This document shows positions 1-64,000 of a stretch of DNA of 64,000 nucleotides, piece after piece; position 1 is the stretch's first letter; every line of letters begins with the position of its first letter. Both the position numbers and the translations under genes were made by a program. Under the pieces are notes generated by a model. The model had not been told where the DNA came from. It ran no database searches and saw only the letters and a list, made by a program, of their open reading frames with translations. The DNA is from Escherichia phage vB_EcoM_PTE-Eco09. The stretch is taken from the sequence record PQ306574.1. One strand, written 5' to 3'.

Positions 1-498
1 TCATACTGTCTCACCTTCAATAACTCGCGCTTCCTCGTCTTCGATTTCATCCATTAAATCACTAGGAGAACCCATAAAGACGGTCGCATTCTGGATATTA
101 ACTGGTGCGGCTGGGGTATTATCTTTCTTTTTCTCTCCAGCTTGCTCGGTGATTTTCTTCATATCCTTATGGATGTTCAGCAATTCTTTATTGTTGTTGC
201 TCATTTGCTGCATGAGGCCGTTAAATGCTTGTAGGAACCTCGGAGACTCACTATTTTTTGCAAGTTCAAGATAAATCTTTGCGGCGTCCATCATCATCTG
301 ATTCTGAAAATGAATATTCTGACGTGCCTCATTATAATCTCGTTGTAAGTCAATATTACGATCTTCTGGATGACTTTCGACCGGAGTCAAGACGAGCGGA
401 TCATAGCTCACTCGATCTTCTTCCGCGTCGAATGACCCCGGAAGACCTAGACTTTCGAAATTCATTAATTGCTTCATATCTAAGCCTAGATCTGACAT
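1..498 (-). CDS. 16: Terminase small subunit (T4 gp16-like)
   Basis: 165-aa ORF, ATG at 496-498, stop at 1-3; sequence along its length resembles T4 gp16 as recalled (e.g. NIQNATVFMGSP, LMDEI); lies after gp15 as in T4. Confidence 0.85.
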   Translation of the reverse strand: MSDLGLDMKQLMNFESLGLPGSFDAEEDRVSYDPLVLTPVESHPEDRNIDLQRDYNEARQNIHFQNQMMMDAAKIYLELAKNSESPRFLQAFNGLMQQMSNNNKELLNIHKDMKKITEQAGEKKKDNTPAAPVNIQNATVFMGSPSDLMDEIEDEEARVIEGETV

Positions 499-511
499 AA
501 TAAATTACCTC

Positions 512-1345
512 TTAAAATTCTCTTACACTACGTGGACCCGGTGGAGTCGGTGCAACTGGTATTGGAATATCACTAGAATATGATTCTTTGATAGTTCCGT
601 CCCAATCTTCTTGCTCGACGTCACGTTTAACGACCTCGTGATCCACTGATTCAAAATTACCGCTAGGATTCAATTCACGAGAATTGGCATGAAAATCAAG
701 ATAAATCGTTCTGATTTCCCCCTTAACGTCGGTAGCTGGAGGATATATAAACCCGATAAATTCGAACATAATGGTCCACTCAAGACGACGACGAGAAAAC
801 TTATCTTCGCCTACCTGTTCATCTGGAGTAATAGAACTAATTGTGACCTGAATATCTCGATCAATCCATACATCATTACCGTGTAGTTCTTTAATCTTAC
901 AGTTAAAATGAGGCTGGAAGTAAGGAAGAATCTGTTCAATTATTTGAAACATATCATCTTCGTTACGCGTATAAATCCCTAACTCGAAAGTAAACTTATA
1001 TGGTACAGGATTATATTGTGTTACGCTCCTGATTCCATCAGCCGTATATTTTGGTACTGTCTTATTTGCAATATTGGTTTTAAAGTTCTGGGCGTATGTC
1101 ATATCAATCAAAGAAAGACACATACGCGGTAAAATAGTTTCTACCTTTGCTACGTCTTCCTCACTTGAGATATTGTTATATTTGTCCAGACTCATCATGA
1201 ATTTTTCTTTCTTTGCGTAGGTGATAGGAACTTTAATAAACCGCTCACCGTCACTACGCACCCTTTTAATTTGTACGCCGGAGAATAAATTACCCAGCAA
1301 TACAATATACCGTCTAATTGACGAATTATAGTGCCAACCGAACAT
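512..1345 (-). CDS. 15: Tail sheath stabilizer / completion protein (T4 gp15-like)
   Basis: Resembles T4 gp15 from MFGWHYNSS onward (VPITYAKKEKFMM, YNPVPYKF, DFHANSRELNP); the track start at 1375 is TTG, trimmed to ATG 1343-1345 with AAGGGGG RBS. Confidence 0.85.
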   Translation of the reverse strand: MFGWHYNSSIRRYIVLLGNLFSGVQIKRVRSDGERFIKVPITYAKKEKFMMSLDKYNNISSEEDVAKVETILPRMCLSLIDMTYAQNFKTNIANKTVPKYTADGIRSVTQYNPVPYKFTFELGIYTRNEDDMFQIIEQILPYFQPHFNCKIKELHGNDVWIDRDIQVTISSITPDEQVGEDKFSRRRLEWTIMFEFIGFIYPPATDVKGEIRTIYLDFHANSRELNPSGNFESVDHEVVKRDVEQEDWDGTIKESYSSDIPIPVAPTPPGPRSVREF

Positions 1346-1371
1346 TTGACCCCCTTGTTTATGAGTATTTA

Positions 1372-2112
1372 TCAAAAATCGGCGAAAGGTGAACCCTTGC
1401 CATTAATAGGATCAAACGGATCAATAAAATCTTGTCCTTCGCTTCTGAATTGCTTATCTTCTTTGTACTGATCTAAGTTGATATCTGTTAACCCGTCCAG
1501 ATTAGTGATCGGTGCAAGATCCAGATCCGCAAACTCATCAACATTAATTCCCTCATTGTGTTGTAATTCTGGTCGCAATTCCTCACCGCTATACACGAAT
1601 TTCTCTGCAATAATTTTACGCATGGCATTTTTGCCAGCCTGAAAAAACGGCTGATATGGCTCAACGTAATTAATTTCAAATAAATCATTACTCATCGGAA
1701 TATAAATTAAGTCACCTGATTTTGGCTCTTGATCATCTACTTGATGTTTGAATAGGTTGGGGTTAACCGTAAAAGTTAATTCATCATTAGCTTGATACCC
1801 GAAACTAGAGAAGAAATTACCCGCTCCTTCATACCCATCAAATGAGTTAATATACGCCGCAAATTTCCATGCTTTAGTAAATTTGCTTTGAACATCCTCA
1901 CCAAAGATCATATCTGGCTTGACAAATTCACGAGGGATGTAATATAATTCTACACCTCGCATCTGAATAGCTTCGGCGACCATAACGTCGGCTAACGTCT
2001 GAGTATTTGTATATTTGTGAAAGTTCACATAAGGATTAAGAATCTCTGTTTGTCGTGTATTCTCATAATCCTTTTGCGATTCAAGGCGAGCAAAAAGAGT
2101 GTTGTTAAACAT
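1372..2112 (-). CDS. 14: Neck protein (T4 gp14-like)
   Basis: 246-aa ORF, ATG start; size and position between gp13 and gp15 as in T4 gp14. Confidence 0.85.
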
Positions 2113-2148
2113 ATGTTACTCCAAATGGGGGAATACTCCCCCAATAAA

Positions 2149-3081
2149 TCAAATCATGAGGATGCCGAACGGAGGATCTAATAATTCTAGTTCTTGTCGC
2201 AATTTCTCAATGTCGGCGCGTGCTTCTTCAATGATTCGGATACCATCAACAGTGACACCGCCGAGTAATTGCAGACCTTGATGTTTAGCCATGATAGACC
2301 CCCACACCTCCTTAGTGAAAGCGGTTGCCATGTCTTTAACCCAACGGTTATTATATGCGCCCTGCTTGTTCTCACTGATCGGTCCCATGCCAGCAACAAT
2401 CCCGCTTAAACCAGCAGTTGGATTATCATAAACGGCGCTAATCCCGCCAGCGGTAGAACATCCTCCAGCATGAGCATAACCAGCAACCGCGCCGATCATA
2501 TCAGGAACGTCTACATAGCTTTTAACATATAATTCAACAACAATGAGATCACCTTCTCGGAAGTTTCCTGTTATCTTAAGTTGTCCGTTTGCGCTGTTAT
2601 ACCAATAATCTGGCAGCGGATTGAGCATATTTTGCATAGTGGCTCGATAGCTCATAAGCTGTTCGAAATATCCTAGATCACCACCCATTGCATTTGGACC
2701 ATAAAATTTACTACAGCCAGATCCTAAACCGCCATTTACACCCGCTAAACCCAACAGAAAGTCGGTGAACCACGGATAAACGGCAGTACCATCCATCGTA
2801 GCCGCGCTACCTACGTTTGTTCGAATTATTTTAGTTACTGCAAATACACCAGAATCGCTTAAATCAAATACCCCGTGTTGCGCTTGTTCTGCACTAACAC
2901 GAAATACTTTATATCCTTTATTCACACCATCGAAATGATATTCCCCATAGAGTTCTAGTGCTCTCTGAATACAATCGTAAATCTGGTCTTCTGTTACTTC
3001 TACGTTAATTACTGGTGCGCCTAAACGACGCAGAATAGCGTCTTTTAATTCTCTTGGGTTATTGGTTACATATCCTGACAT
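2149..3081 (-). CDS. 13: Neck protein (T4 gp13-like)
   Basis: 310-aa ORF (T4 gp13 is 309 aa); ATG start; synteny wac-13-14. Confidence 0.85.
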
Positions 3082-3090
3082 AATATCACC

Positions 3091-3120
3091 TATAAACGAA
3101 AAAGGGGCTTAACGCCCCTT
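3091..3120 (-). terminator. Hairpin plus U-run after fibritin gene (minus strand)
   Basis: AAGGGGC-TTAAC-GCCCCTT stem-loop; on the minus strand it is followed by TTTCGTTTATA. Confidence 0.5.
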
Positions 3121-3127
3121 TAATTTC

Positions 3128-4897
3128 TTATACCGGAGAAATCCCAAAGAGGAACTCTTTAATTTGTACTGGCTGTGCTACTGCTTCGGCAGATACACCC
3201 TTAATACGGATGTTAATCTGATCGCCCTTTTCAATATTTAGGAAAGCACTGGTAGAATAGCTGATCAATTCGTCTGTGCCGTAATGACCATTTTTCGCTT
3301 CATGTACCATCTGTCCATTTTTGAAAATCGCAACAATGAATGTTGCATTATGTTGAGCTTGTACAGCACAACGGAATACACAACGGAATAAACCTTTGTC
3401 CTGAACGGTAATAACAGATTCACTTTTCACCATTTGACGCGCATTAACTTCTTCCGCCATGTCGTTAAGCGGAATCTGTTTATAAACATCCTGTTCGTCC
3501 AGTTCAACCGTAATATCTGCGGTATTTTTAAATGCTCCAGCAGCATATGCAACTTGCACCCATTCTCCGCGCTTACGCAGATAATGGAAACCGTCATCAG
3601 GTACATCATCTACTTTGTTTCCGTTAGATGTTTGTAGCTCTTTGACGATTTTAATCACGCCTTTCTGAGTAAATGGATCTTCTGAACCATCATCGCCATA
3701 GATATCACTTGATAGTTTAATAACGCCAGCGGTCAAACCTGATTCGCGATCACCTACAATCTGTTCCATGTCCTGTACGCTTGCTTCTAACCGACCCTGA
3801 GTGTTTTCTACAACTTTAATACGTCCGGCTAGAGTATGTCGATCGCTGTCAGTGCCAATCTCATTGGAAAGTCGAACAACTTCACCGCGCAAACCGTCAG
3901 CACCGCTTACACCAACAACCTGTTTAAGATCTAAAAATTCTCGCTCTGTGTTGGTTAATCGATAATCAATGCTTCCGGCCGATTGAGGCGTTCCGATCTT
4001 ATTCTCGACAGCCAGAAGACGAGGACGAATACCGGAATCTACACCATTAACATCATTGTTTAGACGTTCATAATTAGTTCCCAGCGTAGTGACTTTAGTC
4101 CCGATATCAGGGATTGAATCAAACAAAATTGCTTTCTTGACTTCTAGAACTTCGTTTGATAAGTTAGCAATGTTTCTTGCGTTGGTGCGGAGACGAACAT
4201 ACACATTTTCTTGTGTTGCAAGAGACGTGTCGCCGATCTCACTGCGCATTTTGTTAACTTGTTTTGTTAACTCGCCTACGTCAGAATCTTGCCAGTCGTT
4301 TTCAAGCTGAATGATTCGGCGACCGTGGTCATTTAATGCTGCGGTATTCTGAATAACTCGGTATTTGATGCCAGAACCGGAACTGCCAGCATCAGGGGAA
4401 CCATTGATATTAAAGTTAGGATAAGAACCCATTTCTTGTTTGATGAAAGAAATGTCATCATAGATTGTTCTTGTGCTAGGATCGGCAGCGGGGCGATCAC
4501 CAATCTTGATGTTAAGTTCTGATACAGCGTCTACCGTTGTTTGTAGAGTTCTTGCTGTTTCTCCTAAGTTATCTTCGACGGATTCAACTTTTGCGACAGT
4601 CTGGTTAACCACATCAATGATACTTCCGTCAGAAATTACCCCTAAAGTTGTTTTAATATCGTTAACCGCCGTTACAACCTCGTTAACTTTAGCGACGGTT
4701 GATTTTGCGTTTTCGTTTACGCGTGCAACGTTTTCTTGAATTGCAACCGGGGCGCGGTTAAGCGTCCCGTCATTGCCAGTCTGTGTCGTTGCTGCGCTTA
4801 AACATTCGCCATTCTTGATCCAGTTAATACGGTGCTGTCCTTCGCTTGGTACACCGTCAACATGTGGGATCTCGTGGATGTTTAATTGTTCAATCAT
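3128..4897 (-). CDS. wac: Fibritin (whisker antigen control) with extra C-terminal domain
   Basis: N-terminus (HVDGVPSEGQHRINWIKNGE) matches T4 fibritin (LPFVDGPPAEGQSRISWIKNGE); long coiled-coil region; foldon-like GFHYLRKRGEWVQV followed by about 130 extra residues. Confidence 0.8.
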   Translation of the reverse strand: MIEQLNIHEIPHVDGVPSEGQHRINWIKNGECLSAATTQTGNDGTLNRAPVAIQENVARVNENAKSTVAKVNEVVTAVNDIKTTLGVISDGSIIDVVNQTVAKVESVEDNLGETARTLQTTVDAVSELNIKIGDRPAADPSTRTIYDDISFIKQEMGSYPNFNINGSPDAGSSGSGIKYRVIQNTAALNDHGRRIIQLENDWQDSDVGELTKQVNKMRSEIGDTSLATQENVYVRLRTNARNIANLSNEVLEVKKAILFDSIPDIGTKVTTLGTNYERLNNDVNGVDSGIRPRLLAVENKIGTPQSAGSIDYRLTNTEREFLDLKQVVGVSGADGLRGEVVRLSNEIGTDSDRHTLAGRIKVVENTQGRLEASVQDMEQIVGDRESGLTAGVIKLSSDIYGDDGSEDPFTQKGVIKIVKELQTSNGNKVDDVPDDGFHYLRKRGEWVQVAYAAGAFKNTADITVELDEQDVYKQIPLNDMAEEVNARQMVKSESVITVQDKGLFRCVFRCAVQAQHNATFIVAIFKNGQMVHEAKNGHYGTDELISYSTSAFLNIEKGDQINIRIKGVSAEAVAQPVQIKEFLFGISPV

Positions 4898-6297
4898 TAG
4901 CGCACCCTTATGATATAGTTTAATGCCAGACTCTTGACGCGAGTCTCGTTAGCCGTTCTTACGGATCTTCCTGAGTCAAAGTTAACAGTAGTACCCCAAT
5001 CATCACCACCACCGTTTTTATAGTTCGTGCTCCATTGACCGCGCTGTGCAGTAAATGCTCCACCATACCAACCGCGCCAGCGGTCAGCTACAGGGAATTT
5101 ACCAGTAATTCTCTGCATTGCGTCTTCTTGATAAGAACCAAATCGACGACCTGGATCAAGGTTTCTTCCATGATCGCAACCACGAGCAACTAAACCGCGC
5201 ATATCAGGAAGATTAAAATTGTCACCTGAACCACCAAAGGTATAACCAATCGCAGAAAATAATTGCGGATATTGATTTTTATTCAGTGAACGACCATTAC
5301 AGATCAGAAAGTCACCTCGATCGGCATTGAATCCAGAAAGGATAATACCACCAATTGGCATTGCGTGATTCGCTAATTCATTTTTAGTAACAAACTGGTT
5401 GCCGTCTGAGTTAGAACCTTTATAGACGTTTCCGCTTACCGTACCGCCAGTGCTCGGAAGAACCTTAGCATTTGCTGATAGTGCAGCGTTAGCCTCACTT
5501 CCTACGGTGTCTCGTAGTTTAACAATGCCGTATTGAGACGTTGTTGCCTTAGTGCTTGCAAACTTCTTAGCAGAAACAACTACAGTATCATCTGAACCAG
5601 CATTCATCTGTGACTGGCTGGCGATCTTAACAGTACCCGCCTGATTCTCATTGGCGCGAGCATTTGCAAATGCATAAGGGCTAATTGCAAAACCTTCTCG
5701 AATCTGGCCTTGTAAAACCTGCGCATTAGTTGCTAACTGAACTAAACCCTGTGCGCTTTCGGTTGCTGTGTTTTGATCTGGAATTAATCCCGGCACAATC
5801 TGTGCAATGGCAGTGTGCATCTTTTTCGGTGTTACTGCCATTGTGTCATCGCTGCCAATCTTTGCCGCCTCAAGAGAACATATCTTAATAGTCCCCTGAA
5901 CGCTCTCTGACGCCTTTTTAGTGGTGAAGTAATGGTTTAGTGTGTCTGGACCGATTGCCATGTTCTCGTTGCTCTCTTGCAGCGATTCTTCCATCGTGGC
6001 AAATCGGGTAATGCCTTTTACTTCTTTTGTAGCATCTGGACGTGACATTTTAACAGCTAGTGTTTTTGGAGTCACGATCTTATTGTCTACAGTGCCGTCG
6101 TTTACTTCTTCCTGAGTTGCGATTGCAGCGATCCCGGCTGTATCTTCCGTAGCGTCCGGTAATCCATTTACGGCAAAGCCATTAATAGCGGCTAAAGCCG
6201 CTTGTACGTTGGTAATGCTTTGAGGCCAATCATTTACAGGGTTAAACTTGACGTATTGAGCATCGTCTTTTACATGGTTAATAGTATTGTTTGCCAT
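4897..6297 (-). CDS. 12: Short tail fiber protein (T4 gp12-like)
   Basis: 466 aa; N-terminus MANNTINHV...YVKFNP..VQAALAA resembles T4 gp12 MSNNTYQHV..YVKFDP..VQAAIAA. Confidence 0.85.
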   Translation of the reverse strand: MANNTINHVKDDAQYVKFNPVNDWPQSITNVQAALAAINGFAVNGLPDATEDTAGIAAIATQEEVNDGTVDNKIVTPKTLAVKMSRPDATKEVKGITRFATMEESLQESNENMAIGPDTLNHYFTTKKASESVQGTIKICSLEAAKIGSDDTMAVTPKKMHTAIAQIVPGLIPDQNTATESAQGLVQLATNAQVLQGQIREGFAISPYAFANARANENQAGTVKIASQSQMNAGSDDTVVVSAKKFASTKATTSQYGIVKLRDTVGSEANAALSANAKVLPSTGGTVSGNVYKGSNSDGNQFVTKNELANHAMPIGGIILSGFNADRGDFLICNGRSLNKNQYPQLFSAIGYTFGGSGDNFNLPDMRGLVARGCDHGRNLDPGRRFGSYQEDAMQRITGKFPVADRWRGWYGGAFTAQRGQWSTNYKNGGGDDWGTTVNFDSGRSVRTANETRVKSLALNYIIRVR

Positions 6298-6308
6298 TAT
6301 ACATCACC

Positions 6309-6953
6309 TTATGCAATACGTTTGAAATAATATAGGGTAGTTCCAAATTTCTCTTCTGTACCCATTCGAGACCATGAACCATAACCAACACGAGCAGGAG
6401 AATCAACATTTCCTGTGATTGTAATTCCGTACTTGTTAATATCGGTTGGTGGGTGTTCAAGAGAATCGATATAATGAATTTCTAATTGGTCGTTGCTACT
6501 TCCTTTTCTTTTTACTTCTTTGAACATAATGTTTTTATTCATTAGTTCGGTAAATTTTTCCGTTACTTTCTCACATAGAGAAACGCCGGAAGACCCAACA
6601 TCAACAATAAATGGATAACCCAAAACATCAATTAATACTTTGTTTGCGTCTGGATTATGCTGATTGTTAACAGAACCAGAAAATGACAGAGTTTCAATCT
6701 GTCCTGCGGCTTGTGGTGGAGTTGAGTCGGTTGTAACCAACACATCACCAATTCGGATCATTGACAATGAATAAAGGTCATCAATTGCAGATTGAACGTT
6801 GTTTACATAGGAACCTTTTCTTGATTGATCGACATTAACGCCACCAATTGGACGAGAACCACCGATAACAGGATCTTTCGATCCTGGATCGTATGAAATA
6901 AACGCCGCATCGCTGGAAAATACACTAGCTTTTGAACGTGTTTTAGAAATCAT
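6309..6953 (-). CDS. 11: Baseplate wedge protein (T4 gp11-like)
   Basis: 214 aa (T4 gp11 219 aa); position between gp10 and gp12. Confidence 0.8.
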   Translation of the reverse strand: MISKTRSKASVFSSDAAFISYDPGSKDPVIGGSRPIGGVNVDQSRKGSYVNNVQSAIDDLYSLSMIRIGDVLVTTDSTPPQAAGQIETLSFSGSVNNQHNPDANKVLIDVLGYPFIVDVGSSGVSLCEKVTEKFTELMNKNIMFKEVKRKGSSNDQLEIHYIDSLEHPPTDINKYGITITGNVDSPARVGYGSWSRMGTEEKFGTTLYYFKRIA

Positions 6954-6954
6954 A

Positions 6955-8757
6955 TTAACCTACCCTTAGCCAACGATAGACAGTTCTGTATGGAGGAAGA
7001 ATACCCATCATTGATGGATCGGTATTTCCCTGATTAACTTTAACATTATCTTCTCGATATTTGGTAAACGCTGGACCTACTGCATCAGGGTCTACCTGAC
7101 AACCACCGATAATAATATTTCCGTTATCATCTTTTACAAGAACTCGATCGTTGCTCTGTAATTCAGGAATCATATTTTTCTTGATCTGGTATGCAACATC
7201 ACCACCGTTACCACCTGCGGTGTGTGTAGGTTGACCATGTGTATCAAGATCGTTGTTGTTTAGTGCGAAGTTTTGATCGCTTGCGTCAGAAGACCAACCA
7301 GCCAGAAATTCTCCTTCCGCATAACGTACCCATGTACCAATTCCCATATATGTCGCCGGGTTAGCTGGGTTATGCGCGTTTTCATAAATTGTGCCTATAG
7401 GATGGAAAATATCAAAGATGGAATAGATATCCATCACACGACCTGTATAATCTTCCATTGGGCGTTTAGTTGCTTGGCTTGGATTCTGGAAATCGGTATA
7501 TTCAATTCGATTTGTCAGAGTAACTTCATCTTCGTTATTAAGATAGATTTTATCTGCTTTTTCTTTAATACCGCCTACACCGTCCCATTCCATTAATGTT
7601 CCGATATCATTATTAAACCAGCGAATTGTGATAGTGTCTCTGTTATCTAGTGCTTTAGATAATTTAATACCAGTCACCACGCTGTTTTCGTCAAACATTA
7701 ATGAATAATCTTCACCAGATTCCACCCATTGACCGCCAGCAAGTACGCAGGTTTCTTCCGTTTCACCGTCAGCACCTTCACAAATAAAGGAAGGTAAATC
7801 CGCATCACCCGCTTTAATCATTTGTGTGCCGTTGATCAGCAATTCAAATGAATTTGGGTTAATAAGATCTCGCTTACTTACGCCTAATTCAGCATTAGTA
7901 AACTCTTTCTTATTAGCAAGTTCACCGACCCAAACTTCACCAGGGATGGATTCCAAAGTGGTCATTCCTGTTTCATAAACGCGGATTGTATGAGTAATAT
8001 AGCTTGACCGGAAGGATGCGATACCGTCCATATAAGTGATGATTTGAATGGTATCACCCGCCGAACAAGGGAAGCGTAATTTAATGCTTTTACCGTCAAG
8101 AGGAACAATATCACCGTTTTCACCGATTGAACCATAGTTAGAATCATCGGTTAAATCCTTGCCATAATAAAGCAAGTTACCGCGATAATACACTTCAACA
8201 TTTCGAATATTGTAAGTATTGGAACCAAACACATTAGGGAAGTCTGTTTGTCCTTCGGTTGCAATATAAACTTCCTTAGCGACTGTGCTTAAATCGGAAG
8301 TGGTGATAGTATCTACTCGTTTATTTTCGACATATTCCCAACGTCCGGGCGCACAATAAACCAATTCAACATCCATGAAATCTTTATACAACTCACGGTC
8401 GATTGGAGATCCCTTAATGGTATCACCTTGCGCTGGCTTCAACGTTACGTTATGTGCAGCCCATGAGCGCCAAACATCACGAAGTTTAATTGTTTTATTA
8501 TAATCACTCGCGCTTCCTTTAGGCAATTCAACAGAAACAGCGTTGTTCGTTGTATTAATCGCCCATGCATCACCAAAATTTGGTTTTAATACTGGTTGTG
8601 TGTGAGTTTTCCACGCGCCGGATGCATGAGGGATATCACCATCCCCCAGCTTAGTATAAAGTTCAGAAAAGTTGTCATTAATCTTTTGACCGCCTTTTCT
8701 TAGATAATCACCTGTACCGTCATCAACAACGTTACCGATATTAATTAATTGTTTCAT
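6955..8757 (-). CDS. 10: Baseplate wedge protein (T4 gp10-like)
   Basis: 600 aa (T4 gp10 602 aa); synteny. Confidence 0.85.
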   Translation of the reverse strand: MKQLINIGNVVDDGTGDYLRKGGQKINDNFSELYTKLGDGDIPHASGAWKTHTQPVLKPNFGDAWAINTTNNAVSVELPKGSASDYNKTIKLRDVWRSWAAHNVTLKPAQGDTIKGSPIDRELYKDFMDVELVYCAPGRWEYVENKRVDTITTSDLSTVAKEVYIATEGQTDFPNVFGSNTYNIRNVEVYYRGNLLYYGKDLTDDSNYGSIGENGDIVPLDGKSIKLRFPCSAGDTIQIITYMDGIASFRSSYITHTIRVYETGMTTLESIPGEVWVGELANKKEFTNAELGVSKRDLINPNSFELLINGTQMIKAGDADLPSFICEGADGETEETCVLAGGQWVESGEDYSLMFDENSVVTGIKLSKALDNRDTITIRWFNNDIGTLMEWDGVGGIKEKADKIYLNNEDEVTLTNRIEYTDFQNPSQATKRPMEDYTGRVMDIYSIFDIFHPIGTIYENAHNPANPATYMGIGTWVRYAEGEFLAGWSSDASDQNFALNNNDLDTHGQPTHTAGGNGGDVAYQIKKNMIPELQSNDRVLVKDDNGNIIIGGCQVDPDAVGPAFTKYREDNVKVNQGNTDPSMMGILPPYRTVYRWLRVG

Positions 8758-9608
8758 GTAGCAACCCCGATTTTAATAGTGTCTACGGCTTTAACTGCTA
8801 AACGAATATTTTCGCCAGTAGCCTTATACTCTGCATATACTTTATCGCCGGAACCTATGAAATAACGAACCGTGTATAATTCGTCTTCTGTCTTCTGCAA
8901 AACTGCATATTCCGTCGCATAAACTTTTCCGGCTTTAGAATCAATCATCAGTAGCGTTTCACTTGAACGCATTTTTGAACCGGATGTATTGCTAGCGGTA
9001 GTTAATAATTTGATGGAAACGTATTCTGTTTTTGCGGCAATAGCAACGTTTGTTGCTACTCCAGTTACGTTAACTGTTTTATCTAATGGCGTTGTTGTAT
9101 CGGTAAACATACTTTCGATACCCAATCGCCATGTTGCGCGACTACCTTCAACGGCAGTACACCAAACAGTGACTTTTGAAAATGGTTGTGTTATTGTAGC
9201 ATCACCGGAATAACCGCTAATAGAATCACCTGCTTGAGTTCGAATATTGAGCGGTGTCGTCGTTGAAAAGCTACCGTTACTATTTATGAATACAACACCC
9301 TCACCAACCTTTGCTTTAGGTAGAATAGCAATAAGTGCGCCTTGAGTTGTATCGATATCGTGTAGACTCCCAATCTCAACAGCGGACCCAGAGTAGCTTT
9401 GACGTGGATGTTTCTGATAGTATCCGGTTGCATGAATAACCATTCTTCCTACGCCGTGGTCTACGTCTTTAAACCGTTGATCAGCAAATGCGTCATATAT
9501 TGAATCAAAGTTATCGTTAATTTTATTGCCGCCATCATATAAGATATCGCCAGTCGATGGATTGCCGACAGTACCTGTGTCTATTCTTTTCTTTGGAACT
9601 TGTGCCAT
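8754..9608 (-). CDS. 9: Baseplate wedge / long tail fiber socket protein (T4 gp9-like)
   Basis: 284 aa (T4 gp9 288 aa); overlaps gp10 start by 4 nt; synteny. Confidence 0.8.
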   Translation of the reverse strand: MAQVPKKRIDTGTVGNPSTGDILYDGGNKINDNFDSIYDAFADQRFKDVDHGVGRMVIHATGYYQKHPRQSYSGSAVEIGSLHDIDTTQGALIAILPKAKVGEGVVFINSNGSFSTTTPLNIRTQAGDSISGYSGDATITQPFSKVTVWCTAVEGSRATWRLGIESMFTDTTTPLDKTVNVTGVATNVAIAAKTEYVSIKLLTTASNTSGSKMRSSETLLMIDSKAGKVYATEYAVLQKTEDELYTVRYFIGSGDKVYAEYKATGENIRLAVKAVDTIKIGVAT

Positions 9609-9635
9609 TGTTTAATTCCTCATGTTATGATGTAT

Positions 9636-9643
9636 TATTTATA
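9636..9643 (-). promoter_or_regulatory. T4-type late promoter motif TATAAATA upstream of gp9
   Basis: Plus strand reads TATTTATA (reverse complement TATAAATA) about 28 nt upstream of the gp9 ATG, directly after the cassette terminator. Confidence 0.55.
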
Positions 9644-9652
9644 AAATACATA

Positions 9653-9678
9653 CAAAAAAGCCGCCCACAAGGACGGCT
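9653..9678 (-). terminator. Hairpin plus U-run ending the MTase cassette (minus strand)
   Basis: AGCCGCC-CACAA-GGACGGCT stem (one bulge), then TTTTTT on the minus strand. Confidence 0.55.
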
Positions 9679-9683
9679 TATAA

Positions 9684-10523
9684 TTAAATGTCAAACAAAT
9701 CTGAGAGCGTCCCAGACTCGCTTTCCTGTTTCGGTAAGGTAATCTCCTTACTTTCTTCTATTTGTTCGTTAGGACGTGATTTAGGCGCTTCTACGGCTTC
9801 TTTCTCGTAATACCGAACCTCAACCACTTCTGTTAAAACGTTGGTACTATGCCATTCATCGCGATAGATTGATGTATCGATCCCACATCCGGCGTAAGTC
9901 ACCAAACCAGTTTGTTTGCTCCATTTTAGATATTTATTAGACTTCACTGATTCATCATAATAAGGTCTACCGGAATAAGCAAACCCAGCGGAACTAGCAG
10001 GAACAATAAAATAACCTACATCGGCAAACTTCTGGCCTAACGTCATAACCTTAAATTCAAACTCACCGCCAGTATATTCAAATACATCCTTTGTGTCTGT
10101 AGTATTGATTTTACCGAAAGGTGGATTGCTGATCACCACATCGAATTTTTCGTTTGACTCAAATTCGAATACATCGCTGGTGATCCATTCTGCCTCCGGT
10201 AATAGTCGCTTGCCAATCCGCGCAAATTCTGGATTGAGTTCGACGCATACGATCTTTTCTGGCTTACAACGATGTAACATACAAAAAGATAAGCGACCGA
10301 TCCCCGCACAAAGATCTAATACTTTTCCGGTGCAATATGCATCAATGGTAAAATCCCAGGCAAGCCATTCTGGGGTAAAGAATGCACCGGAACCGCCTAG
10401 ACCATCGCCATGATAGTTATTATAGCAAAATTCTTTTTCTTCATATGTCAATGGGCGATCTGAATTAATCAACTCCATCACCCGATCGTGTAATTTTTGT
10501 TCTTGTTTAGAAAGTCGTGCCAT
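9684..10523 (-). CDS. N6-adenine DNA methyltransferase-like protein (gamma-class motif order)
   Basis: FFTP motif, LDLCAGIG SAM-binding motif and VISNPPFG catalytic motif in that order, then a roughly 140-aa C-terminal region; no T4 counterpart at this position. Confidence 0.65.
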   Translation of the reverse strand: MARLSKQEQKLHDRVMELINSDRPLTYEEKEFCYNNYHGDGLGGSGAFFTPEWLAWDFTIDAYCTGKVLDLCAGIGRLSFCMLHRCKPEKIVCVELNPEFARIGKRLLPEAEWITSDVFEFESNEKFDVVISNPPFGKINTTDTKDVFEYTGGEFEFKVMTLGQKFADVGYFIVPASSAGFAYSGRPYYDESVKSNKYLKWSKQTGLVTYAGCGIDTSIYRDEWHSTNVLTEVVEVRYYEKEAVEAPKSRPNEQIEESKEITLPKQESESGTLSDLFDI

Positions 10524-10855
10524 TATTTAACCTTTGCTGTGACGGTAACGCTATGTCCCAAATAAACATGAGACATAAAGAACACAAAGTTTTTAAATTG
10601 CGGATTCTTACGAATCCATCGTTTCAATTTTCGAATGCAAGTTATACGATGGTCATAATTAGAATAACTAAATTCAATACCCTGTTTCATCATCTCGTGC
10701 ATTTCTTCGTATGTGTGCCATTGGTTATCATGTTTACAAAACCAATGAGTACCATAGAGTTTAGGATCTTGTGCACGTAGACCATAGTAATGCTTTTGCA
10801 TTGGGAACTTAGCTTTATTCATTGTGTAATGCAATTTAATATTTACGCGTGCCAT
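10523..10855 (-). CDS. Hypothetical protein (cassette ORF 2, 110 aa)
   Basis: ATG start; its stop shares one nucleotide with the MTase start codon; His/aromatic-rich; no recognisable motif. Confidence 0.45.
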   Translation of the reverse strand: MARVNIKLHYTMNKAKFPMQKHYYGLRAQDPKLYGTHWFCKHDNQWHTYEEMHEMMKQGIEFSYSNYDHRITCIRKLKRWIRKNPQFKNFVFFMSHVYLGHSVTVTAKVK

Positions 10856-11100
10856 TTTCTATTACCCCACATACCGAAAGTTGGATTATACACAAAATAG
10901 ATAGCTTCGTCGATAGTCTTGAATCGTTTAGTGTCATTCATGAAGTTGATACCCTCCCATAGTTCATCGGTGTAATCGGCTAGTGATGAATGAGTATGAT
11001 CGATGATCTCTCCGATCTTTTCACCGTTCGCGATCACATCCCAACCGCAAGGGGATACCTGAATTGCTTCACAATTATCTGTAAATTTACGACGTGCCAT
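10843..11100 (-). CDS. Hypothetical protein (cassette ORF 1, 85 aa)
   Basis: ATG with GGAGGA RBS; first gene after the cassette promoter; no recognisable motif. Confidence 0.5.
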   Translation of the reverse strand: MARRKFTDNCEAIQVSPCGWDVIANGEKIGEIIDHTHSSLADYTDELWEGINFMNDTKRFKTIDEAIYFVYNPTFGMWGNRKWHA

Positions 11101-11129
11101 AATTTATCCTCCGTTGTTTAGATGTGATC

Positions 11130-11158
11130 ATTATACCTTATCAGACAAGATTGTCAAC
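11130..11158 (-). promoter_or_regulatory. Sigma70-like early promoter driving the inserted cassette
   Basis: Minus strand GGTGTTGACA-N17-TATAAT, same context as the plus-strand early promoter modules at 26-61 kb. Confidence 0.6.
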
Positions 11159-11161
11159 ACC

Positions 11162-11194
11162 CAAAATAGAAAAGCCAACTCTCTCGAATTGGCT
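11162..11194 (-). terminator. Hairpin plus U-run after gp8 (minus strand)
   Basis: AGCCAA-N10-TTGGCT stem followed on the minus strand by TTTCTATTTT. Confidence 0.5.
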
Positions 11195-11208
11195 TTTAAA
11201 TCATACAC

Positions 11209-12204
11209 TTAGAACTCAAACAATACAGAAACAAGTTCTGTTTGATCTAATGACCGAACGATAGGTTGTCGGTTTTCCATGTAGATCATTTCGCCTGAGT
11301 GTGGCTCTAAGTCTTGCGGTCGGTACTTATCTTTGACCGCTTTAACGTCTGGATCGCTAGGGCGTGCTTTCTTTTCCAATGGGTTAAGGATAATGCTTAA
11401 CTGACGGAAACCAGTATTACCCACTAACGCGGTAGTTGGGAATTGCGCAGAGTCCATATAAGCCTGAAAACGCAAAGTTACTACTTTCAGCCGATAAAGC
11501 AGATTATAGTCATTATACCAGGTGGTCACATTGTCATAACCCCAACGCGCCGGATCTTGTCGCAGTTCATCGGGGAACGGTACAACAATATGTTCATTGG
11601 TGCAACGGTTGATCGCCGCATCAGGTGGAATTGTGTACAGATATTCCCAACGATATCCATCACCCATATCAATAGAATCGCCCTTTCCTACAGGTGGCGC
11701 AATTGATTCATGGGTAGGTGTCCACTTTCCGCCCAGCTTCAAACACTCTACTTTAGCGTCAATGCTTGAAATAGAGCAGTAACCGCGATCAGGAACATCG
11801 GTTACACGGTAAACCATCCAGCCGCTACCAACATCTGTACGGTTATATGGTGCTGAGTTTACGACAACAATGTCATTGATAAAGAACGTGCGCGGGTTAT
11901 CCTGTCCGGTATCACCCCAATCTTTACGAGGGATAACCGCATCAAGAAGTGATTTGTTAATCTTAACCGCCCCCATCATATGGGTCCACATGTCAACAAC
12001 ACCAGCCGTTGAATCGGTCGGATAAGGTGGGGCAAAGCCCACCTCTTTTTCGTTTTCTGACCACGGCTCCGAACGTCCAAACGTTCCATAAATTGTAATT
12101 TGATTTGCTCCATCGCCTACAGAATTATAGAAGTTCAGAAGTTTTTCTGTTCTGAATTTGCTAGTAATGATTGAGCGATAGATCACACTATTTTCATTAG
12201 CCAT
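11209..12204 (-). CDS. 8: Baseplate wedge protein (T4 gp8-like)
   Basis: 331 aa; ENSVIYRSIITSKFRTEKLLNFYNS and GFAPPYPTDS resemble T4 gp8 DSSVIYRAIVTSKFRTEKMLNFYNS. Confidence 0.9.
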   Translation of the reverse strand: MANENSVIYRSIITSKFRTEKLLNFYNSVGDGANQITIYGTFGRSEPWSENEKEVGFAPPYPTDSTAGVVDMWTHMMGAVKINKSLLDAVIPRKDWGDTGQDNPRTFFINDIVVVNSAPYNRTDVGSGWMVYRVTDVPDRGYCSISSIDAKVECLKLGGKWTPTHESIAPPVGKGDSIDMGDGYRWEYLYTIPPDAAINRCTNEHIVVPFPDELRQDPARWGYDNVTTWYNDYNLLYRLKVVTLRFQAYMDSAQFPTTALVGNTGFRQLSIILNPLEKKARPSDPDVKAVKDKYRPQDLEPHSGEMIYMENRQPIVRSLDQTELVSVLFEF

Positions 12205-15200
12205 TAATTTTCCTCTGTGTCGGATTCTTCGGATCGCGTGGATTCCCTATATTATCCTTCAACCGTTTATCTACAAGTTCACGGAACATAGAGAATGTTA
12301 CCGCCGACTGGTCAAACAGTGGACTCATTGCAAATCTTCGTTCGCTTGCTTTAAGTCCGTGGAACAATTCGCTGTTCTCCTGATCATATTCAGGAGGAAC
12401 CGGAAATTCTTCACCAATTAAAGGTGAAGTCAAATATAATGCTTTTCCGGTAAGCGGGTCTTTCTTAATGTTTCCGTCAACGTCAAGGTCTGCCACCCGA
12501 TCAGGATACACGCTAGGCAATCCGCTGTCAAACTTATAATTTTTCAGAGATTGAATTATAGTCTCGGTGTGCTTCATGCTTAACCCGCTGTTAATGAACA
12601 TTGTAAGCAGGGTAACACCGATAAACCCAAAGCCGACAGGATGAACGAATCGCATTACATCATTTGCATAGCGCGAAACTGGCAATGCACTTTTAATCTT
12701 CATGGTGTATTGGCTTCGTGAGCGGTTGATATAGTCGATTGAACTACTCAACAACTCTTTACCACGTACACCAACAAGGATCATCCCTTCAAACGCTGTT
12801 TTCTCTGATTTGATCACTTGACCTTCTTCGAACCGCCCGATCAGGTTATGAATGGTTACTCGCCAGCGTAGGCGACCACCTTCATATTCCCTTTCAAGAT
12901 ACGTCACGTTAGCCCGTCCGGTTGGAGTATAAATCGTGCGACCTACGATATCCTCGTCAATGTTCGTTGAACTAACAACAATATCATACTCTAGTCCGGC
13001 TTGTGATTCAACCTCAATTTCCACATCTTCATTATAAAGTAACTTAAACAAGAACTTATAAGAAGCCTCCACGCCCTTAGTGGAATAAAAATCTGATTTG
13101 CGGGATTCAAAGAATCTTACTACCGCATCTCGCTTGTTTTTATCTGCATAGATGTTTCGTTTGTTCATCTCTGACCAAAGATACTCATATGCATCTTTCT
13201 CGCGTGGATATTTGTTTTTAATCAGATTTTTTAGTTTATTATAATATGTTCCTGAACCATCGCTTAAGAATTGCAGATAATATTCAGAGAATTTTCTGAA
13301 ATTTTCGTTCTCAAGTAAAAAGCTATCAGGGGTCATCTTATTCAGTAAAGGCCGCAAATCTGGATCTTGCTCTCGATCGTAGTGAACCGGAACCCAGGGA
13401 ACCTCTCGAACCTGATTTTGCAATTCAGCAACAAATGCTACATTTGTAGGTTTCCAATATACACCAACCTGATCACGAACACGATAATTAAATTGATAGA
13501 ATCCTATGATCTCTCCTGTGTTTTTATGGAACATTACACCGGATGCATATTGTTTGAATCCTTCAAATTTAACATTGTTAAGATAACAGGTCACGGTCCC
13601 TTTATCATAAACTTCTCGGTTGACCCTATTTTGGTCAAGAATGCCAGACGTATCAACTTCTTGAGTATAGATAACCTCTGGATAAACAACCAACGGGCGA
13701 TTATCATTTGTGATCCACACACGGACACCGTTTCGACGCATCCATGTATAATCAGCCTCGTTATAATACGCTTGCGGTCCTAACTCCCAAATACGCAAAT
13801 CATCATAACTTGCTCTGAAAGTAGTTTGATGTATTTTCTTATCAGTTAGATAAGTTGGCTCCTGAGAATATTTTACAGCTTCGCCCAATTCATATTTCTC
13901 GGCAGTTTCTGGATCAGGTAAAATGCTTTCGAAGTGATGATTATAATGGCTTATGAACACCTCATCACCATTGGTTGACATATTACTGAACCCATGCTGA
14001 ATGTATTCCCTTTCCTGCGGAGTGTTGCCAAATACTCTCTGAAAAGACAGACCATCACTCCCTATTAAGTATACACCCGCATCATCTGACGGAACAACGT
14101 TTTCTGGTTTAGTTGGATCTTGATAACGCTGTTTAACTTCACCCGTAACAAATACAAGCAATTTACCGTCGATCACATCCATTTTCTGAATGACAGCTTT
14201 ATCATTTCCTGTTACTCGGATAACATCAGGATCGAATATTTTTTCTCCAAACGTAGGCGAACCCTGTACGGTATCAACAGGAGTATTCTTAAGACGAATC
14301 CGGCGAATAACATCTTTAGCACCAACCCACAAATAGTCATCACTACACGCCATAGCTTCGGCGTATTTTGTGGTATCACCTGTTAATCTGGAAAATACAC
14401 CAAAGACCTCAACGTCAAAGCCTAAATCGTTTTCGTCACCGACCTTTGCAAAAGTGATCGTATCATCACTAAATCGAACATCGTCCGCGCTCCATCGAGT
14501 ATCGCTCGCTTGTCGTCCGTAAAAGATTCGGTCATATCCTAAAACGTAAGTAGTGGTTTTAGACTGATAAACGCATGTACGGGAAACCGGATTGCCTACA
14601 CGGTCATTAAAAGCCTTGTATGCTTTCCATGATTGACCTTTATCATTTGACACTTTCACGATCGGCTGGAACCGTTCGAAAAGGTACAAAACACCGTTCA
14701 TTTCCGCTAACATAGTGCGGTTTATATCAGTACAAACTTTTTCTATATGATCCTGTATTTCATGAAAGTTCTCATCAACTACAATGTAGTTTGAGATATT
14801 TGTCATGTTTGCATATTCAGGACTAAAGACAAAATCTTCCTTCATCAATGATGCTTGAATAAGGTCGGTATTAAACTTGACATACTCTCGATTATCGTAT
14901 GTAAATTTTTCCTTTATAAACTCGTTTGCAAGGTTGAACTCTCGCATCATAGAAAAATTATATGCGTTTGTTTTAAATGTCTGAAACTCTTCTGTCTCAA
15001 CCCATTTACTTTGTTCAAATCCTTCTGCGGCTACTGCTACACGAAACTTGTAATAATATTCTGGAAAAAGGTTTTTATCCTCAAACCAGTTTTGTTCGGC
15101 AGTATATCCCAGGTTTACCCAGCTTAACTCATCGACGGGGATGATCTCCCCGTCTCGTGTTCTGGTTTCGGCTAACTCCACAAAATAAAAGAAGTTTTCG

Positions 15201-15283
15201 CCTACGTCATCCCATGTGATATACGCCTGATTAGCAGACAATTTTTCTATTGTCAAGCTAGTTACACTAGGCGCTTTAATCAT
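12197..15283 (-). CDS. 7: Baseplate wedge initiator (T4 gp7-like)
   Basis: 1028 aa (T4 gp7 1032 aa); synteny between gp6 and gp8. Confidence 0.85.
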   Translation of the reverse strand: MIKAPSVTSLTIEKLSANQAYITWDDVGENFFYFVELAETRTRDGEIIPVDELSWVNLGYTAEQNWFEDKNLFPEYYYKFRVAVAAEGFEQSKWVETEEFQTFKTNAYNFSMMREFNLANEFIKEKFTYDNREYVKFNTDLIQASLMKEDFVFSPEYANMTNISNYIVVDENFHEIQDHIEKVCTDINRTMLAEMNGVLYLFERFQPIVKVSNDKGQSWKAYKAFNDRVGNPVSRTCVYQSKTTTYVLGYDRIFYGRQASDTRWSADDVRFSDDTITFAKVGDENDLGFDVEVFGVFSRLTGDTTKYAEAMACSDDYLWVGAKDVIRRIRLKNTPVDTVQGSPTFGEKIFDPDVIRVTGNDKAVIQKMDVIDGKLLVFVTGEVKQRYQDPTKPENVVPSDDAGVYLIGSDGLSFQRVFGNTPQEREYIQHGFSNMSTNGDEVFISHYNHHFESILPDPETAEKYELGEAVKYSQEPTYLTDKKIHQTTFRASYDDLRIWELGPQAYYNEADYTWMRRNGVRVWITNDNRPLVVYPEVIYTQEVDTSGILDQNRVNREVYDKGTVTCYLNNVKFEGFKQYASGVMFHKNTGEIIGFYQFNYRVRDQVGVYWKPTNVAFVAELQNQVREVPWVPVHYDREQDPDLRPLLNKMTPDSFLLENENFRKFSEYYLQFLSDGSGTYYNKLKNLIKNKYPREKDAYEYLWSEMNKRNIYADKNKRDAVVRFFESRKSDFYSTKGVEASYKFLFKLLYNEDVEIEVESQAGLEYDIVVSSTNIDEDIVGRTIYTPTGRANVTYLEREYEGGRLRWRVTIHNLIGRFEEGQVIKSEKTAFEGMILVGVRGKELLSSSIDYINRSRSQYTMKIKSALPVSRYANDVMRFVHPVGFGFIGVTLLTMFINSGLSMKHTETIIQSLKNYKFDSGLPSVYPDRVADLDVDGNIKKDPLTGKALYLTSPLIGEEFPVPPEYDQENSELFHGLKASERRFAMSPLFDQSAVTFSMFRELVDKRLKDNIGNPRDPKNPTQRKING

Positions 15284-17184
15284 TGAGCAATTGCCTCCAG
15301 ACTAATAGTTGTGTACTGAGGACGGAGATCGTTTTCAAACACGATCAAAGAACCGTCTTTAGTAAAGATGTTATCAGCAATCGGTTTAGCTGTCAACTCA
15401 ATATATGAACCAGTAAAGCGATCGCTATTGATATTCAGTTTACCCAGATCCCATGAAATAAGGTCGTCATAATGCTGAACCTCTCCAACCTCAAAGTATA
15501 GGTCCGCCCCGTCAATAACCTCTTTATCAAAATCAGTGCCGGAATAGTGCGGTAAAGCGATTGTAGAATCAACAGGGAAAGGTCCAACCAGCAATTTAGC
15601 TAAACCGGATTCTTTGTTCATTTCTGTACTTACATAATGGATTGGATATTGCTTGTCGTCCTTTTCGAAGTTGAATGAACTAGACTTGATTCCGCTCTTA
15701 TACTGGTTTAAAAACTTGATTCCAGCCATCGGTGCTTTATAGAAGTTGTCGATCTCTCGCACCATCTCGATTTCTGCACTAGAACCTATCACTGATACAT
15801 CAGCTTTGTCAATACGCGCAAGCATTTTAGACTTACTAAAGGTCTGGTTAAAAATTTCCACTTCGTCGGTATAATATGCATCAATCTGATCAATAACCGC
15901 ACCGCGCAACCACTGCTCTGATTCTGACAAGTCGTTGATTGAATAGGAAACTTTAATATTCTGTTTAATATACAGATAGTTAGGGTCAATGATGCTCGGC
16001 GTGATAGGGGCAAGGTTATATTTTGCCAGATAATCCCGCATATCTTCTTTTTGAACGGTTGTCAAGCGCAAGCCAGATTTAGGCTTAACAGCAACAAAAG
16101 CATAACCCGGTTTTTCTCGGTCGGTGAAACATTGTACCGCCTGAACAATACTACCAAAACGGCTAGACACAAAAGCCTCATAGTCGGAAGCAGTCACACA
16201 ACGACGCTGAGATTCACGCATTACCGGAGCAAGTTCACGGATACGTTCGATTGATTCAGGATCACCACCACCATCTGCACCGACATAATCACGATCATTT
16301 GTCGGATTCTCAATAATTTTAACAATAGAGATAGATGCCAATGTATCCGCGTATGTGAAATTGACAGATCCGTTAGCTTCCGCGCCTTTAGTGCTGATAT
16401 ATTCGATAACAATATTAGCACCAGTTGACGGCTTAAGTCCACCAATATAATTTGCTTCCAGTGCACCGCCAGCAGCAGATAAAGTTGATTCACCTTCACC
16501 AAAGAAGATTTCTGTATGACCGTCTACGGTTTCACGCATATAGAAAATATTACTAGCGCCAGTTGCATTAACAATGCTTTCTCGCGTCCAGTCTTTCCAT
16601 TCAGCACCGTCTACCCACAATTTAACCTGAGCGCGGTCAATATCAGGATCGCGGATCAGAATTTGTTTCTTCGGATCAAATAACATTTCTGTACGAACAA
16701 TACGACCTTGTGCGACTTTAAGCATAGGCGTATATAAACCATTTGAACCTAAAACACTCACAACGTCTTCTGTAGTCACAAACGGATAAGACGTCTGGCG
16801 ATCCACACTTGCAATAAATTTAGTTCCTCGTGGGATTCGAATACTTGCCGGATTTCGCGGATGTGTTACGTGCAACATAATTGTAGTCGATGCACTAGTT
16901 TTACTTGCTGGCAAATATCCTAAATCTTGCGCGGCTTGAACAACTGAACTACGCTTAATTGCCGTTCTGATAAAAGATTCATATAGCGCGGCGTTAGCGA
17001 ATTGCTGAATATAAAGGGTATTATATGCGAGCAAGTCCATCAATACGTTAATACCAGCACCATTAAAATCAAAATCTTTAAATTCTTCCTGGTTTCTCAT
17101 CCAGTCTGTTAATGCGCTTTTAATTTCATCAAACGTAGCAGCATTAAAAATATCAGGAATTTGTGTAATCTTTTGCTTTGTCAT
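15280..17184 (-). CDS. 6: Baseplate wedge protein (T4 gp6-like)
   Basis: 634 aa (T4 gp6 660 aa); synteny. Confidence 0.85.
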
Positions 17185-17474
17185 TTTATGAATACCTTCG
17201 GTGATGCCATAGCGACGGTATCGCCACAGCTAATACGATCTGCCATTTGAATTGCTTTCTTTCCGGTAACAAATACTTTCGGGGTACTGGCGACCGTAGT
17301 TCCCCCGTGTGTATCATAAGGCTTTGTTGTTTTTGTATGTGGTGTAATTGGGTCTCCTTCGACTAATACAGGGATACCCTCAACAAATACCTTAGATTGA
17401 GTTGCATTAATTACCGTAGGTGGGTAGTTTCCGTGCCCTGTAGTTTTAGCTTTATCGTAGGATAATCCAGCCAT
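17181..17474 (-). CDS. 5.4: PAAR-repeat baseplate spike tip protein (T4 gp5.4-like)
   Basis: 97 aa, the same length as T4 gp5.4; lies between gp5 and gp6. Confidence 0.75.
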
Positions 17475-18040
17475 TAAACACCCCTATGTACATAATCTCT
17501 TAACTGTTTACTCCACACATCCCAATTTCCAAAAACGGTTTGAGTATAAACTTTCTCTATTGTGTGTTCTGTTACTACCGGAGGCGGATTAGTTTCACCA
17601 GCACCCTCTCGGCTATTGGAACCACCACTATTTCCTTCACCAGAACCGCCAGAAGACTCTGAAACAGATTGGATATAGGTTAGGGTTACTTTATAAGTAT
17701 AAACCTCCTGTAGACGTGTAGGAGCGTTAAAATAATATAGATCTGCGGTAGTTGGATCTGGTAAATCATCAAAACTTCCGGCAGATTTTTTAATTCTATC
17801 TTTCGTTATATATTTAAGAGAATCCGCGCCAAGCGAAAAACTATCCCGATACTCACCAGATATTTTAGTTTCTTCAACGGTAACGCCCTTATTAGGGCGA
17901 TACTCGCTGATCTTAAACTCTTTAATCGTGTATGTGGTATTTGCATCCGGTGGCGTTGCTTTATAAGAGAACACCACCTCAAAGATTTCTCGCTCGCTGA
18001 TATCCTCCAATTTTGAACTCATCGGAAGAATTTCAACCAT
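17474..18040 (-). CDS. Hypothetical protein in the gp5.1 position
   Basis: 188-aa ORF, ATG start, Gly/Ser-rich C-terminal segment; positional analog of T4 5.1. Confidence 0.5.
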
Positions 18041-18048
18041 TAGTTACC

Positions 18049-19848
18049 TCACCCAAGATCAATACGGCTACCATCAATTTTAACTGTACCAGATGCAATA
18101 TCTTTAACGCTTGCACCACAATTACGGGACCAGTCACCATTAACCTGATCTGATTTAGTGCCATTGACTGTCATATTAAAATTACCCTCAACGGTTAAAT
18201 CATAGTTACCTTTAATTGTTTCGGTAGTGTTACCATCGATCATTAATTCAGCATTACCCTTGACGTTAGCCGTCAAATTAGCGTCAAGCTGTGCGATAAC
18301 ATCACCAACAACATGCATGTTAGCAGCACCTTCAACGGTCTGATTAACATTGCCACGAATAAATTCAGTGACGTTACCATCAACGGTTTGCATCACATTA
18401 CCCATATAATAAACTTGCGCGTCACCTTCAACAACAACTTGCAAATTACCCTTGACGTTTACTTTCCGGCCTTGTTTAACGATCAGATAATCATCACCTT
18501 CAATCTTTTCTACCCTCGTTCCGTCCGGTCTGGTTTCTTCAAATGTACCAGAAGGATGTTTACGATGATATCGCTCATGAGAAGGAGTATCATCAATCTC
18601 GATAATATGACCGCTCTCTGACTCGTACACATGGTTATATGGATACCTTGCAGAATACGAACTCTTAGGCTCTTTAAACATGATTCGTGTGTCTTGTGGG
18701 GTAAACGGTGCTTCTGGGTCTTCTTCTGCTCTCTGCGTCTTATAGGCAGCAATACGGGCATTTCTCAAACGTGCTCGCGGATCATCCGAAATTGATTCCT
18801 CTTTCTTTGGAGCAATTACGCCATATGATTCTAAGTTACCAGTTAAAATAATTTTAGAAACACGGCTGGAGCGTCCTGGAGTTTGGTTAGCCCATACCGA
18901 TTGACGTAATCCATCATAGGCTTGTTTCCATTCTTCCGCTAACATCGCAGCAAGACTATTCTTAAATTTACCCAATCCTCCAACACCCATTTGAAACGCC
19001 ATATTTTCTAATGCCATACGACGTGAGGCATTACATTTATTATAGACAGGTGCAATTCGTGGATGTTTGCGCATATCACGACGAGTCTTTTCTATATCGT
19101 CGGCAAATACTTTACTAACTTCTTCGGCGGTAAGTCTTCCGTTTGTAACTTCACGCCCTACCAGCTTAGAAAGTTCATTATTGATAATACCAAGATCACT
19201 GGTTTTCTTATAAATGATCAAATGCCCGATGCCTATTGTCGGATATCCTTCTGAATCAAGATACCATTTCTCGCGATATCCCTCATCGCCCCGCAGCATT
19301 TTTTCTATTGTAAAATCAGGATTATCATCAACCGGAATTTGGTCTAATGGCTCGTCGTCTGGATTTACTGCAACTCCAGTGTTTTCATCTCTAATATAGA
19401 CACTATCAGGTTTTGTTGTTTGTCCGGTTTCTGGGTTAATACCGCCACGAGCAAGAATATTAACATCATTACCAATATAACGAGGATATGCACCAGAAGG
19501 GTCACAAAAACCCTCTGTAGTGAGTGGTTTCTCTGTATATTGTCCGGCAATAGTACCCAGAATAACGCAGTTTAAATAACGTTCATCTAAAGCCAAACCA
19601 AATACCATTGAACCTTCAACAATACCAGTAGGGCTTTGACCTATACCGGAGATCGCCGCGCTTGTAATATCTTGTACTGGCGTAATCCATAATAGATCTT
19701 CGGTTGGAAGACCTTGAATGTCACCGTGTGCGGATAGCGAGGGATGTATACCATGAATCCTAACCTGAACACGCCCCAGCATTAATGGGTCTTCCCTGTT
19801 TTCTACAATTCCGGTAAACCATTTAACGGAGTTATTAAACATTAGCAT
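18049..19848 (-). CDS. 5: Baseplate central spike with lysozyme domain (T4 gp5-like)
   Basis: 599 aa; central lysozyme-like segment (DSEGYPTIGIGHLI) and C-terminal beta-helix repeats (VxGN..). Confidence 0.9.
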   Translation of the reverse strand: MLMFNNSVKWFTGIVENREDPLMLGRVQVRIHGIHPSLSAHGDIQGLPTEDLLWITPVQDITSAAISGIGQSPTGIVEGSMVFGLALDERYLNCVILGTIAGQYTEKPLTTEGFCDPSGAYPRYIGNDVNILARGGINPETGQTTKPDSVYIRDENTGVAVNPDDEPLDQIPVDDNPDFTIEKMLRGDEGYREKWYLDSEGYPTIGIGHLIIYKKTSDLGIINNELSKLVGREVTNGRLTAEEVSKVFADDIEKTRRDMRKHPRIAPVYNKCNASRRMALENMAFQMGVGGLGKFKNSLAAMLAEEWKQAYDGLRQSVWANQTPGRSSRVSKIILTGNLESYGVIAPKKEESISDDPRARLRNARIAAYKTQRAEEDPEAPFTPQDTRIMFKEPKSSYSARYPYNHVYESESGHIIEIDDTPSHERYHRKHPSGTFEETRPDGTRVEKIEGDDYLIVKQGRKVNVKGNLQVVVEGDAQVYYMGNVMQTVDGNVTEFIRGNVNQTVEGAANMHVVGDVIAQLDANLTANVKGNAELMIDGNTTETIKGNYDLTVEGNFNMTVNGTKSDQVNGDWSRNCGASVKDIASGTVKIDGSRIDLG

Positions 19849-19859
19849 AATTAATCACC

Positions 19860-20414
19860 TTACACATCAGCCTTTTCCATTTCTCGAATGAATGCGTTAA
19901 TAAATTGTTTAATTTGTGTAGGATCTATGATCTTGATCTTGCGTCGTTCCTCATTACGGAGGATCGCATCTTCCAGTGTGTCTACTGCCGATAGTGCACC
20001 TTGAAACTGCAAATGACGATGATGAATATCCCCTTTATCATACCAATTGCTTGATCCTTTCGGATATTCGGTAAGATTCCAATACTTGTTTCCGTCAATA
20101 TCAACGTGGTATAATACTTGATTTCCTCCTACATTTGCATATCGCTGTTCGGCTGATTCATATGCTGTCTCTTGATCGGTGATCCAGTCATGGAATGGAT
20201 CGTATACGTCATTAATCATCAGCAAGATCCAGTAAAGTTGTTGGTTTCCGTATACTTCATATGCAACTTGTTCCGGTCGTGGACTACCTTGAATGTAATA
20301 TGTTTGTATGTTATAATCAGAAATTATTGCGTTGAAATATGCGCGGTAATTGCGCACAATGTCAGTAATCATCTTGCCGTTGTATTCAATGGCAGGGAAG
20401 AAAGAAAAGAGCAT
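19860..20414 (-). CDS. 53: Baseplate wedge protein (T4 gp53-like)
   Basis: 184 aa; YYIQGSPRPE..NQQLYWILLMINDVYDP resembles T4 gp53 YYIKGSPRPE..NPQLYWVLLMCNDNYDP. Confidence 0.85.
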   Translation of the reverse strand: MLFSFFPAIEYNGKMITDIVRNYRAYFNAIISDYNIQTYYIQGSPRPEQVAYEVYGNQQLYWILLMINDVYDPFHDWITDQETAYESAEQRYANVGGNQVLYHVDIDGNKYWNLTEYPKGSSNWYDKGDIHHRHLQFQGALSAVDTLEDAILRNEERRKIKIIDPTQIKQFINAFIREMEKADV

Positions 20415-20446
20415 TTTAGCACCCTCAATTGATAAATAGTATTATG

Positions 20447-20454
20447 TATTTATA
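20447..20454 (-). promoter_or_regulatory. T4-type late promoter motif TATAAATA upstream of gp53
   Basis: Plus strand TATTTATA about 33 nt upstream of the gp53 ATG, inside the inverted repeat GCACCCT..AGGGTGC (20419-20465). Confidence 0.55.
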
Positions 20455-20469
20455 ATAAAGGGTGCTAAA

Positions 20470-21165
20470 ATGGACTATCAAAAACAATATGAACGATTAA
20501 TTGAACGCGCAAAGCATAGAACGCTTGAAGGATATAAAGAAAAACATCATATTATTCCTCGTTGTATGGGAGGCGATGATAGTCCAGAAAATATAGTTGA
20601 GTTAACGGGGTCTGAACATTTTGTTGCTCATCAACTTTTAGCAAAAATGCATCCAACACATCACGGAATTGTACATGCGGCGAAAATATTGATGGGGTCT
20701 ACCAACTATAACAATAAACAATTTGAGTGGGTAAGAAAACTTGCGGTTGAGACTTCAAGAAAATTTCATACAGGAAGAAAAAGATCCGAAGAGACTAGAC
20801 GCAGAATATCAGAAGCAACTAAAGGAAAGAGAAAAGGAATTAAATTATCTGAGGAACATCGACAGAAATTATCTGCTTCATTAAAAGGTAGAGTGTTTAC
20901 AGAAGAACATAAAAGAAATATTGCGTCAAGAGAAATTACACAAGAATGGAGAGACAACATCTCTAAAGCGGGTAAGGGTAGAAAGTTGTCACAAGAAAAC
21001 GTAGAGAAATGGAAACGTATTCATAACACGCCAGAAATGAAACAAAAATATAGTGAATTGTCAAAGTCTCGTCCGTATTTCACCTGTCCTCATTGTGGAA
21101 AAACAGCCAATCAGGGAAATTATGTTAGATGGCATGGTGACAACTGCAAGAAGAAGGTGGTATAA
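20470..21165 (+). CDS. HNH homing endonuclease with NUMOD3-like repeats
   Basis: HHIIPRCMGG..N..EL..EH HNH motif, then repeated basic S/T-E-E-x-R-x-K motifs (GRKRSEETRRRISEATKG, KLSEEHRQKLSASLKG); inserted upstream of gp4. Confidence 0.8.
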   Translation: MDYQKQYERLIERAKHRTLEGYKEKHHIIPRCMGGDDSPENIVELTGSEHFVAHQLLAKMHPTHHGIVHAAKILMGSTNYNNKQFEWVRKLAVETSRKFHTGRKRSEETRRRISEATKGKRKGIKLSEEHRQKLSASLKGRVFTEEHKRNIASREITQEWRDNISKAGKGRKLSQENVEKWKRIHNTPEMKQKYSELSKSRPYFTCPHCGKTANQGNYVRWHGDNCKKKVV

Positions 21166-21638
21166 TGGGTAATTGCAACACATATAGGGGTAAATATAGA
21201 CCTGAAAACCCGGAGAAGTATAAAGGCGACCTGAAAAAAATCGTCTACAGGTCAAGTTGGGAATTACATATAATGAAATTTTTAGACCGCAATCCTAGAG
21301 TTGCAAAATGGGGATCTGAGACCGTAGTAATTCCTTATGAGTCATCAACAGACGGAAAAAGACACAGATACTTTATGGATTTTTACGTTAAGTTTGATGA
21401 TGGCAAGGAGCATTTATGGGAAGTTAAACCAGCTAAAGAGACAAGGCCACCGGAAAAGCCAAAAAGAATGACCGCAAAGACAAAGCAACGATATATGCAT
21501 GAAGTGTGGACGTACACAAAAAATACTGAAAAATGGTTAGCTGCCGTGAAATTATGCCAAAAGCATAACATGGAGTTTAAGATCATCACCGAACATGCAT
21601 TAAAGAAAGTGTTTGGCTTTAAAGGGCTTAACAAATAG
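21165..21638 (+). CDS. 4: Head completion protein (gp4-like), PD-(D/E)xK-like motif
   Basis: 157 aa (T4 gp4 about 150 aa); D..E.K motif (MDFYVKF..EHLWEVKP); position before gp2. Confidence 0.55.
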   Translation: MGNCNTYRGKYRPENPEKYKGDLKKIVYRSSWELHIMKFLDRNPRVAKWGSETVVIPYESSTDGKRHRYFMDFYVKFDDGKEHLWEVKPAKETRPPEKPKRMTAKTKQRYMHEVWTYTKNTEKWLAAVKLCQKHNMEFKIITEHALKKVFGFKGLNK

Positions 21639-21649
21639 AGGATAATATT

Positions 21650-22471
21650 ATGAGCGTATTTGAAATAATCACAGAAGACGAAAAGCCGTCTCCCCAAAAA
21701 CGAAAGTCTAAACAGTGGGTCGAATTGGGTGTAGAATTTGCGAAAGCAAAAGCCAAAGGAATGACAGCTAAAGCATTTGCAGATTCTAAGGGAATAGCCT
21801 ATGCGACTTTCACTAAAAGTATGTCTCGTTATGCAAGCGAAATTAAAACAGCAATAGAAGTTGAAAAACTAAAAGGGAAAGGCGCAAAGGGTCTCAATAA
21901 GCAGCAACGCGCAATGATGATGATTAATGATTTTCGTGCGTCTATGCGTGCTGTATCAAAGAGTCGTCCTAAAGAAAAATCACAGGAGTGGTTTATGAAG
22001 ACCATCAAGGATGGTGTAAAAGGTCATCAGGTAGTAAAACCACAAGTGGGACGGATCTATACTTATGCGTATAACCCAAAATATCGGGATTCTTTGCCAT
22101 TCTTTGACCGATACCCCTTGATTATCTGTCTAGGATTTGGTACATCTAAAGCGGGAAACGAGATTATGCTAGGTTTGAACTTGCACTATGCGCCACCTAA
22201 AGCTCGCCAGCAGTTCTTAGAAGCGTTGTTGCGACAATACGCGAGTACACCTACTCTTAGTAATAAAACTCGTTTAAAAATTAAATGGAGTGATGTTAAA
22301 GGTATGAGAGGCGCAGACCACATGATCAAAGCATATTTGCCTGGACACATCCAAACAAAACTGATTGAGATCGCACCAAAAGATTGGAGCACGGTTGTGT
22401 ATCTTCCGACCTACCAGTTTATGAGCAAAGACAAGAAATATGATGCTCGTAAGGTGTGGAAATTGTTTTAA
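21650..22471 (+). CDS. 2: DNA end protector protein (gp2-like)
   Basis: 273 aa (T4 gp2 274 aa); basic N-terminal region; called on size and synteny only. Confidence 0.5.
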   Translation: MSVFEIITEDEKPSPQKRKSKQWVELGVEFAKAKAKGMTAKAFADSKGIAYATFTKSMSRYASEIKTAIEVEKLKGKGAKGLNKQQRAMMMINDFRASMRAVSKSRPKEKSQEWFMKTIKDGVKGHQVVKPQVGRIYTYAYNPKYRDSLPFFDRYPLIICLGFGTSKAGNEIMLGLNLHYAPPKARQQFLEALLRQYASTPTLSNKTRLKIKWSDVKGMRGADHMIKAYLPGHIQTKLIEIAPKDWSTVVYLPTYQFMSKDKKYDARKVWKLF

Positions 22472-22527
22472 TGATTATAAAAATAGCGCCGCTGGTGACG
22501 GCGCTTTAATTTACAGGATATAAAAAT

Positions 22528-23670
22528 ATGACTAAAGAAAGAAAACCTAATTCAGTTCCTAGACCGTTCGGTGTATATCTAGAGAAGGTAAAAGAACATA
22601 TCCCATGTGGTTATGAATGGTATGGTCTAGTCGGAGAATACACCAACGCAAAGGATACTAGATTTAAGTTAAAATGTGATAAAGGACATACGTCAACTAT
22701 ATTTAGTTTAGATACTCTTAGACTGGGTGTAAAATGTCATGAATGCACTGGTCGCTTACGCTGGACCAAAGAAAGAATAGATGATGCATTAAAGACAATA
22801 TGCGGAAAATACACATTGATCGATATTCCTAAAGGATATACAGGTCAAATGACAGAATTACTAATGCATTGTCCTGATTGCAACAAAAACTTTACTAAGA
22901 AATTTATATATCTTTATCAAGGTCATGGTTGTCTCTGCGTTAAGGGTAAACGCTGGAATAGCGAAGAGTTGCTAACAGAGATGAGGAATAACCAAAAAGA
23001 CCACGAAGTCATTGGCTATGTGTCTGATTATAAAGATTTTTATGAAAGAAATATCTTAGTTAAATGCCCTAATGGACATGAATATACTGCATCCGGTCAC
23101 TCGTTTTTAGTTAATGGATCTAGATGTAAACTATGTTCAGGTAAAAACAAGAAGTCAACTGAGCAAGTAGTAAAGGAAATAACAGATAAGGCGATTGATA
23201 AAGGTGATACATTTGTTGATTTTGTTGGCGGTGAGTATAGAGGAATGCTAAAAACAAAATTGGTAATGCGTTGTAGTAGCGGACATGAATTTACGCCAAA
23301 CTTAGGAGACTACGTATCAAAAAATAGCGGTTGCCCTATGTGTAGCAATCATGGATTTAAGAGGAATAAACCTGCATACATTTATGTACAAACTTTATAC
23401 AAAGAAGATGTTGCGGTTGCTATAAAATTTGGTATAACCAACAACAGATTAATAAAAAGAATACAAAACCAATCTTCAAAATCTATATTTCGTCATGAGT
23501 TGACATTTTATAAAAAATACGATAACGGTGATGATGCTCTTTCTATGGAATGTGCAATAAAGAAAAAGTATAAAGGTTTCTATGTTAGTAAAGAAGATAT
23601 GCCCGATGGATATACAGAAACGCTATCCATATCAGAGCTACAAAACGTCATTGATATGATCAATAGTTAA
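22528..23670 (+). CDS. Zinc-ribbon repeat protein with C-terminal GIY-YIG-like (T5orf172-type) domain
   Basis: Four CxxGHE[FY]..G..CxxC repeats; C-terminal KPAYIYVQ..IKFGIT..R..E resembles a GIY-YIG/T5orf172 fold; splits the gp2-gp3 pair. Confidence 0.5.
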   Translation: MTKERKPNSVPRPFGVYLEKVKEHIPCGYEWYGLVGEYTNAKDTRFKLKCDKGHTSTIFSLDTLRLGVKCHECTGRLRWTKERIDDALKTICGKYTLIDIPKGYTGQMTELLMHCPDCNKNFTKKFIYLYQGHGCLCVKGKRWNSEELLTEMRNNQKDHEVIGYVSDYKDFYERNILVKCPNGHEYTASGHSFLVNGSRCKLCSGKNKKSTEQVVKEITDKAIDKGDTFVDFVGGEYRGMLKTKLVMRCSSGHEFTPNLGDYVSKNSGCPMCSNHGFKRNKPAYIYVQTLYKEDVAVAIKFGITNNRLIKRIQNQSSKSIFRHELTFYKKYDNGDDALSMECAIKKKYKGFYVSKEDMPDGYTETLSISELQNVIDMINS

Positions 23671-23674
23671 GATT

Positions 23675-23700
23675 AAGCCCGTCAATGACGGGCTTTTTTT
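23675..23700 (+). terminator. Rho-independent terminator
   Basis: AAGCCCGTCAATGACGGGCTT hairpin followed by TTTTTTT. Confidence 0.6.
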
Positions 23701-23701
23701 A

Positions 23702-23956
23702 TTATAGATCGATAGCATGAGCATAACCATGTAAGAAGTCTTTTAATTCTTCCTTATTGGTAACACGCTGTAAAATCTCTAATGCCTTGTCGCGATCACG
23801 TAATGCACCTGAAAGGGATTTTATTTGATCATCCCTTTCTGCAATCTGCTTAAGCAGATCTGTATTGCATTTAGACAAATAGAGAACTTCACCCCGCAAT
23901 GTTGCTAATTCGTTATCCAGACGATCATAGAGTTTTAACAAAATGTCTTCTGTCAT
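23702..23956 (-). CDS. Hypothetical coiled-coil protein, antisense to the surrounding plus-strand genes
   Basis: 84-aa ORF, ATG with GAGGA RBS; heptad-like Leu pattern; lone minus-strand gene in a plus block. Confidence 0.35.
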   Translation of the reverse strand: MTEDILLKLYDRLDNELATLRGEVLYLSKCNTDLLKQIAERDDQIKSLSGALRDRDKALEILQRVTNKEELKDFLHGYAHAIDL

Positions 23957-24145
23957 AAGAAGTCCTCGTATAGTACCCGTTTTATTTATTACTGTATAAA
24001 AATATAGTTATTGGTTAAAACATAACCAAAACGAAGAAAGATCTTTAGAATAATAAAAATTTGTTTCGGTTAAAAAGTAGTCAGTGCCTACGGCACGTCG
24101 CAAAGCGACAATTGTTAATAAATATTTTCATTTGAGGAATCAGTA

Positions 24146-24736
24146 ATGTCTAATCTCTTTAACTATGCTAACCCTAGCAACTGGCAGATTGCCATTCCAG
24201 ATGGTCAACTAACAAAAGGCTTTACTTTAAACTGTCAAGGTGTTACACTTCCGGCTATAACCATTCCACCGACTAAGCAAGTTGCTGGTCAATATGGTTT
24301 GGCGGTCGCTGATTATCCGTCTAGTCATGTGGAGTTTGACCCGTTGGTAGTCCGGTTTATCGTTGATGAGCATTTGGAAAGCTATCTAAACCTTTACACA
24401 TGGATGCTTTCTATAGTAGACTACAATAACGGTAACTCCACAGCGTGGAAGGATTCAATGCCGGAAGCCGTTCAAGTTCACATGATGGACAACGAACGAC
24501 GTAACATTGTGTGCACTTTTAACTTTTATGGTTGTTGGTGTTCACAATTGGGGGAACTTGAGTTAACATACACCGATGATATGCATGAATCTCTGGTGTG
24601 TACTGCAATTCTTCCCTTTAAAACAATGAGCATTGAACGTGATGGTCAACTGATCGTTCCTCGCCCAGCAATTCAGGCGGCGGATCGTCAGAGGGTGGAA
24701 GGTATTAAAGCTATGCACCCTGCTTTTAGAAAGTAA
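24146..24736 (+). CDS. 3: Tail completion / sheath stabilizer (gp3-like)
   Basis: 196 aa; GAGGA RBS; position between gp2 and gp1 as in the T4 order 4-2-3-1. Confidence 0.5.
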   Translation: MSNLFNYANPSNWQIAIPDGQLTKGFTLNCQGVTLPAITIPPTKQVAGQYGLAVADYPSSHVEFDPLVVRFIVDEHLESYLNLYTWMLSIVDYNNGNSTAWKDSMPEAVQVHMMDNERRNIVCTFNFYGCWCSQLGELELTYTDDMHESLVCTAILPFKTMSIERDGQLIVPRPAIQAADRQRVEGIKAMHPAFRK

Positions 24737-24751
24737 TAAGAGGCTTATATA

Positions 24752-25408
24752 ATGAAATTGATTGCACTTTGTGGTAAAAAGCGAGTAGGAAAAGACACTG
24801 CCGCGTTAATCATTGATGGACATAGTTATCAACTGGCAGCACCGATCAAAGAAATATTGTGCGAATGTCAACCAGACTTAGGTCTGACTTATCTTGACTT
24901 TGACGGGTTAGGGCGTGACAGAGAAGCCGATCTAGGTATTGATACCTATACCGCGCATAAGTGGTTTATTCAGTGTCTGCTTATGCTAGATTCGAAGTAT
25001 GGCGGTAGTTCCTTTACTTGTGATCGTCTGGCTGAGATTTACAAGGTCGTTAATGAGATTGGCGAAAAACATAATAACGTCTGGTCTATTCGTCTCATGT
25101 TAACCACTCTCGGTACTGATATAATGGTTAACTTGATCAATCCGCTTTATTGGTGTAATCTCTTCGTGAATGAGTTTATGAAGCGAAAAAATGAAGAAGG
25201 GTATTTTGTAGTGGTTGATGTGCGTCAGCCTATTGAAATTGCTCTTATGCGTGCTATGGGTGCTAAGGTGTTGCATATTCAGCGTGATACTGGTATTGTA
25301 TCGACTCACTCCACCGAAAAAGGAATTTTGCCTATTGACGGTGAAACCATTATCATAAATAATGGTACATTAGAAGAATTTGAAAGCGCGATTCTCGCGA
25401 ACATTTAA
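24752..25408 (+). CDS. 1: Deoxynucleoside monophosphate kinase (T4 gp1-like)
   Basis: MKLIALCGKKRVGKDT P-loop; LAAPIKE, TTLGTDIMVN, YWCNLF, AMGAKVLHI resemble T4 gp1. Confidence 0.85.
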   Translation: MKLIALCGKKRVGKDTAALIIDGHSYQLAAPIKEILCECQPDLGLTYLDFDGLGRDREADLGIDTYTAHKWFIQCLLMLDSKYGGSSFTCDRLAEIYKVVNEIGEKHNNVWSIRLMLTTLGTDIMVNLINPLYWCNLFVNEFMKRKNEEGYFVVVDVRQPIEIALMRAMGAKVLHIQRDTGIVSTHSTEKGILPIDGETIIINNGTLEEFESAILANI

Positions 25409-25440
25409 TAAAAAGTTATCAACAAATAGGAGATGTGAAT

Positions 25441-25701
25441 ATGTCCAATCAGCATGAACAAATGATTAATGTCCTGAAAGTACGTCTGTTTGACACTCAA
25501 GAAAAGGCCGCATTCTTAGAAGGCCAACTGAAAGATCGTGAGCGTGTATTGATGGAACTGGTACGCATTCTGGGTATTCAGCCAGACGAAAACGGGACTG
25601 TTTCCCTTGATGCTATTGTCGAAGAAGTGAAAGCACTTCTCCCTAAAGACGAAGCAGCGGAAGACGCAGAAGAGGAAGTAGAACTGATCACGGAGGCTTG
25701 A
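25441..25701 (+). CDS. 57A: Tail fiber assembly chaperone (gp57A-like)
   Basis: 86 aa, coiled-coil with acidic C-terminus; the track start is GTG, moved to ATG 25441 with TAGGAGA RBS; position after gp1. Confidence 0.5.
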   Translation: MSNQHEQMINVLKVRLFDTQEKAAFLEGQLKDRERVLMELVRILGIQPDENGTVSLDAIVEEVKALLPKDEAAEDAEEEVELITEA

Positions 25702-25703
25702 TT

Positions 25704-26168
25704 ATGACCCCGTTTAGAGAATCCGTTAAAGGTACATATGCGGCGGTTAAATTCACTGAGGATACACTAGACCGCATTGAAAAATTGCAGGAGTTCTACG
25801 ATCTGCCTAATGCCGTTCCTCGTGATAAACTGCATAGCACTATCTTATATTCTCGTGTCTATGTTCCGTTTATACCAGAAGAAGGTGAAAAGTTTTTAGG
25901 CTCTCTATGCCATCTGAAAGTGTTTGAAACTCAATCCGGTACTAATGCGCTTGTGTTGGCATTTGAAAGCGACTACATGCAATTCAGACACGATATAGGC
26001 ACTGCTTTAGGCGCGACGTGGGATTATCCTGAATATGTACCGCATATCACGCTTTCTTATGATGTTGGTGCGCGTAAATTTGGCACTGACCTAGAGTTCG
26101 ATTTAGAGATTGTCCGATCTCATGAGTATGTCGAAGATCTAGACCTGGAGTGGACGACCAAACTGTAA
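25704..26168 (+). CDS. 57B: 2H phosphoesterase-like protein (57B-like)
   Basis: Two H-x-T/S-x motifs (LHSTILYS and PHITLSY) typical of the 2H/LigT family; position after 57A. Confidence 0.55.
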   Translation: MTPFRESVKGTYAAVKFTEDTLDRIEKLQEFYDLPNAVPRDKLHSTILYSRVYVPFIPEEGEKFLGSLCHLKVFETQSGTNALVLAFESDYMQFRHDIGTALGATWDYPEYVPHITLSYDVGARKFGTDLEFDLEIVRSHEYVEDLDLEWTTKL

Positions 26169-26175
26169 TTCTATG

Positions 26176-26206
26176 CCCCGAAATTTTTTCGGGGTTTTTT
26201 GTTTTT
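26176..26206 (+). terminator. Rho-independent terminator
   Basis: CCCCGAAATTTTTTCGGGG hairpin followed by TTTTTTGTTTTT. Confidence 0.7.
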
Positions 26207-26211
26207 AGGTG

Positions 26212-26240
26212 TTGACAACCATAAACGACTATAGCATAAT
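26212..26240 (+). promoter_or_regulatory. Early promoter module (TTGACA-N17-CATAAT), conserved-leader type
   Basis: GGTGTTGACA, 17-bp spacer, TAGCATAAT, then conserved leader ATCGAAACGAAACAC..AGGAGAATCAAAATG. Confidence 0.65.
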
Positions 26241-26277
26241 GCACATATCGAAACGAAACACACTTAGGAGAATCAAA

Positions 26278-26655
26278 ATGATGATGATGTTTAAAGATAA
26301 ATTCGAATGTCACTACACCCGTAACTTTGACTTAGTATCCCGCTACTACATTCATAAAGAAACTGGCACGCAAGTAGTTCTTGAATCTCACAGCGAAGTA
26401 GGATTCGATTCAACAAAAGTAGCAATTAGTGCTCGCTTCTGGGATAACGGCAAATTTGCTTATATCGCTTGGAACGACGACGAAAATGTAATTACAGTAG
26501 CTTTCGGTGATGACTACTACACTAAAAAGACTTTCGATAGTAAGCCATCAAATGAATACCTGAAAGCGTATGTGCAGCACATGTTCCAACGTGTTCTGAC
26601 CGGAATGGAAATCAATGTCATGAAAGACATTGTAGACGAAGTAAAATTTTCTTAA
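26278..26655 (+). CDS. Hypothetical protein
   Basis: ORF trimmed to the first ATG after the promoter and AGGAGA RBS (the track N-terminus ran through the promoter). Confidence 0.55.
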   Translation: MMMMFKDKFECHYTRNFDLVSRYYIHKETGTQVVLESHSEVGFDSTKVAISARFWDNGKFAYIAWNDDENVITVAFGDDYYTKKTFDSKPSNEYLKAYVQHMFQRVLTGMEINVMKDIVDEVKFS

Positions 26656-26661
26656 AAACAG

Positions 26662-26690
26662 TTGACAACATGAAACGGGGGTAGTAAGAT
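26662..26690 (+). promoter_or_regulatory. Early promoter module with stem-loop over the -10 box
   Basis: TTGACA-N17-TAAGAT; inverted repeat GGGGGTA/TACCCCC (26677-26696) spans spacer and -10. Confidence 0.6.
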
Positions 26691-26721
26691 ACCCCCACAA
26701 ACAAACGAAAGGAGAATCAAG

Positions 26722-26880
26722 ATGAAATTTATCGGTAAAACTTTTATGTTCGTAGCTGGTACTCTGTTTACTGCAACTCTGTTAGCTGGTGGCTTAGATA
26801 TCTTTACTGCATTTGAAACTTTCGGGTATACTGTAGCATCGGGTGCTCTCTTCGGATTGGGTTTAGCGATTAGCAAATAA
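26722..26880 (+). CDS. Small hydrophobic protein (52 aa)
   Basis: ATG after AAGGAGA RBS; MKFIGKTFMFVAGTLFTATLLAGGLDIFT..; not in the ORF track (under 60 aa). Confidence 0.5.
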   Translation: MKFIGKTFMFVAGTLFTATLLAGGLDIFTAFETFGYTVASGALFGLGLAISK

Positions 26881-26889
26881 GGTGATAAT

Positions 26890-27084
26890 ATGGAATTGGA
26901 TATGGTTAAAGCAAAATTTATGGGTAAGGATAAGAGCGGTAAAACATTTGTTATTAATAGAACATTGTTTCGCTCTGACCTTAAGTGGGTAACACAACAA
27001 TTTGCGGAAGTCAACGAGGCAGTTGTGACATGCTTCGTTGATGATAAAAAAGTTTTTGAAATTGATCGTCGTGGGGGTGTCTAA
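26890..27084 (+). CDS. Hypothetical protein (64 aa)
   Basis: ATG with AAGGTGA RBS. Confidence 0.5.
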   Translation: MELDMVKAKFMGKDKSGKTFVINRTLFRSDLKWVTQQFAEVNEAVVTCFVDDKKVFEIDRRGGV

Positions 27085-27281
27085 TGATCACTAAACTGTT
27101 TAGCAATACTTTGTTTCTGATTGCATTTGTTTTCTTTCTGTGTCTGATGATCGGTGTTGTTACAGTAGGTAGCTATTCCGGTGTTACCTTAGATGATTTT
27201 TGCCAACTTGTTTTAGTCTCGTTTATACCTAGTATTCTGCTCGCTTTATGTGGTGCTTTCAGATGGCTCTGTGATCTATGA
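27084..27281 (+). CDS. Small membrane protein (65 aa)
   Basis: Hydrophobic N-terminal stretch, GGGGGTG RBS. Confidence 0.5.
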   Translation: MITKLFSNTLFLIAFVFFLCLMIGVVTVGSYSGVTLDDFCQLVLVSFIPSILLALCGAFRWLCDL

Positions 27282-27384
27282 ATGAACAGGAACGAATGAT
27301 GTTGATAGGTGGACCGGAGTTCACTAAATTTGATGCAATTCTTATTGCGTTGGGTTTTCTTATGATCTGTTGTATGGTGGCGCT

Positions 27385-27609
27385 ATGAGTAGCATAAAAT
27401 ATTTTGCTTTCTTGTGTTTTATGATGTTCTTTACATTCTTAGCATGTGTTTTCTTTACATGGCTTGCTCATGTTGATAATGCAACCGGACCGTTTTACTT
27501 CTTCTGTGTGTTGTCTGTGTTGACTGGTGCTCTTGTTACGTGGATGATTCGAGATTGTTACGTAATGTATAAGTTTGAAAAGACTCGACCGAAATGGGGC
27601 AAACGATGA
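27385..27609 (+). CDS. Small membrane protein (74 aa)
   Basis: ATG with GGTGG RBS (the track start at 27370 is TTG); two hydrophobic segments. Confidence 0.45.
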   Translation: MSSIKYFAFLCFMMFFTFLACVFFTWLAHVDNATGPFYFFCVLSVLTGALVTWMIRDCYVMYKFEKTRPKWGKR

Positions 27610-27788
27610 AATTATTTGCGTGGCTAATTATTTTAAATGTAATTGTTAAGACCGTTCTCGCTGGTTTACTGATGATACATAGCACGAAACCAGAAGAAGC
27701 ATTAACGTATTTTGTTGCTTATGTGCTGGGATTCTTGCTTACTGCGTGGATGTGTGATGAATATCGAAGAATTGAGGTAAAACCATGA
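27606..27788 (+). CDS. Small membrane protein (60 aa)
   Basis: ATGA start/stop overlap with the upstream ORF; hydrophobic. Confidence 0.45.
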   Translation: MKLFAWLIILNVIVKTVLAGLLMIHSTKPEEALTYFVAYVLGFLLTAWMCDEYRRIEVKP

Positions 27789-28003
27789 AAATGACTTTTT
27801 ATATCTTAGCAAGTATCATGCTTGTGATCTCTTCTGCACTATTTGCATTTCTTACCGTTTGGGGGATCTGTACTGATGCGAAGCCGTGGGATATCGTAGA
27901 AAATACGGTTATGTTCATTATCAGTGTCATGTGTCTTTTTGATGCGTTTAACTCTATCAAGGAAGAAGATCAAAAACGTCGCGAGAGAAAGCGATATAAA
28001 TAA
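27785..28003 (+). CDS. Small membrane protein (72 aa)
   Basis: GAGGTAA RBS; hydrophobic core and basic C-terminus (KRRERKRYK). Confidence 0.5.
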   Translation: MKMTFYILASIMLVISSALFAFLTVWGICTDAKPWDIVENTVMFIISVMCLFDAFNSIKEEDQKRRERKRYK

Positions 28004-28152
28004 TAGTGAACTAAAGACAGCGCGGTTAGAATGATTTGGACGTCACCTAGCCGCATTTATTACAGCGTATGGGGTGACCCGGTACGCTAAAGCATTCACT
28101 TGCTAGGCCGCTAGCAGGTTGGAGACAAGGAAGATTCGCTACCTTCCCTATA
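28004..28152 (+). ncRNA. Candidate structured non-coding RNA
   Basis: About 150 nt with no ORF on either strand and several inverted repeats (GTCACC/GGTGAC, CTAGGCCGCTAG, GGAAG..CTTCC), ending at the terminator at 28153. Confidence 0.25.
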
Positions 28153-28178
28153 AGCCACTCTTCGGAGTGGCTTTTTTA
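28153..28178 (+). terminator. Rho-independent terminator
   Basis: AGCCACTCTTCGGAGTGGCT hairpin followed by TTTTTT. Confidence 0.65.
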
Positions 28179-28204
28179 TTGCCTAAAATTTTTTAAAAAA
28201 GTTG

Positions 28205-28233
28205 TTGACACCAGATCACGCCTATAGCATAAT
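28205..28233 (+). promoter_or_regulatory. Early promoter module (TTGACA-N17-CATAAT), conserved-leader type
   Basis: GTTGTTGACA..TAGCATAAT..ATCGAAACGAAACAC leader. Confidence 0.65.
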
Positions 28234-28279
28234 ACACCCATCGAAACGAAACACACTTTCTTAAACGGAGAATCAAATT

Positions 28280-28465
28280 ATGGCACGTCGCATCACTAAA
28301 GCACTGAAAGCAGTAAGCAAAGAAAACGTAGTAGCTATTCTGGTCATCTGGGGTTATAACGAAGAATCCGCTAAACAGAAAGTTGAAGCAGGGTTTGAAC
28401 TGGCGGTAAAAGCAATGCCGAATGATGACTCTGTAGGACTGGCAAACTATATTGCATATTTCTGA
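28280..28465 (+). CDS. Hypothetical protein (61 aa)
   Basis: ATG after the promoter and ACGGAGAA RBS. Confidence 0.5.
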   Translation: MARRITKALKAVSKENVVAILVIWGYNEESAKQKVEAGFELAVKAMPNDDSVGLANYIAYF

Positions 28466-28473
28466 TAAAAGTG

Positions 28474-28502
28474 TTGACAGGGGAGGATAACTCCCCTACA
28501 AT
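28474..28502 (+). promoter_or_regulatory. Early promoter module with spacer stem-loop
   Basis: TTGACA-N17-TACAAT; spacer palindrome GGGGAGGATAACTCCCC. Confidence 0.55.
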
Positions 28503-28531
28503 ACAACCATCAACGAAACGGGAGGACCAAA

Positions 28532-28759
28532 ATGATTAACTTTAAAGACGCAGCAAAAGAAATTATCGACTTTGAGCGTGAAATGTTTGAGATGGAACCG
28601 CAGATGGGTAAAATGGAACTGGCTAACCAGATCTGGGCTACTAGACTGAATCCGGCTGATCGCTTAGAGATCATGAACATTGTAGGAGCAAGCGACATGA
28701 AAGGTAGTGCTATGGCTAAACTCCGTAAATGCACCGCATACATTGCAGAACAACTTTAA
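28532..28759 (+). CDS. Hypothetical protein (75 aa)
   Basis: ATG with GGGAGGA RBS. Confidence 0.5.
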   Translation: MINFKDAAKEIIDFEREMFEMEPQMGKMELANQIWATRLNPADRLEIMNIVGASDMKGSAMAKLRKCTAYIAEQL

Positions 28760-28771
28760 TTGGAGGGTGTT

Positions 28772-28960
28772 ATGGGAGAGAAACCATTAACGCAACTGAG
28801 AGTACGCTATTATCAGATCTTAGCATTGCTTAACGCTGAGGGCGTAGATCCATCGGACCGCGAGGCTGTAAAAGCGTGCTTATCTGATACGGTACAGCCA
28901 AAACAAAATTATGCTTGCTATATGTACTTTCAAAATCGTTTGAATAGTGTTAAGTGTTGA
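28772..28960 (+). CDS. Hypothetical protein (62 aa)
   Basis: ATG with GGAGGG RBS (the track start is TTG). Confidence 0.45.
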   Translation: MGEKPLTQLRVRYYQILALLNAEGVDPSDREAVKACLSDTVQPKQNYACYMYFQNRLNSVKC

Positions 28961-28969
28961 GGTGATACT

Positions 28970-29158
28970 ATGGAAGACCAAATTGAACAATTACGCGAAT
29001 CCGCTAAAGAGCATGGTATGAGCGAAGCGTTTGTAGAATGGTTTATCTCTAAAAAGGTTGATTCCTGCGGGTGCTTTAACTTCCTTACTATGTCCATTAT
29101 GTGGGAAGGTTGGAAAGGTGCTGTAGAAACTGCTCTAGAAATTATGAAAAAAGACTAA
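28970..29158 (+). CDS. Hypothetical protein (62 aa)
   Basis: ATG with GAGGTGA RBS. Confidence 0.5.
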   Translation: MEDQIEQLRESAKEHGMSEAFVEWFISKKVDSCGCFNFLTMSIMWEGWKGAVETALEIMKKD

Positions 29159-29166
29159 AAAAGTTG

Positions 29167-29195
29167 TTGACACGCGAGAGGGTGTATAGCATAAT
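29167..29195 (+). promoter_or_regulatory. Early promoter module (TTGACA-N17-CATAAT), conserved-leader type
   Basis: AGTTGTTGACA..TAGCATAAT..ATCGAAACGAAACAC. Confidence 0.65.
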
Positions 29196-29237
29196 ACACC
29201 CATCGAAACGAAACACGAACTACTAAGGAGTATCAAA

Positions 29238-29564
29238 ATGAAACCAGTATCTGTTAAAGTTATCTTCTCTGAATCTTCTGTATTCGCTAACGCAAACGAA
29301 GTATTCCACTTCGAAGACTTCGAGCGTAAAGCACAGGACGCGGCAGCAAAAGCCTATGAAAGCGAATATGACAAAACTCAAATCGAGGTTACTTTCGAAA
29401 ACGGCACTACTTACGCTTGCCGCCTTGACCTGGGTGATCGTCTGTCTGGCTTCCGTCACCATGTAGAGAAGACAATCGCTTTCTCTAAAACCGAAAAAGG
29501 AAAACACTACTTTTCTGTTTTCGGTACTGAAAATCTGGATTTCTTGAAAACTGTTTCTTTCTAA
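29238..29564 (+). CDS. Hypothetical protein (108 aa)
   Basis: ATG after the promoter and AAGGAG RBS. Confidence 0.55.
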   Translation: MKPVSVKVIFSESSVFANANEVFHFEDFERKAQDAAAKAYESEYDKTQIEVTFENGTTYACRLDLGDRLSGFRHHVEKTIAFSKTEKGKHYFSVFGTENLDFLKTVSF

Positions 29565-29572
29565 GGTATATT

Positions 29573-29755
29573 ATGAAAAAGATTAATTGGTTAGCGAACA
29601 TAGGCGCGGTCTGCGCCTTTAACATCCTCGGATGGATAATGTTACATTTTGATGAGCGAGTTTCAAAATGTGAGGGTGTATTGATTCTCGGATCTGCTAG
29701 CATATTCATTATGCTGTATGCAATTGCTGTTGACTTAAGCCGCGATGGTTGTTAA
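29573..29755 (+). CDS. Small membrane protein (60 aa)
   Basis: TAAGGT RBS; two hydrophobic segments. Confidence 0.5.
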   Translation: MKKINWLANIGAVCAFNILGWIMLHFDERVSKCEGVLILGSASIFIMLYAIAVDLSRDGC

Positions 29756-29808
29756 TATGACGCTCAAGAATATGTTTTTTTAACTTCGTAGGTGCTTCCA
29801 TTCTTTCA

Positions 29809-29955
29809 ATGCTATATCTTGTGATTGTATGGATGGGCGACTATGAATTAACTAACGATGAAAATTTGACAGTGTTTACTGTCTTGACGATGATCATTTA
29901 CACTGTCTTTCTTGTCTTGGATTTTATTGTGTTTCTTTACAAAACGGTGACTTGA
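29809..29955 (+). CDS. Possible small hydrophobic protein (48 aa)
   Basis: ATG ORF filling the gap between neighbours; weak RBS. Confidence 0.3.
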   Translation: MLYLVIVWMGDYELTNDENLTVFTVLTMIIYTVFLVLDFIVFLYKTVT

Positions 29956-30152
29956 TGACGATTAGTAAAAATGATATTGGTTTTGTTGCGGGTATCGCTA
30001 GCGTCTTTACTGTTGTTATTTTGCTAATGCTTTTACCCGGTGTATTCTCTGACCAGATTGAATTGTATGTAGCTTTTATCTGTTGCATTTATACTTGGTT
30101 TGCAATGTTTGTGATTAGTCTAATTATGCAATTCGTCGTTAACAAATTTTAG
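29955..30152 (+). CDS. Small membrane protein (65 aa)
   Basis: ATG with ACGGTGA RBS (the track start is TTG). Confidence 0.45.
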   Translation: MTISKNDIGFVAGIASVFTVVILLMLLPGVFSDQIELYVAFICCIYTWFAMFVISLIMQFVVNKF

Positions 30153-30173
30153 ATTTAATGTGAGGATTATATT

Positions 30174-30494
30174 ATGAGCAAACTGTTTGAAACTCCGCGT
30201 GAAATTCTAATTGATAAGCTGAAAGAACGTGGTTTTAAAATCAAAGATGCAACCAAATACAGCCGAATTGATGAAATTAAGTTGCATTCTCTTGATGAAC
30301 TGGTAGAATATGTTGCGGCGGTTGCTGATCCGCAGTTTGATGTGATTGTAGGTGACGTTGAATATCTCGATAATGTATATTCATTCTTCACTTATGGTAA
30401 AATTGTGTCTGTGAAAATTTCATTCTGTGAAAATGTGGAGGTGCTTGCTAGTGAACCAGAAAAACCAACTGACAACGGTCCTTCGGCAGCGTAA
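30174..30494 (+). CDS. Hypothetical protein (106 aa)
   Basis: ATG with TGAGGATTATATT leader. Confidence 0.55.
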   Translation: MSKLFETPREILIDKLKERGFKIKDATKYSRIDEIKLHSLDELVEYVAAVADPQFDVIVGDVEYLDNVYSFFTYGKIVSVKISFCENVEVLASEPEKPTDNGPSAA

Positions 30495-30765
30495 CAAGGA
30501 AGACCGTCTGATTTATGCGCTGGCGGTTATCCTTGAAAAAGAATTACCGGATCTTGAGGTAGTTTTTACTGACCGACCAGTAGGCCAACGTTACGGCGGA
30601 TATGATAGCCTAGTTTATCCATCATATAGCCTTGAAATGTGGGTAGAAGATTTTAAAAACTTGGCCGATACATCTAAACCGCTTTATTTGTGGGATGTTG
30701 AGTATAATTGCGATCCTAACTGGCCTGGCATTAATGTTTATGCGTCTATGACTTTAAAGGTGTGA
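30451..30765 (+). CDS. Hypothetical protein (about 104 aa)
   Basis: GTG start with GGAGGTG RBS; overlaps the upstream ORF by 44 nt; start uncertain. Confidence 0.4.
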   Translation: MNQKNQLTTVLRQRNKEDRLIYALAVILEKELPDLEVVFTDRPVGQRYGGYDSLVYPSYSLEMWVEDFKNLADTSKPLYLWDVEYNCDPNWPGINVYASMTLKV

Positions 30766-30767
30766 TA

Positions 30768-30926
30768 ATGGTTGAACAAATGTTAACTTCAATGGTAATG
30801 GCTTTCTGTATGGTTGTTGTTATGATTGCAATGATCCCTAAAGAGAGAATGAATCTTCTTGTAGCTGTCTGTATGGGCGTTGTTTGTGGATGGTTTGGGA
30901 TCGCGCTAGAAGAAGCTCTGCGTTGA
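30768..30926 (+). CDS. Small membrane protein (52 aa)
   Basis: ATG with AAAGGTG RBS; MVEQMLTSMVMAFCMVVVMIAMIP..; not in the ORF track. Confidence 0.45.
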   Translation: MVEQMLTSMVMAFCMVVVMIAMIPKERMNLLVAVCMGVVCGWFGIALEEALR

Positions 30927-30934
30927 TTAACAAA

Positions 30935-30970
30935 GCGGGTAGTACATTCCACTACCCGCACTAATTTATC
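30935..30970 (+). terminator. Hairpin (possible terminator or RNA stability element)
   Basis: GCGGGTAGT-ACATTCC-ACTACCCGC 9-bp stem; weak U-run. Confidence 0.35.
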
Positions 30971-30987
30971 TCGCTGGAGGGCTTTCT

Positions 30988-31176
30988 ATGGCGTTTTGTC
31001 TATGGTTGCTTATAGTATGCTTTGTAATGGGTTTATGCTTCTATACTGGCGTATTCTGTTTTGTCGCCTGGATAGACGGCGGTTTCTCTAATATCATTTT
31101 GCTTGCCGGATCAATTGCCTCGTTTCTGTTGATATGGCTTTTTTCTTATTTGTTTGGTGAATGGGATTTATTATGA
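30988..31176 (+). CDS. Small membrane protein (62 aa)
   Basis: TGGAGGG RBS; hydrophobic. Confidence 0.5.
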   Translation: MAFCLWLLIVCFVMGLCFYTGVFCFVAWIDGGFSNIILLAGSIASFLLIWLFSYLFGEWDLL

Positions 31177-31352
31177 ACAAATATATGTTTTGGGCGACCC
31201 TTGCCTATGTTGTGATTGCGGTAGTATGGGGATTCTGTGTTATTGTCGCTTCTCTGATCTGGTGGGAATCACTTGGCGCGGGTTGTCTTATTAGCGGCGC
31301 ATCATGTCTTATCACTGGCGTGATTGTTGGTTTTCTTGTGTCGGAGGATTGA
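31173..31352 (+). CDS. Small membrane protein (59 aa)
   Basis: ATGA overlap with the upstream ORF; hydrophobic. Confidence 0.45.
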   Translation: MNKYMFWATLAYVVIAVVWGFCVIVASLIWWESLGAGCLISGASCLITGVIVGFLVSED

Positions 31353-31354
31353 CA

Positions 31355-31570
31355 ATGGTTTTCTTCGGTCTTATTATAATGGTGCTTAATGTCATTTGTG
31401 GCGTTGCTATGTTAGCTATGGCCTTTACTGTTCCTATGTCTGTTGACAGCGCCGCGTCAGTAGGTGTGTTGGGAATTGTAAACCTGTTTACTGCCATAGC
31501 ATGTTGGATCACCGGACGCGATGAGGTAATGTATTACTTTTATAAACGTAAACAGAGAAAAGGAAAATAA
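31355..31570 (+). CDS. Small membrane protein (71 aa)
   Basis: ATG with GGAGGA RBS; hydrophobic. Confidence 0.5.
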   Translation: MVFFGLIIMVLNVICGVAMLAMAFTVPMSVDSAASVGVLGIVNLFTAIACWITGRDEVMYYFYKRKQRKGK

Positions 31571-31571
31571 T

Positions 31572-31763
31572 ATGAAATTTGCATTTGGTTTTACCGTGAT
31601 GTTGATTATTGCTCTGAGTATGTGTACCGGAATGCTTGTCTTTGGCTTAACAAACGGATTTAGCATTTATAATAATCCGTGGGTTGATTGTGGAATGGTT
31701 GTCGTTAATGCTATCCTTATTGGTGCTAATACAAGAACTCTATGCAGGATCGCCGGAATCTAA
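31572..31763 (+). CDS. Small membrane protein (63 aa)
   Basis: ATG; hydrophobic; directly upstream of the endolysin. Confidence 0.5.
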   Translation: MKFAFGFTVMLIIALSMCTGMLVFGLTNGFSIYNNPWVDCGMVVVNAILIGANTRTLCRIAGI

Positions 31764-31791
31764 ATATTATCACTCACAAAGGGGGTGAATA

Positions 31792-32181
31792 ATGTTTAAA
31801 TTATCTCAAAGAAGCAAAGATCGGCTTGTTGGTGTACATCCAGACCTGGTAAAAGTCGTTCATCGTGCGTTAGAACTGACTCCGGTCGATTTTGGTATTA
31901 CGGAAGGTGTGCGTAGTCTAGAAACGCAAAAGAAATATGTTGCGGAAGGTAAATCTAAGACTATGAAATCTCGTCATCTTCACGGTTTCGCGGTTGATGT
32001 TGTAGCGTATCCGAAAGATAAAGATACATGGAACATGAAATATTACCGCATGATCGCTGATGCGTTTAAACAAGCTGGTCGAGAATTGGGTGTTCCTGTT
32101 ATCTGCGGTGTTGATTGGGTTACTTTTAAAGACGGACCGCATATGGAACTCGATAAAAAGGTATATCCAGACCCGGTATAA
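31792..32181 (+). CDS. Endolysin, L-alanyl-D-glutamate peptidase (M15 family, T5 Lys-like)
   Basis: RALELTPVDFGITEGVRS, SRHLHGFAVD, AFKQAGRELGV, GPHMELD resemble T5 endolysin as recalled; H-x6-D and H zinc ligands. Confidence 0.8.
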   Translation: MFKLSQRSKDRLVGVHPDLVKVVHRALELTPVDFGITEGVRSLETQKKYVAEGKSKTMKSRHLHGFAVDVVAYPKDKDTWNMKYYRMIADAFKQAGRELGVPVICGVDWVTFKDGPHMELDKKVYPDPV

Positions 32182-32190
32182 CTAAAATAA

Positions 32191-32213
32191 AGCCAGCTTA
32201 GTCTCTGGCTTTG
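32191..32213 (+). terminator. Hairpin after the endolysin (weak terminator)
   Basis: AGCCAG-CTTAGTCT-CTGGCT stem; short U-run. Confidence 0.35.
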
Positions 32214-32226
32214 TGAGGATTATAAA

Positions 32227-32802
32227 ATGGCTTTTAAATATTGGGATGAATCCCTACAAAACGAGATAAAACTTAGATATGCTCATATAGAGGGTATCTT
32301 ATATTATAGAGTCGATAGTAAAGCTATCAAAGGACGACCATTAGGGAGTAGATATAAACACGGCGATTTAGTTAAAGTCAGAACAAATAAAGATGGTCAT
32401 CTTAGATTTTGGCATAGTAGAGATGACGGTCTTCCTAGAGTTCATCTATTCGTGCATAGGGTTGTTTGGTTTCTAGAACATGGGACGCAAGTTAGATTAA
32501 TTGATCATATTGACGGTAATCCTGCGAATAACAATCCTCCAAATCTTAGGGAGGCAACCGACGCGCAAAATCAACATAATAGAAAGAAGAAGTCTAAAAA
32601 GTTTTCTAGTGTGTATAAGGGTGTTAGTAAGTGTAACAGGAAGGATTTGCGTAAGAAATGGAGAGCTAGTATAATGGTCAACCTACAAAGACATGTTCTT
32701 GGACAATATGACACAGAAATCGAAGCTGCAATCGCTTATGATAATGCAGCTAGGAAATTTTATGGAGAATATGCTCTATTGAATTTCCCAGATCCAAAAT
32801 GA
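32227..32802 (+). CDS. HNH homing endonuclease with AP2 DNA-binding domain
   Basis: HIDGNPANNNPPNLREATDAQNQHN HNH motif plus AP2-like YKGVS..WRASI..YDTEIEAAIAYDNAARKFYGE. Confidence 0.75.
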   Translation: MAFKYWDESLQNEIKLRYAHIEGILYYRVDSKAIKGRPLGSRYKHGDLVKVRTNKDGHLRFWHSRDDGLPRVHLFVHRVVWFLEHGTQVRLIDHIDGNPANNNPPNLREATDAQNQHNRKKKSKKFSSVYKGVSKCNRKDLRKKWRASIMVNLQRHVLGQYDTEIEAAIAYDNAARKFYGEYALLNFPDPK

Positions 32803-32864
32803 AATATTAACCATCAACGGGGAGACAATCTAAGGATCTCTCCCCGTTCACTGGAGACTTGACA

Positions 32865-33350
32865 ATGAATATTGATGTAAAATTAGAAAGTAAAGATTTG
32901 ATTTATGCTGCGTGTGTTTCTGCCGTAGATGGCATCATAGAACGCCGTAAGCGACGCAATTTTGCTGATGACCTAGATTCCATTGTCTCAATCAATTTAG
33001 GCCGTCAGACAGGGCATACAGACGCTACAATCAAGTTATATGACCATTATACGAGAAAAGGCTATAGTGTCTTTATCGTTTCAACGACGCGGGAACATGC
33101 CAAAACGATCCGAGATCGCGGTCGCGGTGAAAATGTAAATATTTCAAATGTAGATTGTACGTCGATCCGAACTTTCCTGAATCCGATCACATGGCGAGGT
33201 CGTAGTCTTGACAAAACAATTTTTATCCTAGATACTACCATGCGCGGATTTACTGACAGCGTATTGCAGTTTTTAGAATTGAATCGACTTAGTGTTGGGA
33301 TGGGTAATGTAGAAGACCAACCTATTTTCATTGGCTTAGGTATCAACTAA
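32865..33350 (+). CDS. Hypothetical protein (161 aa)
   Basis: ATG with CTGGAGA RBS (the track start is TTG). Confidence 0.5.
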   Translation: MNIDVKLESKDLIYAACVSAVDGIIERRKRRNFADDLDSIVSINLGRQTGHTDATIKLYDHYTRKGYSVFIVSTTREHAKTIRDRGRGENVNISNVDCTSIRTFLNPITWRGRSLDKTIFILDTTMRGFTDSVLQFLELNRLSVGMGNVEDQPIFIGLGIN

Positions 33351-33475
33351 TGAAAAATAAAGATAGCGTAGCTCGTCGATTTCGTGCTACAATTAAAAAG
33401 AATCGTAAAGTCCAACCTGATAAACTCTATGGTGTTTTGGTTGGTAAAATTAATGACGAACGTCCTGATCTATAA
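33350..33475 (+). CDS. Possible small basic protein (41 aa)
   Basis: ATG overlapping the upstream stop; MKNKDSVARRFRATIKKNRK..; speculative. Confidence 0.25.
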   Translation: MKNKDSVARRFRATIKKNRKVQPDKLYGVLVGKINDERPDL

Positions 33476-33485
33476 GAGGTGATTT

Positions 33486-33902
33486 ATGGAATTTAAAGCA
33501 ATTCAAATCATGAAAGGTGAGCATAAAGGTACTATTATCGGTGGACATTTCGCGCCTATGATTCTGGTATCCGAACCGAAAGCCCTGATCGGCGCTAAAG
33601 TAATTGTTAGTAAAACTTTCGCAGAAGACCATGTGATCACCGCAGAAGACGTCGATTCGCTGGCACTGCACACAACTAGCTTCCGTCCGGTGATTGTAGA
33701 TAATGGTGCTCCGGTTGTCGAAGGTGGTCAGCATTTGAATGTTAACGTATTGTTACGAGAAATGTTGCTGGACGCTGTTGAACATCCTGAGAAGTACCCG
33801 CAGCTTACAATTCGCGTTTCTGGTTACGCAGTGCGCTTCAATAGTCTGACTCCAGACCAGCAGCGTGACGTTATCGCTCGTACCTTTACCGAATCTCTCT
33901 AA
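33486..33902 (+). CDS. grcA: Autonomous glycyl radical cofactor (GrcA/YfiD-like)
   Basis: C-terminal [49 protein letters not shown] is near-identical to E. coli GrcA as recalled. Confidence 0.85.
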
Positions 33903-33912
33903 TTTTTCATCA

Positions 33913-33946
33913 AGCCAATCCGAAAAGGGTTGGCTTTTTCTTTTTA
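33913..33946 (+). terminator. Rho-independent terminator
   Basis: AGCCAATCCGAAAAGGGTTGGCT hairpin followed by TTTTTCTTTTT. Confidence 0.65.
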
Positions 33947-33988
33947 TGATGTTATGATGTAATCTCTTAATCAATTGAGGGTTTAATT

Positions 33989-34687
33989 ATGCATACAATG
34001 GTTAAAATGGTCTTCGGATCTCACTTATACGGCCTTGATACTGAAAACTCCGATAAAGATTATCGTGGTATCTTTGTTCCGACTGCGAAAGAAATTATCT
34101 TAGGATCGATGAAAGAACACTATGATCAAAGCACTAGCGGTCAAGGGATCAAGAACACCAAAGACGACATTGACGTTAATATGTTCAGTCTAAAACGGTT
34201 TATCAATCTGGCATGTAAAGGCGATATCGGCGCTATTGACATGGTGCACGCTCCTAGTAACATGTTGATTGAATCCTCCAGAGAATGGGAATACATCCGA
34301 ACACATCGCGATAAATTCTATCATGTTGGGATGTGTGGTTTGTCTGGTTATCTCAAAAAGCAGGTAGCAAAATCTGAAAAGTATTTCAGTAACTGGAAAG
34401 ATCTTTCTCATGCTCTGCGTGTTGGTTATCAGCTACTTGAAATCTATCAGACAGGTGATTTACAATTCCCGCTCGCGCGACGTTCTTCTATTTTAGCGTG
34501 TAAGTTAGGAGAAAGAACCTTTGATAATGTGCGGGAAGAATTGAAAGATCTCTACGAGCGTGTTAAACTCGCTCGTGAAGAGGCAAAGAAAAACGGTATG
34601 CCGGAAGAACCAGATGTTGACTTTTGGAAAGATCTATTAGAATATATTCATCTGACAGTTGTTCTGGAACACTATACCCGTGGTTAG
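33989..34687 (+). CDS. Pol-beta-superfamily nucleotidyltransferase-like protein
   Basis: N-terminal GSHLYGLDTENSDKDYRGIF matches the GS-x(9-11)-DxD nucleotidyltransferase signature; helical C-terminal half. Confidence 0.55.
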   Translation: MHTMVKMVFGSHLYGLDTENSDKDYRGIFVPTAKEIILGSMKEHYDQSTSGQGIKNTKDDIDVNMFSLKRFINLACKGDIGAIDMVHAPSNMLIESSREWEYIRTHRDKFYHVGMCGLSGYLKKQVAKSEKYFSNWKDLSHALRVGYQLLEIYQTGDLQFPLARRSSILACKLGERTFDNVREELKDLYERVKLAREEAKKNGMPEEPDVDFWKDLLEYIHLTVVLEHYTRG

Positions 34688-34708
34688 TTAATATAGGAGA
34701 TTAAGAAA

Positions 34709-34903
34709 ATGAAAGTTTATACCAATAGTAATAAAGGACAAGATATTACGCCCGGAAAGATGTATGATTTTACCCCGACACGAGACGACGAAAATCCACC
34801 GACAATCGGTTACATCAAAGATGATATAGGTTATCGTATTACGATCCTTCTTGATGGTGGATGTTCTCATCTTCGCGGTGATCGTTGGGAGTTAGTACCA
34901 TGA
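34709..34903 (+). CDS. Small paralog family member A (64 aa)
   Basis: TAGGAGA RBS; motif IGYIKDDIGYRITILLDGGCSHLRGDRWEL shared with the next two ORFs. Confidence 0.5.
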   Translation: MKVYTNSNKGQDITPGKMYDFTPTRDDENPPTIGYIKDDIGYRITILLDGGCSHLRGDRWELVP

Positions 34904-35145
34904 TGTATGTGATGACACCTTATAGTAACCGCAGGTATATTACACCAAATACACTGTATGAATATACACCACATGAAAGATTTGCGAATAGTGGTTATAT
35001 CCGTGATGATAAGGGACACCAGATTTTTATTTGTCTTAAAAATTGTGCACACTTAGACGGTCGAACATGGACACTAATCGAAGAACCAAAACAACCTGAG
35101 AATAAAGGTCTTTGGAACGCAATTAAAAAAATCTTGAAAAAGTAG
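34900..35145 (+). CDS. Small paralog family member B (81 aa)
   Basis: ATGA overlap; GYIRDDKGHQIFICLKNCAHLDGRTWTL. Confidence 0.5.
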   Translation: MMYVMTPYSNRRYITPNTLYEYTPHERFANSGYIRDDKGHQIFICLKNCAHLDGRTWTLIEEPKQPENKGLWNAIKKILKK

Positions 35146-35173
35146 TTGACACAACAAAACGGGGGTAGTAATA
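35146..35173 (+). promoter_or_regulatory. Early promoter module with stem-loop over the -10 box
   Basis: TTGACA-N16-TAATAT; inverted repeat GGGGGTA/TACCCCC (35161-35180). Confidence 0.55.
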
Positions 35174-35202
35174 TACCCCCATCGAAACAAAGGAGTATTA
35201 AA

Positions 35203-35538
35203 ATGAGTATTAAAGAAGTGTTTGTTTATACCGACTATGACGGGTGCGCCTATCTCACTGCTGGAAAACTTTACCGTTGTGAGATTATTCATGGTACGCT
35301 AGGTCGAATTATGTGCGATCCTATTACAAAATTGTGGAAAAATAATCCTAGTGAGCGAGAAACTCTTATTAACCTAGATCCAGACGGTTGTTCACATTTG
35401 GACTATAGAAAATGGCATATCGTGACACATGATGCTTATGGTATTCATCTTGCTACTAAAGAATTAACTATAGAGAAATTCAAGTTTAAAGAAATCCCGT
35501 TTGTATACTGGCTTCGCAATTTGTTTAAGAAAGGATAA
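35203..35538 (+). CDS. Small paralog family member C (111 aa)
   Basis: ATG after the promoter and AAGGAG RBS; DPDGCSHLDYRKWHIV motif. Confidence 0.5.
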   Translation: MSIKEVFVYTDYDGCAYLTAGKLYRCEIIHGTLGRIMCDPITKLWKNNPSERETLINLDPDGCSHLDYRKWHIVTHDAYGIHLATKELTIEKFKFKEIPFVYWLRNLFKKG

Positions 35539-35542
35539 TAAA

Positions 35543-35965
35543 ATGGAAACAATTAACGTACATGTTCGCCGTAGTAAGCTGCGTAGATTCTTCGAAACCG
35601 AAATGCGCAAAACCAATGCGCAGATCAAAGAAAAGTGCTTGAATGATGGTTATGGTGAGTATATTTTCATTCGCTTTAGTCCGCATATGATCGACCGTCT
35701 AACCGATCGTCATATCGATGAACATAAGACAATGGAACTATTCAATAAGATAGAAACTCGTTTGCCGGAGATCTTCGACTTCCTGAAAATGGAAGACCGA
35801 CCTAATCGATTAGAAATTACTGACGGTAACATGTGGATCGGGATGACAGTAGACCTAATTGAAGACGGTAAGCCATATCACGGTCTATGCTGCCGAATGA
35901 TTATAGAGAATCCAAAACGACTGGCGGGTAAAATGTCGGCTGTTGTTTTGAAAGTTGACCAATAA
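35543..35965 (+). CDS. Hypothetical protein (140 aa)
   Basis: ATG with AGAAAGGA RBS. Confidence 0.5.
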   Translation: METINVHVRRSKLRRFFETEMRKTNAQIKEKCLNDGYGEYIFIRFSPHMIDRLTDRHIDEHKTMELFNKIETRLPEIFDFLKMEDRPNRLEITDGNMWIGMTVDLIEDGKPYHGLCCRMIIENPKRLAGKMSAVVLKVDQ

Positions 35966-36050
35966 TGGAGATTGGTTAAAATAATGCTTGACTTTCTGGT
36001 GATATGGCTATATTATGGAATCAGAAAGTTAAGCCAAACAGGAGAAATTA

Positions 36051-36641
36051 ATGTTAAAAGTTCTAAAAGCGATAGTATTGAGTCTGTCACTAGCCGTTGG
36101 TGCTACACACGCATCGACTAGCGCACCGATCAAAAAAGCGCCGATAGACAACTTTACAGCACACCAACTAGATAATTTACATTTCGCCTATCAATACGGC
36201 GAACAATTCGAGAAAAGCGGTAAGTTGAAAAAGGACCATCCGAATATTCGCTATAACGGAAAGGGTTTAGGTCACATCCTGGCGGGTATCGCATGGCAAG
36301 AATCAAGCGCGGGTGCAAACTTAGCACCAAAGAAAAATCATCATGCTTATGGATTATTTCAAAATTACCTTAAAACGGTGAAAGCGAAAAATGCAAAGCG
36401 CGGTGTTAAAATGAGTGATCGCCAGACTATCAACTTTATCATGAATCGCGAGGTTTCTGCATTCTACGCGATGGATGAGTTAGCATACTGGCTGGATGTT
36501 CGAAACGGTAATATCCGACTCGCGCTAGCTTCTTACAATGCTGGATGGAACTATAAAGCCGGATTAGGTTATGCTGATGACGTACTAAAAAAGGCTAACC
36601 ATCTAAAGAGTAAAGGCATTCTTAAGACTAAACGCTATTGA
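36051..36641 (+). CDS. Secreted lytic transglycosylase (SLT domain) with signal peptide
   Basis: N-terminal signal peptide (MLKVLKAIVLSLSLAVGATHA); SLT motifs GIAWQESS, YGLFQ, YNAG. Confidence 0.65.
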   Translation: MLKVLKAIVLSLSLAVGATHASTSAPIKKAPIDNFTAHQLDNLHFAYQYGEQFEKSGKLKKDHPNIRYNGKGLGHILAGIAWQESSAGANLAPKKNHHAYGLFQNYLKTVKAKNAKRGVKMSDRQTINFIMNREVSAFYAMDELAYWLDVRNGNIRLALASYNAGWNYKAGLGYADDVLKKANHLKSKGILKTKRY

Positions 36642-36648
36642 GGAATAT

Positions 36649-37008
36649 ATGAAAAAGTTGACAATAGTTGCTATGATTGCTATGATGTTCTCGGCTGGTG
36701 CGCTTGCTAGTAATGAGCGCCCTTATCCAAAGTTCGAATACAAAGGATTTGAGATCAACAAAAAGATCATTAAAACCTTCTGTGATGATGATAACATGTG
36801 TAGCGATTTTATCGCACTTGAACTTGACGAGGCATACAAACAAGGTCGAGACGAAAAACGAAAAAATCGAGCGTGGGATCTGAGTATTGCCAGCTTTGCT
36901 AAAACAAAACGTAACCTGTGTGATACTGCCCCTGATAAGCAATTATGCTTTGCTTATCGCGACACACTGTTAAGCCGTTTTATGGCTGGGTTGTCTTCCC
37001 GTGACTAA
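36649..37008 (+). CDS. Secreted Cys-containing protein of unknown function
   Basis: Signal peptide (MKKLTIVAMIAMMFSAGALA); four Cys; 8 nt after the SLT gene. Confidence 0.5.
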   Translation: MKKLTIVAMIAMMFSAGALASNERPYPKFEYKGFEINKKIIKTFCDDDNMCSDFIALELDEAYKQGRDEKRKNRAWDLSIASFAKTKRNLCDTAPDKQLCFAYRDTLLSRFMAGLSSRD

Positions 37009-37023
37009 TTAGAGGTTTATAAT

Positions 37024-37479
37024 ATGATTATTGATACTGTAAAGGGCGATCTCATCGCCCTGTTTAAACAAGGAAACGGTCATTTAATTCATGGTTGTAA
37101 TTGTTTTCATACTATGGGCGCTGGTATTGCTGCGGATATCGCGAAAGAGTTCCCGCAAGCGTTAGAGATTGACAAGCAAACTTCTCGCGGTAAGGTAGAA
37201 AAGTTGGGTGGGTTTAGTGTCTGGACGCATCAAGTTAATGGTTATAACTGGTGCGTGGTGAATCTCTATACCCAATTCCGACCGGGTCCAAATGCTGAAT
37301 ATGGTGCTATCCTGAAAGGATTTGAGACTCTCAATGATGTTTTTGAAGGTGCTATACAGCCTTTCTATATCCCTAAAATCGGTTGCGGTATCGGTGGCCT
37401 TGAGTGGGAATGTGTAGAAGAAATCATTAATATTGCTACTCCAGACATTAACATTGTGGTGGTGGAATATGACAAATAA
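37024..37479 (+). CDS. Macro-domain-like protein (possible ADP-ribose binding/hydrolase)
   Basis: HGCNCFHTMGAGIAADI and IPKIGCGIGGL resemble the two glycine-rich macro-domain motifs. Confidence 0.45.
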   Translation: MIIDTVKGDLIALFKQGNGHLIHGCNCFHTMGAGIAADIAKEFPQALEIDKQTSRGKVEKLGGFSVWTHQVNGYNWCVVNLYTQFRPGPNAEYGAILKGFETLNDVFEGAIQPFYIPKIGCGIGGLEWECVEEIINIATPDINIVVVEYDK

Positions 37480-37663
37480 AAATGACCTCTATTCCGGTTA
37501 TTGGGTGAAACGTCAGTCTGTGGAAAACGTAACTTGTTTTCGTTGTTTCACCGAATACAATATAAAAACCGCTCCTGTTAGTGTTCCAAAGACAGACGGG
37601 TATTATATTAAAGAACCGCATTGCCCTAAATGTAAATGTCGATTATATTGGAGTCATCTATGA
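37469..37663 (+). CDS. Small zinc-ribbon-like protein (64 aa)
   Basis: CFRC..CPKCKC cysteine pairs; GGTGGTGG RBS. Confidence 0.4.
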   Translation: MTNKNDLYSGYWVKRQSVENVTCFRCFTEYNIKTAPVSVPKTDGYYIKEPHCPKCKCRLYWSHL

Positions 37664-37878
37664 AGAAGCCTAATACCGCTCACATGAAGGAAAACTGCCG
37701 ATGTGTTAGATGTGGTTGGCCTATTGTCTTCACTTGCTGTAACGACGATATGCAGCGTTTACCGTGGGGAATGTGGGATTGGTGGATGTATTGTAGCAAT
37801 AAAGGATGCATCCACCACGAAGGCGAAGGAGTATTTCAGGAAACGCCTGATTGGGTGGAGGTGATAGAAAATGCTTGA
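37660..37878 (+). CDS. Small Cys/Trp-rich protein (72 aa)
   Basis: CRCVRCGW..CCNDD..C..C; TTGGAG RBS. Confidence 0.4.
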   Translation: MKKPNTAHMKENCRCVRCGWPIVFTCCNDDMQRLPWGMWDWWMYCSNKGCIHHEGEGVFQETPDWVEVIENA

Positions 37879-38164
37879 GACTACCATTAACCTTGTTATG
37901 TGGACTTTCAATTTCGTTATTGTTATTATGGCGGGTATTGAGATTGTCAAGCAATATCTGTTACAATCCAGAAATAAACATGTTGTAATTGATATGGACT
38001 CTCAAGGAAATAAGCTGATCCGGTTAGAAGATGGTCGGGAATATTGGGTAGGTTATCCAAAGACACTACGCGGATTTATCTTTGCTATGGGGGTTTGCTT
38101 CTTTTTCCTTTGTATCTGGACTTATATCGGTTTAGGCCTTGTTGGATTTTTGGAGATTAATTAA
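37871..38164 (+). CDS. Small membrane protein (97 aa)
   Basis: Two hydrophobic segments; overlaps neighbours by a few nt. Confidence 0.5.
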   Translation: MLETTINLVMWTFNFVIVIMAGIEIVKQYLLQSRNKHVVIDMDSQGNKLIRLEDGREYWVGYPKTLRGFIFAMGVCFFFLCIWTYIGLGLVGFLEIN

Positions 38165-38760
38165 TGGCGCAATTATATTTCTACTATGCATCTATGAACG
38201 CTGGCAAATCAACTTCTCTGTTACAAAGTGCTTATAACTATACCGAACGTGATATGCGAGTATTAATTCTTAAGCCAGCGATTGATAATCGAGATTCAGA
38301 AAGTGAAGTTGTTTCCCGAATTGGTCTAAGTGCTCCAGCGATCACCTTCACTAAATCGGATGATCTTTTCGATTTGGTTTATCGTGAATCATTAGGTAAG
38401 CGTAGACCGGATCGCTGGCGTCCTGATGCTGTATTTGTAGATGAAGCCCAATTTATGACTAAAGAGCATGTTTTAGGCTTGTGTGCGCTTGTTGATGATG
38501 CAAATATCCCTGTACTGTGCTATGGCCTTCGCACCGACTTTCAGGGCAATCTATTTGAAGGATCTGCGGCATTAATGGCATTTGCTGATAAACTGGTCGA
38601 AATGAAGGGTATTTGTCATTGTGGCAAGAAAGCAACAATGGTCCTTCGTGTAGATAAAGAGGGTAATGTTATTCGCGATGGTGCTCAAATAGAAGTTGGT
38701 GCAGAGGATAAATATGTCTCTGTGTGCCGTAAACATTTTATTGACGGTACTACCAAATAA
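38164..38760 (+). CDS. tk: Thymidine kinase
   Basis: YASMNAGKSTSLLQ P-loop, VFVDEAQF, YGLRTDFQGNLFEGS, CHCGKKA resemble T4 Tk. Confidence 0.9.
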   Translation: MAQLYFYYASMNAGKSTSLLQSAYNYTERDMRVLILKPAIDNRDSESEVVSRIGLSAPAITFTKSDDLFDLVYRESLGKRRPDRWRPDAVFVDEAQFMTKEHVLGLCALVDDANIPVLCYGLRTDFQGNLFEGSAALMAFADKLVEMKGICHCGKKATMVLRVDKEGNVIRDGAQIEVGAEDKYVSVCRKHFIDGTTK

Positions 38761-38779
38761 GAGTTAATCATAAATAAAG

Positions 38780-38819
38780 CCCCAGATTATAAATATAACT
38801 GAATATTTTTAATCTGGGG
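38780..38819 (+). promoter_or_regulatory. Long hairpin carrying a TATAAATA late-promoter motif in its loop
   Basis: CCCCAGATT..(22-nt loop containing TATAAATA at 38788-38795)..AATCTGGGG, about 33 nt upstream of the ATG at 38829. Confidence 0.35.
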
Positions 38820-38828
38820 GAATGACTT

Positions 38829-39131
38829 ATGTCATTTATTCGTAAAACTCTAACAGCGGCAATATGCTTGACTGCGGTCGGAAGTGTCAGTGCTGATCAA
38901 TATGATCCAACTGGTGACTTTACTGATTATTTCGACGGTGCAATGATAGTATATGTAAACAAAATATCTCCTTCCATTGAAACCAGCCAGAAATTTCATG
39001 CCCATATTATGAAGATGTATGCTCGTAGTAAATGTATGGATTCTAAGCAGTGTTTTATTATGGGGGAATATGCCGCACAACAGTTTGTTATGTTGCATAA
39101 TATGGAGAATCGAGAACATGAAATTCAGTGA
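38829..39131 (+). CDS. Secreted protein of unknown function (100 aa)
   Basis: Signal peptide MSFIRKTLTAAICLTAVGSVSA; GGGGGAA RBS. Confidence 0.5.
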   Translation: MSFIRKTLTAAICLTAVGSVSADQYDPTGDFTDYFDGAMIVYVNKISPSIETSQKFHAHIMKMYARSKCMDSKQCFIMGEYAAQQFVMLHNMENREHEIQ

Positions 39132-39516
39132 TTTTCGAAAGACGTCCGAAGATGGGAAAGCTAATAAAGTTGACCGCTTTATCGGTGAATGTCTGATGAG
39201 TGTTACTTATATGCATTCTGCGCATTTTGGAGTAACTGGTCCTGGATCTTATGCAAAACATAAGGCTCTAGAAGAGTTCTATCTTGAAATGCAAGAATTG
39301 GTTGATGATTTCACTGAAACCAATATTGGGATCACTGGTCGTTATCAGCCAACGTTGGTCGTCCGCAAGGAGATGAGCGAAATTGCCTATTTGCAAGAGT
39401 TAACGCAAATGGCTAGTGAGATTTATAATGATGTTGATAGCTCGTTACAGAGCGTTTTAGACGATATCAAAGCTCTATGCTTTAAAACAATTTATAAACT
39501 CACTCGATTGGCTTAA
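39118..39516 (+). CDS. Hypothetical protein (132 aa)
   Basis: First ATG with a weak RBS in a long track ORF; start uncertain. Confidence 0.45.
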   Translation: MKFSDFRKTSEDGKANKVDRFIGECLMSVTYMHSAHFGVTGPGSYAKHKALEEFYLEMQELVDDFTETNIGITGRYQPTLVVRKEMSEIAYLQELTQMASEIYNDVDSSLQSVLDDIKALCFKTIYKLTRLA

Positions 39517-39750
39517 TGTTAGTCACATTGGGATACATACCAGAAGTAAAAGAATACTAGCATCAACACAACTATTTGTCTTCCTCATACTTTCGCGTGT
39601 TCAATTACTGCCGAATCGGAAGACCCGTCTAAGACGAGGAAGGGTTATCATTGGAAAGGGATGGTGAATTGGTTACTATGTTTAACTAGTTTAGCAAAGG
39701 TCGATTCAAACACTACTATACAAATGGACGTGAATAAAATATAATCAAAA

Positions 39751-39780
39751 AGCCATCCGAAAGGGTGGCTTTTTCGTTTT
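39751..39780 (+). terminator. Rho-independent terminator
   Basis: AGCCATCCGAAAGGGTGGCT hairpin followed by TTTTTCGTTTT. Confidence 0.65.
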
Positions 39781-39786
39781 TAGGTG

Positions 39787-39815
39787 TTGACAACCGGAAT
39801 AGGGTATAGCATAAT
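39787..39815 (+). promoter_or_regulatory. Early promoter module (TTGACA-N17-CATAAT)
   Basis: GGTGTTGACA..TAGCATAAT. Confidence 0.65.
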
Positions 39816-39844
39816 GCACACATTGACAACAAAGGAGAATCAAA

Positions 39845-40054
39845 ATGATTAATCCAGTAGCCGCAGCACTTGCTTCCGAAGAAACTTTGAAGTATATGGT
39901 AGAACATGCAGCAAAGAAAGGAGAAATTGTTACTGCCGATGAGATCGTAGAAACCATGCTCCGCGATCCGAAGGGTAACACTGCAAAGTTTTTCGGTGAT
40001 CATCTTAAGCTGGCTTACAAAACAATTATGGAGACCGTGAAGAATGCAAAATGA
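39845..40054 (+). CDS. Hypothetical protein (69 aa)
   Basis: AAGGAGAATCAAAATG leader. Confidence 0.55.
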   Translation: MINPVAAALASEETLKYMVEHAAKKGEIVTADEIVETMLRDPKGNTAKFFGDHLKLAYKTIMETVKNAK

Positions 40055-40382
40055 TGTGATTGAAATTATTATGAATCAATACCGAAACCGGATTTGGTCT
40101 GGACGTATCAAAGAAGAAAAGGCAAAACGGATCATCGAAAAATATGCTGAAAAGACTAAGCAAGCGCCAACGGCTAACAGAGTTATGATTCTTAAATGTC
40201 TGGTGCTTTCCGGTGACGATATGCCTATTGATGCAGAGACAGCCACCGATTTTCATAAGACCTATCGCCAGTGTGATGTAATTTTTACTTCTGGCTTCGG
40301 TAGTTATGACTCTATTATGTGGAATTTAATGCACCTTGACTCAACGATCTGGGATGTGCTTTCAGAGGAGGGTTACAAATGA
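40044..40382 (+). CDS. Hypothetical protein (112 aa)
   Basis: ATG overlapping the upstream ORF end. Confidence 0.5.
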   Translation: MQNDVIEIIMNQYRNRIWSGRIKEEKAKRIIEKYAEKTKQAPTANRVMILKCLVLSGDDMPIDAETATDFHKTYRQCDVIFTSGFGSYDSIMWNLMHLDSTIWDVLSEEGYK

Positions 40383-40729
40383 ACATTGACATTCAACGAC
40401 TAATTGATCATCTTCATGCGGGAATACCTTATCATGGCGACGTTACCCGCGATATTCTTGATGTGTTGGAATATACCCAGCAAGTGATCAACGAAAAGCA
40501 AGCATTAGAATCACGGATCGACGAGGCAATAGGAAACATTGCAACCGAAGATGAATTAGATAATCACTTTGGACCTGTTCTTGATGCTCTTATGGCTGCG
40601 CGTGATACCAAACTGAAACAGGATAAACAAGAATTTATCCTTGATGGTTTAGCTCGTTATCACAATGCAATCGATATTATGAATAACCAGCATGATTATG
40701 CTATTAGTGTTTTGCGAGGTCTGGCATGA
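40379..40729 (+). CDS. Hypothetical protein (116 aa)
   Basis: GAGGAGGG RBS; ATGA overlap. Confidence 0.5.
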   Translation: MNIDIQRLIDHLHAGIPYHGDVTRDILDVLEYTQQVINEKQALESRIDEAIGNIATEDELDNHFGPVLDALMAARDTKLKQDKQEFILDGLARYHNAIDIMNNQHDYAISVLRGLA

Positions 40730-41010
40730 AAGACACAAACGAATTTAACGGTATTCAGGTAAGCCCGAATTTTATTGTTCCATCACTGGTGACTAAGCTG
40801 AATGGTCATATGGTCGCTTTGTCTTCCACACCGCCAGAATCAGGAAAGTTTATTACTATCGTAGTTTATGCGGGGCAAATTTTCTCTCATGATTGCTGCA
40901 TGAAAAATGGTCAGTTGATGGTTGCAAATTATGACTACGGCGACCTTGAATGGGAAGTTTTAGGTCTGGCTAAAGGTGCTGAAATTCTGGGCTACATTCG
41001 ATTAGTTTAA
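40726..41010 (+). CDS. Hypothetical protein (94 aa)
   Basis: GCGAGGT RBS; ATGA overlap. Confidence 0.5.
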   Translation: MKDTNEFNGIQVSPNFIVPSLVTKLNGHMVALSSTPPESGKFITIVVYAGQIFSHDCCMKNGQLMVANYDYGDLEWEVLGLAKGAEILGYIRLV

Positions 41011-41028
41011 AATTTTTCTTAGAAAGTG

Positions 41029-41057
41029 TTGACAGCGTTCCGGTGTTATTGCATAAT
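41029..41057 (+). promoter_or_regulatory. Early promoter module (TTGACA-N17-CATAAT), conserved-leader type
   Basis: AGTGTTGACA..TTGCATAAT..ATCGAAACGAGATAC..AGGAGAATCAAAATG. Confidence 0.65.
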
Positions 41058-41097
41058 ACACACATCGAAACGAGATACACTTTCTAGGAGAATCAAA

Positions 41098-41319
41098 ATG
41101 GCAACTGTTAAAATTATCAAATCTTCCGCTGGTTTCGGTTTCATGCGTGGCGCTAAGTACCCGATGATTATTGAAAACGTTGCCATCGAAGATGGTATGG
41201 CTAAAGTAACCAGCCGTCAATTGTTCGAAGCTGGTGTTAAAACCGCTGAATCATGGGCGCTTCGCTATCCTAACAAAACATGGTCTTTCTTCCTGGATGG
41301 TGAAGCAGAGGTCATCTAA
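41098..41319 (+). CDS. Hypothetical protein (73 aa)
   Basis: ATG after the promoter and AGGAGA RBS. Confidence 0.55.
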   Translation: MATVKIIKSSAGFGFMRGAKYPMIIENVAIEDGMAKVTSRQLFEAGVKTAESWALRYPNKTWSFFLDGEAEVI

Positions 41320-41337
41320 GTAATATTATCAATCAAT

Positions 41338-41360
41338 GCCCCTTAATTGGGGCTTTTCTT
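41338..41360 (+). terminator. Rho-independent terminator
   Basis: GCCCCTTAATTGGGGC hairpin followed by TTTTCTT. Confidence 0.6.
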
Positions 41361-41373
41361 GTGAGGAAATTTT

Positions 41374-42150
41374 ATGGCAATATCTTCTGGATGGGTAGGA
41401 TCATCTGCGGTGTCCGAGACTGGTCAACGGTGGATGAGCGCCGCAATGCAAGCTGTACGCTTAGGTCGTCCGGCGTATATGTCGGCAATGGTCGGACGCT
41501 CTAAAGAGATTCATTATAGCATTGGTGCTAGTAACTCTTACAATAAAGACACTCTTATTAACTGGATGAAAGCACAAGGATCTACTCCTGTAGTAATTAC
41601 TATCACGGGTGATATTGTTTCCCAATCTACTGGAGTTCCTTGTCTTGACTTCCCTAGCTCGTTAACAAACGAATATGTAACATTGATCATTAACTCCGGT
41701 GTGACTGTCTACGGACGTGGGGGTAATGGTGGTAGTAACGCTGCTGGCGCTGCTGGTGGAAACGCAATCAATAACGCTATCGGTACACGTCTACGAATTA
41801 CAAATAACGGTGCTATCGCTGGTGGCGGCGGTGGCGGCGGTGGCGGTAACAGGGGTAAACTATCATTTGGTGGTGGCGGTGGTCGCCCATTCGGTGCTGC
41901 CGGGTCTTCCTCTAATATGGGTTCTGGTGCAACCGCTGGCTCCATTTCCGCTCCGGGTAAAGGATCTGTTGGTTCGGGGTCTCTTAGTGCATATACAGGC
42001 GGTGCGGGCGGTAACGTTGGTGCTGCTGGAGGAAGATGTAATACTCATGGGAACTGTACAGAATATAACGGTGGTGCTGCTGGTAAAGCCGTTACTGGTA
42101 ATGCTCCACGCTGGGATAAAGTAGGCACGATCTACGGCGATCGCGTGTAA
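41374..42150 (+). CDS. Glycine-rich receptor-binding adhesin-like protein (T2/T6-type gp38-like), orphan
   Basis: N-terminal GWVGSSAVSETGQRWMSAAMQAVRLG..ITITGDIV resembles the gp37-binding domain of T2-type gp38 as recalled; C-terminal poly-Gly motifs (GGGGGGGGGN, FGGGGGRPFGAAG) alternating with variable segments. Confidence 0.55.
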   Translation: MAISSGWVGSSAVSETGQRWMSAAMQAVRLGRPAYMSAMVGRSKEIHYSIGASNSYNKDTLINWMKAQGSTPVVITITGDIVSQSTGVPCLDFPSSLTNEYVTLIINSGVTVYGRGGNGGSNAAGAAGGNAINNAIGTRLRITNNGAIAGGGGGGGGGNRGKLSFGGGGGRPFGAAGSSSNMGSGATAGSISAPGKGSVGSGSLSAYTGGAGGNVGAAGGRCNTHGNCTEYNGGAAGKAVTGNAPRWDKVGTIYGDRV

Positions 42151-42157
42151 TTTTATG

Positions 42158-42190
42158 GGCTATCCTTCGGGATAGCCTTTTTTTGTTTTT
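42158..42190 (+). terminator. Rho-independent terminator
   Basis: GGCTATCCTTCGGGATAGCC hairpin followed by TTTTTTTGTTTTT. Confidence 0.7.
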
Positions 42191-42195
42191 GGGTG

Positions 42196-42223
42196 TTGAC
42201 AAAGATAATCACAATGCTATAAT
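42196..42223 (+). promoter_or_regulatory. Early promoter module (TTGACA-N16-TATAAT)
   Basis: GGGTGTTGACA..GCTATAAT. Confidence 0.65.
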
Positions 42224-42252
42224 GCACGCATACCAACTAAGGAGAATCAAAG

Positions 42253-42543
42253 ATGACCACTGAACAATTAATCAAGCATACCCGAAACATCATCTGGGAT
42301 CTGTCTGGAGATAAAGAGGAACAAGCTGAACGCATTTTGGCTAAACTCTATAAGCGCCGTGACCGTGGAGTATCAGCAAAGAAAGTAGAAACTTTCAAAG
42401 AATTGTCTTTCATCGAAGCTAAAAAGGATGGATTAATTTATCAGTTGACAGATGGTTATTGGTGCTATGATAATACTCGCTATGACACCGCGACCGATGC
42501 ATTAAAAGCATGTAATGACCATCTTCGCAAAACTACAATTTGA
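42253..42543 (+). CDS. Hypothetical protein (96 aa)
   Basis: AAGGAGAATCAAAGATG leader. Confidence 0.55.
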   Translation: MTTEQLIKHTRNIIWDLSGDKEEQAERILAKLYKRRDRGVSAKKVETFKELSFIEAKKDGLIYQLTDGYWCYDNTRYDTATDALKACNDHLRKTTI

Positions 42544-42553
42544 GGATTATATT

Positions 42554-42751
42554 ATGAAGGTTAAAACATTGGCTGATATGGATGAGATCGAGACTCAAGT
42601 ACATGCGGCGCTAGTCGGTTATGAGTTCGGGCGATTCCTTAATAAGTTCCATGATTATAAATGCTTAAATTGTGGTGCTCATAACGTAATTGGTGCTTGC
42701 TGTATTAATCCGGTTATAGTACCATATAAAAGAAATGAAACAGAAGAGTGA
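42554..42751 (+). CDS. Small Cys-containing protein (65 aa)
   Basis: TGAGGATTATATTATG leader; CLNCGAHNVIGACC. Confidence 0.5.
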   Translation: MKVKTLADMDEIETQVHAALVGYEFGRFLNKFHDYKCLNCGAHNVIGACCINPVIVPYKRNETEE

Positions 42752-42761
42752 GGAATATAGA

Positions 42762-43196
42762 ATGAAAAAGTTGATGGCGACCTTTCATGATATGCGAGAT
42801 CTACCAGGTTTAGCACATGTCGATTTTCCTGTTACTATGGAAGTGTCGGAATATGACGGTTATCATGATATTCTGTTTATTAAAAACACTGAGTTTATCC
42901 GCTTAGGCGCTAAACCTGCTGTGCTATACCCAGAAGGAAACCGGACAGCGGTCAGAAAAACAAATTCTGTTAAATTGGCATTTAGTTCAGATGTTGGCTT
43001 GGAACCCGCTTTCGGATATACTCCGGTCGAGATCACAAAATCGAATACTTCTTTCGTGAAAGTTGGAGAGAAAACGCATATTTCAACTATGCCGAACGGT
43101 GCACAATATCTATGGTCCGATTTCTGCCAGCGTTATGAGCGTTTATCATGGGCTACCCGCTTATGGTGTGTTGAGTATAAGGAGATCACAAAATGA
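42762..43196 (+). CDS. Hypothetical protein (144 aa)
   Basis: GAGGAA RBS. Confidence 0.5.
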   Translation: MKKLMATFHDMRDLPGLAHVDFPVTMEVSEYDGYHDILFIKNTEFIRLGAKPAVLYPEGNRTAVRKTNSVKLAFSSDVGLEPAFGYTPVEITKSNTSFVKVGEKTHISTMPNGAQYLWSDFCQRYERLSWATRLWCVEYKEITK

Positions 43197-43447
43197 TCAC
43201 CGGATATATTCCATATTCAACGACAAAACACATTATCGGATTCGAAGACATAGAAAAGTCTTGCTTTCCTCTCAAGGTTGAAGTAGACTTTATTACAGCG
43301 AACGGGTGGGCTTATATTACCGTAGAAGAAATGAAGCGAGTGGGGTGGGAAAACTGCATACACCTACCGCATCTTATCCTAGATGTTCGCGCTGGTGAAA
43401 TTGATATTGCTGGAAAGATCTATGGAGATAATGTAAATGAAAATTGA
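43193..43447 (+). CDS. Hypothetical protein (84 aa)
   Basis: AAGGAGA RBS; ATGA overlap. Confidence 0.5.
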   Translation: MITGYIPYSTTKHIIGFEDIEKSCFPLKVEVDFITANGWAYITVEEMKRVGWENCIHLPHLILDVRAGEIDIAGKIYGDNVNEN

Positions 43448-43694
43448 AATTATTGACCGTGCTGGGTATACTTTCATGGAAAAAGTTAAACTTCCTATCA
43501 TTGTTGAAGGTCGCCCCTTATGTCAAGGATTCATGATAAAGACCAGAGAACTACGAAATGCGGGTGTTCCTGTTGAATCATGTTTCAGTGATGATTATGA
43601 ATGGTGTTTCAGTGGTTTACGTGCACATAAAGTAAAAGAAGCACGAAAAGCATCATGGTTTACTCGCTTGAATAACTGGTTGAGGAAACTGTGA
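43437..43694 (+). CDS. Hypothetical protein (85 aa)
   Basis: TGGAGATA RBS; N-terminal AGYTF motif shared with the next ORF. Confidence 0.5.
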   Translation: MKIEIIDRAGYTFMEKVKLPIIVEGRPLCQGFMIKTRELRNAGVPVESCFSDDYEWCFSGLRAHKVKEARKASWFTRLNNWLRKL

Positions 43695-44032
43695 TGTGTG
43701 AAATGAAAAAGTATATGATTCTAAGTGATTCAGGATACACCTTCTTACAAGGTATTGATAGTGACTCGCGTCCTATTGTATATGGCAAGGAACATCCGAC
43801 CATTCCTGGGATCATTCTTGTTACGACAACATCACTTCGTAGAGTGTCAGAAAGTCCATACCTACAAAACGTAAAGCAGGACCGAGAATGGGCTTTCGAG
43901 TTAGGTAAAGACCTTGTTGAATGGGTAAACTGTGAAGACAAGAACCAACGAAATCATGAAGGGAAGATTTCACGAATTGTACTGAGAGGAAAACTTGATG
44001 AAATCAAAAACAGGATTCTACAATCAATGTAA
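43694..44032 (+). CDS. Hypothetical protein (112 aa)
   Basis: ATG (the track start is GTG); SGYTF motif. Confidence 0.5.
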   Translation: MCEMKKYMILSDSGYTFLQGIDSDSRPIVYGKEHPTIPGIILVTTTSLRRVSESPYLQNVKQDREWAFELGKDLVEWVNCEDKNQRNHEGKISRIVLRGKLDEIKNRILQSM

Positions 44033-44252
44033 CAGGGTATTCATTGTCCTGCTGGATTCGGAAAACTATCCAGAACTCTCTAAAACGCGTTTTCCGTGCG
44101 TTGTTGAAGCACGCAAGGCATATGCACCAGATAAACAGTTTATAGTGTTAGCGAGCGAAATAGAGCGGTTAGGGGCGATTCCTAAACATGATGAATATGT
44201 GTTTTGTAAGGCGTTCTCTGTGCCTCATTTTGGTGTAGAGTTAATTCACTAA
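43998..44252 (+). CDS. Hypothetical protein (84 aa)
   Basis: ATG with GAGAGGA RBS (the track start is TTG). Confidence 0.45.
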   Translation: MKSKTGFYNQCNRVFIVLLDSENYPELSKTRFPCVVEARKAYAPDKQFIVLASEIERLGAIPKHDEYVFCKAFSVPHFGVELIH

Positions 44253-44268
44253 AATCATAAAAAAGTTG

Positions 44269-44297
44269 TTGACAGGGGATCGGTGATCCCCTATACT
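44269..44297 (+). promoter_or_regulatory. Early promoter module with spacer stem-loop
   Basis: TTGACA-N17-TATACT; spacer palindrome GGGGATCGGTGATCCCC; conserved leader ATCAAAACGAAACAC. Confidence 0.6.
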
Positions 44298-44339
44298 ACA
44301 CACATCAAAACGAAACACACTTTCTTAAGGAGAATCAAA

Positions 44340-44618
44340 ATGAGCAACCTGTCTTTCGCTAAAGTAGAAATTTCTAAAACTCGCGGTGGCTTTAAAATCA
44401 AAACTTCCAACATCACTTCCTGTCGTGGTTGCGTCCGGTTTGCGTTCGACTTGGCAGCGAAGCTGGGTATTAAAACCTTTACCGTTGAGAGCGGATCTAC
44501 CTGGACCACTCTGATTGTTACTGCCGCTTGGATCAATGGCGAGTATGTAGAAAAAGCATACTTTGACATTTTCTATGACTACGAAGAAAAATGCTTTTAT
44601 GCACTGCAAGACATGTAA
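44340..44618 (+). CDS. Hypothetical protein (92 aa)
   Basis: ATG after the promoter and AAGGAGAATCAAAATG leader. Confidence 0.55.
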   Translation: MSNLSFAKVEISKTRGGFKIKTSNITSCRGCVRFAFDLAAKLGIKTFTVESGSTWTTLIVTAAWINGEYVEKAYFDIFYDYEEKCFYALQDM

Positions 44619-44628
44619 GGAGGACAAT

Positions 44629-44937
44629 TTGACAACACAAGATATTGTTAATGTACTTTATATCTGGATTACTGGTGCAATGATCTCGTATCTAGTATTC
44701 TGCTTGTATGCCAGATTCGACAAGGACACCAAAGAGGTCGATACAGGAGCATATGCCATTTGTTCTATTGTATGGCCTTTAACGTGGGTAGTTGTGATCA
44801 TCGCTTACTCATACAAACTTCTTAAATGGCTTGGACTATCGATCGCGGGGAAACCGGAAGCGAAGCCGCGCACGCATAAAGGATTTACTCCAAAACAAGA
44901 AGACGACGGTCGATATAAACCGGAAGAAGATTTTTAA
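44629..44937 (+). CDS. Membrane protein (about 102 aa), TTG start
   Basis: AGGAGGA RBS 5 nt before TTG; two hydrophobic segments; start uncertain. Confidence 0.4.
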   Translation: MTTQDIVNVLYIWITGAMISYLVFCLYARFDKDTKEVDTGAYAICSIVWPLTWVVVIIAYSYKLLKWLGLSIAGKPEAKPRTHKGFTPKQEDDGRYKPEEDF

Positions 44938-44943
44938 AAACTG

Positions 44944-44972
44944 TTGACATGAAAATGCGGTTATCATATAAT
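44944..44972 (+). promoter_or_regulatory. Early promoter module with stem-loop over the -10 box
   Basis: TTGACA-N17-TATAAT; inverted repeat GCGGTTA/TAACCGC (44957-44978) encloses the -10. Confidence 0.6.
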
Positions 44973-45006
44973 AACCGCATCAAATGAACGATGTGAGGAT
45001 TATATT

Positions 45007-45315
45007 ATGTTTATCTCTTCTGCTACTCCAGTTAAAGTTTACGGCGAAACTGTGTATCTTCCGGCTGGCTATCGCTATGTTATCGTTGACCGTCACGGTG
45101 TAGTGTATGCTTTTAAAGGCCGTCCGGTTGAGATTGATTCTGAATACGGTACATGGGGATATAAAGCCGCATACATGGATATTCCTGATTTGGGAGTACG
45201 TTTAGGAAGATTTGATAATGATGTTAAACCATGCTTGATTAAGTATGCATCCTATGGTAAAACTGTTAAACCAAATAGCGTCGGCTGGATTGATAACGGC
45301 GTTAACGTGAAATAA
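45007..45315 (+). CDS. Hypothetical protein (102 aa)
   Basis: TGAGGATTATATTATG leader. Confidence 0.55.
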   Translation: MFISSATPVKVYGETVYLPAGYRYVIVDRHGVVYAFKGRPVEIDSEYGTWGYKAAYMDIPDLGVRLGRFDNDVKPCLIKYASYGKTVKPNSVGWIDNGVNVK

Positions 45316-45329
45316 TGTGAGGTGAATTT

Positions 45330-45623
45330 ATGCTGTCTACTCGTAAAATGGTTGTTGGTGTCGCTGAAAATGCTTTAGAAATCGCTGATGAGGCTTTGAC
45401 CGTAGCTTATGTTCGACGTGAAGAATTGCTATTGAAACACGCGGATCTATTGGTTGAACGGAAAGAGACTATGAAAGCTGGTAAAAGCACGCTCGCGATT
45501 GCCATTAAACTATCTGATAGTGAAGATGAGATCGTGGAGATCCACACTAAGATCAAGGAAGTAGAAAAATACTCTGAAATGCTGCGACATAATCTTGATG
45601 AATTAGGGGTAAATCATGGCTAA
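45330..45623 (+). CDS. Hypothetical protein (97 aa)
   Basis: TGAGGTGA RBS. Confidence 0.5.
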   Translation: MLSTRKMVVGVAENALEIADEALTVAYVRREELLLKHADLLVERKETMKAGKSTLAIAIKLSDSEDEIVEIHTKIKEVEKYSEMLRHNLDELGVNHG

Positions 45624-45837
45624 GTTACGATCTGGGCGAGTTTTAACGCTGGCTGAACTGAAAGAAAAAGGTTTAGACCCTGATTCTGTAGGTATTAGAC
45701 CTATTAATTACATTCTGTTTCTAGAGGGTAAACTCTTTACTAATGCTCATCCAGCATTAAATGCACCACATTTTTATAAGTGTAATGACTTTAACGGTTA
45801 TATCGTTCCAGAATATTTCTTAGAATTTGATGATTAG
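45616..45837 (+). CDS. Hypothetical protein (73 aa)
   Basis: AGGGGTAAA RBS. Confidence 0.5.
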   Translation: MAKLRSGRVLTLAELKEKGLDPDSVGIRPINYILFLEGKLFTNAHPALNAPHFYKCNDFNGYIVPEYFLEFDD

Positions 45838-46123
45838 TATAAAACACTCACCGACCGGAAAGGGGTCGGTGATCTTCAATGATGATAAACCGTTAATCTT
45901 AATTCGAAATGGTGACTGGACATTACATGATACCCGTGTTACTATCCATTCACCGCCTAAAGAGATTCAACGGGAATTGGTTAGGATCGCCCTAACCGAT
46001 AAGCATAAAGAGGCGGTAGGCTATTCTCTTTTGAAGTTGGGTGTTGACTTTCCTTTCGAGTATACGCTAACATTCAGAGAGCAGTCAGTGAAGCTAACAG
46101 AGATTCTATTCTCTGAGATATGA
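45830..46123 (+). CDS. Hypothetical protein (97 aa)
   Basis: ATG (the track start is TTG); weak RBS. Confidence 0.45.
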   Translation: MISIKHSPTGKGSVIFNDDKPLILIRNGDWTLHDTRVTIHSPPKEIQRELVRIALTDKHKEAVGYSLLKLGVDFPFEYTLTFREQSVKLTEILFSEI

Positions 46124-46133
46124 GGATTATATA

Positions 46134-46565
46134 ATGGTTTATCCAACCCCTAGTAAGATTTACATTGACGATACTCATTTTCTTGTTGAAATTATGGGTA
46201 TCAAGTTTAGTGGTAATGTTAAAATTGTAGAATGGGAATTGCACGGTCAATCTGTAACCGATCATGACCATTATATCCCTTTCGGTGGCGATGATAACTT
46301 TGTTTCATTCGACCATGAAGGTTACATGAACTTTGAGCAAGACGATGTACCTTTGTATCTGGCAATGATGGATATTCCTACTAAAACAGAATATACAGAG
46401 GGTGATTGCGATTGTTGCGGATACTACAGCGTAACAGATATTAAGCTGCTATCCGGTAAAGAACTTTACAAAGAGGATCATTTCGGAAACTGCAATTTTC
46501 CGTGTGATTGGCAAGAATTTTTCGAACTGGTAGAGATTGAGCGAACTTATGTGAGGAAGGGATAA
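46134..46565 (+). CDS. Hypothetical Cys-rich protein (143 aa)
   Basis: TGAGGATTATATAATG leader; CDCCGYY and CNFPCDW motifs. Confidence 0.5.
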   Translation: MVYPTPSKIYIDDTHFLVEIMGIKFSGNVKIVEWELHGQSVTDHDHYIPFGGDDNFVSFDHEGYMNFEQDDVPLYLAMMDIPTKTEYTEGDCDCCGYYSVTDIKLLSGKELYKEDHFGNCNFPCDWQEFFELVEIERTYVRKG

Positions 46566-47377
46566 TGAAGAAAGCATTAGGTTTAATTCCCTATACTGGC
46601 AATAAGGAAAAGTTATTGCCGGGTGTTAGTAAGTATTTCCCTAAGCACTATAACCGCTTTGTTGATGCCTTTTGTGGCGGCTTGAGCGTGTCTCTGTACG
46701 TAGAAGGGGATGTGCTGGCTAATGACTATGATCACCGCTTAATTGAAGCGTACAAAGCGATTGACGAGTGTCCTGATCCGGTTTCTACGATCAAGCGGAT
46801 TATTGCCGAGAATGATTTGTCTCGTGATGATAAAGATGCTTACATGGCATTCCGTAAGAAGTATAATGAGAATCCAGATCCGCTATCTCTGTTTGTTCTG
46901 ATTCAGCACAGTTTTAGCAACATTAACCGTCATAACAGGAAGGGCGAATTTAATGCTAATTTTGGTCGCCGGACTTTTAACGAAAACGCGGTAGAGCGTG
47001 TCCTGAATTTTAAGGAAGAAAACAAAGACGGTCGAATCAGTTTTACGTCTGGTCGTTATGACGAGATCGAGATCTTGCCAGGTGATTTCGTTTATTTGGA
47101 CCCGCCGTACCTTATCACTTCTGCGGAATATAATAAGTTCTGGAGTGACGAGGAAGAGATTAAATTCTATCAGTGGGTAGAATCTATTATGGCGCGTGGT
47201 TTTCAGTTTGGTATAAGTAATGTCACGCATCATAAGGGAAAGGCAAATGATCATCTTCTTGACTTTATCAAGCGGAATGATTTAAACTGCGTCTTGTTGA
47301 ATAAGACCTATTGCCTAGATCGTTCAGGTGGCAAGTCTTCTGATACGCAAGAAGTTTATGTAACTAACGTAGATTGA
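46565..47377 (+). CDS. dam: DNA adenine methyltransferase (T4 Dam-like)
   Basis: YTGNK, FVDAFCGGLSVSL, LAND, DPPYLITSAEYNKFWSDEEE resemble T4 Dam. Confidence 0.9.
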   Translation: MKKALGLIPYTGNKEKLLPGVSKYFPKHYNRFVDAFCGGLSVSLYVEGDVLANDYDHRLIEAYKAIDECPDPVSTIKRIIAENDLSRDDKDAYMAFRKKYNENPDPLSLFVLIQHSFSNINRHNRKGEFNANFGRRTFNENAVERVLNFKEENKDGRISFTSGRYDEIEILPGDFVYLDPPYLITSAEYNKFWSDEEEIKFYQWVESIMARGFQFGISNVTHHKGKANDHLLDFIKRNDLNCVLLNKTYCLDRSGGKSSDTQEVYVTNVD

Positions 47378-47385
47378 GGTATAAC

Positions 47386-47667
47386 ATGGTAGAAATTTTT
47401 GGTTTTGAAGGTTACAACTGTAAGTATTGCCAGAATGCAAAGCGCCTTTGTGAAGCGCGTAAGATCCCTTACATCTACATTCCGGTTAATGATGGTGTGG
47501 ACGAAAACGGTCGCCCGGTAAAGATTGATTCTATCATTGCCGATATTCAGGATCGCGCAGGGGTAGAAGTTATTGCCACCATGCCGCAGATTTTCTATGA
47601 TGGTGATTATATCGGTGGCTTTGATGAGTTCCGATCCTTTGTAGTCAAAAACAAGATTAATGGTTAA
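47386..47667 (+). CDS. nrdC: Thioredoxin/glutaredoxin (T4 NrdC-like)
   Basis: CKYCQNAKRL, TMPQIF, IGGFDEF resemble T4 NrdC CVYCDNAKRL, TMPQVF, IGGFDQL; the track start is TTG, moved to ATG. Confidence 0.8.
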   Translation: MVEIFGFEGYNCKYCQNAKRLCEARKIPYIYIPVNDGVDENGRPVKIDSIIADIQDRAGVEVIATMPQIFYDGDYIGGFDEFRSFVVKNKING

Positions 47668-47691
47668 ATACCTTCTTTGGAGGGTGAATTT

Positions 47692-48165
47692 ATGTTACTG
47701 ACTGCTAAGAGTGCTAAAGAGTACAAACAAGAACTATTCGAAAAACAGGGGGGCATTTGCCCCCTTTGTCAATTGCCACTTTTTGAGGATATGAGCAAAA
47801 ACCATCTTGACCACGACCACGATCTAGATGGGAAAGGGCAAGGCCGCGTAAGGGGATTGCTTCATTCGTGTTGCAACCGCCTAGAAGGATCGTTGACCGG
47901 AGACTTTAAACGGTTTGGTGTTGGTGCTTTAGGTGCTGATTTCGTTGTTTGGGCTACAAACTATGTTAATTACATCAAAGGAGACTACACCAACAATCAT
48001 TTACATCCTCAATATGCTGTTGATAAAGTAAAACGATTTTCACGCTTGACACGCGCGGAGATGGTTGATATTATGGACGCAGAAGGTTTCGATTACTGCG
48101 ACGCTGATACAAGAGAAGAGATCACGAAGAAGTATAAGAAACAATTTATACAAAGATTAAGATAG
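47692..48165 (+). CDS. 49: Endonuclease VII, Holliday junction resolvase (T4 gp49-like)
   Basis: MLLTAK.., HLDHDHDLDGKGQGRVRGLL, NYIKGDYTNNHLHP resemble T4 endo VII. Confidence 0.85.
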   Translation: MLLTAKSAKEYKQELFEKQGGICPLCQLPLFEDMSKNHLDHDHDLDGKGQGRVRGLLHSCCNRLEGSLTGDFKRFGVGALGADFVVWATNYVNYIKGDYTNNHLHPQYAVDKVKRFSRLTRAEMVDIMDAEGFDYCDADTREEITKKYKKQFIQRLR

Positions 48166-48168
48166 TAG

Positions 48169-48197
48169 TTGACAATAAGAAATGGGAGTAGTAAAAT
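48169..48197 (+). promoter_or_regulatory. Early promoter module with stem-loop over the -10 box
   Basis: TTGACA-N17-TAAAAT; inverted repeat GGGAGTA/TACTCCC (48184-48203). Confidence 0.6.
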
Positions 48198-48228
48198 ACT
48201 CCCATCTAATCAAGAAGGAGAATCAACA

Positions 48229-48501
48229 ATGCGTAAGATGTTTAAATCCGGTGTTGCCTATGTTTTTAAATCTGAGCAAGCACATAAAGACTTCTTAGAT
48301 GATGAATACGAAGGGGTGAAAGATACCTACGAAGTCATCAAGAATGGGTTTACTGTTCTTAAAGTGTCACCTGTTGGTTATGTAAGTGAAATCTCGGTTG
48401 ATGGGAAAACATACACCGCTAAAGACTTTGATCCGCGTTGGGAATTTATGCTGCTTCCGTGTGAGCGCATTCTGTTCCGTGCTGTTCAATTAGTGAAATG
48501 A
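48229..48501 (+). CDS. Modular family protein, short form (90 aa)
   Basis: AAGGAGAATCAACAATG leader; a K/E..GF.VLKV.. module also present in the next two ORFs. Confidence 0.5.
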   Translation: MRKMFKSGVAYVFKSEQAHKDFLDDEYEGVKDTYEVIKNGFTVLKVSPVGYVSEISVDGKTYTAKDFDPRWEFMLLPCERILFRAVQLVK

Positions 48502-48515
48502 TAGAGGATTATATT

Positions 48516-49082
48516 ATGGTACAGAAAACGTATAAATTGTATCCGGCTAAGTCTTCAAATGATGCTGTTTTTGAACGAGGTCGTTATTACACTTTCCGTA
48601 ATGCTGAGTCCGCAGAGGAATTTGTTAAACGCTACCAACAACATAACAAGTTCCTGTATGGTGTGCTTCACAGGGGCTTTAAAGTTCTTACGGTTAATGT
48701 TATGGGTAAAGTGTATTTGGTAGAAACTCATGATTATGAGGGTGCGTCAATCATGATTGATGCAAGCGAGCGCAAATACTTTAAACGCATCACTAAAAAG
48801 CAGTTTGAAGAAATGAAACCAGTTAAGAAAGAAGAATCTCTGGAAGATCTGATTAACTTGTTTGGTAAAGTTCGCTCTATCTCCTTTGCGATTGAAGATG
48901 ACATTACCGACAATAAAATCTTTATCAAGAACGCGGAAGACCTGAAAGAGTTCCTTATTGAAAATAGATCTCGGCTGGAAACCTTTCTTGAAAGTGAAAT
49001 TATTCGACATGATACCTACGCTAAATTCAGCGCCGATAAAGTAGCTGAACTGAAAGAGATCCAAAAGTCATTTAACGCTTGA
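48516..49082 (+). CDS. Modular family protein (188 aa)
   Basis: AGAGGATTATATTATG leader; shares NERKYFKRI(T/S)K and a C-terminal LFG..xxLKxFLI module with 49139..50317. Confidence 0.5.
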   Translation: MVQKTYKLYPAKSSNDAVFERGRYYTFRNAESAEEFVKRYQQHNKFLYGVLHRGFKVLTVNVMGKVYLVETHDYEGASIMIDASERKYFKRITKKQFEEMKPVKKEESLEDLINLFGKVRSISFAIEDDITDNKIFIKNAEDLKEFLIENRSRLETFLESEIIRHDTYAKFSADKVAELKEIQKSFNA

Positions 49083-49107
49083 CATGATGAAACGGGAGTA
49101 GTAAGAT
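49079..49107 (+). promoter_or_regulatory. Early promoter module with stem-loop over the -10 box
   Basis: TTGACA-N17-TAAGAT; inverted repeat GGGAGTA/TACTCCC; the -35 overlaps the upstream stop codon. Confidence 0.6.
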
Positions 49108-49138
49108 ACTCCCGTCTAAACAACGAGAGGATTATATT

Positions 49139-50317
49139 ATGGCTAAATTCTTTGAAGGTCATTACTATGCATTCCGTGAAGGCGGTAAAGATGAGTTTCT
49201 AGACTTTTCTCGCTATTCAATTATTCTGACCGATGCTTCGCGCCGTGGTCATATTCGGGTTGCTGAAATCGTAGAAAAGGGCTTTAAAGTATTAGAAAAA
49301 GATGACCACGGTCATGTTATTACTATTGAAGCTGGAGATGTAGTTTATTCCGCTGAGGATATCGTTTATTATTGGTCTACTATGATTATGCACAATGAGC
49401 GCAAATACTTTAAACGTATCTCAAAAGAGGCATACGAAGCGATGAACAAGAAAGAGGATGCAATGCCGACTTACTTTGAAAAAGGTAAATGTTATTCGTT
49501 TACCCCAGAAGGTTTGCAAGAATTTAAGCGATTCTGGGGAGAGCATGACCCAGAGCACAAAGAAGCCATGAAACTTGTTGATTTTGTCGAATATGGCTTT
49601 TTAGTTGAAGAAGAATTGCACGGATCAGCTACCATGATCACCGCGAAAGGTGAAACCGTCAAGGCGGACCGTTTTTGTGACCAATGGAATTGCTTGTTTG
49701 ACGGTAGCGAATTTGAATACTTCGCGGAAATCACGAAACAACAATTTCATTCTATGCAAGCGGATGGTCAGAGATTTAAAGTAGGTGAACGCTACAAACC
49801 AAATCAGCATAATTTGCCATATTGGTTTACCGCTGAAACTGTATCAAGTCATGTTGTTGAAATTGTTCAAAAGCTGGGACAAGGATTTAAGGTAACTAAA
49901 GTAGATGATTATGGAAGTGTTGACGCGGTTGAAATTGATGGTGTAGAATATACACCGAAATCTTTCGGTCTTTGCTGGTATCACTTGATCAGCAATGATG
50001 AACGTTATAACTTTGTTGAACTGCCATCTGAACCGGAAGAAGCACTAGAAGATCATGATCATCTGTCTGAACTGGTTAAGCTGTTTGGTGATCTGCCGGA
50101 TGGTGTAGGCGTGGCGGTAATGGGTGAAGGTGCTGTTATCCGAAACCTGAAAGACTTTAAAAAGTTCTTGATTGACATGCTGCCTAAACTTGATGATAAT
50201 CTAGATACAGATATTCAGAATCGCAAAGAAATTGTTAAAGAGACTGAAAAAGAGATCGAAGAGATTCGAGCAATTCGCCAGAAGGTGAAAGCAGTAAAGA
50301 AAAAAGTTAGTGCTTGA
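49139..50317 (+). CDS. Modular family protein, long form (392 aa)
   Basis: AGAGGATTATATTATG leader; internal repeats of the module seen in the two preceding ORFs. Confidence 0.55.
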   Translation: MAKFFEGHYYAFREGGKDEFLDFSRYSIILTDASRRGHIRVAEIVEKGFKVLEKDDHGHVITIEAGDVVYSAEDIVYYWSTMIMHNERKYFKRISKEAYEAMNKKEDAMPTYFEKGKCYSFTPEGLQEFKRFWGEHDPEHKEAMKLVDFVEYGFLVEEELHGSATMITAKGETVKADRFCDQWNCLFDGSEFEYFAEITKQQFHSMQADGQRFKVGERYKPNQHNLPYWFTAETVSSHVVEIVQKLGQGFKVTKVDDYGSVDAVEIDGVEYTPKSFGLCWYHLISNDERYNFVELPSEPEEALEDHDHLSELVKLFGDLPDGVGVAVMGEGAVIRNLKDFKKFLIDMLPKLDDNLDTDIQNRKEIVKETEKEIEEIRAIRQKVKAVKKKVSA

Positions 50318-50341
50318 CATGCGAAGGGAGTATGCTATAAT
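50314..50341 (+). promoter_or_regulatory. Early promoter module with stem-loop over the -10 box
   Basis: TTGACA-N16-TATAAT; inverted repeat GGGAGTA/TACTCCC (50326-50347). Confidence 0.6.
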
Positions 50342-50371
50342 ACTCCCACTTAACAACGAGAGGATTATATT

Positions 50372-50866
50372 ATGTGGGTACAAGATGTTTGGTATACTGT
50401 AACTAAAGAAAACCTTGACGCATTCAGCGACCAATCTTGCGCTAATAGCTCAATTGCTGGTATACTTACTGATGTGTTTGGTGGTGTAGATAAAATTCGT
50501 TTTAAAGTTGTTGTTAGTTCGCTGGGTCAGGTGAAAGATCTTTACACCGAAGATAAAGACCTTGATCTTGAACTTCGTCTTCGTATTGATAATGCAAGTC
50601 TAGGTTATTGGTTTGAAGATAACGAATATGAATACTTCACGCCAGCAATTAAAGTTTTTGCGACTAAACTGGAAGCTGTACTGAATCTCCGACCAATTAA
50701 TGTTGACGGATACATTATCAAAAATATTCAGGATTGGGAGTTGTATCTAGATCAGGTTATCCGAAATAGTAAGCAGGAAGCCGCTAATAAGAAGCGACAA
50801 GAGATTAAACAGCTTAAAGCTGAACTAGAAGCTAAAGAAAAAGAATTAGCAGAACTGGTAAAATAA
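50372..50866 (+). CDS. Hypothetical protein with C-terminal coiled coil (164 aa)
   Basis: AGAGGATTATATTATG leader; KKRQEIKQLKAELEAKEKELAELVK. Confidence 0.55.
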   Translation: MWVQDVWYTVTKENLDAFSDQSCANSSIAGILTDVFGGVDKIRFKVVVSSLGQVKDLYTEDKDLDLELRLRIDNASLGYWFEDNEYEYFTPAIKVFATKLEAVLNLRPINVDGYIIKNIQDWELYLDQVIRNSKQEAANKKRQEIKQLKAELEAKEKELAELVK

Positions 50867-50875
50867 CTATCAACG

Positions 50876-50898
50876 AGCGGGAGAAATCCCGCTTTTTC
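50876..50898 (+). terminator. Rho-independent terminator
   Basis: AGCGGGAGAAATCCCGCT hairpin followed by TTTTT. Confidence 0.6.
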
Positions 50899-50910
50899 AT
50901 AGGTGATACA

Positions 50911-52773
50911 ATGGAAAAACTAATCAAAGACATTACAGAGATCGCAACGGGTAAAGAAAACGAAGTAAGCAAAGAGAACGCGAACAAAGACGCGCGAACA
51001 TTCCCGACACGTCGAGATCTGATTGCTGGCGCTGTGTCTAAACAGATTGCTAAAACCGTGTTACCTGAGCACATCTATAAAGCGCATGTAGACGGTGATA
51101 TTCATTATCATGATATGGATTATGCACCAGCTATGCCGTTTACTAACTGCTGTCTTGTTAATCTCAAAGACATGTTAGAGAATGGTTTTAAATTGGGTAG
51201 CGCACAAATCGAAAGTCCGAAATCAATCGGCGTTGCTTGTGCTGTAACCGCTCAAATTATCGCACAGGTGGCAAGTCATCAATATGGCGGGACCACAATT
51301 GCAAACATCGATCAGGTTTTAGCGCCATACGTTGAGAAAACATATCATAAACACCTTGCTGATGCCGAAACCTACGGAATCAAAGCTGATACTCTCTATG
51401 CACAAGAGAAGACAGAAAAAGAAACTTTAGACGGGTATCAAGCGTTGGAATATGAAATCAACACTTTGTTCTCCACCAACGGTCAAACGCCTTTTGTGAC
51501 TTTAACCTTTGGTATGGGTACTAGCTGGGAAGAAAAACTGATTCAGAAAGCGATCCTGAACGTTCGAACTAAAGGTTTAGGTAAAGATGGTATCACTCCG
51601 GTGTTTCCTAAGCTGGTGATGTTCTTAGAAGAAGGATTAAACCTTAAACCGGAAGATCCGAACTACGACATTAAGCAACTTGCATTGGAATGTTCGAGTA
51701 AGCGTCTTTACCCTGATTATATCTCTGCGAAGAATAACCGTAGCATCACTGGATCTAGTGTTCCGGTTAGCCCGATGGGTTGTCGTAGCTTCCTGGGTGT
51801 GTGGCATAATGAGAAAGGCGAAGAAGTATTAGACGGACGTAATAACTTAGGTGTTGTGACTCTGAATCTTCCGCGTATTGCCCTTATTGCCGCGCGTCGT
51901 GCTGGTAAAGCGTCTGTAATGCGCAGAATTGAGCTATTCGAACAAGAGCTAGCTAATCGTATGCCTATTTGTTTTGATGCGCTCATGAGTCGCGTAGACG
52001 CTTTAAAAGGCGCTAAAGCCAATGTTGCTCCTGTACTATATACCGAAGGTGCATTTTTCCGTATTCATCAAAACGATGAAATTTTGGAAGTGTTGAAAGA
52101 TGGTCGCGCTAGTATCTCTCTTGGATATATTGGTTTACATGAGGTATTGAGCGTCCTGTTTGATGTTCATCCGTTTGATTCGGAAGATGCGCAGCGATAC
52201 GGTAAACATATTCTTAAGATCTTGCGTCATTATACTGAAAAATGGAAGGACGAAACCGGACTTGGGTTTAGTCTTTACGGTACTCCAGCCGAGAGCCTTT
52301 GCTATCGATTTAATCGACTGGACCGAGAGCAATTTGGTATTGTTAAGGGTGCTACCGATAAAGACTGGTACACCAACTCATTCCACCTTGACGTAGACCG
52401 GAAAGTCACTCCATTTGAGAAAATTGACTTTGAGAAAGATTATCACTGGCTGGCGTCCGGTGGCATGATCTCTTATGTTGAGTTCCCAGACATGAAAAAC
52501 AACCTGAAAGGTCTTGAAACTGTAGTAGACTATGCAATGGATAAATTGCACTACTTCGGTGTTAATACTCCTTCTGATGTATGTCATGTATGCGGATCTA
52601 CTAAGGAAATGAGAGCGACCGAGTCTGGTTTTGTTTGTCCTGATTGCGGTAATGACAATCTGGAAAAGATGAATGTTATCCGTCGCGTTAGTGGATATCT
52701 TGGATCTGTTGATCTGCGTCCATTCAACCACGGGAAACACTCCGAGATGGTAAACCGCGTTAAGCACATGTAA
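50911..52773 (+). CDS. nrdD: Anaerobic ribonucleoside-triphosphate reductase
   Basis: 620 aa; long stretches resemble T4 NrdD (NANKDARTFPTRRDL, PFTNCCLVNLKDMLENGFKLGSAQIE, C-terminal glycyl-radical RRVSGYLG); no intron. Confidence 0.9.
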   Translation: MEKLIKDITEIATGKENEVSKENANKDARTFPTRRDLIAGAVSKQIAKTVLPEHIYKAHVDGDIHYHDMDYAPAMPFTNCCLVNLKDMLENGFKLGSAQIESPKSIGVACAVTAQIIAQVASHQYGGTTIANIDQVLAPYVEKTYHKHLADAETYGIKADTLYAQEKTEKETLDGYQALEYEINTLFSTNGQTPFVTLTFGMGTSWEEKLIQKAILNVRTKGLGKDGITPVFPKLVMFLEEGLNLKPEDPNYDIKQLALECSSKRLYPDYISAKNNRSITGSSVPVSPMGCRSFLGVWHNEKGEEVLDGRNNLGVVTLNLPRIALIAARRAGKASVMRRIELFEQELANRMPICFDALMSRVDALKGAKANVAPVLYTEGAFFRIHQNDEILEVLKDGRASISLGYIGLHEVLSVLFDVHPFDSEDAQRYGKHILKILRHYTEKWKDETGLGFSLYGTPAESLCYRFNRLDREQFGIVKGATDKDWYTNSFHLDVDRKVTPFEKIDFEKDYHWLASGGMISYVEFPDMKNNLKGLETVVDYAMDKLHYFGVNTPSDVCHVCGSTKEMRATESGFVCPDCGNDNLEKMNVIRRVSGYLGSVDLRPFNHGKHSEMVNRVKHM

Positions 52774-52778
52774 ATTTC

Positions 52779-52810
52779 AGCCGATCCGAAAGGGTCGGCT
52801 TTTTCGTTTT
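52779..52810 (+). terminator. Rho-independent terminator
   Basis: AGCCGATCCGAAAGGGTCGGCT hairpin followed by TTTTTCGTTTT. Confidence 0.7.
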
Positions 52811-52816
52811 GGGGTG

Positions 52817-52844
52817 TTGACAACATGATTAGCTAATGTATAAT
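52817..52844 (+). promoter_or_regulatory. Early promoter module (TTGACA-N16-TATAAT)
   Basis: GGGGTGTTGACA..TGTATAAT. Confidence 0.65.
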
Positions 52845-52873
52845 GCTCACATCGAAAACAACGAGAGGACAAC

Positions 52874-53413
52874 ATGATGATGTTTTGTGTACTGAACAAA
52901 GAAGTTAAACTTCGTAAACTGGAAATTGGCGATGGTGTTGTTGTTAAAATGCACGCTAGCACATTGACTAGTTTTAATTTAAAGGAAAGTTTTTTTATTA
53001 GAGGAACGGTGGTTAATATCTGCTGGAGTCAAGGCGAAGGAATCCGTAGCTTTTGCGTAATTGACGATGATAATAACCTGTATGTGATTCGCTATCATAA
53101 TAATTCTGTATTGGTCTATACCGACAATTCACGAGAATTGTATACTCTTGAATTTGTTAAGCGTACTGATTGCGATCGATTTGTTCGTGCTTATGAAGAA
53201 GATGGCTGTTTTGCGACTGAAACAGAAACAAATGAATATGTTCCTATGGAAGTAGGGGCAGAAATTAAACACAAGATCACGGATCGTATTTTTAAGGTTG
53301 TGGCGGTTGCTCATACTCAATTTGTAGCGCAAGCGCCGGATGAAGAATTTATTATCTACAATATTGGTAATGCAAGTTCTCATTTTCATAATGTACTATA
53401 TCGCGACCTTTGA
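52874..53413 (+). CDS. Hypothetical protein (179 aa)
   Basis: ATG after the promoter; GAGAGGA RBS. Confidence 0.55.
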   Translation: MMMFCVLNKEVKLRKLEIGDGVVVKMHASTLTSFNLKESFFIRGTVVNICWSQGEGIRSFCVIDDDNNLYVIRYHNNSVLVYTDNSRELYTLEFVKRTDCDRFVRAYEEDGCFATETETNEYVPMEVGAEIKHKITDRIFKVVAVAHTQFVAQAPDEEFIIYNIGNASSHFHNVLYRDL

Positions 53414-53430
53414 TAATGTGTGAGGTGAAT

Positions 53431-53958
53431 ATGAAATCATTAAACCGTAAGCGTAAAGCACAACGACACAAAGAACGAGCTAAAAAGATTGCTATTGAAC
53501 TTGTAGAGCGAGAAGATAACTATTTGTCTACGGGTCGTTTGTATACATTCCATGCATTGATTGATGGTAAGCCAGTGTTGCATAATCATGATTGCTTAGC
53601 ACTGTTTCACGAGATCGAACCAATCCATCGTGAATGGGATGACAACAAAGCAAAAGGACAATATTTCCTTACTTGTTCGTGTGGTCATGCTGGATGTGCT
53701 GGATATTGGGAACCTGTTACGATCCGTGAGAAAACTGATACTATTCAATGGGTCGCCAGTACCCGCGATGGTTATGATAAAGGGGTTGATGGTACTGGTG
53801 ATAACGTAGTTTACTTTAATCGTGATTGGTATTGTATGGCGCGATGTATGATCCTGTTTTATCTTGACTCGATGCCGTATGAATATTTCAGTTTCCAGAA
53901 CGGGTCCGAAATGACAGGGAAGGAATGGTCTGAATACATTCGAAAAAATTTAAAATAA
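53431..53958 (+). CDS. Hypothetical protein (175 aa)
   Basis: ATG with GAGGTGA RBS (the track start is TTG); basic N-terminus; CSCGHAGCAGYW. Confidence 0.5.
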   Translation: MKSLNRKRKAQRHKERAKKIAIELVEREDNYLSTGRLYTFHALIDGKPVLHNHDCLALFHEIEPIHREWDDNKAKGQYFLTCSCGHAGCAGYWEPVTIREKTDTIQWVASTRDGYDKGVDGTGDNVVYFNRDWYCMARCMILFYLDSMPYEYFSFQNGSEMTGKEWSEYIRKNLK

Positions 53959-53962
53959 ATGC

Positions 53963-53991
53963 TTGACGGGGATCGCGAGATCCCCTATACT
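53963..53991 (+). promoter_or_regulatory. Early promoter module with spacer stem-loop
   Basis: TTGACG-N17-TATACT; spacer palindrome GGGGATCGCGAGATCCCC. Confidence 0.55.
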
Positions 53992-54033
53992 ATATTCATC
54001 AAGACGAGATACAACTTTACAGGAGAATCAAAT

Positions 54034-54186
54034 ATGTGGACTTTACTGATTTGGGAAACTGAAAACGCACAAGTAGAAATCCGTGAATACGAATACCTAA
54101 GCCCAGCTTATCTATTAGCATCTCGCGGTGGTTACTATAAAGCGCAGATTGTAAACGAGTTCGGGGTAATTGAATATGAGTTCTGA
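54034..54186 (+). CDS. Small protein (50 aa)
   Basis: ATG after the promoter and CAGGAGAATCAAATATG leader. Confidence 0.45.
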   Translation: MWTLLIWETENAQVEIREYEYLSPAYLLASRGGYYKAQIVNEFGVIEYEF

Positions 54187-54679
54187 TACATACGGCAAGC
54201 TACGCTATGCCGATATTAAAGATTGTGATATGGTGAACGGTGAGGGAGTGAGAGTCTCCCTTTACGTTACCGGATGTTCACACGCATGTGATGGTTGCTT
54301 TAATGCTAGCCTACTCAATCCTAAGAACGGGGAACCATTCACCGATGATACAATGGGATTGATTCTGGATCTGCTTAGACCTGATTTTATTCAGGGGCTA
54401 ACATTCTTAGGTGGCGATCCATTGTATAAACGCAATTTAAAGGGTGTACAGCGGATCATCGATGAAGTAAAATCATGGATGCCAAATAAAGATATTTGGC
54501 TATGGTCTGGTTATACCCTTGACCAATTGAATGATGAGCAAAGAAAAATTGTAGAATCAGTTGACATGTTCATCGATGGGCGTTATATTAAAGATATGCC
54601 AACGAAGAAGCCGTGGCGGGGGTCTGACAATCAAGTACAATACAAGATTGTTAATAGTATTCCAGTGAAAATTATTTGA
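54176..54679 (+). CDS. nrdG: Anaerobic ribonucleotide reductase activating protein (radical SAM)
   Basis: YVTGCSHACDGCFN CxxxCxxC cluster; 167 aa; adjacent to nrdD. Confidence 0.8.
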   Translation: MSSDTYGKLRYADIKDCDMVNGEGVRVSLYVTGCSHACDGCFNASLLNPKNGEPFTDDTMGLILDLLRPDFIQGLTFLGGDPLYKRNLKGVQRIIDEVKSWMPNKDIWLWSGYTLDQLNDEQRKIVESVDMFIDGRYIKDMPTKKPWRGSDNQVQYKIVNSIPVKII

Positions 54680-54689
54680 GGTGATTATT

Positions 54690-55217
54690 ATGGAATGGGA
54701 AGTTGGTAAAACTTACAAGATTGAATGCGAAGCGTCGAAAGCCGAACTGACTAAATTTTCGTCGTCTATTAACAGATGTATTGTTGACTTGTTGGCTGGT
54801 CGCCCGTTTAGGGTAGAAGACCTTGACGATGATGGTGATGTTAGAGAAATTACTATTATTGGTAGTAATTTCGACTCTATGACGTTAAAAGAATCCCCTA
54901 TTGGCTGTTCCGGTGTGTGGTTTTGGTCGGGTGAGCGTCGTTTCTTTACCGAAGTTACTATTGAACCTAAGATTCCAGAATCGGAAGAAAAAGAAGAAGA
55001 CCTAACTTTAGAACGTCTGGGTCTGCTTATGGAAGCCTACGACATTCAGTTGATCGATAAGATGGGGTTACATAATAGCATTGCCAAAATTACTACCATA
55101 GAAGGTATTAAGAGCGTACTGGATGGTATGCCTAGCCGGATCGGTGCTATCCGCGAATACAAGCAAACGCGCGACCGTATGATCCAATTAGAATCACGTA
55201 TCAAAAATGAGAGATGA
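54690..55217 (+). CDS. Repeat-module family protein 1 (WEVGKTY module)
   Basis: MEWEVGKTYK..WFWSGERRFFTEV; GAGGTGA RBS. Confidence 0.5.
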   Translation: MEWEVGKTYKIECEASKAELTKFSSSINRCIVDLLAGRPFRVEDLDDDGDVREITIIGSNFDSMTLKESPIGCSGVWFWSGERRFFTEVTIEPKIPESEEKEEDLTLERLGLLMEAYDIQLIDKMGLHNSIAKITTIEGIKSVLDGMPSRIGAIREYKQTRDRMIQLESRIKNER

Positions 55218-55221
55218 TATT

Positions 55222-55707
55222 ATGAAATGGGAAGAAGGGAAGACATATAAGTTGGTTGGTGAGGACGAAAAGCGCATTTTGCGTGATTGTTGGCGTTACG
55301 AACAAAAACCTAATATTGATGGTGTGTTTACATATCTAGATAAACCATTTACTGTCGCTACGGTAGACCGTTGGGGTAATGTACGTTCAATCTATAATCA
55401 CGAAGGGGATTATATTAGTTCTATCGATGTTGGTGATAATATATGGTTTTCCGATGGCGACCGAGCGTGCTTCAAAGAAGTTTTATTGCCTGGTCATGAA
55501 TATGATCTAATAGACCTTCTCAAATTGGCGATGGATAATTATAAAATTCGCTTTGAATGCAAATCACATGCGGCTATCGGTGCTAATGCCTTGCGTCATA
55601 TCTCCAGTTTTGAAGAGTTGAAAGATTTTCTTGACAAAATGCCGGAAAGAGTGCAAGCTATACAGGAAGCAGAGAAAGCATTAAACGAACTTGATAAAAT
55701 CGGTTAA
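55222..55707 (+). CDS. Repeat-module family protein 2
   Basis: MKWEEGKTYK..WFSDGDRACFKEV; C-terminal helical tail similar to protein 1. Confidence 0.5.
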   Translation: MKWEEGKTYKLVGEDEKRILRDCWRYEQKPNIDGVFTYLDKPFTVATVDRWGNVRSIYNHEGDYISSIDVGDNIWFSDGDRACFKEVLLPGHEYDLIDLLKLAMDNYKIRFECKSHAAIGANALRHISSFEELKDFLDKMPERVQAIQEAEKALNELDKIG

Positions 55708-55719
55708 GGGGAATATATT

Positions 55720-56286
55720 ATGAAATGGGAAATTGGTAAAACTTACACCTGGAAAGATGAAAACGCTAAAACTGAGTTTATTACTAACGGAGAAGGTGTT
55801 CTTTCTCCACTTAACAGCGATATTAGTGCAGCTATTGGTGACAAGCCATTTACCATCATCGAGATCGATGGTAACGGTTGGATTGATGCAATAGAGCTAG
55901 ACGGTGTTTATCATACGGCGAAAACTGCTACAGGAAAAGACATTTGGACTGCAACATATTTCTTTAGTCCATTCGATCGAAAATTCTTTCGTGAAGTTGA
56001 AGAAGTTCCCCAGAAATGGGAAGTTGGTAAAACTTATACTTGGAAAGATGCGAATGCTATGACCGACTTCTGTCATTATGCTGAAAACGTATCTAATCTT
56101 AATTATGTTATTGCACGAGCAATAAATTATAGACCTTTTACTGTTAAAAATGTTCGTCCATGTGGGCAAATTGATGTAATTGAAATTGATGGTAAAGACC
56201 ATACTCTAATGAGCGCAACCGAAGATAGAGACCATAAGGAACTAGCTGGTTTATTGATTCTGATAGAAAATTCTTTCGTGAAGTAG
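55720..56286 (+). CDS. Repeat-module family protein 3 (two tandem modules; second module frameshifted at its end)
   Basis: MKWEIGKTYTWKDENA..FDRKFFREVEEV then KWEVGKTYTWKDANA..; the reading frame loses the module end about 56235-56250. Confidence 0.45.
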   Translation: MKWEIGKTYTWKDENAKTEFITNGEGVLSPLNSDISAAIGDKPFTIIEIDGNGWIDAIELDGVYHTAKTATGKDIWTATYFFSPFDRKFFREVEEVPQKWEVGKTYTWKDANAMTDFCHYAENVSNLNYVIARAINYRPFTVKNVRPCGQIDVIEIDGKDHTLMSATEDRDHKELAGLLILIENSFVK

Positions 56287-56291
56287 AAGAA

Positions 56292-56543
56292 TTGGAAGTT
56301 ATAACCACTGATTCTAAGATCGTTGGACAGTTGAAACGTCTGTTTAGTAGTCGTTACGGCCTGACAATGGTTAAATTTGGCGAAGCAAATGAAGGTAAAA
56401 CCTTTGAACGTTTCGATGATTTCATTGCGGCACTTGACAAGATGGATGAAATCATGCAAGATCGCCAGAAGATTAAAGACCTTCAAGAAGACATTAAACG
56501 TCGTGAAGTTGAATTTTTGATTGGTAAAGAGCGAGGTTGGTAA
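56292..56543 (+). pseudogene. Frame-shifted continuation of repeat-module protein 3 (probable disrupted gene segment)
   Basis: In the -1 frame from 56238 the DNA encodes GTSWFIDSDRKFFREVEEL.., homologous to the module end and continuing to 56543; there is no ATG start (the track start is TTG). Confidence 0.4.
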
Positions 56544-56544
56544 T

Positions 56545-57021
56545 ATGTTTGTTGTTGGTATGACCTATCAGTGGAAAAACGAACAAGCGCGTAAAGCATT
56601 TGCAACCAGTGATGCGAATCGTGTGATCTCCGAGTTTATCGGGGACCGTGCGTTTAAAGTCTTAGCTATTGATTCATCTAGTATACCTGAGTATGTTTCT
56701 GTGATTGAAATCGATGGTAAGGCTTACCAGTGTCCAGACAATGAAAAGGTTTATCTTTATGCTTGTAATTGGTTTTCGCCTACAGAAGATCAATATTTTA
56801 AAGTGGTATCAGCAGAGCTATCATCCGAAGCAATGATGCAACAATTCTTCAATAACTACGAAGTTTCTGTGCGTCGCTATGGCGAAGAAGAAGTGTTTAA
56901 AATCGATGATTACAATCAGTTTAAACGAGTATTCGCCACTAAGTTACAGCGTGACTTTGAACGTGACCAACGGATCAAGGAACTGGAAGAAGAACTAGAA
57001 AGATTAAAGGCTGAGAAATGA
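56545..57021 (+). CDS. Repeat-module family protein 4
   Basis: MFVVGMTYQWKNEQA..WFSPTEDQYFKVV; CGAGGTTGG RBS. Confidence 0.5.
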   Translation: MFVVGMTYQWKNEQARKAFATSDANRVISEFIGDRAFKVLAIDSSSIPEYVSVIEIDGKAYQCPDNEKVYLYACNWFSPTEDQYFKVVSAELSSEAMMQQFFNNYEVSVRRYGEEEVFKIDDYNQFKRVFATKLQRDFERDQRIKELEEELERLKAEK

Positions 57022-57287
57022 TCGAGATATACGGTATACCGAAAGAGGCTTATCATTGTTATGGTTGTATTAGTGCAATGAAGCTACTGGATGATCTGGG
57101 TATTCCGTATACACTTAAACCAGTATTCAAGCAGGTCGGGGTTGACATTATTCCCGACCGTGATATGATTGAAGAACTGGCGGGGAGGCTAAACTCAAAG
57201 AGCCTCCGGTTTGTATACCCCCAGATATTCATTGACAACGAGCACATTGGAGGCTATAAAGAACTGAGGGCGATTTATGATTATTGA
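57018..57287 (+). CDS. nrdH: Glutaredoxin-like protein (NrdH-like)
   Basis: CYGC redox motif near the N-terminus; IGGYKEL near the C-terminus; ATGA overlap with the upstream gene. Confidence 0.6.
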   Translation: MIEIYGIPKEAYHCYGCISAMKLLDDLGIPYTLKPVFKQVGVDIIPDRDMIEELAGRLNSKSLRFVYPQIFIDNEHIGGYKELRAIYDY

Positions 57288-57435
57288 GAATTTAGTTTCG
57301 GTGTTCATTATTGCTTTATTTGCTATAATGGCTTTACCGTTGAAGAAGTGTAAACACTGTAACGGAACAGGATTGCGTGGTGATGGGTGTTGCGCTCATT
57401 GTCACGGATCTGGTAAAGTAAGTATCATTAAGTAA
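57277..57435 (+). CDS. Small membrane-anchored DnaJ-type zinc-finger protein (52 aa)
   Basis: Hydrophobic N-terminus then CKHCNGTG..CAHCHGSG (two CxxCxGxG motifs); overlaps the nrdH stop; not in the ORF track. Confidence 0.4.
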   Translation: MIIENLVSVFIIALFAIMALPLKKCKHCNGTGLRGDGCCAHCHGSGKVSIIK

Positions 57436-57456
57436 TTCTTGAGTGAGGAATATATT

Positions 57457-57744
57457 ATGTTAGTACACAATGCAATCGCACACATGGTTTATTCTCGATT
57501 TGGGCGCATGGAAGAAATCAATATTACCGACGCGGATTTAGATCTGATGCAAGTCGAAGGCCAGACATATCTGAAAAATAACGGCGTGAATATCGGTAAA
57601 GCGCGTGTGCGTGAATTGTTGGTTGAATATATTCTCTCTGAATTTGGCATTAGTGCTTTCGGTGTGAAAGAGATTGCACCTAAGCGCGAAATTTCTGATA
57701 AAATGATCAAGAAATGCCAGAAAGCACGACGTAAGGGTTTCTAA
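57457..57744 (+). CDS. Hypothetical protein (95 aa)
   Basis: GTGAGGAATATATTATG leader. Confidence 0.5.
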   Translation: MLVHNAIAHMVYSRFGRMEEINITDADLDLMQVEGQTYLKNNGVNIGKARVRELLVEYILSEFGISAFGVKEIAPKREISDKMIKKCQKARRKGF

Positions 57745-59213
57745 TGAAGATTGAAACATTAATCGCATTGCCAGCGGCGGGGAAAACTGATGCTATACTT
57801 TCCCACGTCCTAGAGACAAAAGAAAAAGCGGTTATTGCTTCGCCATCTCGTGTTTTAAGTGAACAATCTTACAATAAGTTTAAAAGAATGGGCGGTCGTG
57901 CTGTCTTGATTGATAGCACAAGACTAAGAAGCCTTAAGACAGTGCAAGCGTCGATAATGCAATCAGTTAAAGACGGTGCTGATGTGATATTCATTACACA
58001 TACAGCGTTATCTAATATGGAACGTTCAAAAATGTTTGGTGATTATGCTCTTTACATTGATGAAGTTCCTCAACTGGTTGAATTTAATGAGTATCCGTTT
58101 AAGTCTAATCTTGAACTTATCACGAAGCATTGCGAACCAATCGCCGACGAATCGGAATGCCTACAGAACTTAGTTCTAAAAGACTCTGAGAAGGCCGCTA
58201 TCAAAGAAAAGATAGAAAGTGCGAAGGATGGTACTGATATGATCGATTCTTCTCTTAGAGGGCTTTATGAGGCGTTATTAGAGAAGAAAATCAACGTTAT
58301 GGTAAAACATAACGAAGGACACCGGAAGAATGGGTCGAAAATTGTTTTCTTGAACGATAACAAACACGGTACGTGGGGAGACTTTAAAAAGGTTACGATA
58401 GCATGTGCAAATCTCTTTGATACATATAGTGGGAAGTATCTACGATACTATGCAAATTGCGATTTTGTTCCGAGTGCGCTAGAATCCAGACTATATTTCA
58501 AAGAGTATAAAAATACAGATAGAGTTAATATCATCCTTATGACGGACTCTGAACGATGGTCGCGTCACCAGTCAGAAACAAACAATACCTTTGAACGTCT
58601 TGTTGATATGGTTAAAAATGAATGTGGCGATGACTTCATTTATACCGTGAATCGGGACCGAGAAGCGTGTACAAATGGTATTGGTGAGCGGATACCTTAC
58701 GGATCTTATGGTCTTAACTCTTACATTCATCATAAAAATGTTGCTGTGATGTTCAGCTTTAACCCTCAACGATGGGAGATTGATATTTTAAAAGGTCTTG
58801 CTAATAGTTGTGATCTCCCGACAAATGAGTTTTTGAAAGCGCGTCATGTGTCTGATTATCTGGAACCAGCATTTCAATTATGTTTGCGTTGTAACCTGAG
58901 AGACAACGAGAGCAAGGAGAATGTTAATCTATATGTTCCTGATTGGGCGTTGGTGGATTATCTAAAAACGTTTCTACCTAATGCCAATGTAATAACAGAC
59001 CGAATGATTCCGCTAGAATGTGGTGAGCGTAAAGGGCGAAAATCATTTAAAAAGATGTTCGACTTTAACGAGCAAGAGAATGCAAGATTTAACGGATTTA
59101 AGTACCGCATGAAGAAAAAAGGAAAAACTCTTGATCCGTCTGACGGTGAATCAGTAGAGATGGTTAGAGTGTGGATAACTAAGCAAAGAAAGTATAATGG
59201 TAATGGGGAATAG
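57744..59213 (+). CDS. P-loop NTPase (helicase/translocase-like) of unknown function
   Basis: Walker A-like ALPAAGKTDA, then VIASPSRVL and Walker B-like YIDEVPQ; 489 aa. Confidence 0.5.
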   Translation: MKIETLIALPAAGKTDAILSHVLETKEKAVIASPSRVLSEQSYNKFKRMGGRAVLIDSTRLRSLKTVQASIMQSVKDGADVIFITHTALSNMERSKMFGDYALYIDEVPQLVEFNEYPFKSNLELITKHCEPIADESECLQNLVLKDSEKAAIKEKIESAKDGTDMIDSSLRGLYEALLEKKINVMVKHNEGHRKNGSKIVFLNDNKHGTWGDFKKVTIACANLFDTYSGKYLRYYANCDFVPSALESRLYFKEYKNTDRVNIILMTDSERWSRHQSETNNTFERLVDMVKNECGDDFIYTVNRDREACTNGIGERIPYGSYGLNSYIHHKNVAVMFSFNPQRWEIDILKGLANSCDLPTNEFLKARHVSDYLEPAFQLCLRCNLRDNESKENVNLYVPDWALVDYLKTFLPNANVITDRMIPLECGERKGRKSFKKMFDFNEQENARFNGFKYRMKKKGKTLDPSDGESVEMVRVWITKQRKYNGNGE

Positions 59214-59253
59214 CCCGAAAGGGTTATTTCCTAAATAATAGCGAGGGTGCGAA

Positions 59254-59787
59254 GTGTCTGATTATGTAAACAATAAAGAGCTTTACGAAGAAATTTGCCG
59301 TTGGAAACAACGAATTGCAGCAGAAGGTCGGCAAGTTCCAATGAGCGATCAAATCGGCCTAGCAATTATGCAAATCTCTAAAAATCTATCACGTCGTTTT
59401 AACTTTTCTGGTTATAGTCAAACATGGCGCGAAGAAATGATCGACGACGGAATCGAAGCGGCGGTCAAGGGTTTGATTAATTTTGACGAGACAAAGTATA
59501 AAAATCCTCATGCTTACATCACGCAAGCGTGCTTTAATGCTTTTGTACAGCGCATTAAAAAAGAGAGAACAGCGACAGCCGCAAAATACAAATATTTTGT
59601 GCATCATGTATATGACGAACGCGACGCTGATATGTGCCAGATTGCTGATGAGGCATTCATACAGGACATTTACGATAAAATCAACAACTACGAGGAATCG
59701 GTCAATAAACCGAAAGCGCCAAAGGTTGAAGATGTATTGGCCGAGGAATTGCCTAGCTTGGACCAATTTTATGAGATTGAAAATTAA
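59254..59787 (+). CDS. 55: Late-transcription sigma factor (T4 gp55-like)
   Basis: YVNNKEL, GLAIM.I...[39 protein letters not shown] resemble T4 gp55; GTG start after GAGGGTG. Confidence 0.9.
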
Positions 59788-60004
59788 CATTTCCCGTTTG
59801 CTGGAAGAAGCAGAGTTTGAAACTGACCTTGTGCCGTATTTCGCCAAATTATTTTTGAGAGATTGCGGCGTTCCGGTGATTATCGATCCGTGCAATATCA
59901 AATCACCGGATCTTGAGGTCTTTACGGGTACAATCTCACATAGCTATAATGTATCAGAAGATGAATTTTCTTTAATAATTGATTATATCCCAGAGGTAAA
60001 ATAA
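59771..60004 (+). CDS. Hypothetical protein (77 aa)
   Basis: ATG ORF overlapping the gp55 end by 17 nt; start uncertain. Confidence 0.4.
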
Positions 60005-60005
60005 T

Positions 60006-60293
60006 ATGACTTGCAATGAACAGCATGACCAGATTGCAGTGAATGAAGTAGACAAAGTACAAGCAGAACTAGAGGCTAAAGCCGCTAAGAAAGCGGAAAA
60101 GATCTTGCGTAAGAACTCGCGAGAGATTGCACGCCTTAAGCGGTGGGCTGAACAAGCTATCATCGATGATAACCGTGATGCGTATATCTACGCTATCGGA
60201 AAGTTACGTGATATCTACAAACAGCCACACACGCCAGAACTGCTTTCTGCTATGTGGATTAGTACACGGCAAACGGTATTAAGTATGCTGTAA
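60006..60293 (+). CDS. Hypothetical protein (95 aa)
   Basis: CAGAGGTAAA RBS; Lys/Ala-rich coiled-coil N-terminus. Confidence 0.5.
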   Translation: MTCNEQHDQIAVNEVDKVQAELEAKAAKKAEKILRKNSREIARLKRWAEQAIIDDNRDAYIYAIGKLRDIYKQPHTPELLSAMWISTRQTVLSML

Positions 60294-60315
60294 TGGCTTT
60301 ATAAGGGAGACTCTG

Positions 60316-60340
60316 AAAGGGGTTTCCCTTTTTATTTTTC
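60316..60340 (+). terminator. Hairpin plus U-run
   Basis: AAGGGG-TTT-CCCTTT followed by TTTATTTTTC. Confidence 0.4.
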
Positions 60341-60383
60341 TGTGATATAGTGAGAGCATCGAAAACGAAGAGAGGAAGAGACT

Positions 60384-61409
60384 ATGAAAATTTTGCTTTT
60401 AGGTGATCTGCATACTGGTATCGGTGGCGATGATCCGTGGGTGCATGAGTATATTCTTGATACCATCAAGAAGGCGGTTGAATACTCCAAAGAGCATAAT
60501 ATTAAGACATGGATTCAAACAGGGGATTGGTTTGATTGCCGAAAAGCAATTACCCATGAAACCATGAAATTTAACCGTACTAAGGTCATCCCATTACTGG
60601 AAGAGGCTGGAATTACTTGTTATATCACGGTCGGGAACCATGATATGTTTAAACGAAACAAGATCCAGCCTAACGCACCGCGTGAAGTGTTAAGCCAGTA
60701 TGATTGCATTAAGGTTATCGATAAACCGGAAACAGTTACCTTTGATGGTGTATCATTTGATCTGTTCCCGTGGTTTTGTGATGACAATAAATCAGAGATT
60801 TTAGAGTTTATTCAAAACTCATTCAGCGAATATTGTGTAGGCCATTGGGAATTGTCCGGTTACTATTTCTATAAAGGGCTAAAATCCGAAGGTTATAGCG
60901 CGGACTTCCTCAAGAAATACCGTGAAGTGTTTTCCGGTCATTTTCATACTATCAGCGATGGCGGTAATGTAACGTATATCGGTACACCATACACACTAAC
61001 GGCGGGTGACGAAAACGATCCGCGTGGGTTTTGGGTATTCGATACCGATACACACAAAAAAGAGTTTATCCAGAATGACAAAACTTATCATGTGCGTATC
61101 ACTTACCCGTCAGATGATAAAATCGATGTAGAACGCTTTAAGGGGCTTAGTGTGCGTCTTATTGCAACGGTTGCTGATAATGGGTTAACTAAGTTAGAAA
61201 GCGCGTTAGAGGCCGTTGTACACAAGCTAAAAGTGGTCCATAAACTGGAGAGTAGCGCATCACAGGAGACAGGTGTTATTGAAGTTAAAAGCACTATTCA
61301 GATGGTATATGAATATCTGGAAGAACAAAACCTAGAACCGGAAGAACTTGCGGCGGTCAAGCGTATTTCTGATGAACTTTTAGCCGAGGTAAATAGCGCA
61401 AAAAGTTAG
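60384..61409 (+). CDS. 47: Recombination endonuclease subunit (Mre11-like, T4 gp47-like)
   Basis: MKILLLGDLH, TWIQTGDWFDCRKAITHETM, VGNHD, CVGHWELSGYYFYKG, SGHFHT, GTPYTLTAGDENDPRGFWVFD resemble T4 gp47. Confidence 0.9.
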   Translation: MKILLLGDLHTGIGGDDPWVHEYILDTIKKAVEYSKEHNIKTWIQTGDWFDCRKAITHETMKFNRTKVIPLLEEAGITCYITVGNHDMFKRNKIQPNAPREVLSQYDCIKVIDKPETVTFDGVSFDLFPWFCDDNKSEILEFIQNSFSEYCVGHWELSGYYFYKGLKSEGYSADFLKKYREVFSGHFHTISDGGNVTYIGTPYTLTAGDENDPRGFWVFDTDTHKKEFIQNDKTYHVRITYPSDDKIDVERFKGLSVRLIATVADNGLTKLESALEAVVHKLKVVHKLESSASQETGVIEVKSTIQMVYEYLEEQNLEPEELAAVKRISDELLAEVNSAKS

Positions 61410-61438
61410 TTGACGCGGGGAGAAATCCCCGTTATACT
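61410..61438 (+). promoter_or_regulatory. Early promoter module with spacer stem-loop
   Basis: TTGACG-N17-TATACT; spacer palindrome CGGGGAGAAATCCCCG. Confidence 0.55.
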
Positions 61439-61463
61439 CTCTAAAAATTGATTGGAGGTTGTT

Positions 61464-61715
61464 ATGATTACTAATGCATTGAAAGAAATCAACGAAGGTT
61501 TATCGAAATTCACTAAGATCCATGTATTTGAGGTTGTGCGAGATGGTCAGTATATGCTATCATTTCGATCTAACTATGGTTTGTGGACTCATGACGAAAT
61601 CCCATTTGATCGTGAAAATATCACCAAAGAGGGGCTAACAAACATCGTATCCCGTAAGGTTGCTGATATTACCCAGAATGTTATTGCGCGTGGATCTATG
61701 GGGTCTGTACGATGA
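61464..61715 (+). CDS. Hypothetical protein (83 aa)
   Basis: ATG with TTGGAGG RBS. Confidence 0.5.
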   Translation: MITNALKEINEGLSKFTKIHVFEVVRDGQYMLSFRSNYGLWTHDEIPFDRENITKEGLTNIVSRKVADITQNVIARGSMGSVR

Positions 61716-62029
61716 AAACACTTGCACAAAAGGTAATGGAATTTAATGAGGCATTGCCTATGTTTGCTCGACGTAAGGGGATCTCCGTTGATGTATGGTA
61801 TTCCAAAGAGCATGAAGAAGTTCGGATGATGGTCGAAAAGCGACTCACTGATACTACCGTTAAGTGTAAGTTTCGCTCTATTCCTCGCGCGGAAATAGAA
61901 TTTGATGAAAGCTATTACTTTACGCTGCGTCATGTACTGAAACAAGCAGTGGATGAACTTTTAGAAGACCTGAAACAATATGAGATTGAACGAGGAACAT
62001 ATTATGAATACGACTATGGTCGCGGCTGA
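61712..62029 (+). CDS. Hypothetical protein (105 aa)
   Basis: ATGA overlap with the upstream ORF. Confidence 0.5.
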   Translation: MKTLAQKVMEFNEALPMFARRKGISVDVWYSKEHEEVRMMVEKRLTDTTVKCKFRSIPRAEIEFDESYYFTLRHVLKQAVDELLEDLKQYEIERGTYYEYDYGRG

Positions 62030-62576
62030 TTCTGATTTGTTGGTAATGGAACATTTTATTAAATTGGTGCACACATACACACTAAAACAATCACATTGCA
62101 AGAATCCGATCTATGGCTATCTGAAAGCGAGTATTGCTAAAATGTGGGGTCAGCCAGTGGTTAAGATGTGGTATGATGACGGTTATCGTCGTTACCTTAA
62201 AGTGATTCATCCACAGGATTTGATGGTAACTATGGACATTGGCGACTTTGTAAAAGACAAAGTAGAATCCATTATTAAGAGTGTGGTTGGTGAATATAAT
62301 CCGATTGTATATGGTGCTTTCGTACAGTGGAAACAATCCAGCAAGTATTATTTTCCGAATACTCCATTGACGTTAACAGGTTGGATCTCTGTCATGCATA
62401 GTGGGGTATTCCTGGAAGCGTCAGAGACAATGTATAAAGGGTATATTCTCCCGCATCGACTGGTGAAATGTGATTACCGCTTGACTGTAGGTGAATTTCG
62501 CGATATTCTGGAACAGCAAGCGGAAGACCTGCAAGGTGAAATTGAAGAATTTTTAGAGGAACATAAACTAAAATGA
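62004..62576 (+). CDS. Hypothetical protein (190 aa)
   Basis: ATG with GAGGAA RBS; overlaps the upstream ORF by 26 nt. Confidence 0.5.
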   Translation: MNTTMVAADSDLLVMEHFIKLVHTYTLKQSHCKNPIYGYLKASIAKMWGQPVVKMWYDDGYRRYLKVIHPQDLMVTMDIGDFVKDKVESIIKSVVGEYNPIVYGAFVQWKQSSKYYFPNTPLTLTGWISVMHSGVFLEASETMYKGYILPHRLVKCDYRLTVGEFRDILEQQAEDLQGEIEEFLEEHKLK

Positions 62577-62836
62577 TTCTATCGATGACCTACCTTAGAC
62601 ACAGGGTTATAGAAGGTCTTCGCGAATATCTGGCATTGAATAAAGGGATTTATGTTGATCCCTTTATGACATATGATCCTGCGACACTGGATTATGTGAT
62701 CATGTTGCCAGATCGCAGAGACACATTAGTTAAAGTGAAGGCGGCAAGTGTTTACAACATTGATGAAGATGTGTTAGCATTTAATATTATGGAATGTGTG
62801 ATTGCGGAGTGGATTAATGGCAAAGTTAAATTTTAA
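62573..62836 (+). CDS. Hypothetical protein (87 aa)
   Basis: ATGA overlap. Confidence 0.5.
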   Translation: MILSMTYLRHRVIEGLREYLALNKGIYVDPFMTYDPATLDYVIMLPDRRDTLVKVKAASVYNIDEDVLAFNIMECVIAEWINGKVKF

Positions 62837-64000
62837 AACCTTGCGCTATCAAAATATAATGAGCGTGGGTGCTGAACCTGTAGAGATTCAGCTAGACGGA
62901 TTCAAAAAGACACTAATCACTGGTGTTAACGGTGCTGGTAAATCAACAATGATCGAGGCGCTTTGCTTTGTGTTGTTCGGTAAACCGTTTCGTAGTATCA
63001 AGAAAGGCCAATTGATTAACAGCGTCAACAAAAAGAAACTGTTAGTCGAAGTCTGGTTTGAACTGGACGGGAAAGAGTTTTATATCAAACGTGGTCAAAA
63101 ACCGGAAGTATTCGAAGTGCATCGCGACGGTCAAAAGATCGACGAGAGCGCAAGCACCAAAGACTTTCAGGAATATTTTGAAGGTATCATAGGAATGAAC
63201 CTAGCCAGCTTTAAACAGATCGTTGTTTTAGGCACTGCTGGTTATGTTCCGTTTATGAGTCTTCCGGCAGCGGGTCGCCGTAAACTGGTCGAGGATTTGC
63301 TTGATATTGCTACGCTAGGCGAAATGGATAAACTGAATAAAGCGTATGTGCGCGAGATTACCCAGAATATCCAAATGCAGGAAATGAAAGCTAATCACGT
63401 TCAGCAACAAATCAACACTCATAAAAAGTACATAGAAGACGCTAGCAAGGCGAGTGCCGAGAATCTACAGCGTTTGCAGAATATGTACGAGAAAGAAGTA
63501 GAATCAGCTAAAGCGTTTAAAGCCGAAGAAACGCGCTTGACCGATGAGCTATTGGCTGTTGTTATGCCGGAAGATCCTAGCGCAGCATTGGCTAAAATTA
63601 ATACTGCTATCGCACAGATTGGTGCGCAGATCCAGAACTTTGACCGTGTTATCCATATGCACGAGAAAGGCGGGATCTGTCCTACGTGCACACAACCGAT
63701 CATTCAGGGTAATGATCAGGCTGTACGCGAACAAAAAGCACAAGCCGAACATAAACTGTCTCTTATTGACGAGAAACGCGTAGAATACGCAGAGAAAGCC
63801 AATTCTTTCCAGACAGCACAAACTAAGGTCTTGGAAATTAAACGCGCTATAGAGTCACAGAGAGCGAATTTAACGGCATCTGTAGGTCGGGCTAAACAGA
63901 TCCAGAAAGCAATTCAGGAATTACAAAAAGAAAGGGTTGACAATTCCGAAGAACTTGCTAAACTGGAACACGAACTGGTAGAGATTACTAATGAAAAATC
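62817..64000 (+). CDS. 46: Recombination endonuclease ATPase subunit (Rad50-like, T4 gp46-like), 5' partial
   Basis: MAKLNFKTLRYQNIMSVGAEPVEIQLDGFKKTLITGVNGAGKSTMIEALCFVLFGKPFR resembles the T4 gp46 N-terminus; the ORF runs off the window end. Confidence 0.9.
   Translation, partial: MAKLNFKTLRYQNIMSVGAEPVEIQLDGFKKTLITGVNGAGKSTMIEALCFVLFGKPFRSIKKGQLINSVNKKKLLVEVWFELDGKEFYIKRGQKPEVFEVHRDGQKIDESASTKDFQEYFEGIIGMNLASFKQIVVLGTAGYVPFMSLPAAGRRKLVEDLLDIATLGEMDKLNKAYVREITQNIQMQEMKANHVQQQINTHKKYIEDASKASAENLQRLQNMYEKEVESAKAFKAEETRLTDELLAVVMPEDPSAALAKINTAIAQIGAQIQNFDRVIHMHEKGGICPTCTQPIIQGNDQAVREQKAQAEHKLSLIDEKRVEYAEKANSFQTAQTKVLEIKRAIESQRANLTASVGRAKQIQKAIQELQKERVDNSEELAKLEHELVEITNEK

Follow-up and report, generated by a model that had tools for sequence, protein, structure and literature searches.

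A probable free-standing homing endonuclease gene of the CapR-zinc-finger/T5orf172 family downstream of gene 2 in a Krischvirus genome

The question raised by this locus is what a 380-amino-acid open reading frame (ORF) with a nuclease-like C-terminus is doing between genes 2 and 3 of a T4-type phage, and how it came to be there. The window, i.e. the whole 64-kb stretch of DNA that was analyzed, is part of the genome of Escherichia phage vB_EcoM_PTE-Eco09 (PQ306574.1), a Krischvirus (RB49/JSE-like, T4-type coliphage). The region 20400-25500 matched 63 phage records, and almost every one of these bears the name of an Escherichia, Shigella or Enterobacteria phage. AV108, G37-3 and JSE matched best, with identities of 99.2-99.4%. 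The ORF listing confirmed the predicted 380-aa ORF at 22528-23670 on the plus strand. It aligned to PHROG 681 (“endonuclease”) over aa 22-379 with an E value of 2e-81. An AGGA ribosome-binding site was read from the sequence at 22515-22518, 9 nt 5' of the ATG. The ORF is referred to here as HEG-A (homing endonuclease gene) and the gene which takes its place in other phages as HEG-B; both names were coined in this analysis. The original prediction that the order gp4-gp2-gp3-gp1 is broken by this ORF agrees with the Pfam and PHROG matches and with the annotation of JSE and RB49, which placed gp4 at 21165-21638, gp2 at 21650-22471, gp3 at 24146-24736 and gp1 at 24752-25408, all on the plus strand. 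Genes for gp5, a gp5.1-like protein and gp53 lie near the ORF on the minus strand.

A second ORF, overlooked in the original prediction, also lies between genes 2 and 3. It is antisense (23702-23956, minus strand), encodes a coiled-coil-like product of 84 aa (PHROG 17832, E=2e-57) and was found in every Krischvirus examined. It is located outside the mobile cassette described below. The head completion protein gp4 (21165-21638) matched the Pfam family Tn7_TnsA-like_N, which has an endonuclease-like fold, with an E value of 4e-21. Gene 2 of the JSE record NC_012740 is frameshifted near its 5' end compared to the window and RB49 (locus approximately 1056-1131) and its annotated start has been moved to locus position 1132, possibly as the result of a sequencing error in that record. 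No T4 late promoter consensus was found upstream of HEG-A. The sequence TATAAAAATA is an imperfect match to the consensus TATAAATA, being one base longer, and as this was all that was present upstream no late promoter is claimed for HEG-A. TATAAAAATA occurs at 22475-22484 and 22518-22527, flanking the internal hairpin of the cassette. A sigma-70 scan directly upstream of HEG-A yielded nothing convincing. A tblastn search for paralogues of HEG-A across the whole 64-kb window returned HEG-A alone.

HEG-A contains four zinc modules of approximately 50 residues each, which can be aligned to one another. Module 1 is encoded at 22603-22755 (aa 26-76; C50-x3-H54...C70-x2-C73; pLDDT about 86-88), module 2 at 22801-22947 (aa 92-140; C115-x2-C118...C135-x-C137), module 3 at 22993-23145 (aa 156-206; C180-x3-H184...C200-x2-C203) and module 4 at 23200-23352 (aa 225-275; C249-x3-H253...C269-x2-C272), all on the plus strand. 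Pfam CapR (PF21817) aligned to four stretches of the protein (E=6e-13; 49.1 bits against a cut-off of 24.2), the best of them at aa 219-273 in module 4. The treble-clef zinc finger family DUF4379 matched with an E value of 3e-8, with module 3 aligned at aa 178-206. The repeats are therefore not a chance resemblance. A CapR domain was defined by a Pfam score above the cut-off together with paired Cys/His ligands approximately 15-26 residues apart, and HEG-A has both. Four copies of a CxxGHE[FY]..G..CxxC unit had been predicted. Four modules are present and three of them fit CxxGH[TE]...CxxC, but the second is a CxxC...CxC variant. This variant is the motif published for CapR (PMC8096241, PMC10448857). 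HEG-A was aligned with 28 homologues from a large protein collection (29 proteins in total), and C180, C200 and C203 of module 3 and C249, C269 and C272 of module 4 were invariant. The full-length AlphaFold model of HEG-A had a mean pLDDT of 84 with well folded modules and a pTM of 0.38, the mutual orientation of the modules not being fixed. Such a model agrees with the picture of “beads on a string”. A Foldseek search with it returned no match at E≤0.001, which is explained by the lack of a fixed arrangement between the modules and the nuclease domain.

The C-terminal domain (23368-23667, plus strand; aa 281-380) is of the T5orf172/GIY-YIG nuclease type. The string KPAYIYVQTLYKED..IKFGIT..R..E, on which the predicted resemblance to this fold was based, was found at aa 281-341. 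The motif series of the domain is YIY...KFGITN...R...E...GYTET. We take the closing G-x-T-E motif to be of the T5orf172 type. Pfam T5orf172 (PF10544) scored 17.2 bits (E=0.0075) with the full protein and 19.7 bits (E=0.0012) with the isolated domain, the cut-off being 20. MUG113, a family of the same GIY-YIG clan, scored 18.9 bits against a cut-off of 22.3 with the isolated domain (E=0.0023). At E≤0.01 MUG113 was matched by four of the 29 aligned proteins (best E value 3.7e-5) and T5orf172 likewise by four. The lack of any GIY-YIG or T5orf172 profile match had been named in advance as grounds for rejecting the assignment; a match does exist, but its score is just under the Pfam cut-off. The alignment showed a strongly conserved C-terminal domain attached to very variable zinc-finger regions. 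Invariant in all 29 proteins were Y286, K300-F-G-I-T-N305, R311, G334, E341, K345, K355 and G361-Y-T-E-T365. The order of these residues is that of the GIY-YIG motifs (Tyr motif, second motif, Arg, Glu), and on the basis of motif order Y286, R311 and E341 are probable counterparts of I-TevI Y6, R27 and E75. The resemblance to the GIY-YIG/T5orf172 fold is supported by the 19.7-bit profile match, just below the cut-off, and by the presence of Y286, K300-FGITN, R311 and E341. The second motif is KFG and not YIG, with Phe301 in place of the second Tyr throughout the family, and the active site is consequently non-canonical.

The AF2 model of the C-terminal domain alone had a pLDDT of 92. It contained the core of the GIY-YIG superfamily, a three-stranded beta sheet with flanking helices in the order beta-beta-alpha-beta-alpha. 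There were 104 structural matches to the domain in BFVD at E≤1e-3. Those with names were mostly “CapR homology domain-containing”, while one was named “Homing endonuclease” and one “GIY-YIG domain-containing”. PDB searches by sequence, using phmmer with the HEG-A protein and a profile search with the alignment, returned only noise (cutinase, cytochrome c). An NCBIfam scan of HEG-A gave no meaningful match. Many members of the family have very different zinc-finger regions and a nearly identical C-terminal half (HEIFYELTLQDGQKILELENKIKEAMKGKTSYISKEDMPDGYTETVAPSELSTIMYIVKSFEKELTA, located in the C-terminal ~70 residues of the alignment), which suggests that DNA-binding regions may have been shuffled recently onto one nuclease module. 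HEG-A carries a more diverged version of this half.

The occupancy of the site downstream of gene 2 was determined using a 300-bp probe across the empty gp2/terminator junction of RB49. This probe matched 58 phage records. The junction was empty and uninterrupted in 42 records, occupied by HEG-A in four and by HEG-B in 11. The remaining record, Sf20, starts at the junction and its state is not readable. Had the gene been conserved at this position in all relatives, the predicted mobility would have been called into question; 42 of the 58 records were empty instead. The HEG-A records are JSE (two records), G37-3 and AV108, i.e. four records from three phages, with proteins 99.7-100% identical by tblastn. 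All other phage matches to HEG-A by tblastn were below 60% identity, at about 25-32% among the matches listed. The matches listed included related Krischviruses in which the similarity lay at other genomic positions. HEG-B is a protein of 350 aa which is 27% identical to HEG-A and has three CapR stretches and a homologous C-terminal domain. It was present in FL37 (locus 1846-2898), FL38, pEJ01, ELT3, Cognac, Skers, G2248, ECD7 (two records) and phi1, as ORF130.1 (locus 923-1954; two records). The right junction is identical for the two genes. RB49-type sequence returns at probe position 148-152, and the gp2 stop ends at position 150. HEG-B overlaps the gene 2 stop, whereas HEG-A has its own upstream hairpin. 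The diverged part of gene 2 is limited to the last ~70 nt with HEG-B, compared to 476 nt with HEG-A. HEG-A is therefore patchily present at one defined site among close relatives, as a homing gene would be.

This distribution bears on whether the function of HEG-A, as a nuclease or DNA-binding protein, could be something other than its own spread. Examples would be a CapR-like transcriptional repressor and an Odn-like weapon directed at rival phages or satellites. Odn, a T5orf172 nuclease of ICP1, targets a satellite origin. Such roles would have precedents, since CapR is a repressor that arose from a zinc-finger domain (PMC8096241), the dependence of a T5orf172 nuclease, presumably Odn, on a glutamate inferred to be catalytic has been shown, and I-TevI also works as a repressor (PMC10448857). 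They are nevertheless quite improbable for HEG-A. The occupancy is patchy, a second member of the same family alternates at the site and phages lacking HEG-A are viable, so that a conserved phage function is unlikely. In addition the nuclease domain of HEG-A has been kept whole, unlike that of CapR. PADLOC gave no match for the HEG-A ORF, and a reading of the gene as a defence system was dropped.

The junctions were then resolved from the sliding identity of the window against seven relatives together with lists of mismatches. HEG-A was found to be the right-hand part of a 1675-bp cassette (21996-23670) comprising a foreign 3' part of gene 2, a second terminator and HEG-A itself. Outside the cassette, identity to RB49-type genomes is 97-100%. 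The foreign part of gene 2 (21996-22471, plus strand; codons 116-273) differs from RB49 and MIZ6 at 137 of 465 aligned nt, a divergence of ~29% compared to 1-2% in the surrounding backbone. On its left side the tract begins abruptly: the last mismatches before 21996 are at 21883 and 21910, and from 21996 they recur every few bases. The tract alters 34 residues of gp2, all inside aa 116-273. It is identical to that of JSE over its 476 nt and differs from that of AV108 at one position. The closest other gene 2 allele (78.8% identity) was that of the more distantly related Krischvirus JK32, in which the site is empty, and thus the donor is absent from the phage collection. The tract is taken as a co-converted flank and, presumably, as a cleavage-immune allele. 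After the gene 2 stop there is an extra G+C-rich hairpin (AGCGCCGCTGGTGACGGCGCT, 22485-22505) which is terminator-like on both strands. It can be aligned with the native RB49 hairpin AAGCCCGTCAATGACGGGCTT and represents a duplicate, though diverged, gene 2 terminator; it is absent from the empty-site phages. The right edge of the cassette is the HEG-A stop codon. RB49-type sequence resumes directly after it and contains the native bidirectional terminator hairpin (23675-23695). The predicted invasion by a mobile element is supported by the comparison of the gp2-gp3 junction, which is empty in most relatives and into which a sharply bounded foreign flank arrives together with HEG-A. The carriers thus have a co-transferred flank and a diverged target region, as is characteristic of homing genes. 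The conversion is asymmetric, with 476 bp to the left and none to the right of HEG-A. The missing right flank is unusual for symmetric double-strand-break repair and counts against the homing reading of HEG-A.

The cassette differs from that of JSE at 3 of 1675 nt and from that of AV108 at 1 of 1675 nt. The flanking 3.6 kb differ at 44 and 36 positions respectively (1.0-1.2%; Fisher p=5e-5 and 2e-5). Between carriers, divergence is several-fold lower inside the cassette than in the flanks, and the spread of the cassette is therefore more recent than the divergence of the backbones. These figures also bear on the age of the gene. Homing endonuclease genes often decay after fixation, and HEG-A could have arrived by homing, no longer cut and be on its way to loss. 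The non-canonical KFG motif, the Pfam T5orf172 score below the cut-off and the presence of the gene in only three database phages would agree with an inactive relic. However, the frame is intact over 380 aa and every residue invariant among the 29 proteins has been kept. Copies 99.7-100% identical in different backbones, within a cassette far less diverged than the flanks, point to recent spread and not to long residence, and decay is considered an unlikely explanation.

HEG-A is not the only mobile gene in this block. The HNH gene predicted upstream of gp4 was located at 20470-21165 on the plus strand, between gp53 and gp4 (NUMOD3, E=7e-7; PHROG 655 “homing endonuclease”, E=3e-64). A sharply bounded tract of 107 bp in the 5' end of gp4 (21176-21282) is 63-70% identical to phages without the HNH gene. 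The gene and the gp4 tract are common to the window and MIZ6, which were aligned. Annotation and match length suggest that MIZ2, MIZ3, ELT4 and Brandy also carry the HNH gene. It is absent from RB49, JSE and AV108. The combination of the HNH gene and HEG-A seen in the window phage was found in none of the eleven related records whose region was examined. A third insertion site, corresponding to window position ~24113, is empty in the window and is occupied in AV108 (locus 3580-4113) and phiS (locus 2385-2918) by a 177-aa HNH_3-AP2 endonuclease between the small reverse ORF and gp3. With the sites of the HNH gene, HEG-A/HEG-B and the HNH_3-AP2 gene, the gp53-to-gp3 block is a hotspot in which genes have been inserted independently at three sites or more.

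It could also be argued that HEG-A is a passenger of ordinary recombination, having come in with a segment of gene 2 from a distant relative by homologous exchange or by the shuffling of promoter/terminator cassettes. Recombination at promoter-stem-loop cassettes has reportedly been proposed for differences between phi1 and RB49 (PMC2839356, PMC4122927), and the HEG-A cassette does lie between two related hairpins. Against this, exactly one site is used by both HEG-A and HEG-B, distinct genes of a single endonuclease family, each with its own diverged gene 2 3' end, and the neighbouring HNH gene has the same flank signature. The location of nucleases at exchange boundaries is a prediction of endonuclease-driven conversion (PMC10448857). 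A passenger origin is accordingly regarded as very improbable. The reading preferred here, and a highly probable one, is that HEG-A is a free-standing homing endonuclease gene of the CapR-zinc-finger/T5orf172 family, a branch of the GIY-YIG superfamily, with cleavage and homing as its predicted activities.

The region recognized by such an endonuclease may be narrowed using the alleles of gene 2. The HEG-B carriers are identical to RB49 through gene 2 up to the last ~70 nt, where a dense cluster of mostly synonymous substitutions is found. MIZ4 and kvi have an empty site, yet they carry most of the HEG-B substitution cluster in the last ~65 nt of gene 2. This would be expected if HEG-B had been lost from their allele or if recombination had taken place close to it, and such an allele would presumably be resistant to cleavage. 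The gene 2 allele of the window is also heavily substituted in its last ~70 nt. As this end of the gene is substituted with HEG-B, in MIZ4 and kvi and in the window, we infer that recognition and cleavage in empty-site genomes take place in the final ~70 nt of gene 2, in the terminator next to it, or in both. For HEG-A the chances that this is correct are about even, as the site cannot be pinned down within a diverged tract of 476 bp.

By analogy with T4 SegF and SegG, intron-less homing is the best-supported route for HEG-A. When a Krischvirus without HEG-A infects the same cell as a carrier, the zinc modules, four in tandem, would attach to a long asymmetric site in its genome, at the 3' end of gene 2 or close to it. 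The C-terminal GIY-YIG-type domain would then cut close to the bound site. The break would be mended by T4-type recombination with the carrier genome as template, and this repair would copy HEG-A and an adjacent donor flank of variable length. The diverged gene 2 3' end of the carrier itself would presumably escape cutting. The window would contain the product of such an event, with the cassette set in an RB49-like backbone.

One site in near-identical coliphages was thus found in four states: empty, with HEG-A, with HEG-B, and empty with the HEG-B flank. The site downstream of gene 2 may, as a tentative extension, be a contested one. HEG-A and HEG-B would each cut the gene 2 3' allele of the other or that of the empty site, leading to repeated replacement of the C-terminal half of gp2, which is an essential protein of the virion, and HEG-less “immune” alleles such as those of MIZ4 and kvi would be a third player. 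If this were so, crosses on homing and target recognition in the multi-zinc-finger T5orf172 family would have an E. coli/T4-type model. The edges of the cassette can be read to the nucleotide, which makes the RB49/JSE group convenient for tests of T5orf172 homing. The group may also be of use for studying recognition by zinc modules and the reshuffling of essential genes such as gene 2. HEG-A is a well-resolved natural example, clean but ordinary. It does not represent a new kind of system, as the family and its architecture are known from the literature and the gene entered GenBank with the sequence of JSE. The RefSeq label of the JSE copy is already “endonuclease”. A 2010 review of T4 genomes counted seven putative homing endonuclease genes in JSE, which may or may not include HEG-A. 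The phi1/RB49 comparison paper does not refer to ORF130.1 by name.

The family itself was described in other phages. Netter et al. (2021) showed a resemblance of CapR, a satellite repressor, to the N-terminal domains of those ICP1 proteins which have a conserved C-terminal T5orf172 domain, and proposed these proteins as homing endonucleases (PMC8096241). Barth, Dunham and Seed (2023) surveyed 229 T5orf172 genes, 87% of which had at least one zinc finger of the CapR, DUF723 or DUF4379 type, often repeated (PMC10448857). The genes adjoin essential genes at boundaries of genetic exchange, and their homing was described by the authors as largely a bioinformatic inference so far (PMC10448857). The phages at the centre of that survey were ICP1, the Plateaulakeviruses and the T5-like and VpaJT-like phages. 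Its main text makes no mention of RB49, JSE or Krischvirus, and T4 is stated to lack T5orf172 genes (PMC10448857). The CapR/T5orf172 proteins of ICP1 and other phages are built like HEG-A, with one to several N-terminal CapR, DUF723 or DUF4379 modules as beads on a string followed by a C-terminal T5orf172 domain. Like their genes, HEG-A stands beside essential genes at an exchange boundary and combines modular, variable DNA-binding regions with a conserved nuclease domain. HEG-A differs from the ICP1-type systems in its host lineage, a T4-type coliphage (Krischvirus), and in that natural isolates directly show the insertion site, the cassette edges, the alternative occupant and the empty-but-marked allele.

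The order of the domains had been described as inverted in the original prediction. It is indeed the reverse of that in I-TevI and the Seg proteins, but it is the usual one for T5orf172 homing endonucleases (PMC8096241, PMC10448857). The homing endonucleases SegF, SegG and I-TevI of T-even phages share the GIY-YIG-superfamily catalytic fold with HEG-A, and the Seg endonucleases, in contrast to the intron-borne I-TevI, are likewise encoded by free-standing genes between conserved genes. For SegF and SegG intron-less homing is established, with co-conversion of flanking markers and localized marker exclusion (cited in PMC2993671, PMC10448857). In the Seg proteins and I-TevI the nuclease is N-terminal and the DNA-binding part, a helix-turn-helix (HTH) or NUMOD domain, is C-terminal; in HEG-A this order is reversed and binding is assigned to tandem zinc modules. 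The catalytic motifs of HEG-A (YIY/KFG...GYTE) are those of the T5orf172 type, unlike those of Seg and I-TevI.

Follow-up and report, generated by a model that had tools for sequence, protein, structure and literature searches.

The repeated modules of the coliphage DNA analysed here (PQ306574.1; the window, a single stretch of 64 kb) are almost certainly PeSLs (promoter-early stem-loops), a type of composite regulatory cassette known from RB49-group T4-type phages. In a PeSL, a sigma70-type early promoter is fused to a stem-loop, the whole being packed into the gap from a stop codon to the ribosome-binding site that follows; RB49 has 51 such elements and phi1 has 52 (Arbiol, Comeau, Kutateladze, Adamia and Krisch, 2010, Genome Biol Evol 2:140; PMC2839356). 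The window derives from a Krischvirus, an RB49-like phage whose best match is 97.6% identical (the maximum identity, over 20 kb compared). The modules are thus already published for RB49-like phages, as the first-pass annotation had correctly suggested, and the window adds a new phage, closely related to RB49, to those that have them. The identification rests on sequence architecture and orthology, together with the published activity of a few RB49/phi1 elements: in lacZ fusions, PeSL206/205 had promoter activity, and the stem-loop of PeSL211/210 had terminator activity (PMC2839356).

The published anatomy comprises a sigma70 consensus promoter, an AT-rich upstream region with an upstream stop codon, a poly-G/poly-C stem-loop in variable positions, and a Shine-Dalgarno sequence (SD) and ATG downstream (PMC2839356). 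The present modules belong to the same genus and share this anatomy; like the RB49/phi1 PeSLs, they are concentrated in a hyperplastic early region 5' of ORFans, a copy being found now and then within the virion module, and three of the five stem-loop positions published for PeSLs occur in the present 64 kb. As far as the published description extends, there is no essential difference between the two sets other than the isolate (at most 97.6% identical).

Architecture and orthology of the modules

Eighteen promoter-like modules of the form TTGAC(A/G)-N16-17-(T/C)AnnnT (17 on the plus and 1 on the minus strand; Table 1) all lie directly 5' of an SD and start codon, in the same orientation as the downstream ORF. 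Their frame consists of an A/T-rich upstream region, (G)TTGACA, a spacer of 16-17 bp and TAnnnT or CATAAT, followed by a leader of about 20-40 nt with a strong ribosome-binding site. All of them had been listed, and correctly placed, by the first-pass annotation, and the strict motif TTGACA-N17-TANNAT occurs 10 times in the window versus 0.29 +/- 0.50 expected (100 dinucleotide shuffles). Searched with a profile HMM derived from the 18 copies, the window yields 18/18 (E 2.5e-15 to 1e-3, the latter for module 61410) and nothing else below E=1; therefore no strong copy had been overlooked, although degenerate modules at 35955 and 35988, and possibly a decayed one at 60305-60383, had been missed.

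Table 1. Coordinates of PeSL modules and related features in the window (MFE in kcal/mol).
Feature	Coordinates	Strand	Details
PeSL 11157, upstream-terminator class	11098..11195	-	hairpin 11195-11172 + T-run after gene 8; -35 11157-11152; -10 TATAAT 11135-11130; SD GGAGG; ATG 11100-11098
PeSL 26212, upstream-terminator class	26175..26280	+	hairpin 26175-26195 + T-run; -35 TTGACA 26212-26217; -10 CATAAT 26235-26240; leader ATCGAAACGAAACAC; SD AGGAG; ATG 26278
PeSL 26662, stem-loop over -10	26662..26724	+	stop 6 nt 5' of -35; -35 26662-26667; stem GGGGGTA/TACCCCC 26677-26696; -10 TAAGAT 26685-26690; SD AGGAG; ATG 26722; MFE -14.0, z -7.1
PeSL 28205, upstream-terminator class	28152..28282	+	hairpin 28152-28173 + T-run; -35 28205-28210; -10 CATAAT 28228-28233; SD CGGAG; ATG 28280
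PeSL 28474, stem-loop in spacer	28474..28534	+	-35 28474-28479; stem AGGGGAG/CTCCCCT 28479-28497; -10 TACAAT 28497-28502; ATG 28532; z -6.4
PeSL 29167, stem-loop over -10	29167..29240	+	stem GGGTGTAT/ATACACCC 29180-29201; -10 CATAAT 29190-29195; ATG 29238; z -4.8
PeSL 35146, stem-loop over -10	35146..35205	+	-35 adjoins upstream stop; stem GGGGGTA/TACCCCC 35161-35180; -10 TAATAT 35169-35174; ATG 35203; z -7.1; regB is second gene of unit
regB endoribonuclease gene	35543..35965	+	Pfam REGB_T4, E 1.5e-48
Two degenerate promoter/stem-loop modules, regB-vs.1 interval	35955..36053	+	35955: TTGACC-16-TAAAAT, 9-bp hairpin; 35988-36016: TTGACT-17-TATTAT inside 15-bp hairpin; 35988 is an annotated promoter in GEC-3S
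PeSL 39787, upstream-terminator class	39747..39847	+	hairpin 39747-39774 + T-run; -35 39787-39792; -10 CATAAT 39810-39815; ATG 39845
PeSL 41029, weaker stem-loop over -10	41029..41100	+	stem GTGTTAT/ATAATAC, one G.T pair, 41043-41059; -10 CATAAT 41052-41057; ATG 41098; MFE -9.0, z -1.9
PeSL 42196, upstream-terminator class	42157..42255	+	hairpin 42157-42178; -35 42196-42201; -10 TATAAT 42218-42223; ATG 42253
PeSL 44269, stem-loop in spacer	44269..44342	+	stem AGGGGATC/GATCCCCT 44274-44292; -10 TATACT 44292-44297; ATG 44340; z -4.0
PeSL 44944, stem-loop over -10	44944..45009	+	10-bp stem ATGCGGTTAT/ATAACCGCAT 44955-44980; -10 TATAAT 44967-44972; SD GAGGA; ATG 45007; z -5.7
PeSL 48169, stem-loop over -10	48169..48231	+	stem ATGGGAGTA/TACTCCCAT 48182-48205; -10 TAAAAT 48192-48197; ATG 48229; z -7.2
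PeSL 49079, stem-loop over -10	49079..49141	+	stem ACGGGAGTA/TACTCCCGT 49092-49115; -10 TAAGAT 49102-49107; ATG 49139; z -5.8
PeSL 50314, stem-loop over -10	50314..50374	+	stem GGGAGTAT/ATACTCCC 50326-50347; -10 TATAAT 50336-50341; ATG 50372; z -4.1
PeSL 52817, upstream-terminator class	52779..52876	+	hairpin 52779-52800 + T-run, 3' of nrdD; -35 52817-52822; -10 TATAAT 52839-52844; ATG 52874
PeSL 53963, stem-loop in spacer	53963..54036	+	-35 TTGACG; stem GGGGATC/GATCCCC 53968-53985; -10 TATACT 53986-53991; ATG 54034; z -3.3
Possible decayed module 5' of gene 47	60305..60386	+	terminator hairpin + T-run; TGnTATAGT extended -10, no -35; PeSL-like leader CATCGAAAACGAAGAGAGGA; weak, sequence only
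PeSL 61410, stem-loop in spacer	61410..61466	+	-35 TTGACG; stem GCGGGGA/TCCCCGT 61415-61432; -10 TATACT 61433-61438; SD GGAGG; ATG 61464; z -2.8

Among the direct repeats of 20-64 kb, the modules form the dominant families (D1-D3, D8, D10). Their description as near-identical was too strong: pairwise identity is 60-87% over about 61 nt, with identical blocks of which the longest, shared by modules 28205 and 29167, is 32 nt, and module 61410 is the most divergent copy. The leader ATCGAAACGAAACAC is shared between modules, and the majority of the conserved positions belong to functional elements, namely the A/T-rich tract, -35, -10 and SD. The comparison with relatives that had been proposed as a check gave orthologous matches for 17/17 plus-strand modules, at 92-100% identity, in RB49, Phi1 and JK32, and the same sites carry promoter or terminator annotation in the GenBank records of GEC-3S and G2248. 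In MIZ4, whose sequence does not include the site of module 61410, the full match is missing at module 42196 and only the leader is kept.

Compared with the PeSLs, the PeSL-like motifs of T4/PST and KVP40/nt-1 (Comeau, Arbiol and Krisch, 2014, Genome Biol Evol 6:1611; PMC4122927) are likewise composite promoter-terminator elements, in which an early promoter and a stem-loop bound variable genes in hyperplastic regions, and the same role in modular shuffling has been proposed for them. The elements of the T-even IP locus are considered by Arbiol et al. to be analogues rather than homologues of PeSLs, with T4-type early promoters and weaker, more A/T-rich stems (PMC2839356), whereas the present modules have the E. 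coli consensus GTTGACA as their -35, and G/C-rich stems. The T4 -35 consensus, by comparison, is GTTTAC with Alt-dependent features, RB49-group promoters preferring G at -33 (PMC1524935), and in RB49, unlike T4, no MotA or middle mode has been found.

Stem-loop placement and a putative RNA-level role

Every module (18/18) has exactly one stem-loop. An upstream hairpin with a T-run, the terminator that the first-pass annotation had placed before many of the modules, precedes only six of the 18 (26212, 28205, 39787, 42196, 52817 and, on the minus strand, 11157); the other 12 have an internal stem-loop instead, located in the spacer in 4/18 and over the -10 in 8/18, and the six modules devoid of an internal stem are exactly those with the upstream terminator. 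Both of the subtypes distinguished earlier are seen, but they are not exclusive, since modules 29167 and 41029 combine the CATAAT and leader of the one with the stem-loop over the -10 of the other. The 12 internal stems are of 7-10 bp (MFE -9 to -15 kcal/mol, z -1.9 to -7.2), and none is followed by a T-run on the sense strand; they are therefore not canonical terminators, and the canonical model does not predict terminator activity for these 12/18 modules.

The position of the stem-loop depends on the available space. In the internal classes 0-18 nt separate the upstream stop from the -35, or the stop falls within the hexamer, as for the TGA codons at 49080-49082 (module 49079) and 50315-50317 (module 50314), versus 42-45 nt in the terminator class (measured in four of the five plus-strand cases). 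Where some 43 nt of intergenic space is available, the stem-loop takes the form of a canonical hairpin and U-run terminator 5' of the -35. If the stop codon of the preceding gene adjoins or overlaps the -35, the stem-loop is built into the promoter itself, either within the spacer or across the -10, and ends at about -1. Such a hairpin would be missing from the module's own transcript and found only in read-through RNA from upstream.

Core stem substitutions across relatives create 6 G.U pairs on the sense strand versus 0 A.C pairs, a bias that comprises six substitutions in all, four of them in internal stems, and that points to a role of the hairpins at the RNA level. An alternative is that the internal stem-loops act as DNA, either as cruciforms or as sites for recombination or regulatory proteins, controlling promoter opening or targeting recombination; a DNA-level role of the GGGG...CCCC motif is a speculation of Arbiol et al. 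(PMC2839356). The stems do extend into the spacer and -10, a region in which DNA structure would influence open-complex formation, their G/C-rich sequences vary with complementarity preserved, terminator function is not obvious in view of the lacking T-run, and one published mini-circle crossover falls in the loop of a stem-loop (PMC2839356). The G.U-compatible substitutions, however, would mismatch the opposite-strand hairpin of a cruciform, the true RNA terminators of the six modules lacking internal stems indicate that stem-loop and terminator are functionally interchangeable, and no dedicated recombinase is identified for RB49/phi1 in the available account (PMC2839356), so that action as DNA is considered improbable.

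Termination of antisense, minus-strand transcription entering the early region is more doubtful still. Several of the hairpins have U-rich tails on the minus strand, and a consensus scan flags those at 26698, 35183 and 48207 as terminator-like on that strand because of an A-rich GAAAC tract 5' of the stem. However, only 3/12 are flagged, the stem substitutions become A.C mismatches in minus-strand RNA, and no minus-strand promoter-like modules or coding genes face the hairpins between 26 and 62 kb, all of which makes this reading very unlikely.

The suggestion of the first-pass annotation that the GGAG leader may be a regulatory target is borne out statistically, GGAG ribosome-binding sites being found in 13/17 module-led genes versus 20/57 internal genes (Fisher p = 0.0046), and fits known RegB biology: RegB cuts GGAG in the SDs of early mRNAs (PMC3014915), and regB is present in the window, its own SD being GGAU, which is also what has been published for RB49. 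In T4, too, early genes have GGAG SDs (reviewed by Uzan and Miller, 2010; PMC3014915), and RegB cleavage of early mRNAs is known there; at the present leaders it is predicted. As for T4 early genes (PMC3014915), immediate-early transcription by the host sigma70 holoenzyme is predicted here, and unmodified host RNA polymerase would read the near-consensus modules straight after infection. The hairpin in read-through RNA would then attenuate transcription or form a protective 3' end, and RegB would later cut the GGAG SDs enriched in module leaders, turning the early cassettes off and leaving upstream fragments with hairpin ends.

Beyond the PeSL literature, as far as it was covered, the present analysis shows that a module has either an internal stem or a terminator upstream, never both, that stop codons can fall within the -35, that stem substitutions favour G.U pairs and that GGAG is enriched after modules, and it supplies the gp38 cassette as an example.

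Possible cassette exchange and gene-content breakpoints

In addition to their proposed regulatory function, the 60-100 bp of sequence shared by the modules could serve, as a secondary role, as homology patches for cassette swaps by recombination. The gp38 cassette, whose right boundary is PeSL 42196, is missing from MIZ4, G2248 and a metagenomic contig (L024); in MIZ4 it is replaced by a spacer-stem-loop PeSL core, homology restarting in the leader, and G2248 and the contig have the same 37-bp junction at this site. Gene-content breakpoints coincide with modules in 5/12 events (homing-endonuclease events left out), which exceeds random placement significantly (p = 0.007) but does not differ significantly from a gene-junction null (p = 0.12-0.58). 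The earlier proposal that the modules delimit shuffled cassettes is weakly supported within the window, the gp38 cassette being the one clear case. Several indels of the region have no connection with the modules and consist of homing endonuclease genes or stem from recombination of paralogues; indels of relatives also lie directly 5' of PeSL 39787.

These data bear on the possibility that the modules are no more than strong early promoters whose ribosome-binding sites have been optimised, alike by functional convergence and accompanied by ordinary intercistronic hairpins, with no gene shuffling. The functional nature of most conserved positions, the stable orthology of all 17 plus-strand modules, the lack of enrichment over the gene-junction null and the many indels due to homing endonuclease genes or paralogue deletions speak for this reading, and the ribosome-binding motif GAGGATTATATTATG recurs also in places devoid of any promoter. 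Against it, identity extends beyond functional positions (the 32-nt block and the common leaders), spacer variants such as ..CATGAAAC.. turn up at other modules from one phage to another, a pattern suggestive of conversion among the copies, the gp38 cassette allele exchanges one PeSL core for another, and mini-circles from PeSL-PeSL recombination have been detected, and their junctions sequenced, in both RB49 and phi1 (PMC2839356). Convergence is therefore regarded as possible but rather unlikely.

Autonomous mobile elements (MITE/REP-like, or sites resembling integron attC) moved by a dedicated enzyme would also give a family of repeats that sit at cassette boundaries and contain an inverted repeat, and the integron analogy was drawn by Arbiol et al. 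themselves (PMC2839356). Integrons likewise hold small ORF cassettes between repeated stem-loop-forming sites, and circular cassette intermediates have been reported both for them and for PeSLs. However, integrons require the IntI tyrosine recombinase and a structured attC, and their cassettes are usually promoterless, whereas each cassette here has its own promoter and no integrase or transposase was found among the scanned window proteins; none is known in RB49/phi1 as far as the published account goes (PMC2839356). Target-site duplications and terminal inverted repeats other than the hairpin are absent, and the copies occupy fixed, orthologous positions in every relative examined, which leaves this explanation scarcely credible.

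The cassettes also resemble lambdoid morons (Hendrix et al., 2000), which are promoter-gene-terminator units transcriptionally insulated from their neighbours; morons are often prophage-expressed, a feature not applicable to a virulent phage. The minus-strand PeSL 11157 heads a three-ORF early cassette (85, 110 and 279 aa) amid the baseplate late genes.

Identity of the promoter modules

The 18 promoter-like modules, each named here by the window coordinate of the first base of its -35 hexamer, are promoter-early stem-loops (PeSLs), elements of an already known kind described from the phages RB49 and phi1 (Arbiol et al., 2010; PMC2839356), and they occupy orthologous positions in this new isolate. 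A module is present at every position listed in the first-pass annotation, whose link to the promoter/stem-loop modules of RB49-like phages also proved correct. When 150-bp module windows are compared, all 17 plus-strand copies have syntenic matches of 92-100% identity in RB49, Phi1 and JK32; in MIZ4, only the leader is kept at 42196, and 61410 is not covered. Because they are orthologous to RB49-group PeSLs, the modules re-discover a published element family. The window is 97.6% identical to the Krischvirus genomes vB_Eco_SAP, TB34 and RB49 (20 kb compared), is matched by about 55 RB49-like phages and has the gene order of RB49, and in the GenBank records GEC-3S and G2248 the module sites carry promoter or terminator annotation.

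In the common layout, an A/T-rich tract precedes (G)TTGAC(A/G), which a spacer of 16-17 bp separates from (T/C)AnnnT; next come a leader about 20-40 nt long, a Shine-Dalgarno (SD) sequence and ATG. The -35 hexamer is TTGACA in 16 of the 18 modules and TTGACG in two, the -10 hexamer matches the consensus at four to six of its six positions, and SD and ATG follow 25-46 nt after the -10 throughout. The A/T enrichment between -45 and -4 relative to the -35 is modest (A+T 0.62-0.76 in 16/17 plus-strand modules; the window averages 0.60). Strict TTGACA-N17-TANNAT occurs 10 times in the window, compared with 0.29 expected from dinucleotide shuffles, and the modules constitute the largest direct-repeat families in the 20-64 kb interval. 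The copies are, however, 60-87% identical to one another rather than near-identical, as had been proposed. A profile HMM built from the 18 copies recovers all of them and no further match below E=1. The listed copies are all real, but two to three degenerate ones had been overlooked (see table).

In RB49 and phi1, Arbiol et al. (2010; PMC2839356) counted about 51-52 PeSLs per genome. Each combines a promoter of sigma70 consensus with an A/T-rich upstream tract in which the stop codon of the preceding gene lies, SD and ATG, and a stem-loop, often polyG/polyC, in one of five positions (upstream of the -35, over the -35, in the spacer, over the -10 or downstream of the -10). In the modules studied here, the near-consensus sigma70 promoter, intergenic and co-oriented with the genes downstream, and the single stem-loop are found in 18/18 cases; the A/T-rich tract, upstream stop, SD and start codon are likewise shared, as is the genomic placement. 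In the same account PeSLs concentrate in hyperplastic regions upstream of ORFans, with few in core modules, where they neighbour genes of unknown function; here, the small-ORF early region at 26-62 kb contains 17 modules, and the remaining one, 11157 on the minus strand, is situated between baseplate genes 8 and 9, where it precedes three non-structural ORFs. No Pfam match was obtained for the module-led proteins scanned. The PeSL concept has since been widened to T4/PST and KVP40/nt-1 (Comeau et al., 2014; PMC4122927). An IMG/VR scan with the promoter pattern of the TTGACA-plus-leader subtype returned 47 loci, mostly unrelated lone sigma70-like matches; only three were useful: the ECD7 genome, a Krischvirus contig of 150 kb and a 6-kb contig (87% identical).

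That host sigma70 RNA polymerase would read each module as the start of an early transcription unit is well supported, since the modules are orthologous to tested elements and near-consensus in sequence; lacZ fusions gave promoter activity for PeSL206/205 (Arbiol et al., 2010; PMC2839356). The modules differ from the Alt-stimulated early promoters of T4, in which the -35 is GTTTAC, in that all copies carry TTGAC(A/G), mostly as (G)TTGACA. The G at -33 is an RB49-type departure from T4 that was recorded previously: the predicted RB49 early consensus of Nolan et al. (2006; PMC1524935) has G at -33 and T or C at -12, agrees with the 5'-end mapping of Desplats et al. (2002) as cited there, and belongs to a phage described in that study as without MotA and middle promoters. 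A reading of the modules as autonomous mobile elements was considered and rejected. With respect to integron/attC systems, no integrase was found among 10 window proteins scanned, nor is one reported for RB49/phi1 (PMC2839356).

PeSLs offer one published explanation of the way in which hundreds of small accessory genes stay expressed, insulated and exchangeable in T4-type phages; the window re-confirms them in a further Krischvirus, in which 18 early transcription-unit starts and boundaries can be marked for annotation. Added here to the published picture are an either/or rule relating internal stems to upstream terminators, stop codons inside the -35, a sense-strand G.U bias, GGAG enrichment in the leaders and a PeSL-bounded gp38 cassette. 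These refinements, together with the finding that the modules are no more tied to breakpoints than other gene junctions (the gp38 cassette aside), leave the classification as PeSLs unchanged.

Modules and other features of the window, with coordinates
Feature	Position	Strand	Remarks
Modules with upstream terminator (n=6)	26212, 28205, 39787, 42196, 52817; 11157	+; 11157 -	hairpin and T-run upstream of -35
Modules with spacer stem-loop (n=4)	28474, 44269, 53963, 61410	+	between -35 and -10
Modules with stem-loop over -10 and discriminator (n=8)	26662, 29167, 35146, 41029, 44944, 48169, 49079, 50314	+	stem ends about -1
Degenerate modules 35955 and 35988	35955-36053	+	tandem pair between regB and vs.1; at 35988 a 15-bp hairpin encloses the module, its stem covering the -35
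Possible degenerate module before gene 47	60305-60386	+	terminator, extended -10 TGnTATAGT, PeSL-like leader, without -35
Spacer stems	44274-44292, 53968-53985	+	noted alongside the phage's own Dam methylase
Dam methylase gene	46565-47377		orthologue annotated in RB49
Candidate small RNA	27995-28182	+	terminator at 28152-28173
regB	35543-35965		Pfam REGB_T4, E 1.5e-48
gp38 cassette	41319-42229		
gp38 (tail-fibre adhesin)	41374-42150	+	Pfam GP38, E 1.6e-72
rI leader	38781-38831	+	ATG 38829; switch-like architecture 38781-38822; late-promoter box 38788-38795
Perfect 14-bp inverted repeat	20412-20472		late-promoter box 20447-20454 (-) in its loop
Homing endonuclease, HNH_3 and AP2	32227-32802	+	
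Homing endonuclease, NUMOD3	20470-21165	+	outside module region
Homing-endonuclease-type ORF, CapR and treble-clef zinc finger	22528-23670	+	outside module region
Homing endonuclease insertion sites	33949-33976, 51780, 60383		
Tandem paralogous small-ORF families	43193-43694, 54685-56291	+	three to four related ORFs at 54.7-56.3 kb
Translation-initiation motif, example sites	30159, 32212, 42539, 44992, 46119, 48501, 49124, 50357, 57442	+	
Baseplate genes	to about 20.4 kb	-	
Genes 4, 2, 3, 1, 57	after baseplate genes		
Long early region of small ORFs		+	includes dmd, regB, vs, tk, rI, gp38, dam, nrdC, 49, nrdD, nrdG, nrdH, 55, 47, 46

Stem-loop placement and a proposed RNA-level function

Folding of the segment from -35 to about +10 yielded a perfect, G/C-rich stem-loop of 7-10 bp inside 12 of the 18 promoters (MFE -9 to -15 kcal/mol; z -1.9 to -7.2), and the six promoters without one are exactly the six that have a canonical hairpin and T-run upstream. 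These complementary sets mean that there is one and only one stem-loop per module, and the proposal that many modules are preceded by a terminator holds for those six and fails for the remainder. A division into two separate subtypes, one defined by the conserved leader and one by an inverted repeat over the spacer or -10, did not survive either, since 29167 and 41029 combine features of both. Among the terminator-class modules, a distance of 42-45 nt separates the stop codon of the preceding gene from the -35 (measurable in four of five plus-strand cases). In the internal-stem classes this distance shrinks to 0-18 nt, or the stop falls inside the -35; at 49079 and 50314 it is the TGA within T-TGA-CA of the -35 itself. 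Stem-loop placement tracks the available intergenic space, and a module has either an internal stem or a true terminator, never both.

If transcription starts about 7 nt past the -10, the internal hairpins would fall outside the module's own transcript and, from this geometry, are expected solely in read-through RNA arriving from upstream, an arrangement with which the C-rich -3 to -1 region of RB49 early promoters is consistent (Nolan et al., 2006; PMC1524935). The modules are in this respect unlike the late-promoter translational switch of T4 genes e, soc and I-TevI, in which the 3' arm of a hairpin sequesters the SD: here the SD is unpaired, since it lies 15-30 nt downstream of the 3' arm, whose last base is at about -1.

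Arbiol et al. (2010) proposed that the stem-loop terminates or attenuates upstream transcription, and lacZ fusions gave terminator activity for the PeSL211/210 stem-loop (PMC2839356). The form of a canonical intrinsic terminator, a G/C-rich hairpin followed by a U-run, is seen in the six upstream hairpins. The 12 internal stems, with only 0-4 T in the 8 nt that follow on the sense strand, lack a T-run and are therefore not canonical intrinsic terminators, so that canonical termination is not predicted for them; nevertheless, that internal stem and true terminator strictly replace one another supports an insulating role common to both.

Evidence on the level at which the stems act comes from substitutions in orthologous stems of at least 12 relatives and contigs. 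The stems were analysed copy by copy and a single consensus structure was dropped, because the hairpin axis shifts by at least 1 nt relative to the -10 between copies. Substitutions in the core stems produced six G.U and no A.C pairs on the sense strand, with just two A.C changes, both at optional outermost pairs. Though drawn from a small sample in which only four of the six changes fall in internal stems, this bias (p about 0.016 under a 50:50 null) favours selection on the sense-strand RNA and suggests RNA-level selection of the internal stems. The same bias argues against a role of the stems as DNA cruciforms or protein sites, and also against their reading as antisense terminators, which was rejected.

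Also significant is the observation that GGAG serves as SD core in 13 of the 17 genes led by a module, compared with 20 of 57 internal genes (Fisher p = 0.0046). The T4 endonuclease RegB inactivates early mRNAs by cutting GGAG SDs (PMC3014915), and the window encodes regB, whose own SD is GGAU, as published for RB49 (PMC3014915). By analogy with T4, module-proximal genes may be preferred RegB targets, and a cut beyond a hairpin in read-through RNA would leave a 3' end shielded by that hairpin. It is conceivable, although we hold it to be rather doubtful, that the promoter-embedded stem-loops are not terminators but RNA 3'-end modules acting with RegB, with promoter, hairpin and GGAG leader together forming a post-transcriptional insulator. 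Read-through RNA of the upstream cassette would carry the hairpin, RegB would cut at the GGAG SD 20-35 nt downstream of it, and cleavage would leave an upstream mRNA with a hairpin-protected 3' end and a decapitated downstream mRNA. Such an insulator would explain the interchangeability of hairpin and terminator, the sense-strand G.U bias in the stems and the enrichment of GGAG specifically in module leaders and, if real, would make expression of each cassette independent of its neighbours.

Modules and gene-content breakpoints

The window was aligned to RB49, Phi1, JSE, vB_Eco_SAP, MIZ4, JK32, G2248, SFHK24, GEC-3S and four metagenomic or IMG/VR contigs. With homing endonuclease events excluded, five of the 12 events found across 12 relatives or contigs touch a module zone. 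With module zones being 5.5% of the sequence, this is more than under random placement (p = 0.007), but no excess over a gene-junction null, in which 17 of 74 junctions bear a module (p = 0.12-0.58).

The gp38 adhesin cassette is the clearest positive case. At this site the order terminator, gp38, terminator, promoter core is found in the window and in RB49, Phi1 and JK32, whereas in MIZ4, G2248 and metagenomic contig L024 the cassette is replaced by a 37-bp segment. This segment was read in MIZ4, where it constitutes an entire PeSL core of the spacer-stem-loop type, TTGACACGGGGAGAAATCCCCGTATAAT; homology is restored within the leader CATACCAACTAAGGAG. The cassette looks like a horizontally exchanged host-range module. 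Insertions also abut the upstream side of the 39787 terminator: JK32, G2248 and SFHK24 carry a 2.1-kb ORF there, and Phi1 carries ORF084.1. In the first gene following 50314, as in that following 52817, a divergent patch begins some 20 nt in, and one such patch stops at 53963. Spacer variants that recur at different modules in different phages hint at conversion among module copies, and a 32-nt exact direct repeat shared by 28205 and 29167, 962 bp apart, is a possible substrate for mini-circles; recombinant PeSL-PeSL mini-circles were detected by Arbiol et al. (2010; PMC2839356). The published shuffling role of the modules is plausible, with modest independent support from the window.

Several further observations concern gene content in this region. 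gp38 stands alone in the early region between two intrinsic terminators, far from the tail-fibre genes, and its segment 41500-42137 has 76-88% DNA identity to gp38 of phages outside the RB49 group, such as PaulHMueller, unlike most of the query, which has no DNA match outside that group. Homing-endonuclease-type ORFs vary in presence among close relatives and cause several of the largest indels of the region independently of modules. Recombination between tandem paralogues, with no module involved, is seen at 43437-43513, where RB49, Phi1, vB_Eco_SAP and MIZ4 have about 140 bp more than the window; in RB49, where it was read, the extra sequence is an additional MKIEIID... paralogue, and a 77-bp overlap marks the inter-paralogue recombination.

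A candidate late small RNA and other conserved elements

Immediately ahead of module 28205, a 190-nt non-coding stretch opens with the T4-late-promoter box TATAAATA and ends at an intrinsic terminator that is also the stem-loop of this PeSL. It is found in 58/58 Krischvirus records at 97-100% identity and nowhere else, and it retains about 95% identity in a relative in which the coding DNA on either side is 87% identical. Polymorphic indels of 1-2 nt exclude a coding function. The predicted RNA fold has an energy of -67 kcal/mol (z = -4.6), and the stretch is a candidate for a late small RNA of about 175 nt. No Rfam match was obtained for it, and the whole window gave zero matches to Rfam (gathering thresholds) and with ARAGORN. 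Scanning metagenomes for a 20-mer of the candidate returned only Krischvirus contigs of about 95% identity and two chance matches, and hence no divergent homologues for covariation analysis; the consensus fold contains one compensatory pair only, because the sequence is nearly invariant.

The late-promoter box TATAAATA also occurs in the rI leader, inside a 10-bp hairpin (CCCCAGATTA/TAATCTGGGG) whose 3' arm covers a G-rich Shine-Dalgarno. This architecture is that of the T4 gene e, soc and I-TevI switch, in which read-through early RNA is blocked and late RNA from the promoter inside the hairpin is open (PMC3014915). A further late-promoter box lies in the loop of the 14-bp inverted repeat CATTTTAGCACCCT / AGGGTGCTAAAATG, whose arms flank the control region from which gene 53 (minus strand) and a 231-aa NUMOD3 ORF (plus strand) diverge; through this repeat, the two genes share the ribosome-binding site and start codon GAGGGTGCTAAAATG. 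Finally, the translation-initiation region GAGGATTATATTATG is a second repeated motif, with at least nine plus-strand sites between 21627 and 57459, and since it is found both after promoter modules and within operons, it is an independent conserved ribosome-binding-site cassette.

Follow-up and report, generated by a model that had tools for sequence, protein, structure and literature searches.

Seven conserved small genes in a hyperplastic region of Krischvirus genomes: the antitoxin gene dmd and six genes for genus-specific predicted membrane proteins

The cluster of very small ORFs at 26722-28003 (plus strand) in a stretch of 64 000 nucleotides from Escherichia phage vB_EcoM_PTE-Eco09 (sequence record PQ306574.1; the whole stretch is referred to here as the window) is made up of seven real, conserved genes, one encoding the antitoxin Dmd and six encoding genus-specific predicted membrane proteins. 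The cluster is not new: its members are the hypothetical genes RB49p118-124, which have been present in GenBank from the RB49 record onward and are represented in the PHROGs, and the type of cassette that they occupy has been published. The window is from a Krischvirus (RB49-like Straboviridae, T4-type coliphages) and shares 99.7-99.8 % identity with LF73P4 and ECD7. When positions 26600-28200 were used as the query, 58 phage records were matched, all of them Krischvirus (94.6-99.8 % identity, LF73P4 and ECD7 being the nearest), and no DNA-level match outside this genus was found among phage records. Neither tRNA genes nor Rfam families at gathering score were found in the window. The features considered are listed below.

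25704-26168, plus strand: Acb1 (the 57B-like gene), anti-CBASS 2H phosphoesterase (Pfam PF23474, 174.3 bits, cut-off 27)
26656-26721, plus strand: PeSL cassette, with early promoter, stem-loop, common 5' leader and Shine-Dalgarno (SD) sequence AAGGAG
26722-26880, plus strand: o1, 52 aa, Gly/Ala/Thr-rich, two hydrophobic helices, strong SD (RB49p124; phrog_16462)
26890-27084, plus strand: dmd, 64 aa, soluble antitoxin (discriminator of mRNA degradation; Pfam PF17587; phrog_2102)
27084-27281, plus strand: o3, 65 aa, predicted two-transmembrane (TM) hairpin, 4 Cys (RB49p122; phrog_17225)
27278-27388, plus strand: o4, 36 aa, one predicted C-terminal TM helix (RB49p121; phrog_15282)
27385-27609, plus strand: o5, 74 aa, predicted two-TM hairpin, basic C-terminal tail (RB49p120; phrog_15290)
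27606-27788, plus strand: o6, 60 aa, predicted two-TM hairpin (RB49p119; phrog_15717)
27785-28003, plus strand: o7, 72 aa, predicted two-TM hairpin, highly charged C-terminal tail KEEDQKRRERKRYK (RB49p118; phrog_15168)
28004-28151, plus strand: 3' untranslated region, ~150 nt, structured and near-invariant
28152-28180, plus strand: intrinsic terminator, a 9-bp stem followed by a T run (annotated in GEC-3S, G5211 and Makalu_001)

A preliminary description of this region, made from the sequence, had counted six or seven small hydrophobic ORFs, some of them shorter than 60 aa, mostly with a single hydrophobic helix and linked by ATGA overlaps. There are seven (52, 64, 65, 36, 74, 60 and 72 aa), all on the same strand and back to back, and o1 and o4 are below 60 aa. 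They span 1273 of the 1282 nt between 26722 and 28003. Coverage by plus-strand ORFs was 99.9 % and was not equalled in any of 1000 dinucleotide-preserving shuffles, for which the mean was 42 % and the maximum 84 %. The hydrophobic character holds for o1 and o3-o7 but not for the second ORF (26890-27084), which is dmd and has a hydrophilic product (GRAVY -0.26). The single helix was described correctly only for o4, as o1, o3, o5, o6 and o7 each have two. ATGA overlaps are found at four junctions (o3/o4, o4/o5, o5/o6 and o6/o7), whereas dmd and o3 are joined by TAATG. An SD-like motif lies at a suitable distance before six of the seven starts, the exception being the first ATG of o4, and that of o6 is a GGGG located 6 nt 5' of its ATG at 27606. 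The overlapping and abutting starts and stops are consistent with translational coupling.

The region upstream of o1 had been described as a promoter module at 26662, and this was borne out. A -35 box TTGACA (26662-26667) and a -10 box TAAGAT (26685-26690) are separated by 17 nt, and the promoter is annotated in GEC-3S. A 9-bp G/C stem-loop at 26675-26698 lies between and over the two boxes. PeSLs are composite early-promoter and stem-loop cassettes of the hyperplastic regions of RB49 and Phi1 (Arbiol et al. 2010, PMC2839356), and the element in the window has each of the defining features, namely sigma-70-like -35 and -10 boxes, an adjacent G/C stem-loop, an intergenic location in a hyperplastic region and a position 5' of ORFans. 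It aligns with four neighbouring cassettes, which have the leader and SD in common with it. As this PeSL promoter lies 5' of o1 and a terminator follows the 3' untranslated region, after which the next PeSL begins at ~28195, we infer that o1, dmd and o3-o7 constitute one early operon of the Krischvirus hyperplastic region, the function of the promoter and terminator being deduced from the sequence and from published PeSL assays. The 3' untranslated region has a predicted minimum free energy of -65.7 kcal/mol (z -4.9) and retains 94.5-100 % identity even where the adjacent o7 has diverged to 82-84 %. No Rfam family corresponds to this region, which was found in Krischvirus only and could be a stable RNA or serve to stabilise the mRNA. 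Variation within it is centred on one apical loop, and one GC to AU compensatory change was seen.

The second ORF is, from its sequence, Dmd, a member of the antitoxin family that acts against the host RnlA/LsoA RNase toxins. It belongs to Pfam family PF17587 (58.9 bits, cut-off 27), matches phrog_2102 with an E value of 1e-31 and shares 46.7 % identity with T4 Dmd across 60 aa; in the other direction, a T4 Dmd query retrieved the RB49 orthologue (45 % identity, E 9e-14). In T4, dmd is conditionally essential on hosts with RnlAB (bioRxiv 10.1101/2025.11.20.689424). A homopolymer polymorphism (G5 or G4) at 27073-27077 moves the end of dmd, giving a product of 64 aa (ending RRGGV) in the window, JSE, G5211 and SSG23 and one of 67 aa in most other relatives, and the overlap between dmd and o3 is 1 nt or 11 nt according to this tract.

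For the six remaining products, the membrane assignments were made using hydropathy and two AlphaFold models built from shallow alignments (o1 and o7). Two separated hydrophobic segments are seen in the hydropathy profile of each of o3, o5, o6 and o7, those of o3 being at approximately residues 1-36 and 34-65. The AlphaFold2 models of o1 (helices 3-22 and 27-50, pLDDT 69.7) and o7 (helices 2-29 and 34-71, pLDDT 80.6) are both helical hairpins. All of the hairpins are alike in charge, with a basic N-terminus, an acidic loop of 8-12 residues and a basic or mixed C-terminal tail. From this charge distribution and the positive-inside rule, the five hairpins are predicted to lie in the inner membrane with both termini inside and short acidic periplasmic loops, and the sixth protein to have a single C-terminal helix. 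Lipoprotein signal peptides were considered for the small ORFs and rejected, as inspection of the sequences revealed no lipobox.

The start of o4 is ambiguous. The ATG at 27278 overlaps the end of o3 in an ATGA and gives 36 aa, while that at 27296 is preceded by an AGGA SD and gives 30 aa. As the first ATG reads ATA in Phi1 and an AGGA precedes the second, the true product may be the 30-aa one. In RB49, o4 is annotated as 41 aa from an ATG farther upstream; in the window, a stop codon interrupts that extension. The most variable member of the set is o3, for which there are two allele classes. These differ chiefly in the second helix, which includes ...LVLVSFIPSILLALCGAF... in one class and ...LVFFSSVPTLLIAVCGAF... 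in the other. The two-allele pattern suggests recombinational exchange inside the cassette.

Conservation of the reading frames across relatives, put forward in the preliminary description as a check on the cluster, was found for all seven ORFs, which are intact in 15 genomes (14 sampled Krischvirus and the window). The polymorphic sites in these genomes are mostly at third codon positions. In-frame pN/pS values were 0.07 for o1, 0.20 for dmd, 0.54 for o3, 0.39 for o4, 0.08 for o5, 0.25 for o6 and 0.09 for o7. As all of the relatives are close, each ORF contributes only tens of substitutions to these tests. Off-frame values were above the in-frame value for most of the seven, those for the other two frames being mostly >1. 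Three more divergent relatives, a 170-kb ENA contig (L016), a Logan contig (L018) and an IMG/VR contig (L020), also retain the seven frames, with no indel within the aligned ORFs. Here pN/pS was 0.13-0.76 relative to L016 and 0.07-0.48 relative to L018, and the ranges across comparisons were 0.27-0.39 for o4, 0.07-0.13 for o5, 0.25-0.48 for o6 and 0.09-0.24 for o7. In L016, o5 starts with GTG in place of ATG and the overlap is retained as GTGA. Using tblastn, each of the six hydrophobic ORFs was found in all 58 Krischvirus records. Apart from Dmd, the encoded products are small, restricted to the genus and subject to purifying selection. The L016 cassette shares 74-92 % nucleotide identity with that in the window (pS 0.26-0.60) and the flanks share 95-98 %. 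Divergence of the cassette above that of its flanks, together with the two o3 alleles, would be typical of arms-race genes or of shuffled accessory genes.

Two antisense ORFs were considered as possible genes and rejected, namely one of 120 aa at 26652-27014, over o1 and dmd, and one of 53-85 aa over o7. Both are broken or of another length in relatives.

These data bear on whether the cluster is dispensable selfish cargo, that is, PeSL-bounded ORFan cassettes kept by recombinational mobility without benefit to the phage, or even non-functional ORFs that are hydrophobic owing to their T-rich sequence. PeSL cassettes have indeed been proposed to shuffle ORFans (PMC2839356), the T content of the ORFs is 34-44 %, and homologues are absent outside the genus. 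However, the cluster is fixed in 58 of 58 genomes, none of which has lost it or interrupts it by a frameshift or stop, pN/pS for o1, o5 and o7 is well below 1, and the overlaps and SDs are conserved while antisense and off-frame ORFs are not, and we consider this explanation very unlikely.

Searches for relatives of the six hydrophobic ORFs outside Krischvirus retrieved none. When the six were concatenated and compared by tblastn to 50,697 phage records (E<=1), only the 58 Krischvirus records were matched. When o7, o5 and o1 were searched in a word index of 5.8e9 proteins, no relative below 82 % identity was retrieved; this limit is that for o1, and the relatives of o5 were at least 97 % identical. 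A profile HMM of o7 run against 1.84e9 representatives found its own cluster only, and a Foldseek search of the o7 model against BFVD returned generic helical hairpins only, none at E<=1e-3. In the PHROGs, each of the six has a full-length match to one family only, its own, for which no function is listed, and no functional family was found for any of them in Pfam, NCBIfam, PADLOC or PHROGs. Of the PADLOC models of defence and anti-phage effectors, only that of a generic 4TM effector gave a match, to o3 at 10.6 bits (E 0.05), which does not place o3 in that family. Thus, no sequence similarity to characterised proteins was detected for o1 and o3-o7 using Pfam, NCBIfam, PADLOC and BLAST, nor any fold similarity for o7 using Foldseek. 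The searchable literature held nothing relevant on Krischvirus transcriptomics or on the function of these ORFs.

Clusters of this kind had also been described as often unannotated or mis-annotated and as able to encode membrane-active modulators. The six predicted membrane proteins may include such modulators. Incomplete annotation applies to two members of the cluster, o3 being unannotated in five of the 14 sampled relatives (ECD7, W115, kvi, KFS-EC and Brandy) and o4 in four (W115, kvi, KFS-EC and G2248), but not to the set, which corresponds in full to RB49p118-124 with one PHROG per ORF.

The cluster lies within the hyperplastic region between 57B and the endolysin gene, and an LPD25-domain gene is found downstream of it. 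Upstream is the 57B-like gene, followed by a terminator at 26175-26195. T4 57B is Acb1 (PMC9117128; bioRxiv 10.1101/2025.11.20.689424), and the gene in the window is labelled 'RNA ligase' in RefSeq records though its Pfam match is to Acb1. The dmd gene is ~700 bp downstream of Acb1, making this a small counter-defence neighbourhood. An (ATG)n repeat at 26278-26289 forms the start of the 125-aa gene that precedes the cluster, and its copy number ranges from 3 to 5 among relatives (MMM to MMMMM). Two more groups of small ORFs with pronounced hydrophobicity (48-88 aa, most with two helices and several with stop/start overlaps) are found at 29573-30152 and 30768-31763, up to the endolysin gene. 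In a census of RB49, ~14 of the ~20 credible small hydrophobic ORFs in its 164-kb genome were in this 5-kb stretch. An all-against-all BLAST of the 15 small TM ORFs in the window revealed no credible paralogy.

This location, with the endolysin gene terminating the same hyperplastic region, and the size and two-TM architecture, which are like those of class II holins and pinholins, raise the question of whether the six are lysis-timing accessories, such as holins, antiholins, pinholins or modulators of lysis inhibition. We regard this as improbable. The promoter is of the early sigma-70 type and not late, RB49 has a T4-type holin t, rI and the spanins pseT.2/pseT.3 elsewhere, and the cluster is separated from the endolysin gene by 4 kb and by several terminators. 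No holin family was matched at E<=0.1, and no Pfam, NCBIfam or PHROG function match places any of the ORFs among the holins or pinholins.

In T-even phages, the genes just downstream of dmd encode envelope proteins that act in superinfection exclusion: T4 and JS98 have the order dmd-61.4-sp, and JS09 has dmd-61.4-imm.1-imm-sp. Pfam confirms the presence of Imm and Spackle at this T-even locus (56.9 bits for JS09 Imm and 150.9 bits for T4 Sp); the function of Spackle has been described (PMC7677548). In the RB49 genome, no imm or sp is annotated and no Imm, Sp, Imm.1 or 61.4 was found using tblastn and phmmer, the best E values being 0.83 (Imm) and 0.08-0.15 (Sp), compared to 1e-14 for Dmd. RB49 nonetheless carries Dmd, rI, t, rIIA and rIIB. 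In the window, o1 and o3-o7 did not match the Imm family PF14373 at E<=0.1, with nothing better than E 0.3 by BLAST or phmmer, nor the Spackle family PF25676, and BLAST against Imm, Imm.1, Sp and the 61.x proteins of T4, JS98 and JS09 found nothing.

A role in counter-defence or exclusion is suggested by position and architecture, namely by Acb1 being upstream, Dmd being co-transcribed, an LPD25-domain gene being downstream, the linkage of dmd to imm and sp in T-even phages, the lack of detectable Imm and Sp in RB49, the divergence of the cassette and the two allele classes of o3. That the six proteins are an accessory host-interaction set acting at the inner membrane early in infection, with an Imm-like action the likeliest and the blunting of abortive-infection effectors as the alternative, seems to us evenly poised between right and wrong. 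Under this proposal, the PeSL sigma-70-type promoter would drive o1, dmd and o3-o7 early, and the products of o1 and o3-o7 would insert into the inner membrane and act in the first minutes of infection, joining Dmd and Acb1 in the accessory host-interaction arsenal of the phage. Their likeliest action would resemble that of Imm, with the infected cell made inaccessible to a second injection of DNA; alternatively, membrane-acting abortive-infection effectors would be blunted. Either might be achieved by a co-produced hetero-oligomeric set. The more specific proposal, that o1 and o3-o7 are a Krischvirus-specific inner-membrane module that replaces Imm/Spackle exclusion or neutralises membrane-acting abortive-infection effectors, and so are a new, sequence-unrelated class, is possible but doubtful.

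Several points count against a role in exclusion or counter-defence. Six different membrane proteins exceed what Imm-type exclusion needs, and the periplasmic loops of 8-12 aa are too small for inhibition of lysozyme in the manner of Spackle. The linkage to dmd is one of position, and dmd lies in another part of the genome in Krischvirus than in T-even phages. Hydrophobic codons arise from T-rich sequence alone, none of the six resembles Imm, Sp or another characterised protein in sequence, nor does the o7 model in fold, and known anti-defence proteins are mostly soluble.

The same hairpins could instead be a viroporin or membrane-remodelling set, in which translationally coupled proteins form a channel or a lipid-perturbing complex that changes membrane potential or transport and so serves host shut-off or membrane-linked phage DNA replication, and not defence or exclusion. 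The start/stop overlaps, which suggest stoichiometric co-production, the combination of five hairpins with one single-pass helix, expression from an early promoter and the gathering of most of the credible small TM ORFs of RB49 in one hyperplastic region would all suit such a complex. Yet there is no similarity to channel or transporter families, the small TM ORFs lack the paralogy expected of a repeated subunit, and the fast, mosaic evolution suits conflict genes better than takeover functions of a housekeeping kind. On balance, we think this reading rather unlikely.

If the exclusion or counter-defence role is correct, these would be the first membrane-hairpin factors of this kind from the RB49 group and would explain how RB49-group phages, which are relevant to therapy, cope without Imm and Spackle. 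The practical value is that all seven genes merit annotation, including o3 and o4, which are often dropped, with one of them to be named dmd and 57B to be named Acb1.

Among known systems, the closest counterpart of the second ORF is T4 Dmd (gene 61.5), to which it is linked by family and by identity. The locations differ, T4 dmd being between genes 41 and 61 and Krischvirus dmd following 57B/Acb1, and the C-terminus of the Krischvirus protein varies with the G4/G5 tract. The T-even imm and sp genes resemble the cluster in early expression, in encoding small envelope proteins and in being directly downstream of dmd. Imm, at ~83 aa with two TM segments and a charged C-terminal tail, is similar in form to o5-o7. 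However, the T-even locus supplies one or two such proteins and the Krischvirus cluster six distinct ones that share no sequence similarity with them, and Spackle has a periplasmic helical domain, which binds the gp5 lysozyme, whereas the six have nothing comparable.

The clustering of counter-defence genes into phage anti-defence islands is an established concept, and the presence of Acb1 and Dmd <1 kb apart among small unassigned genes is in keeping with it. Compared to known anti-defence inhibitors, the six Krischvirus proteins are atypical in being predicted membrane hairpins and in having no known anti-defence homologue. The PeSL and ORFan cassettes described previously (PMC2839356) come from the same phage group, have the same composite promoter and stem-loop element and are likewise in a hyperplastic region. 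They differ in that the published PeSLs are each associated with a single, variably present ORFan, while the PeSL in the window precedes a seven-gene unit that is fixed in all 58 genomes.
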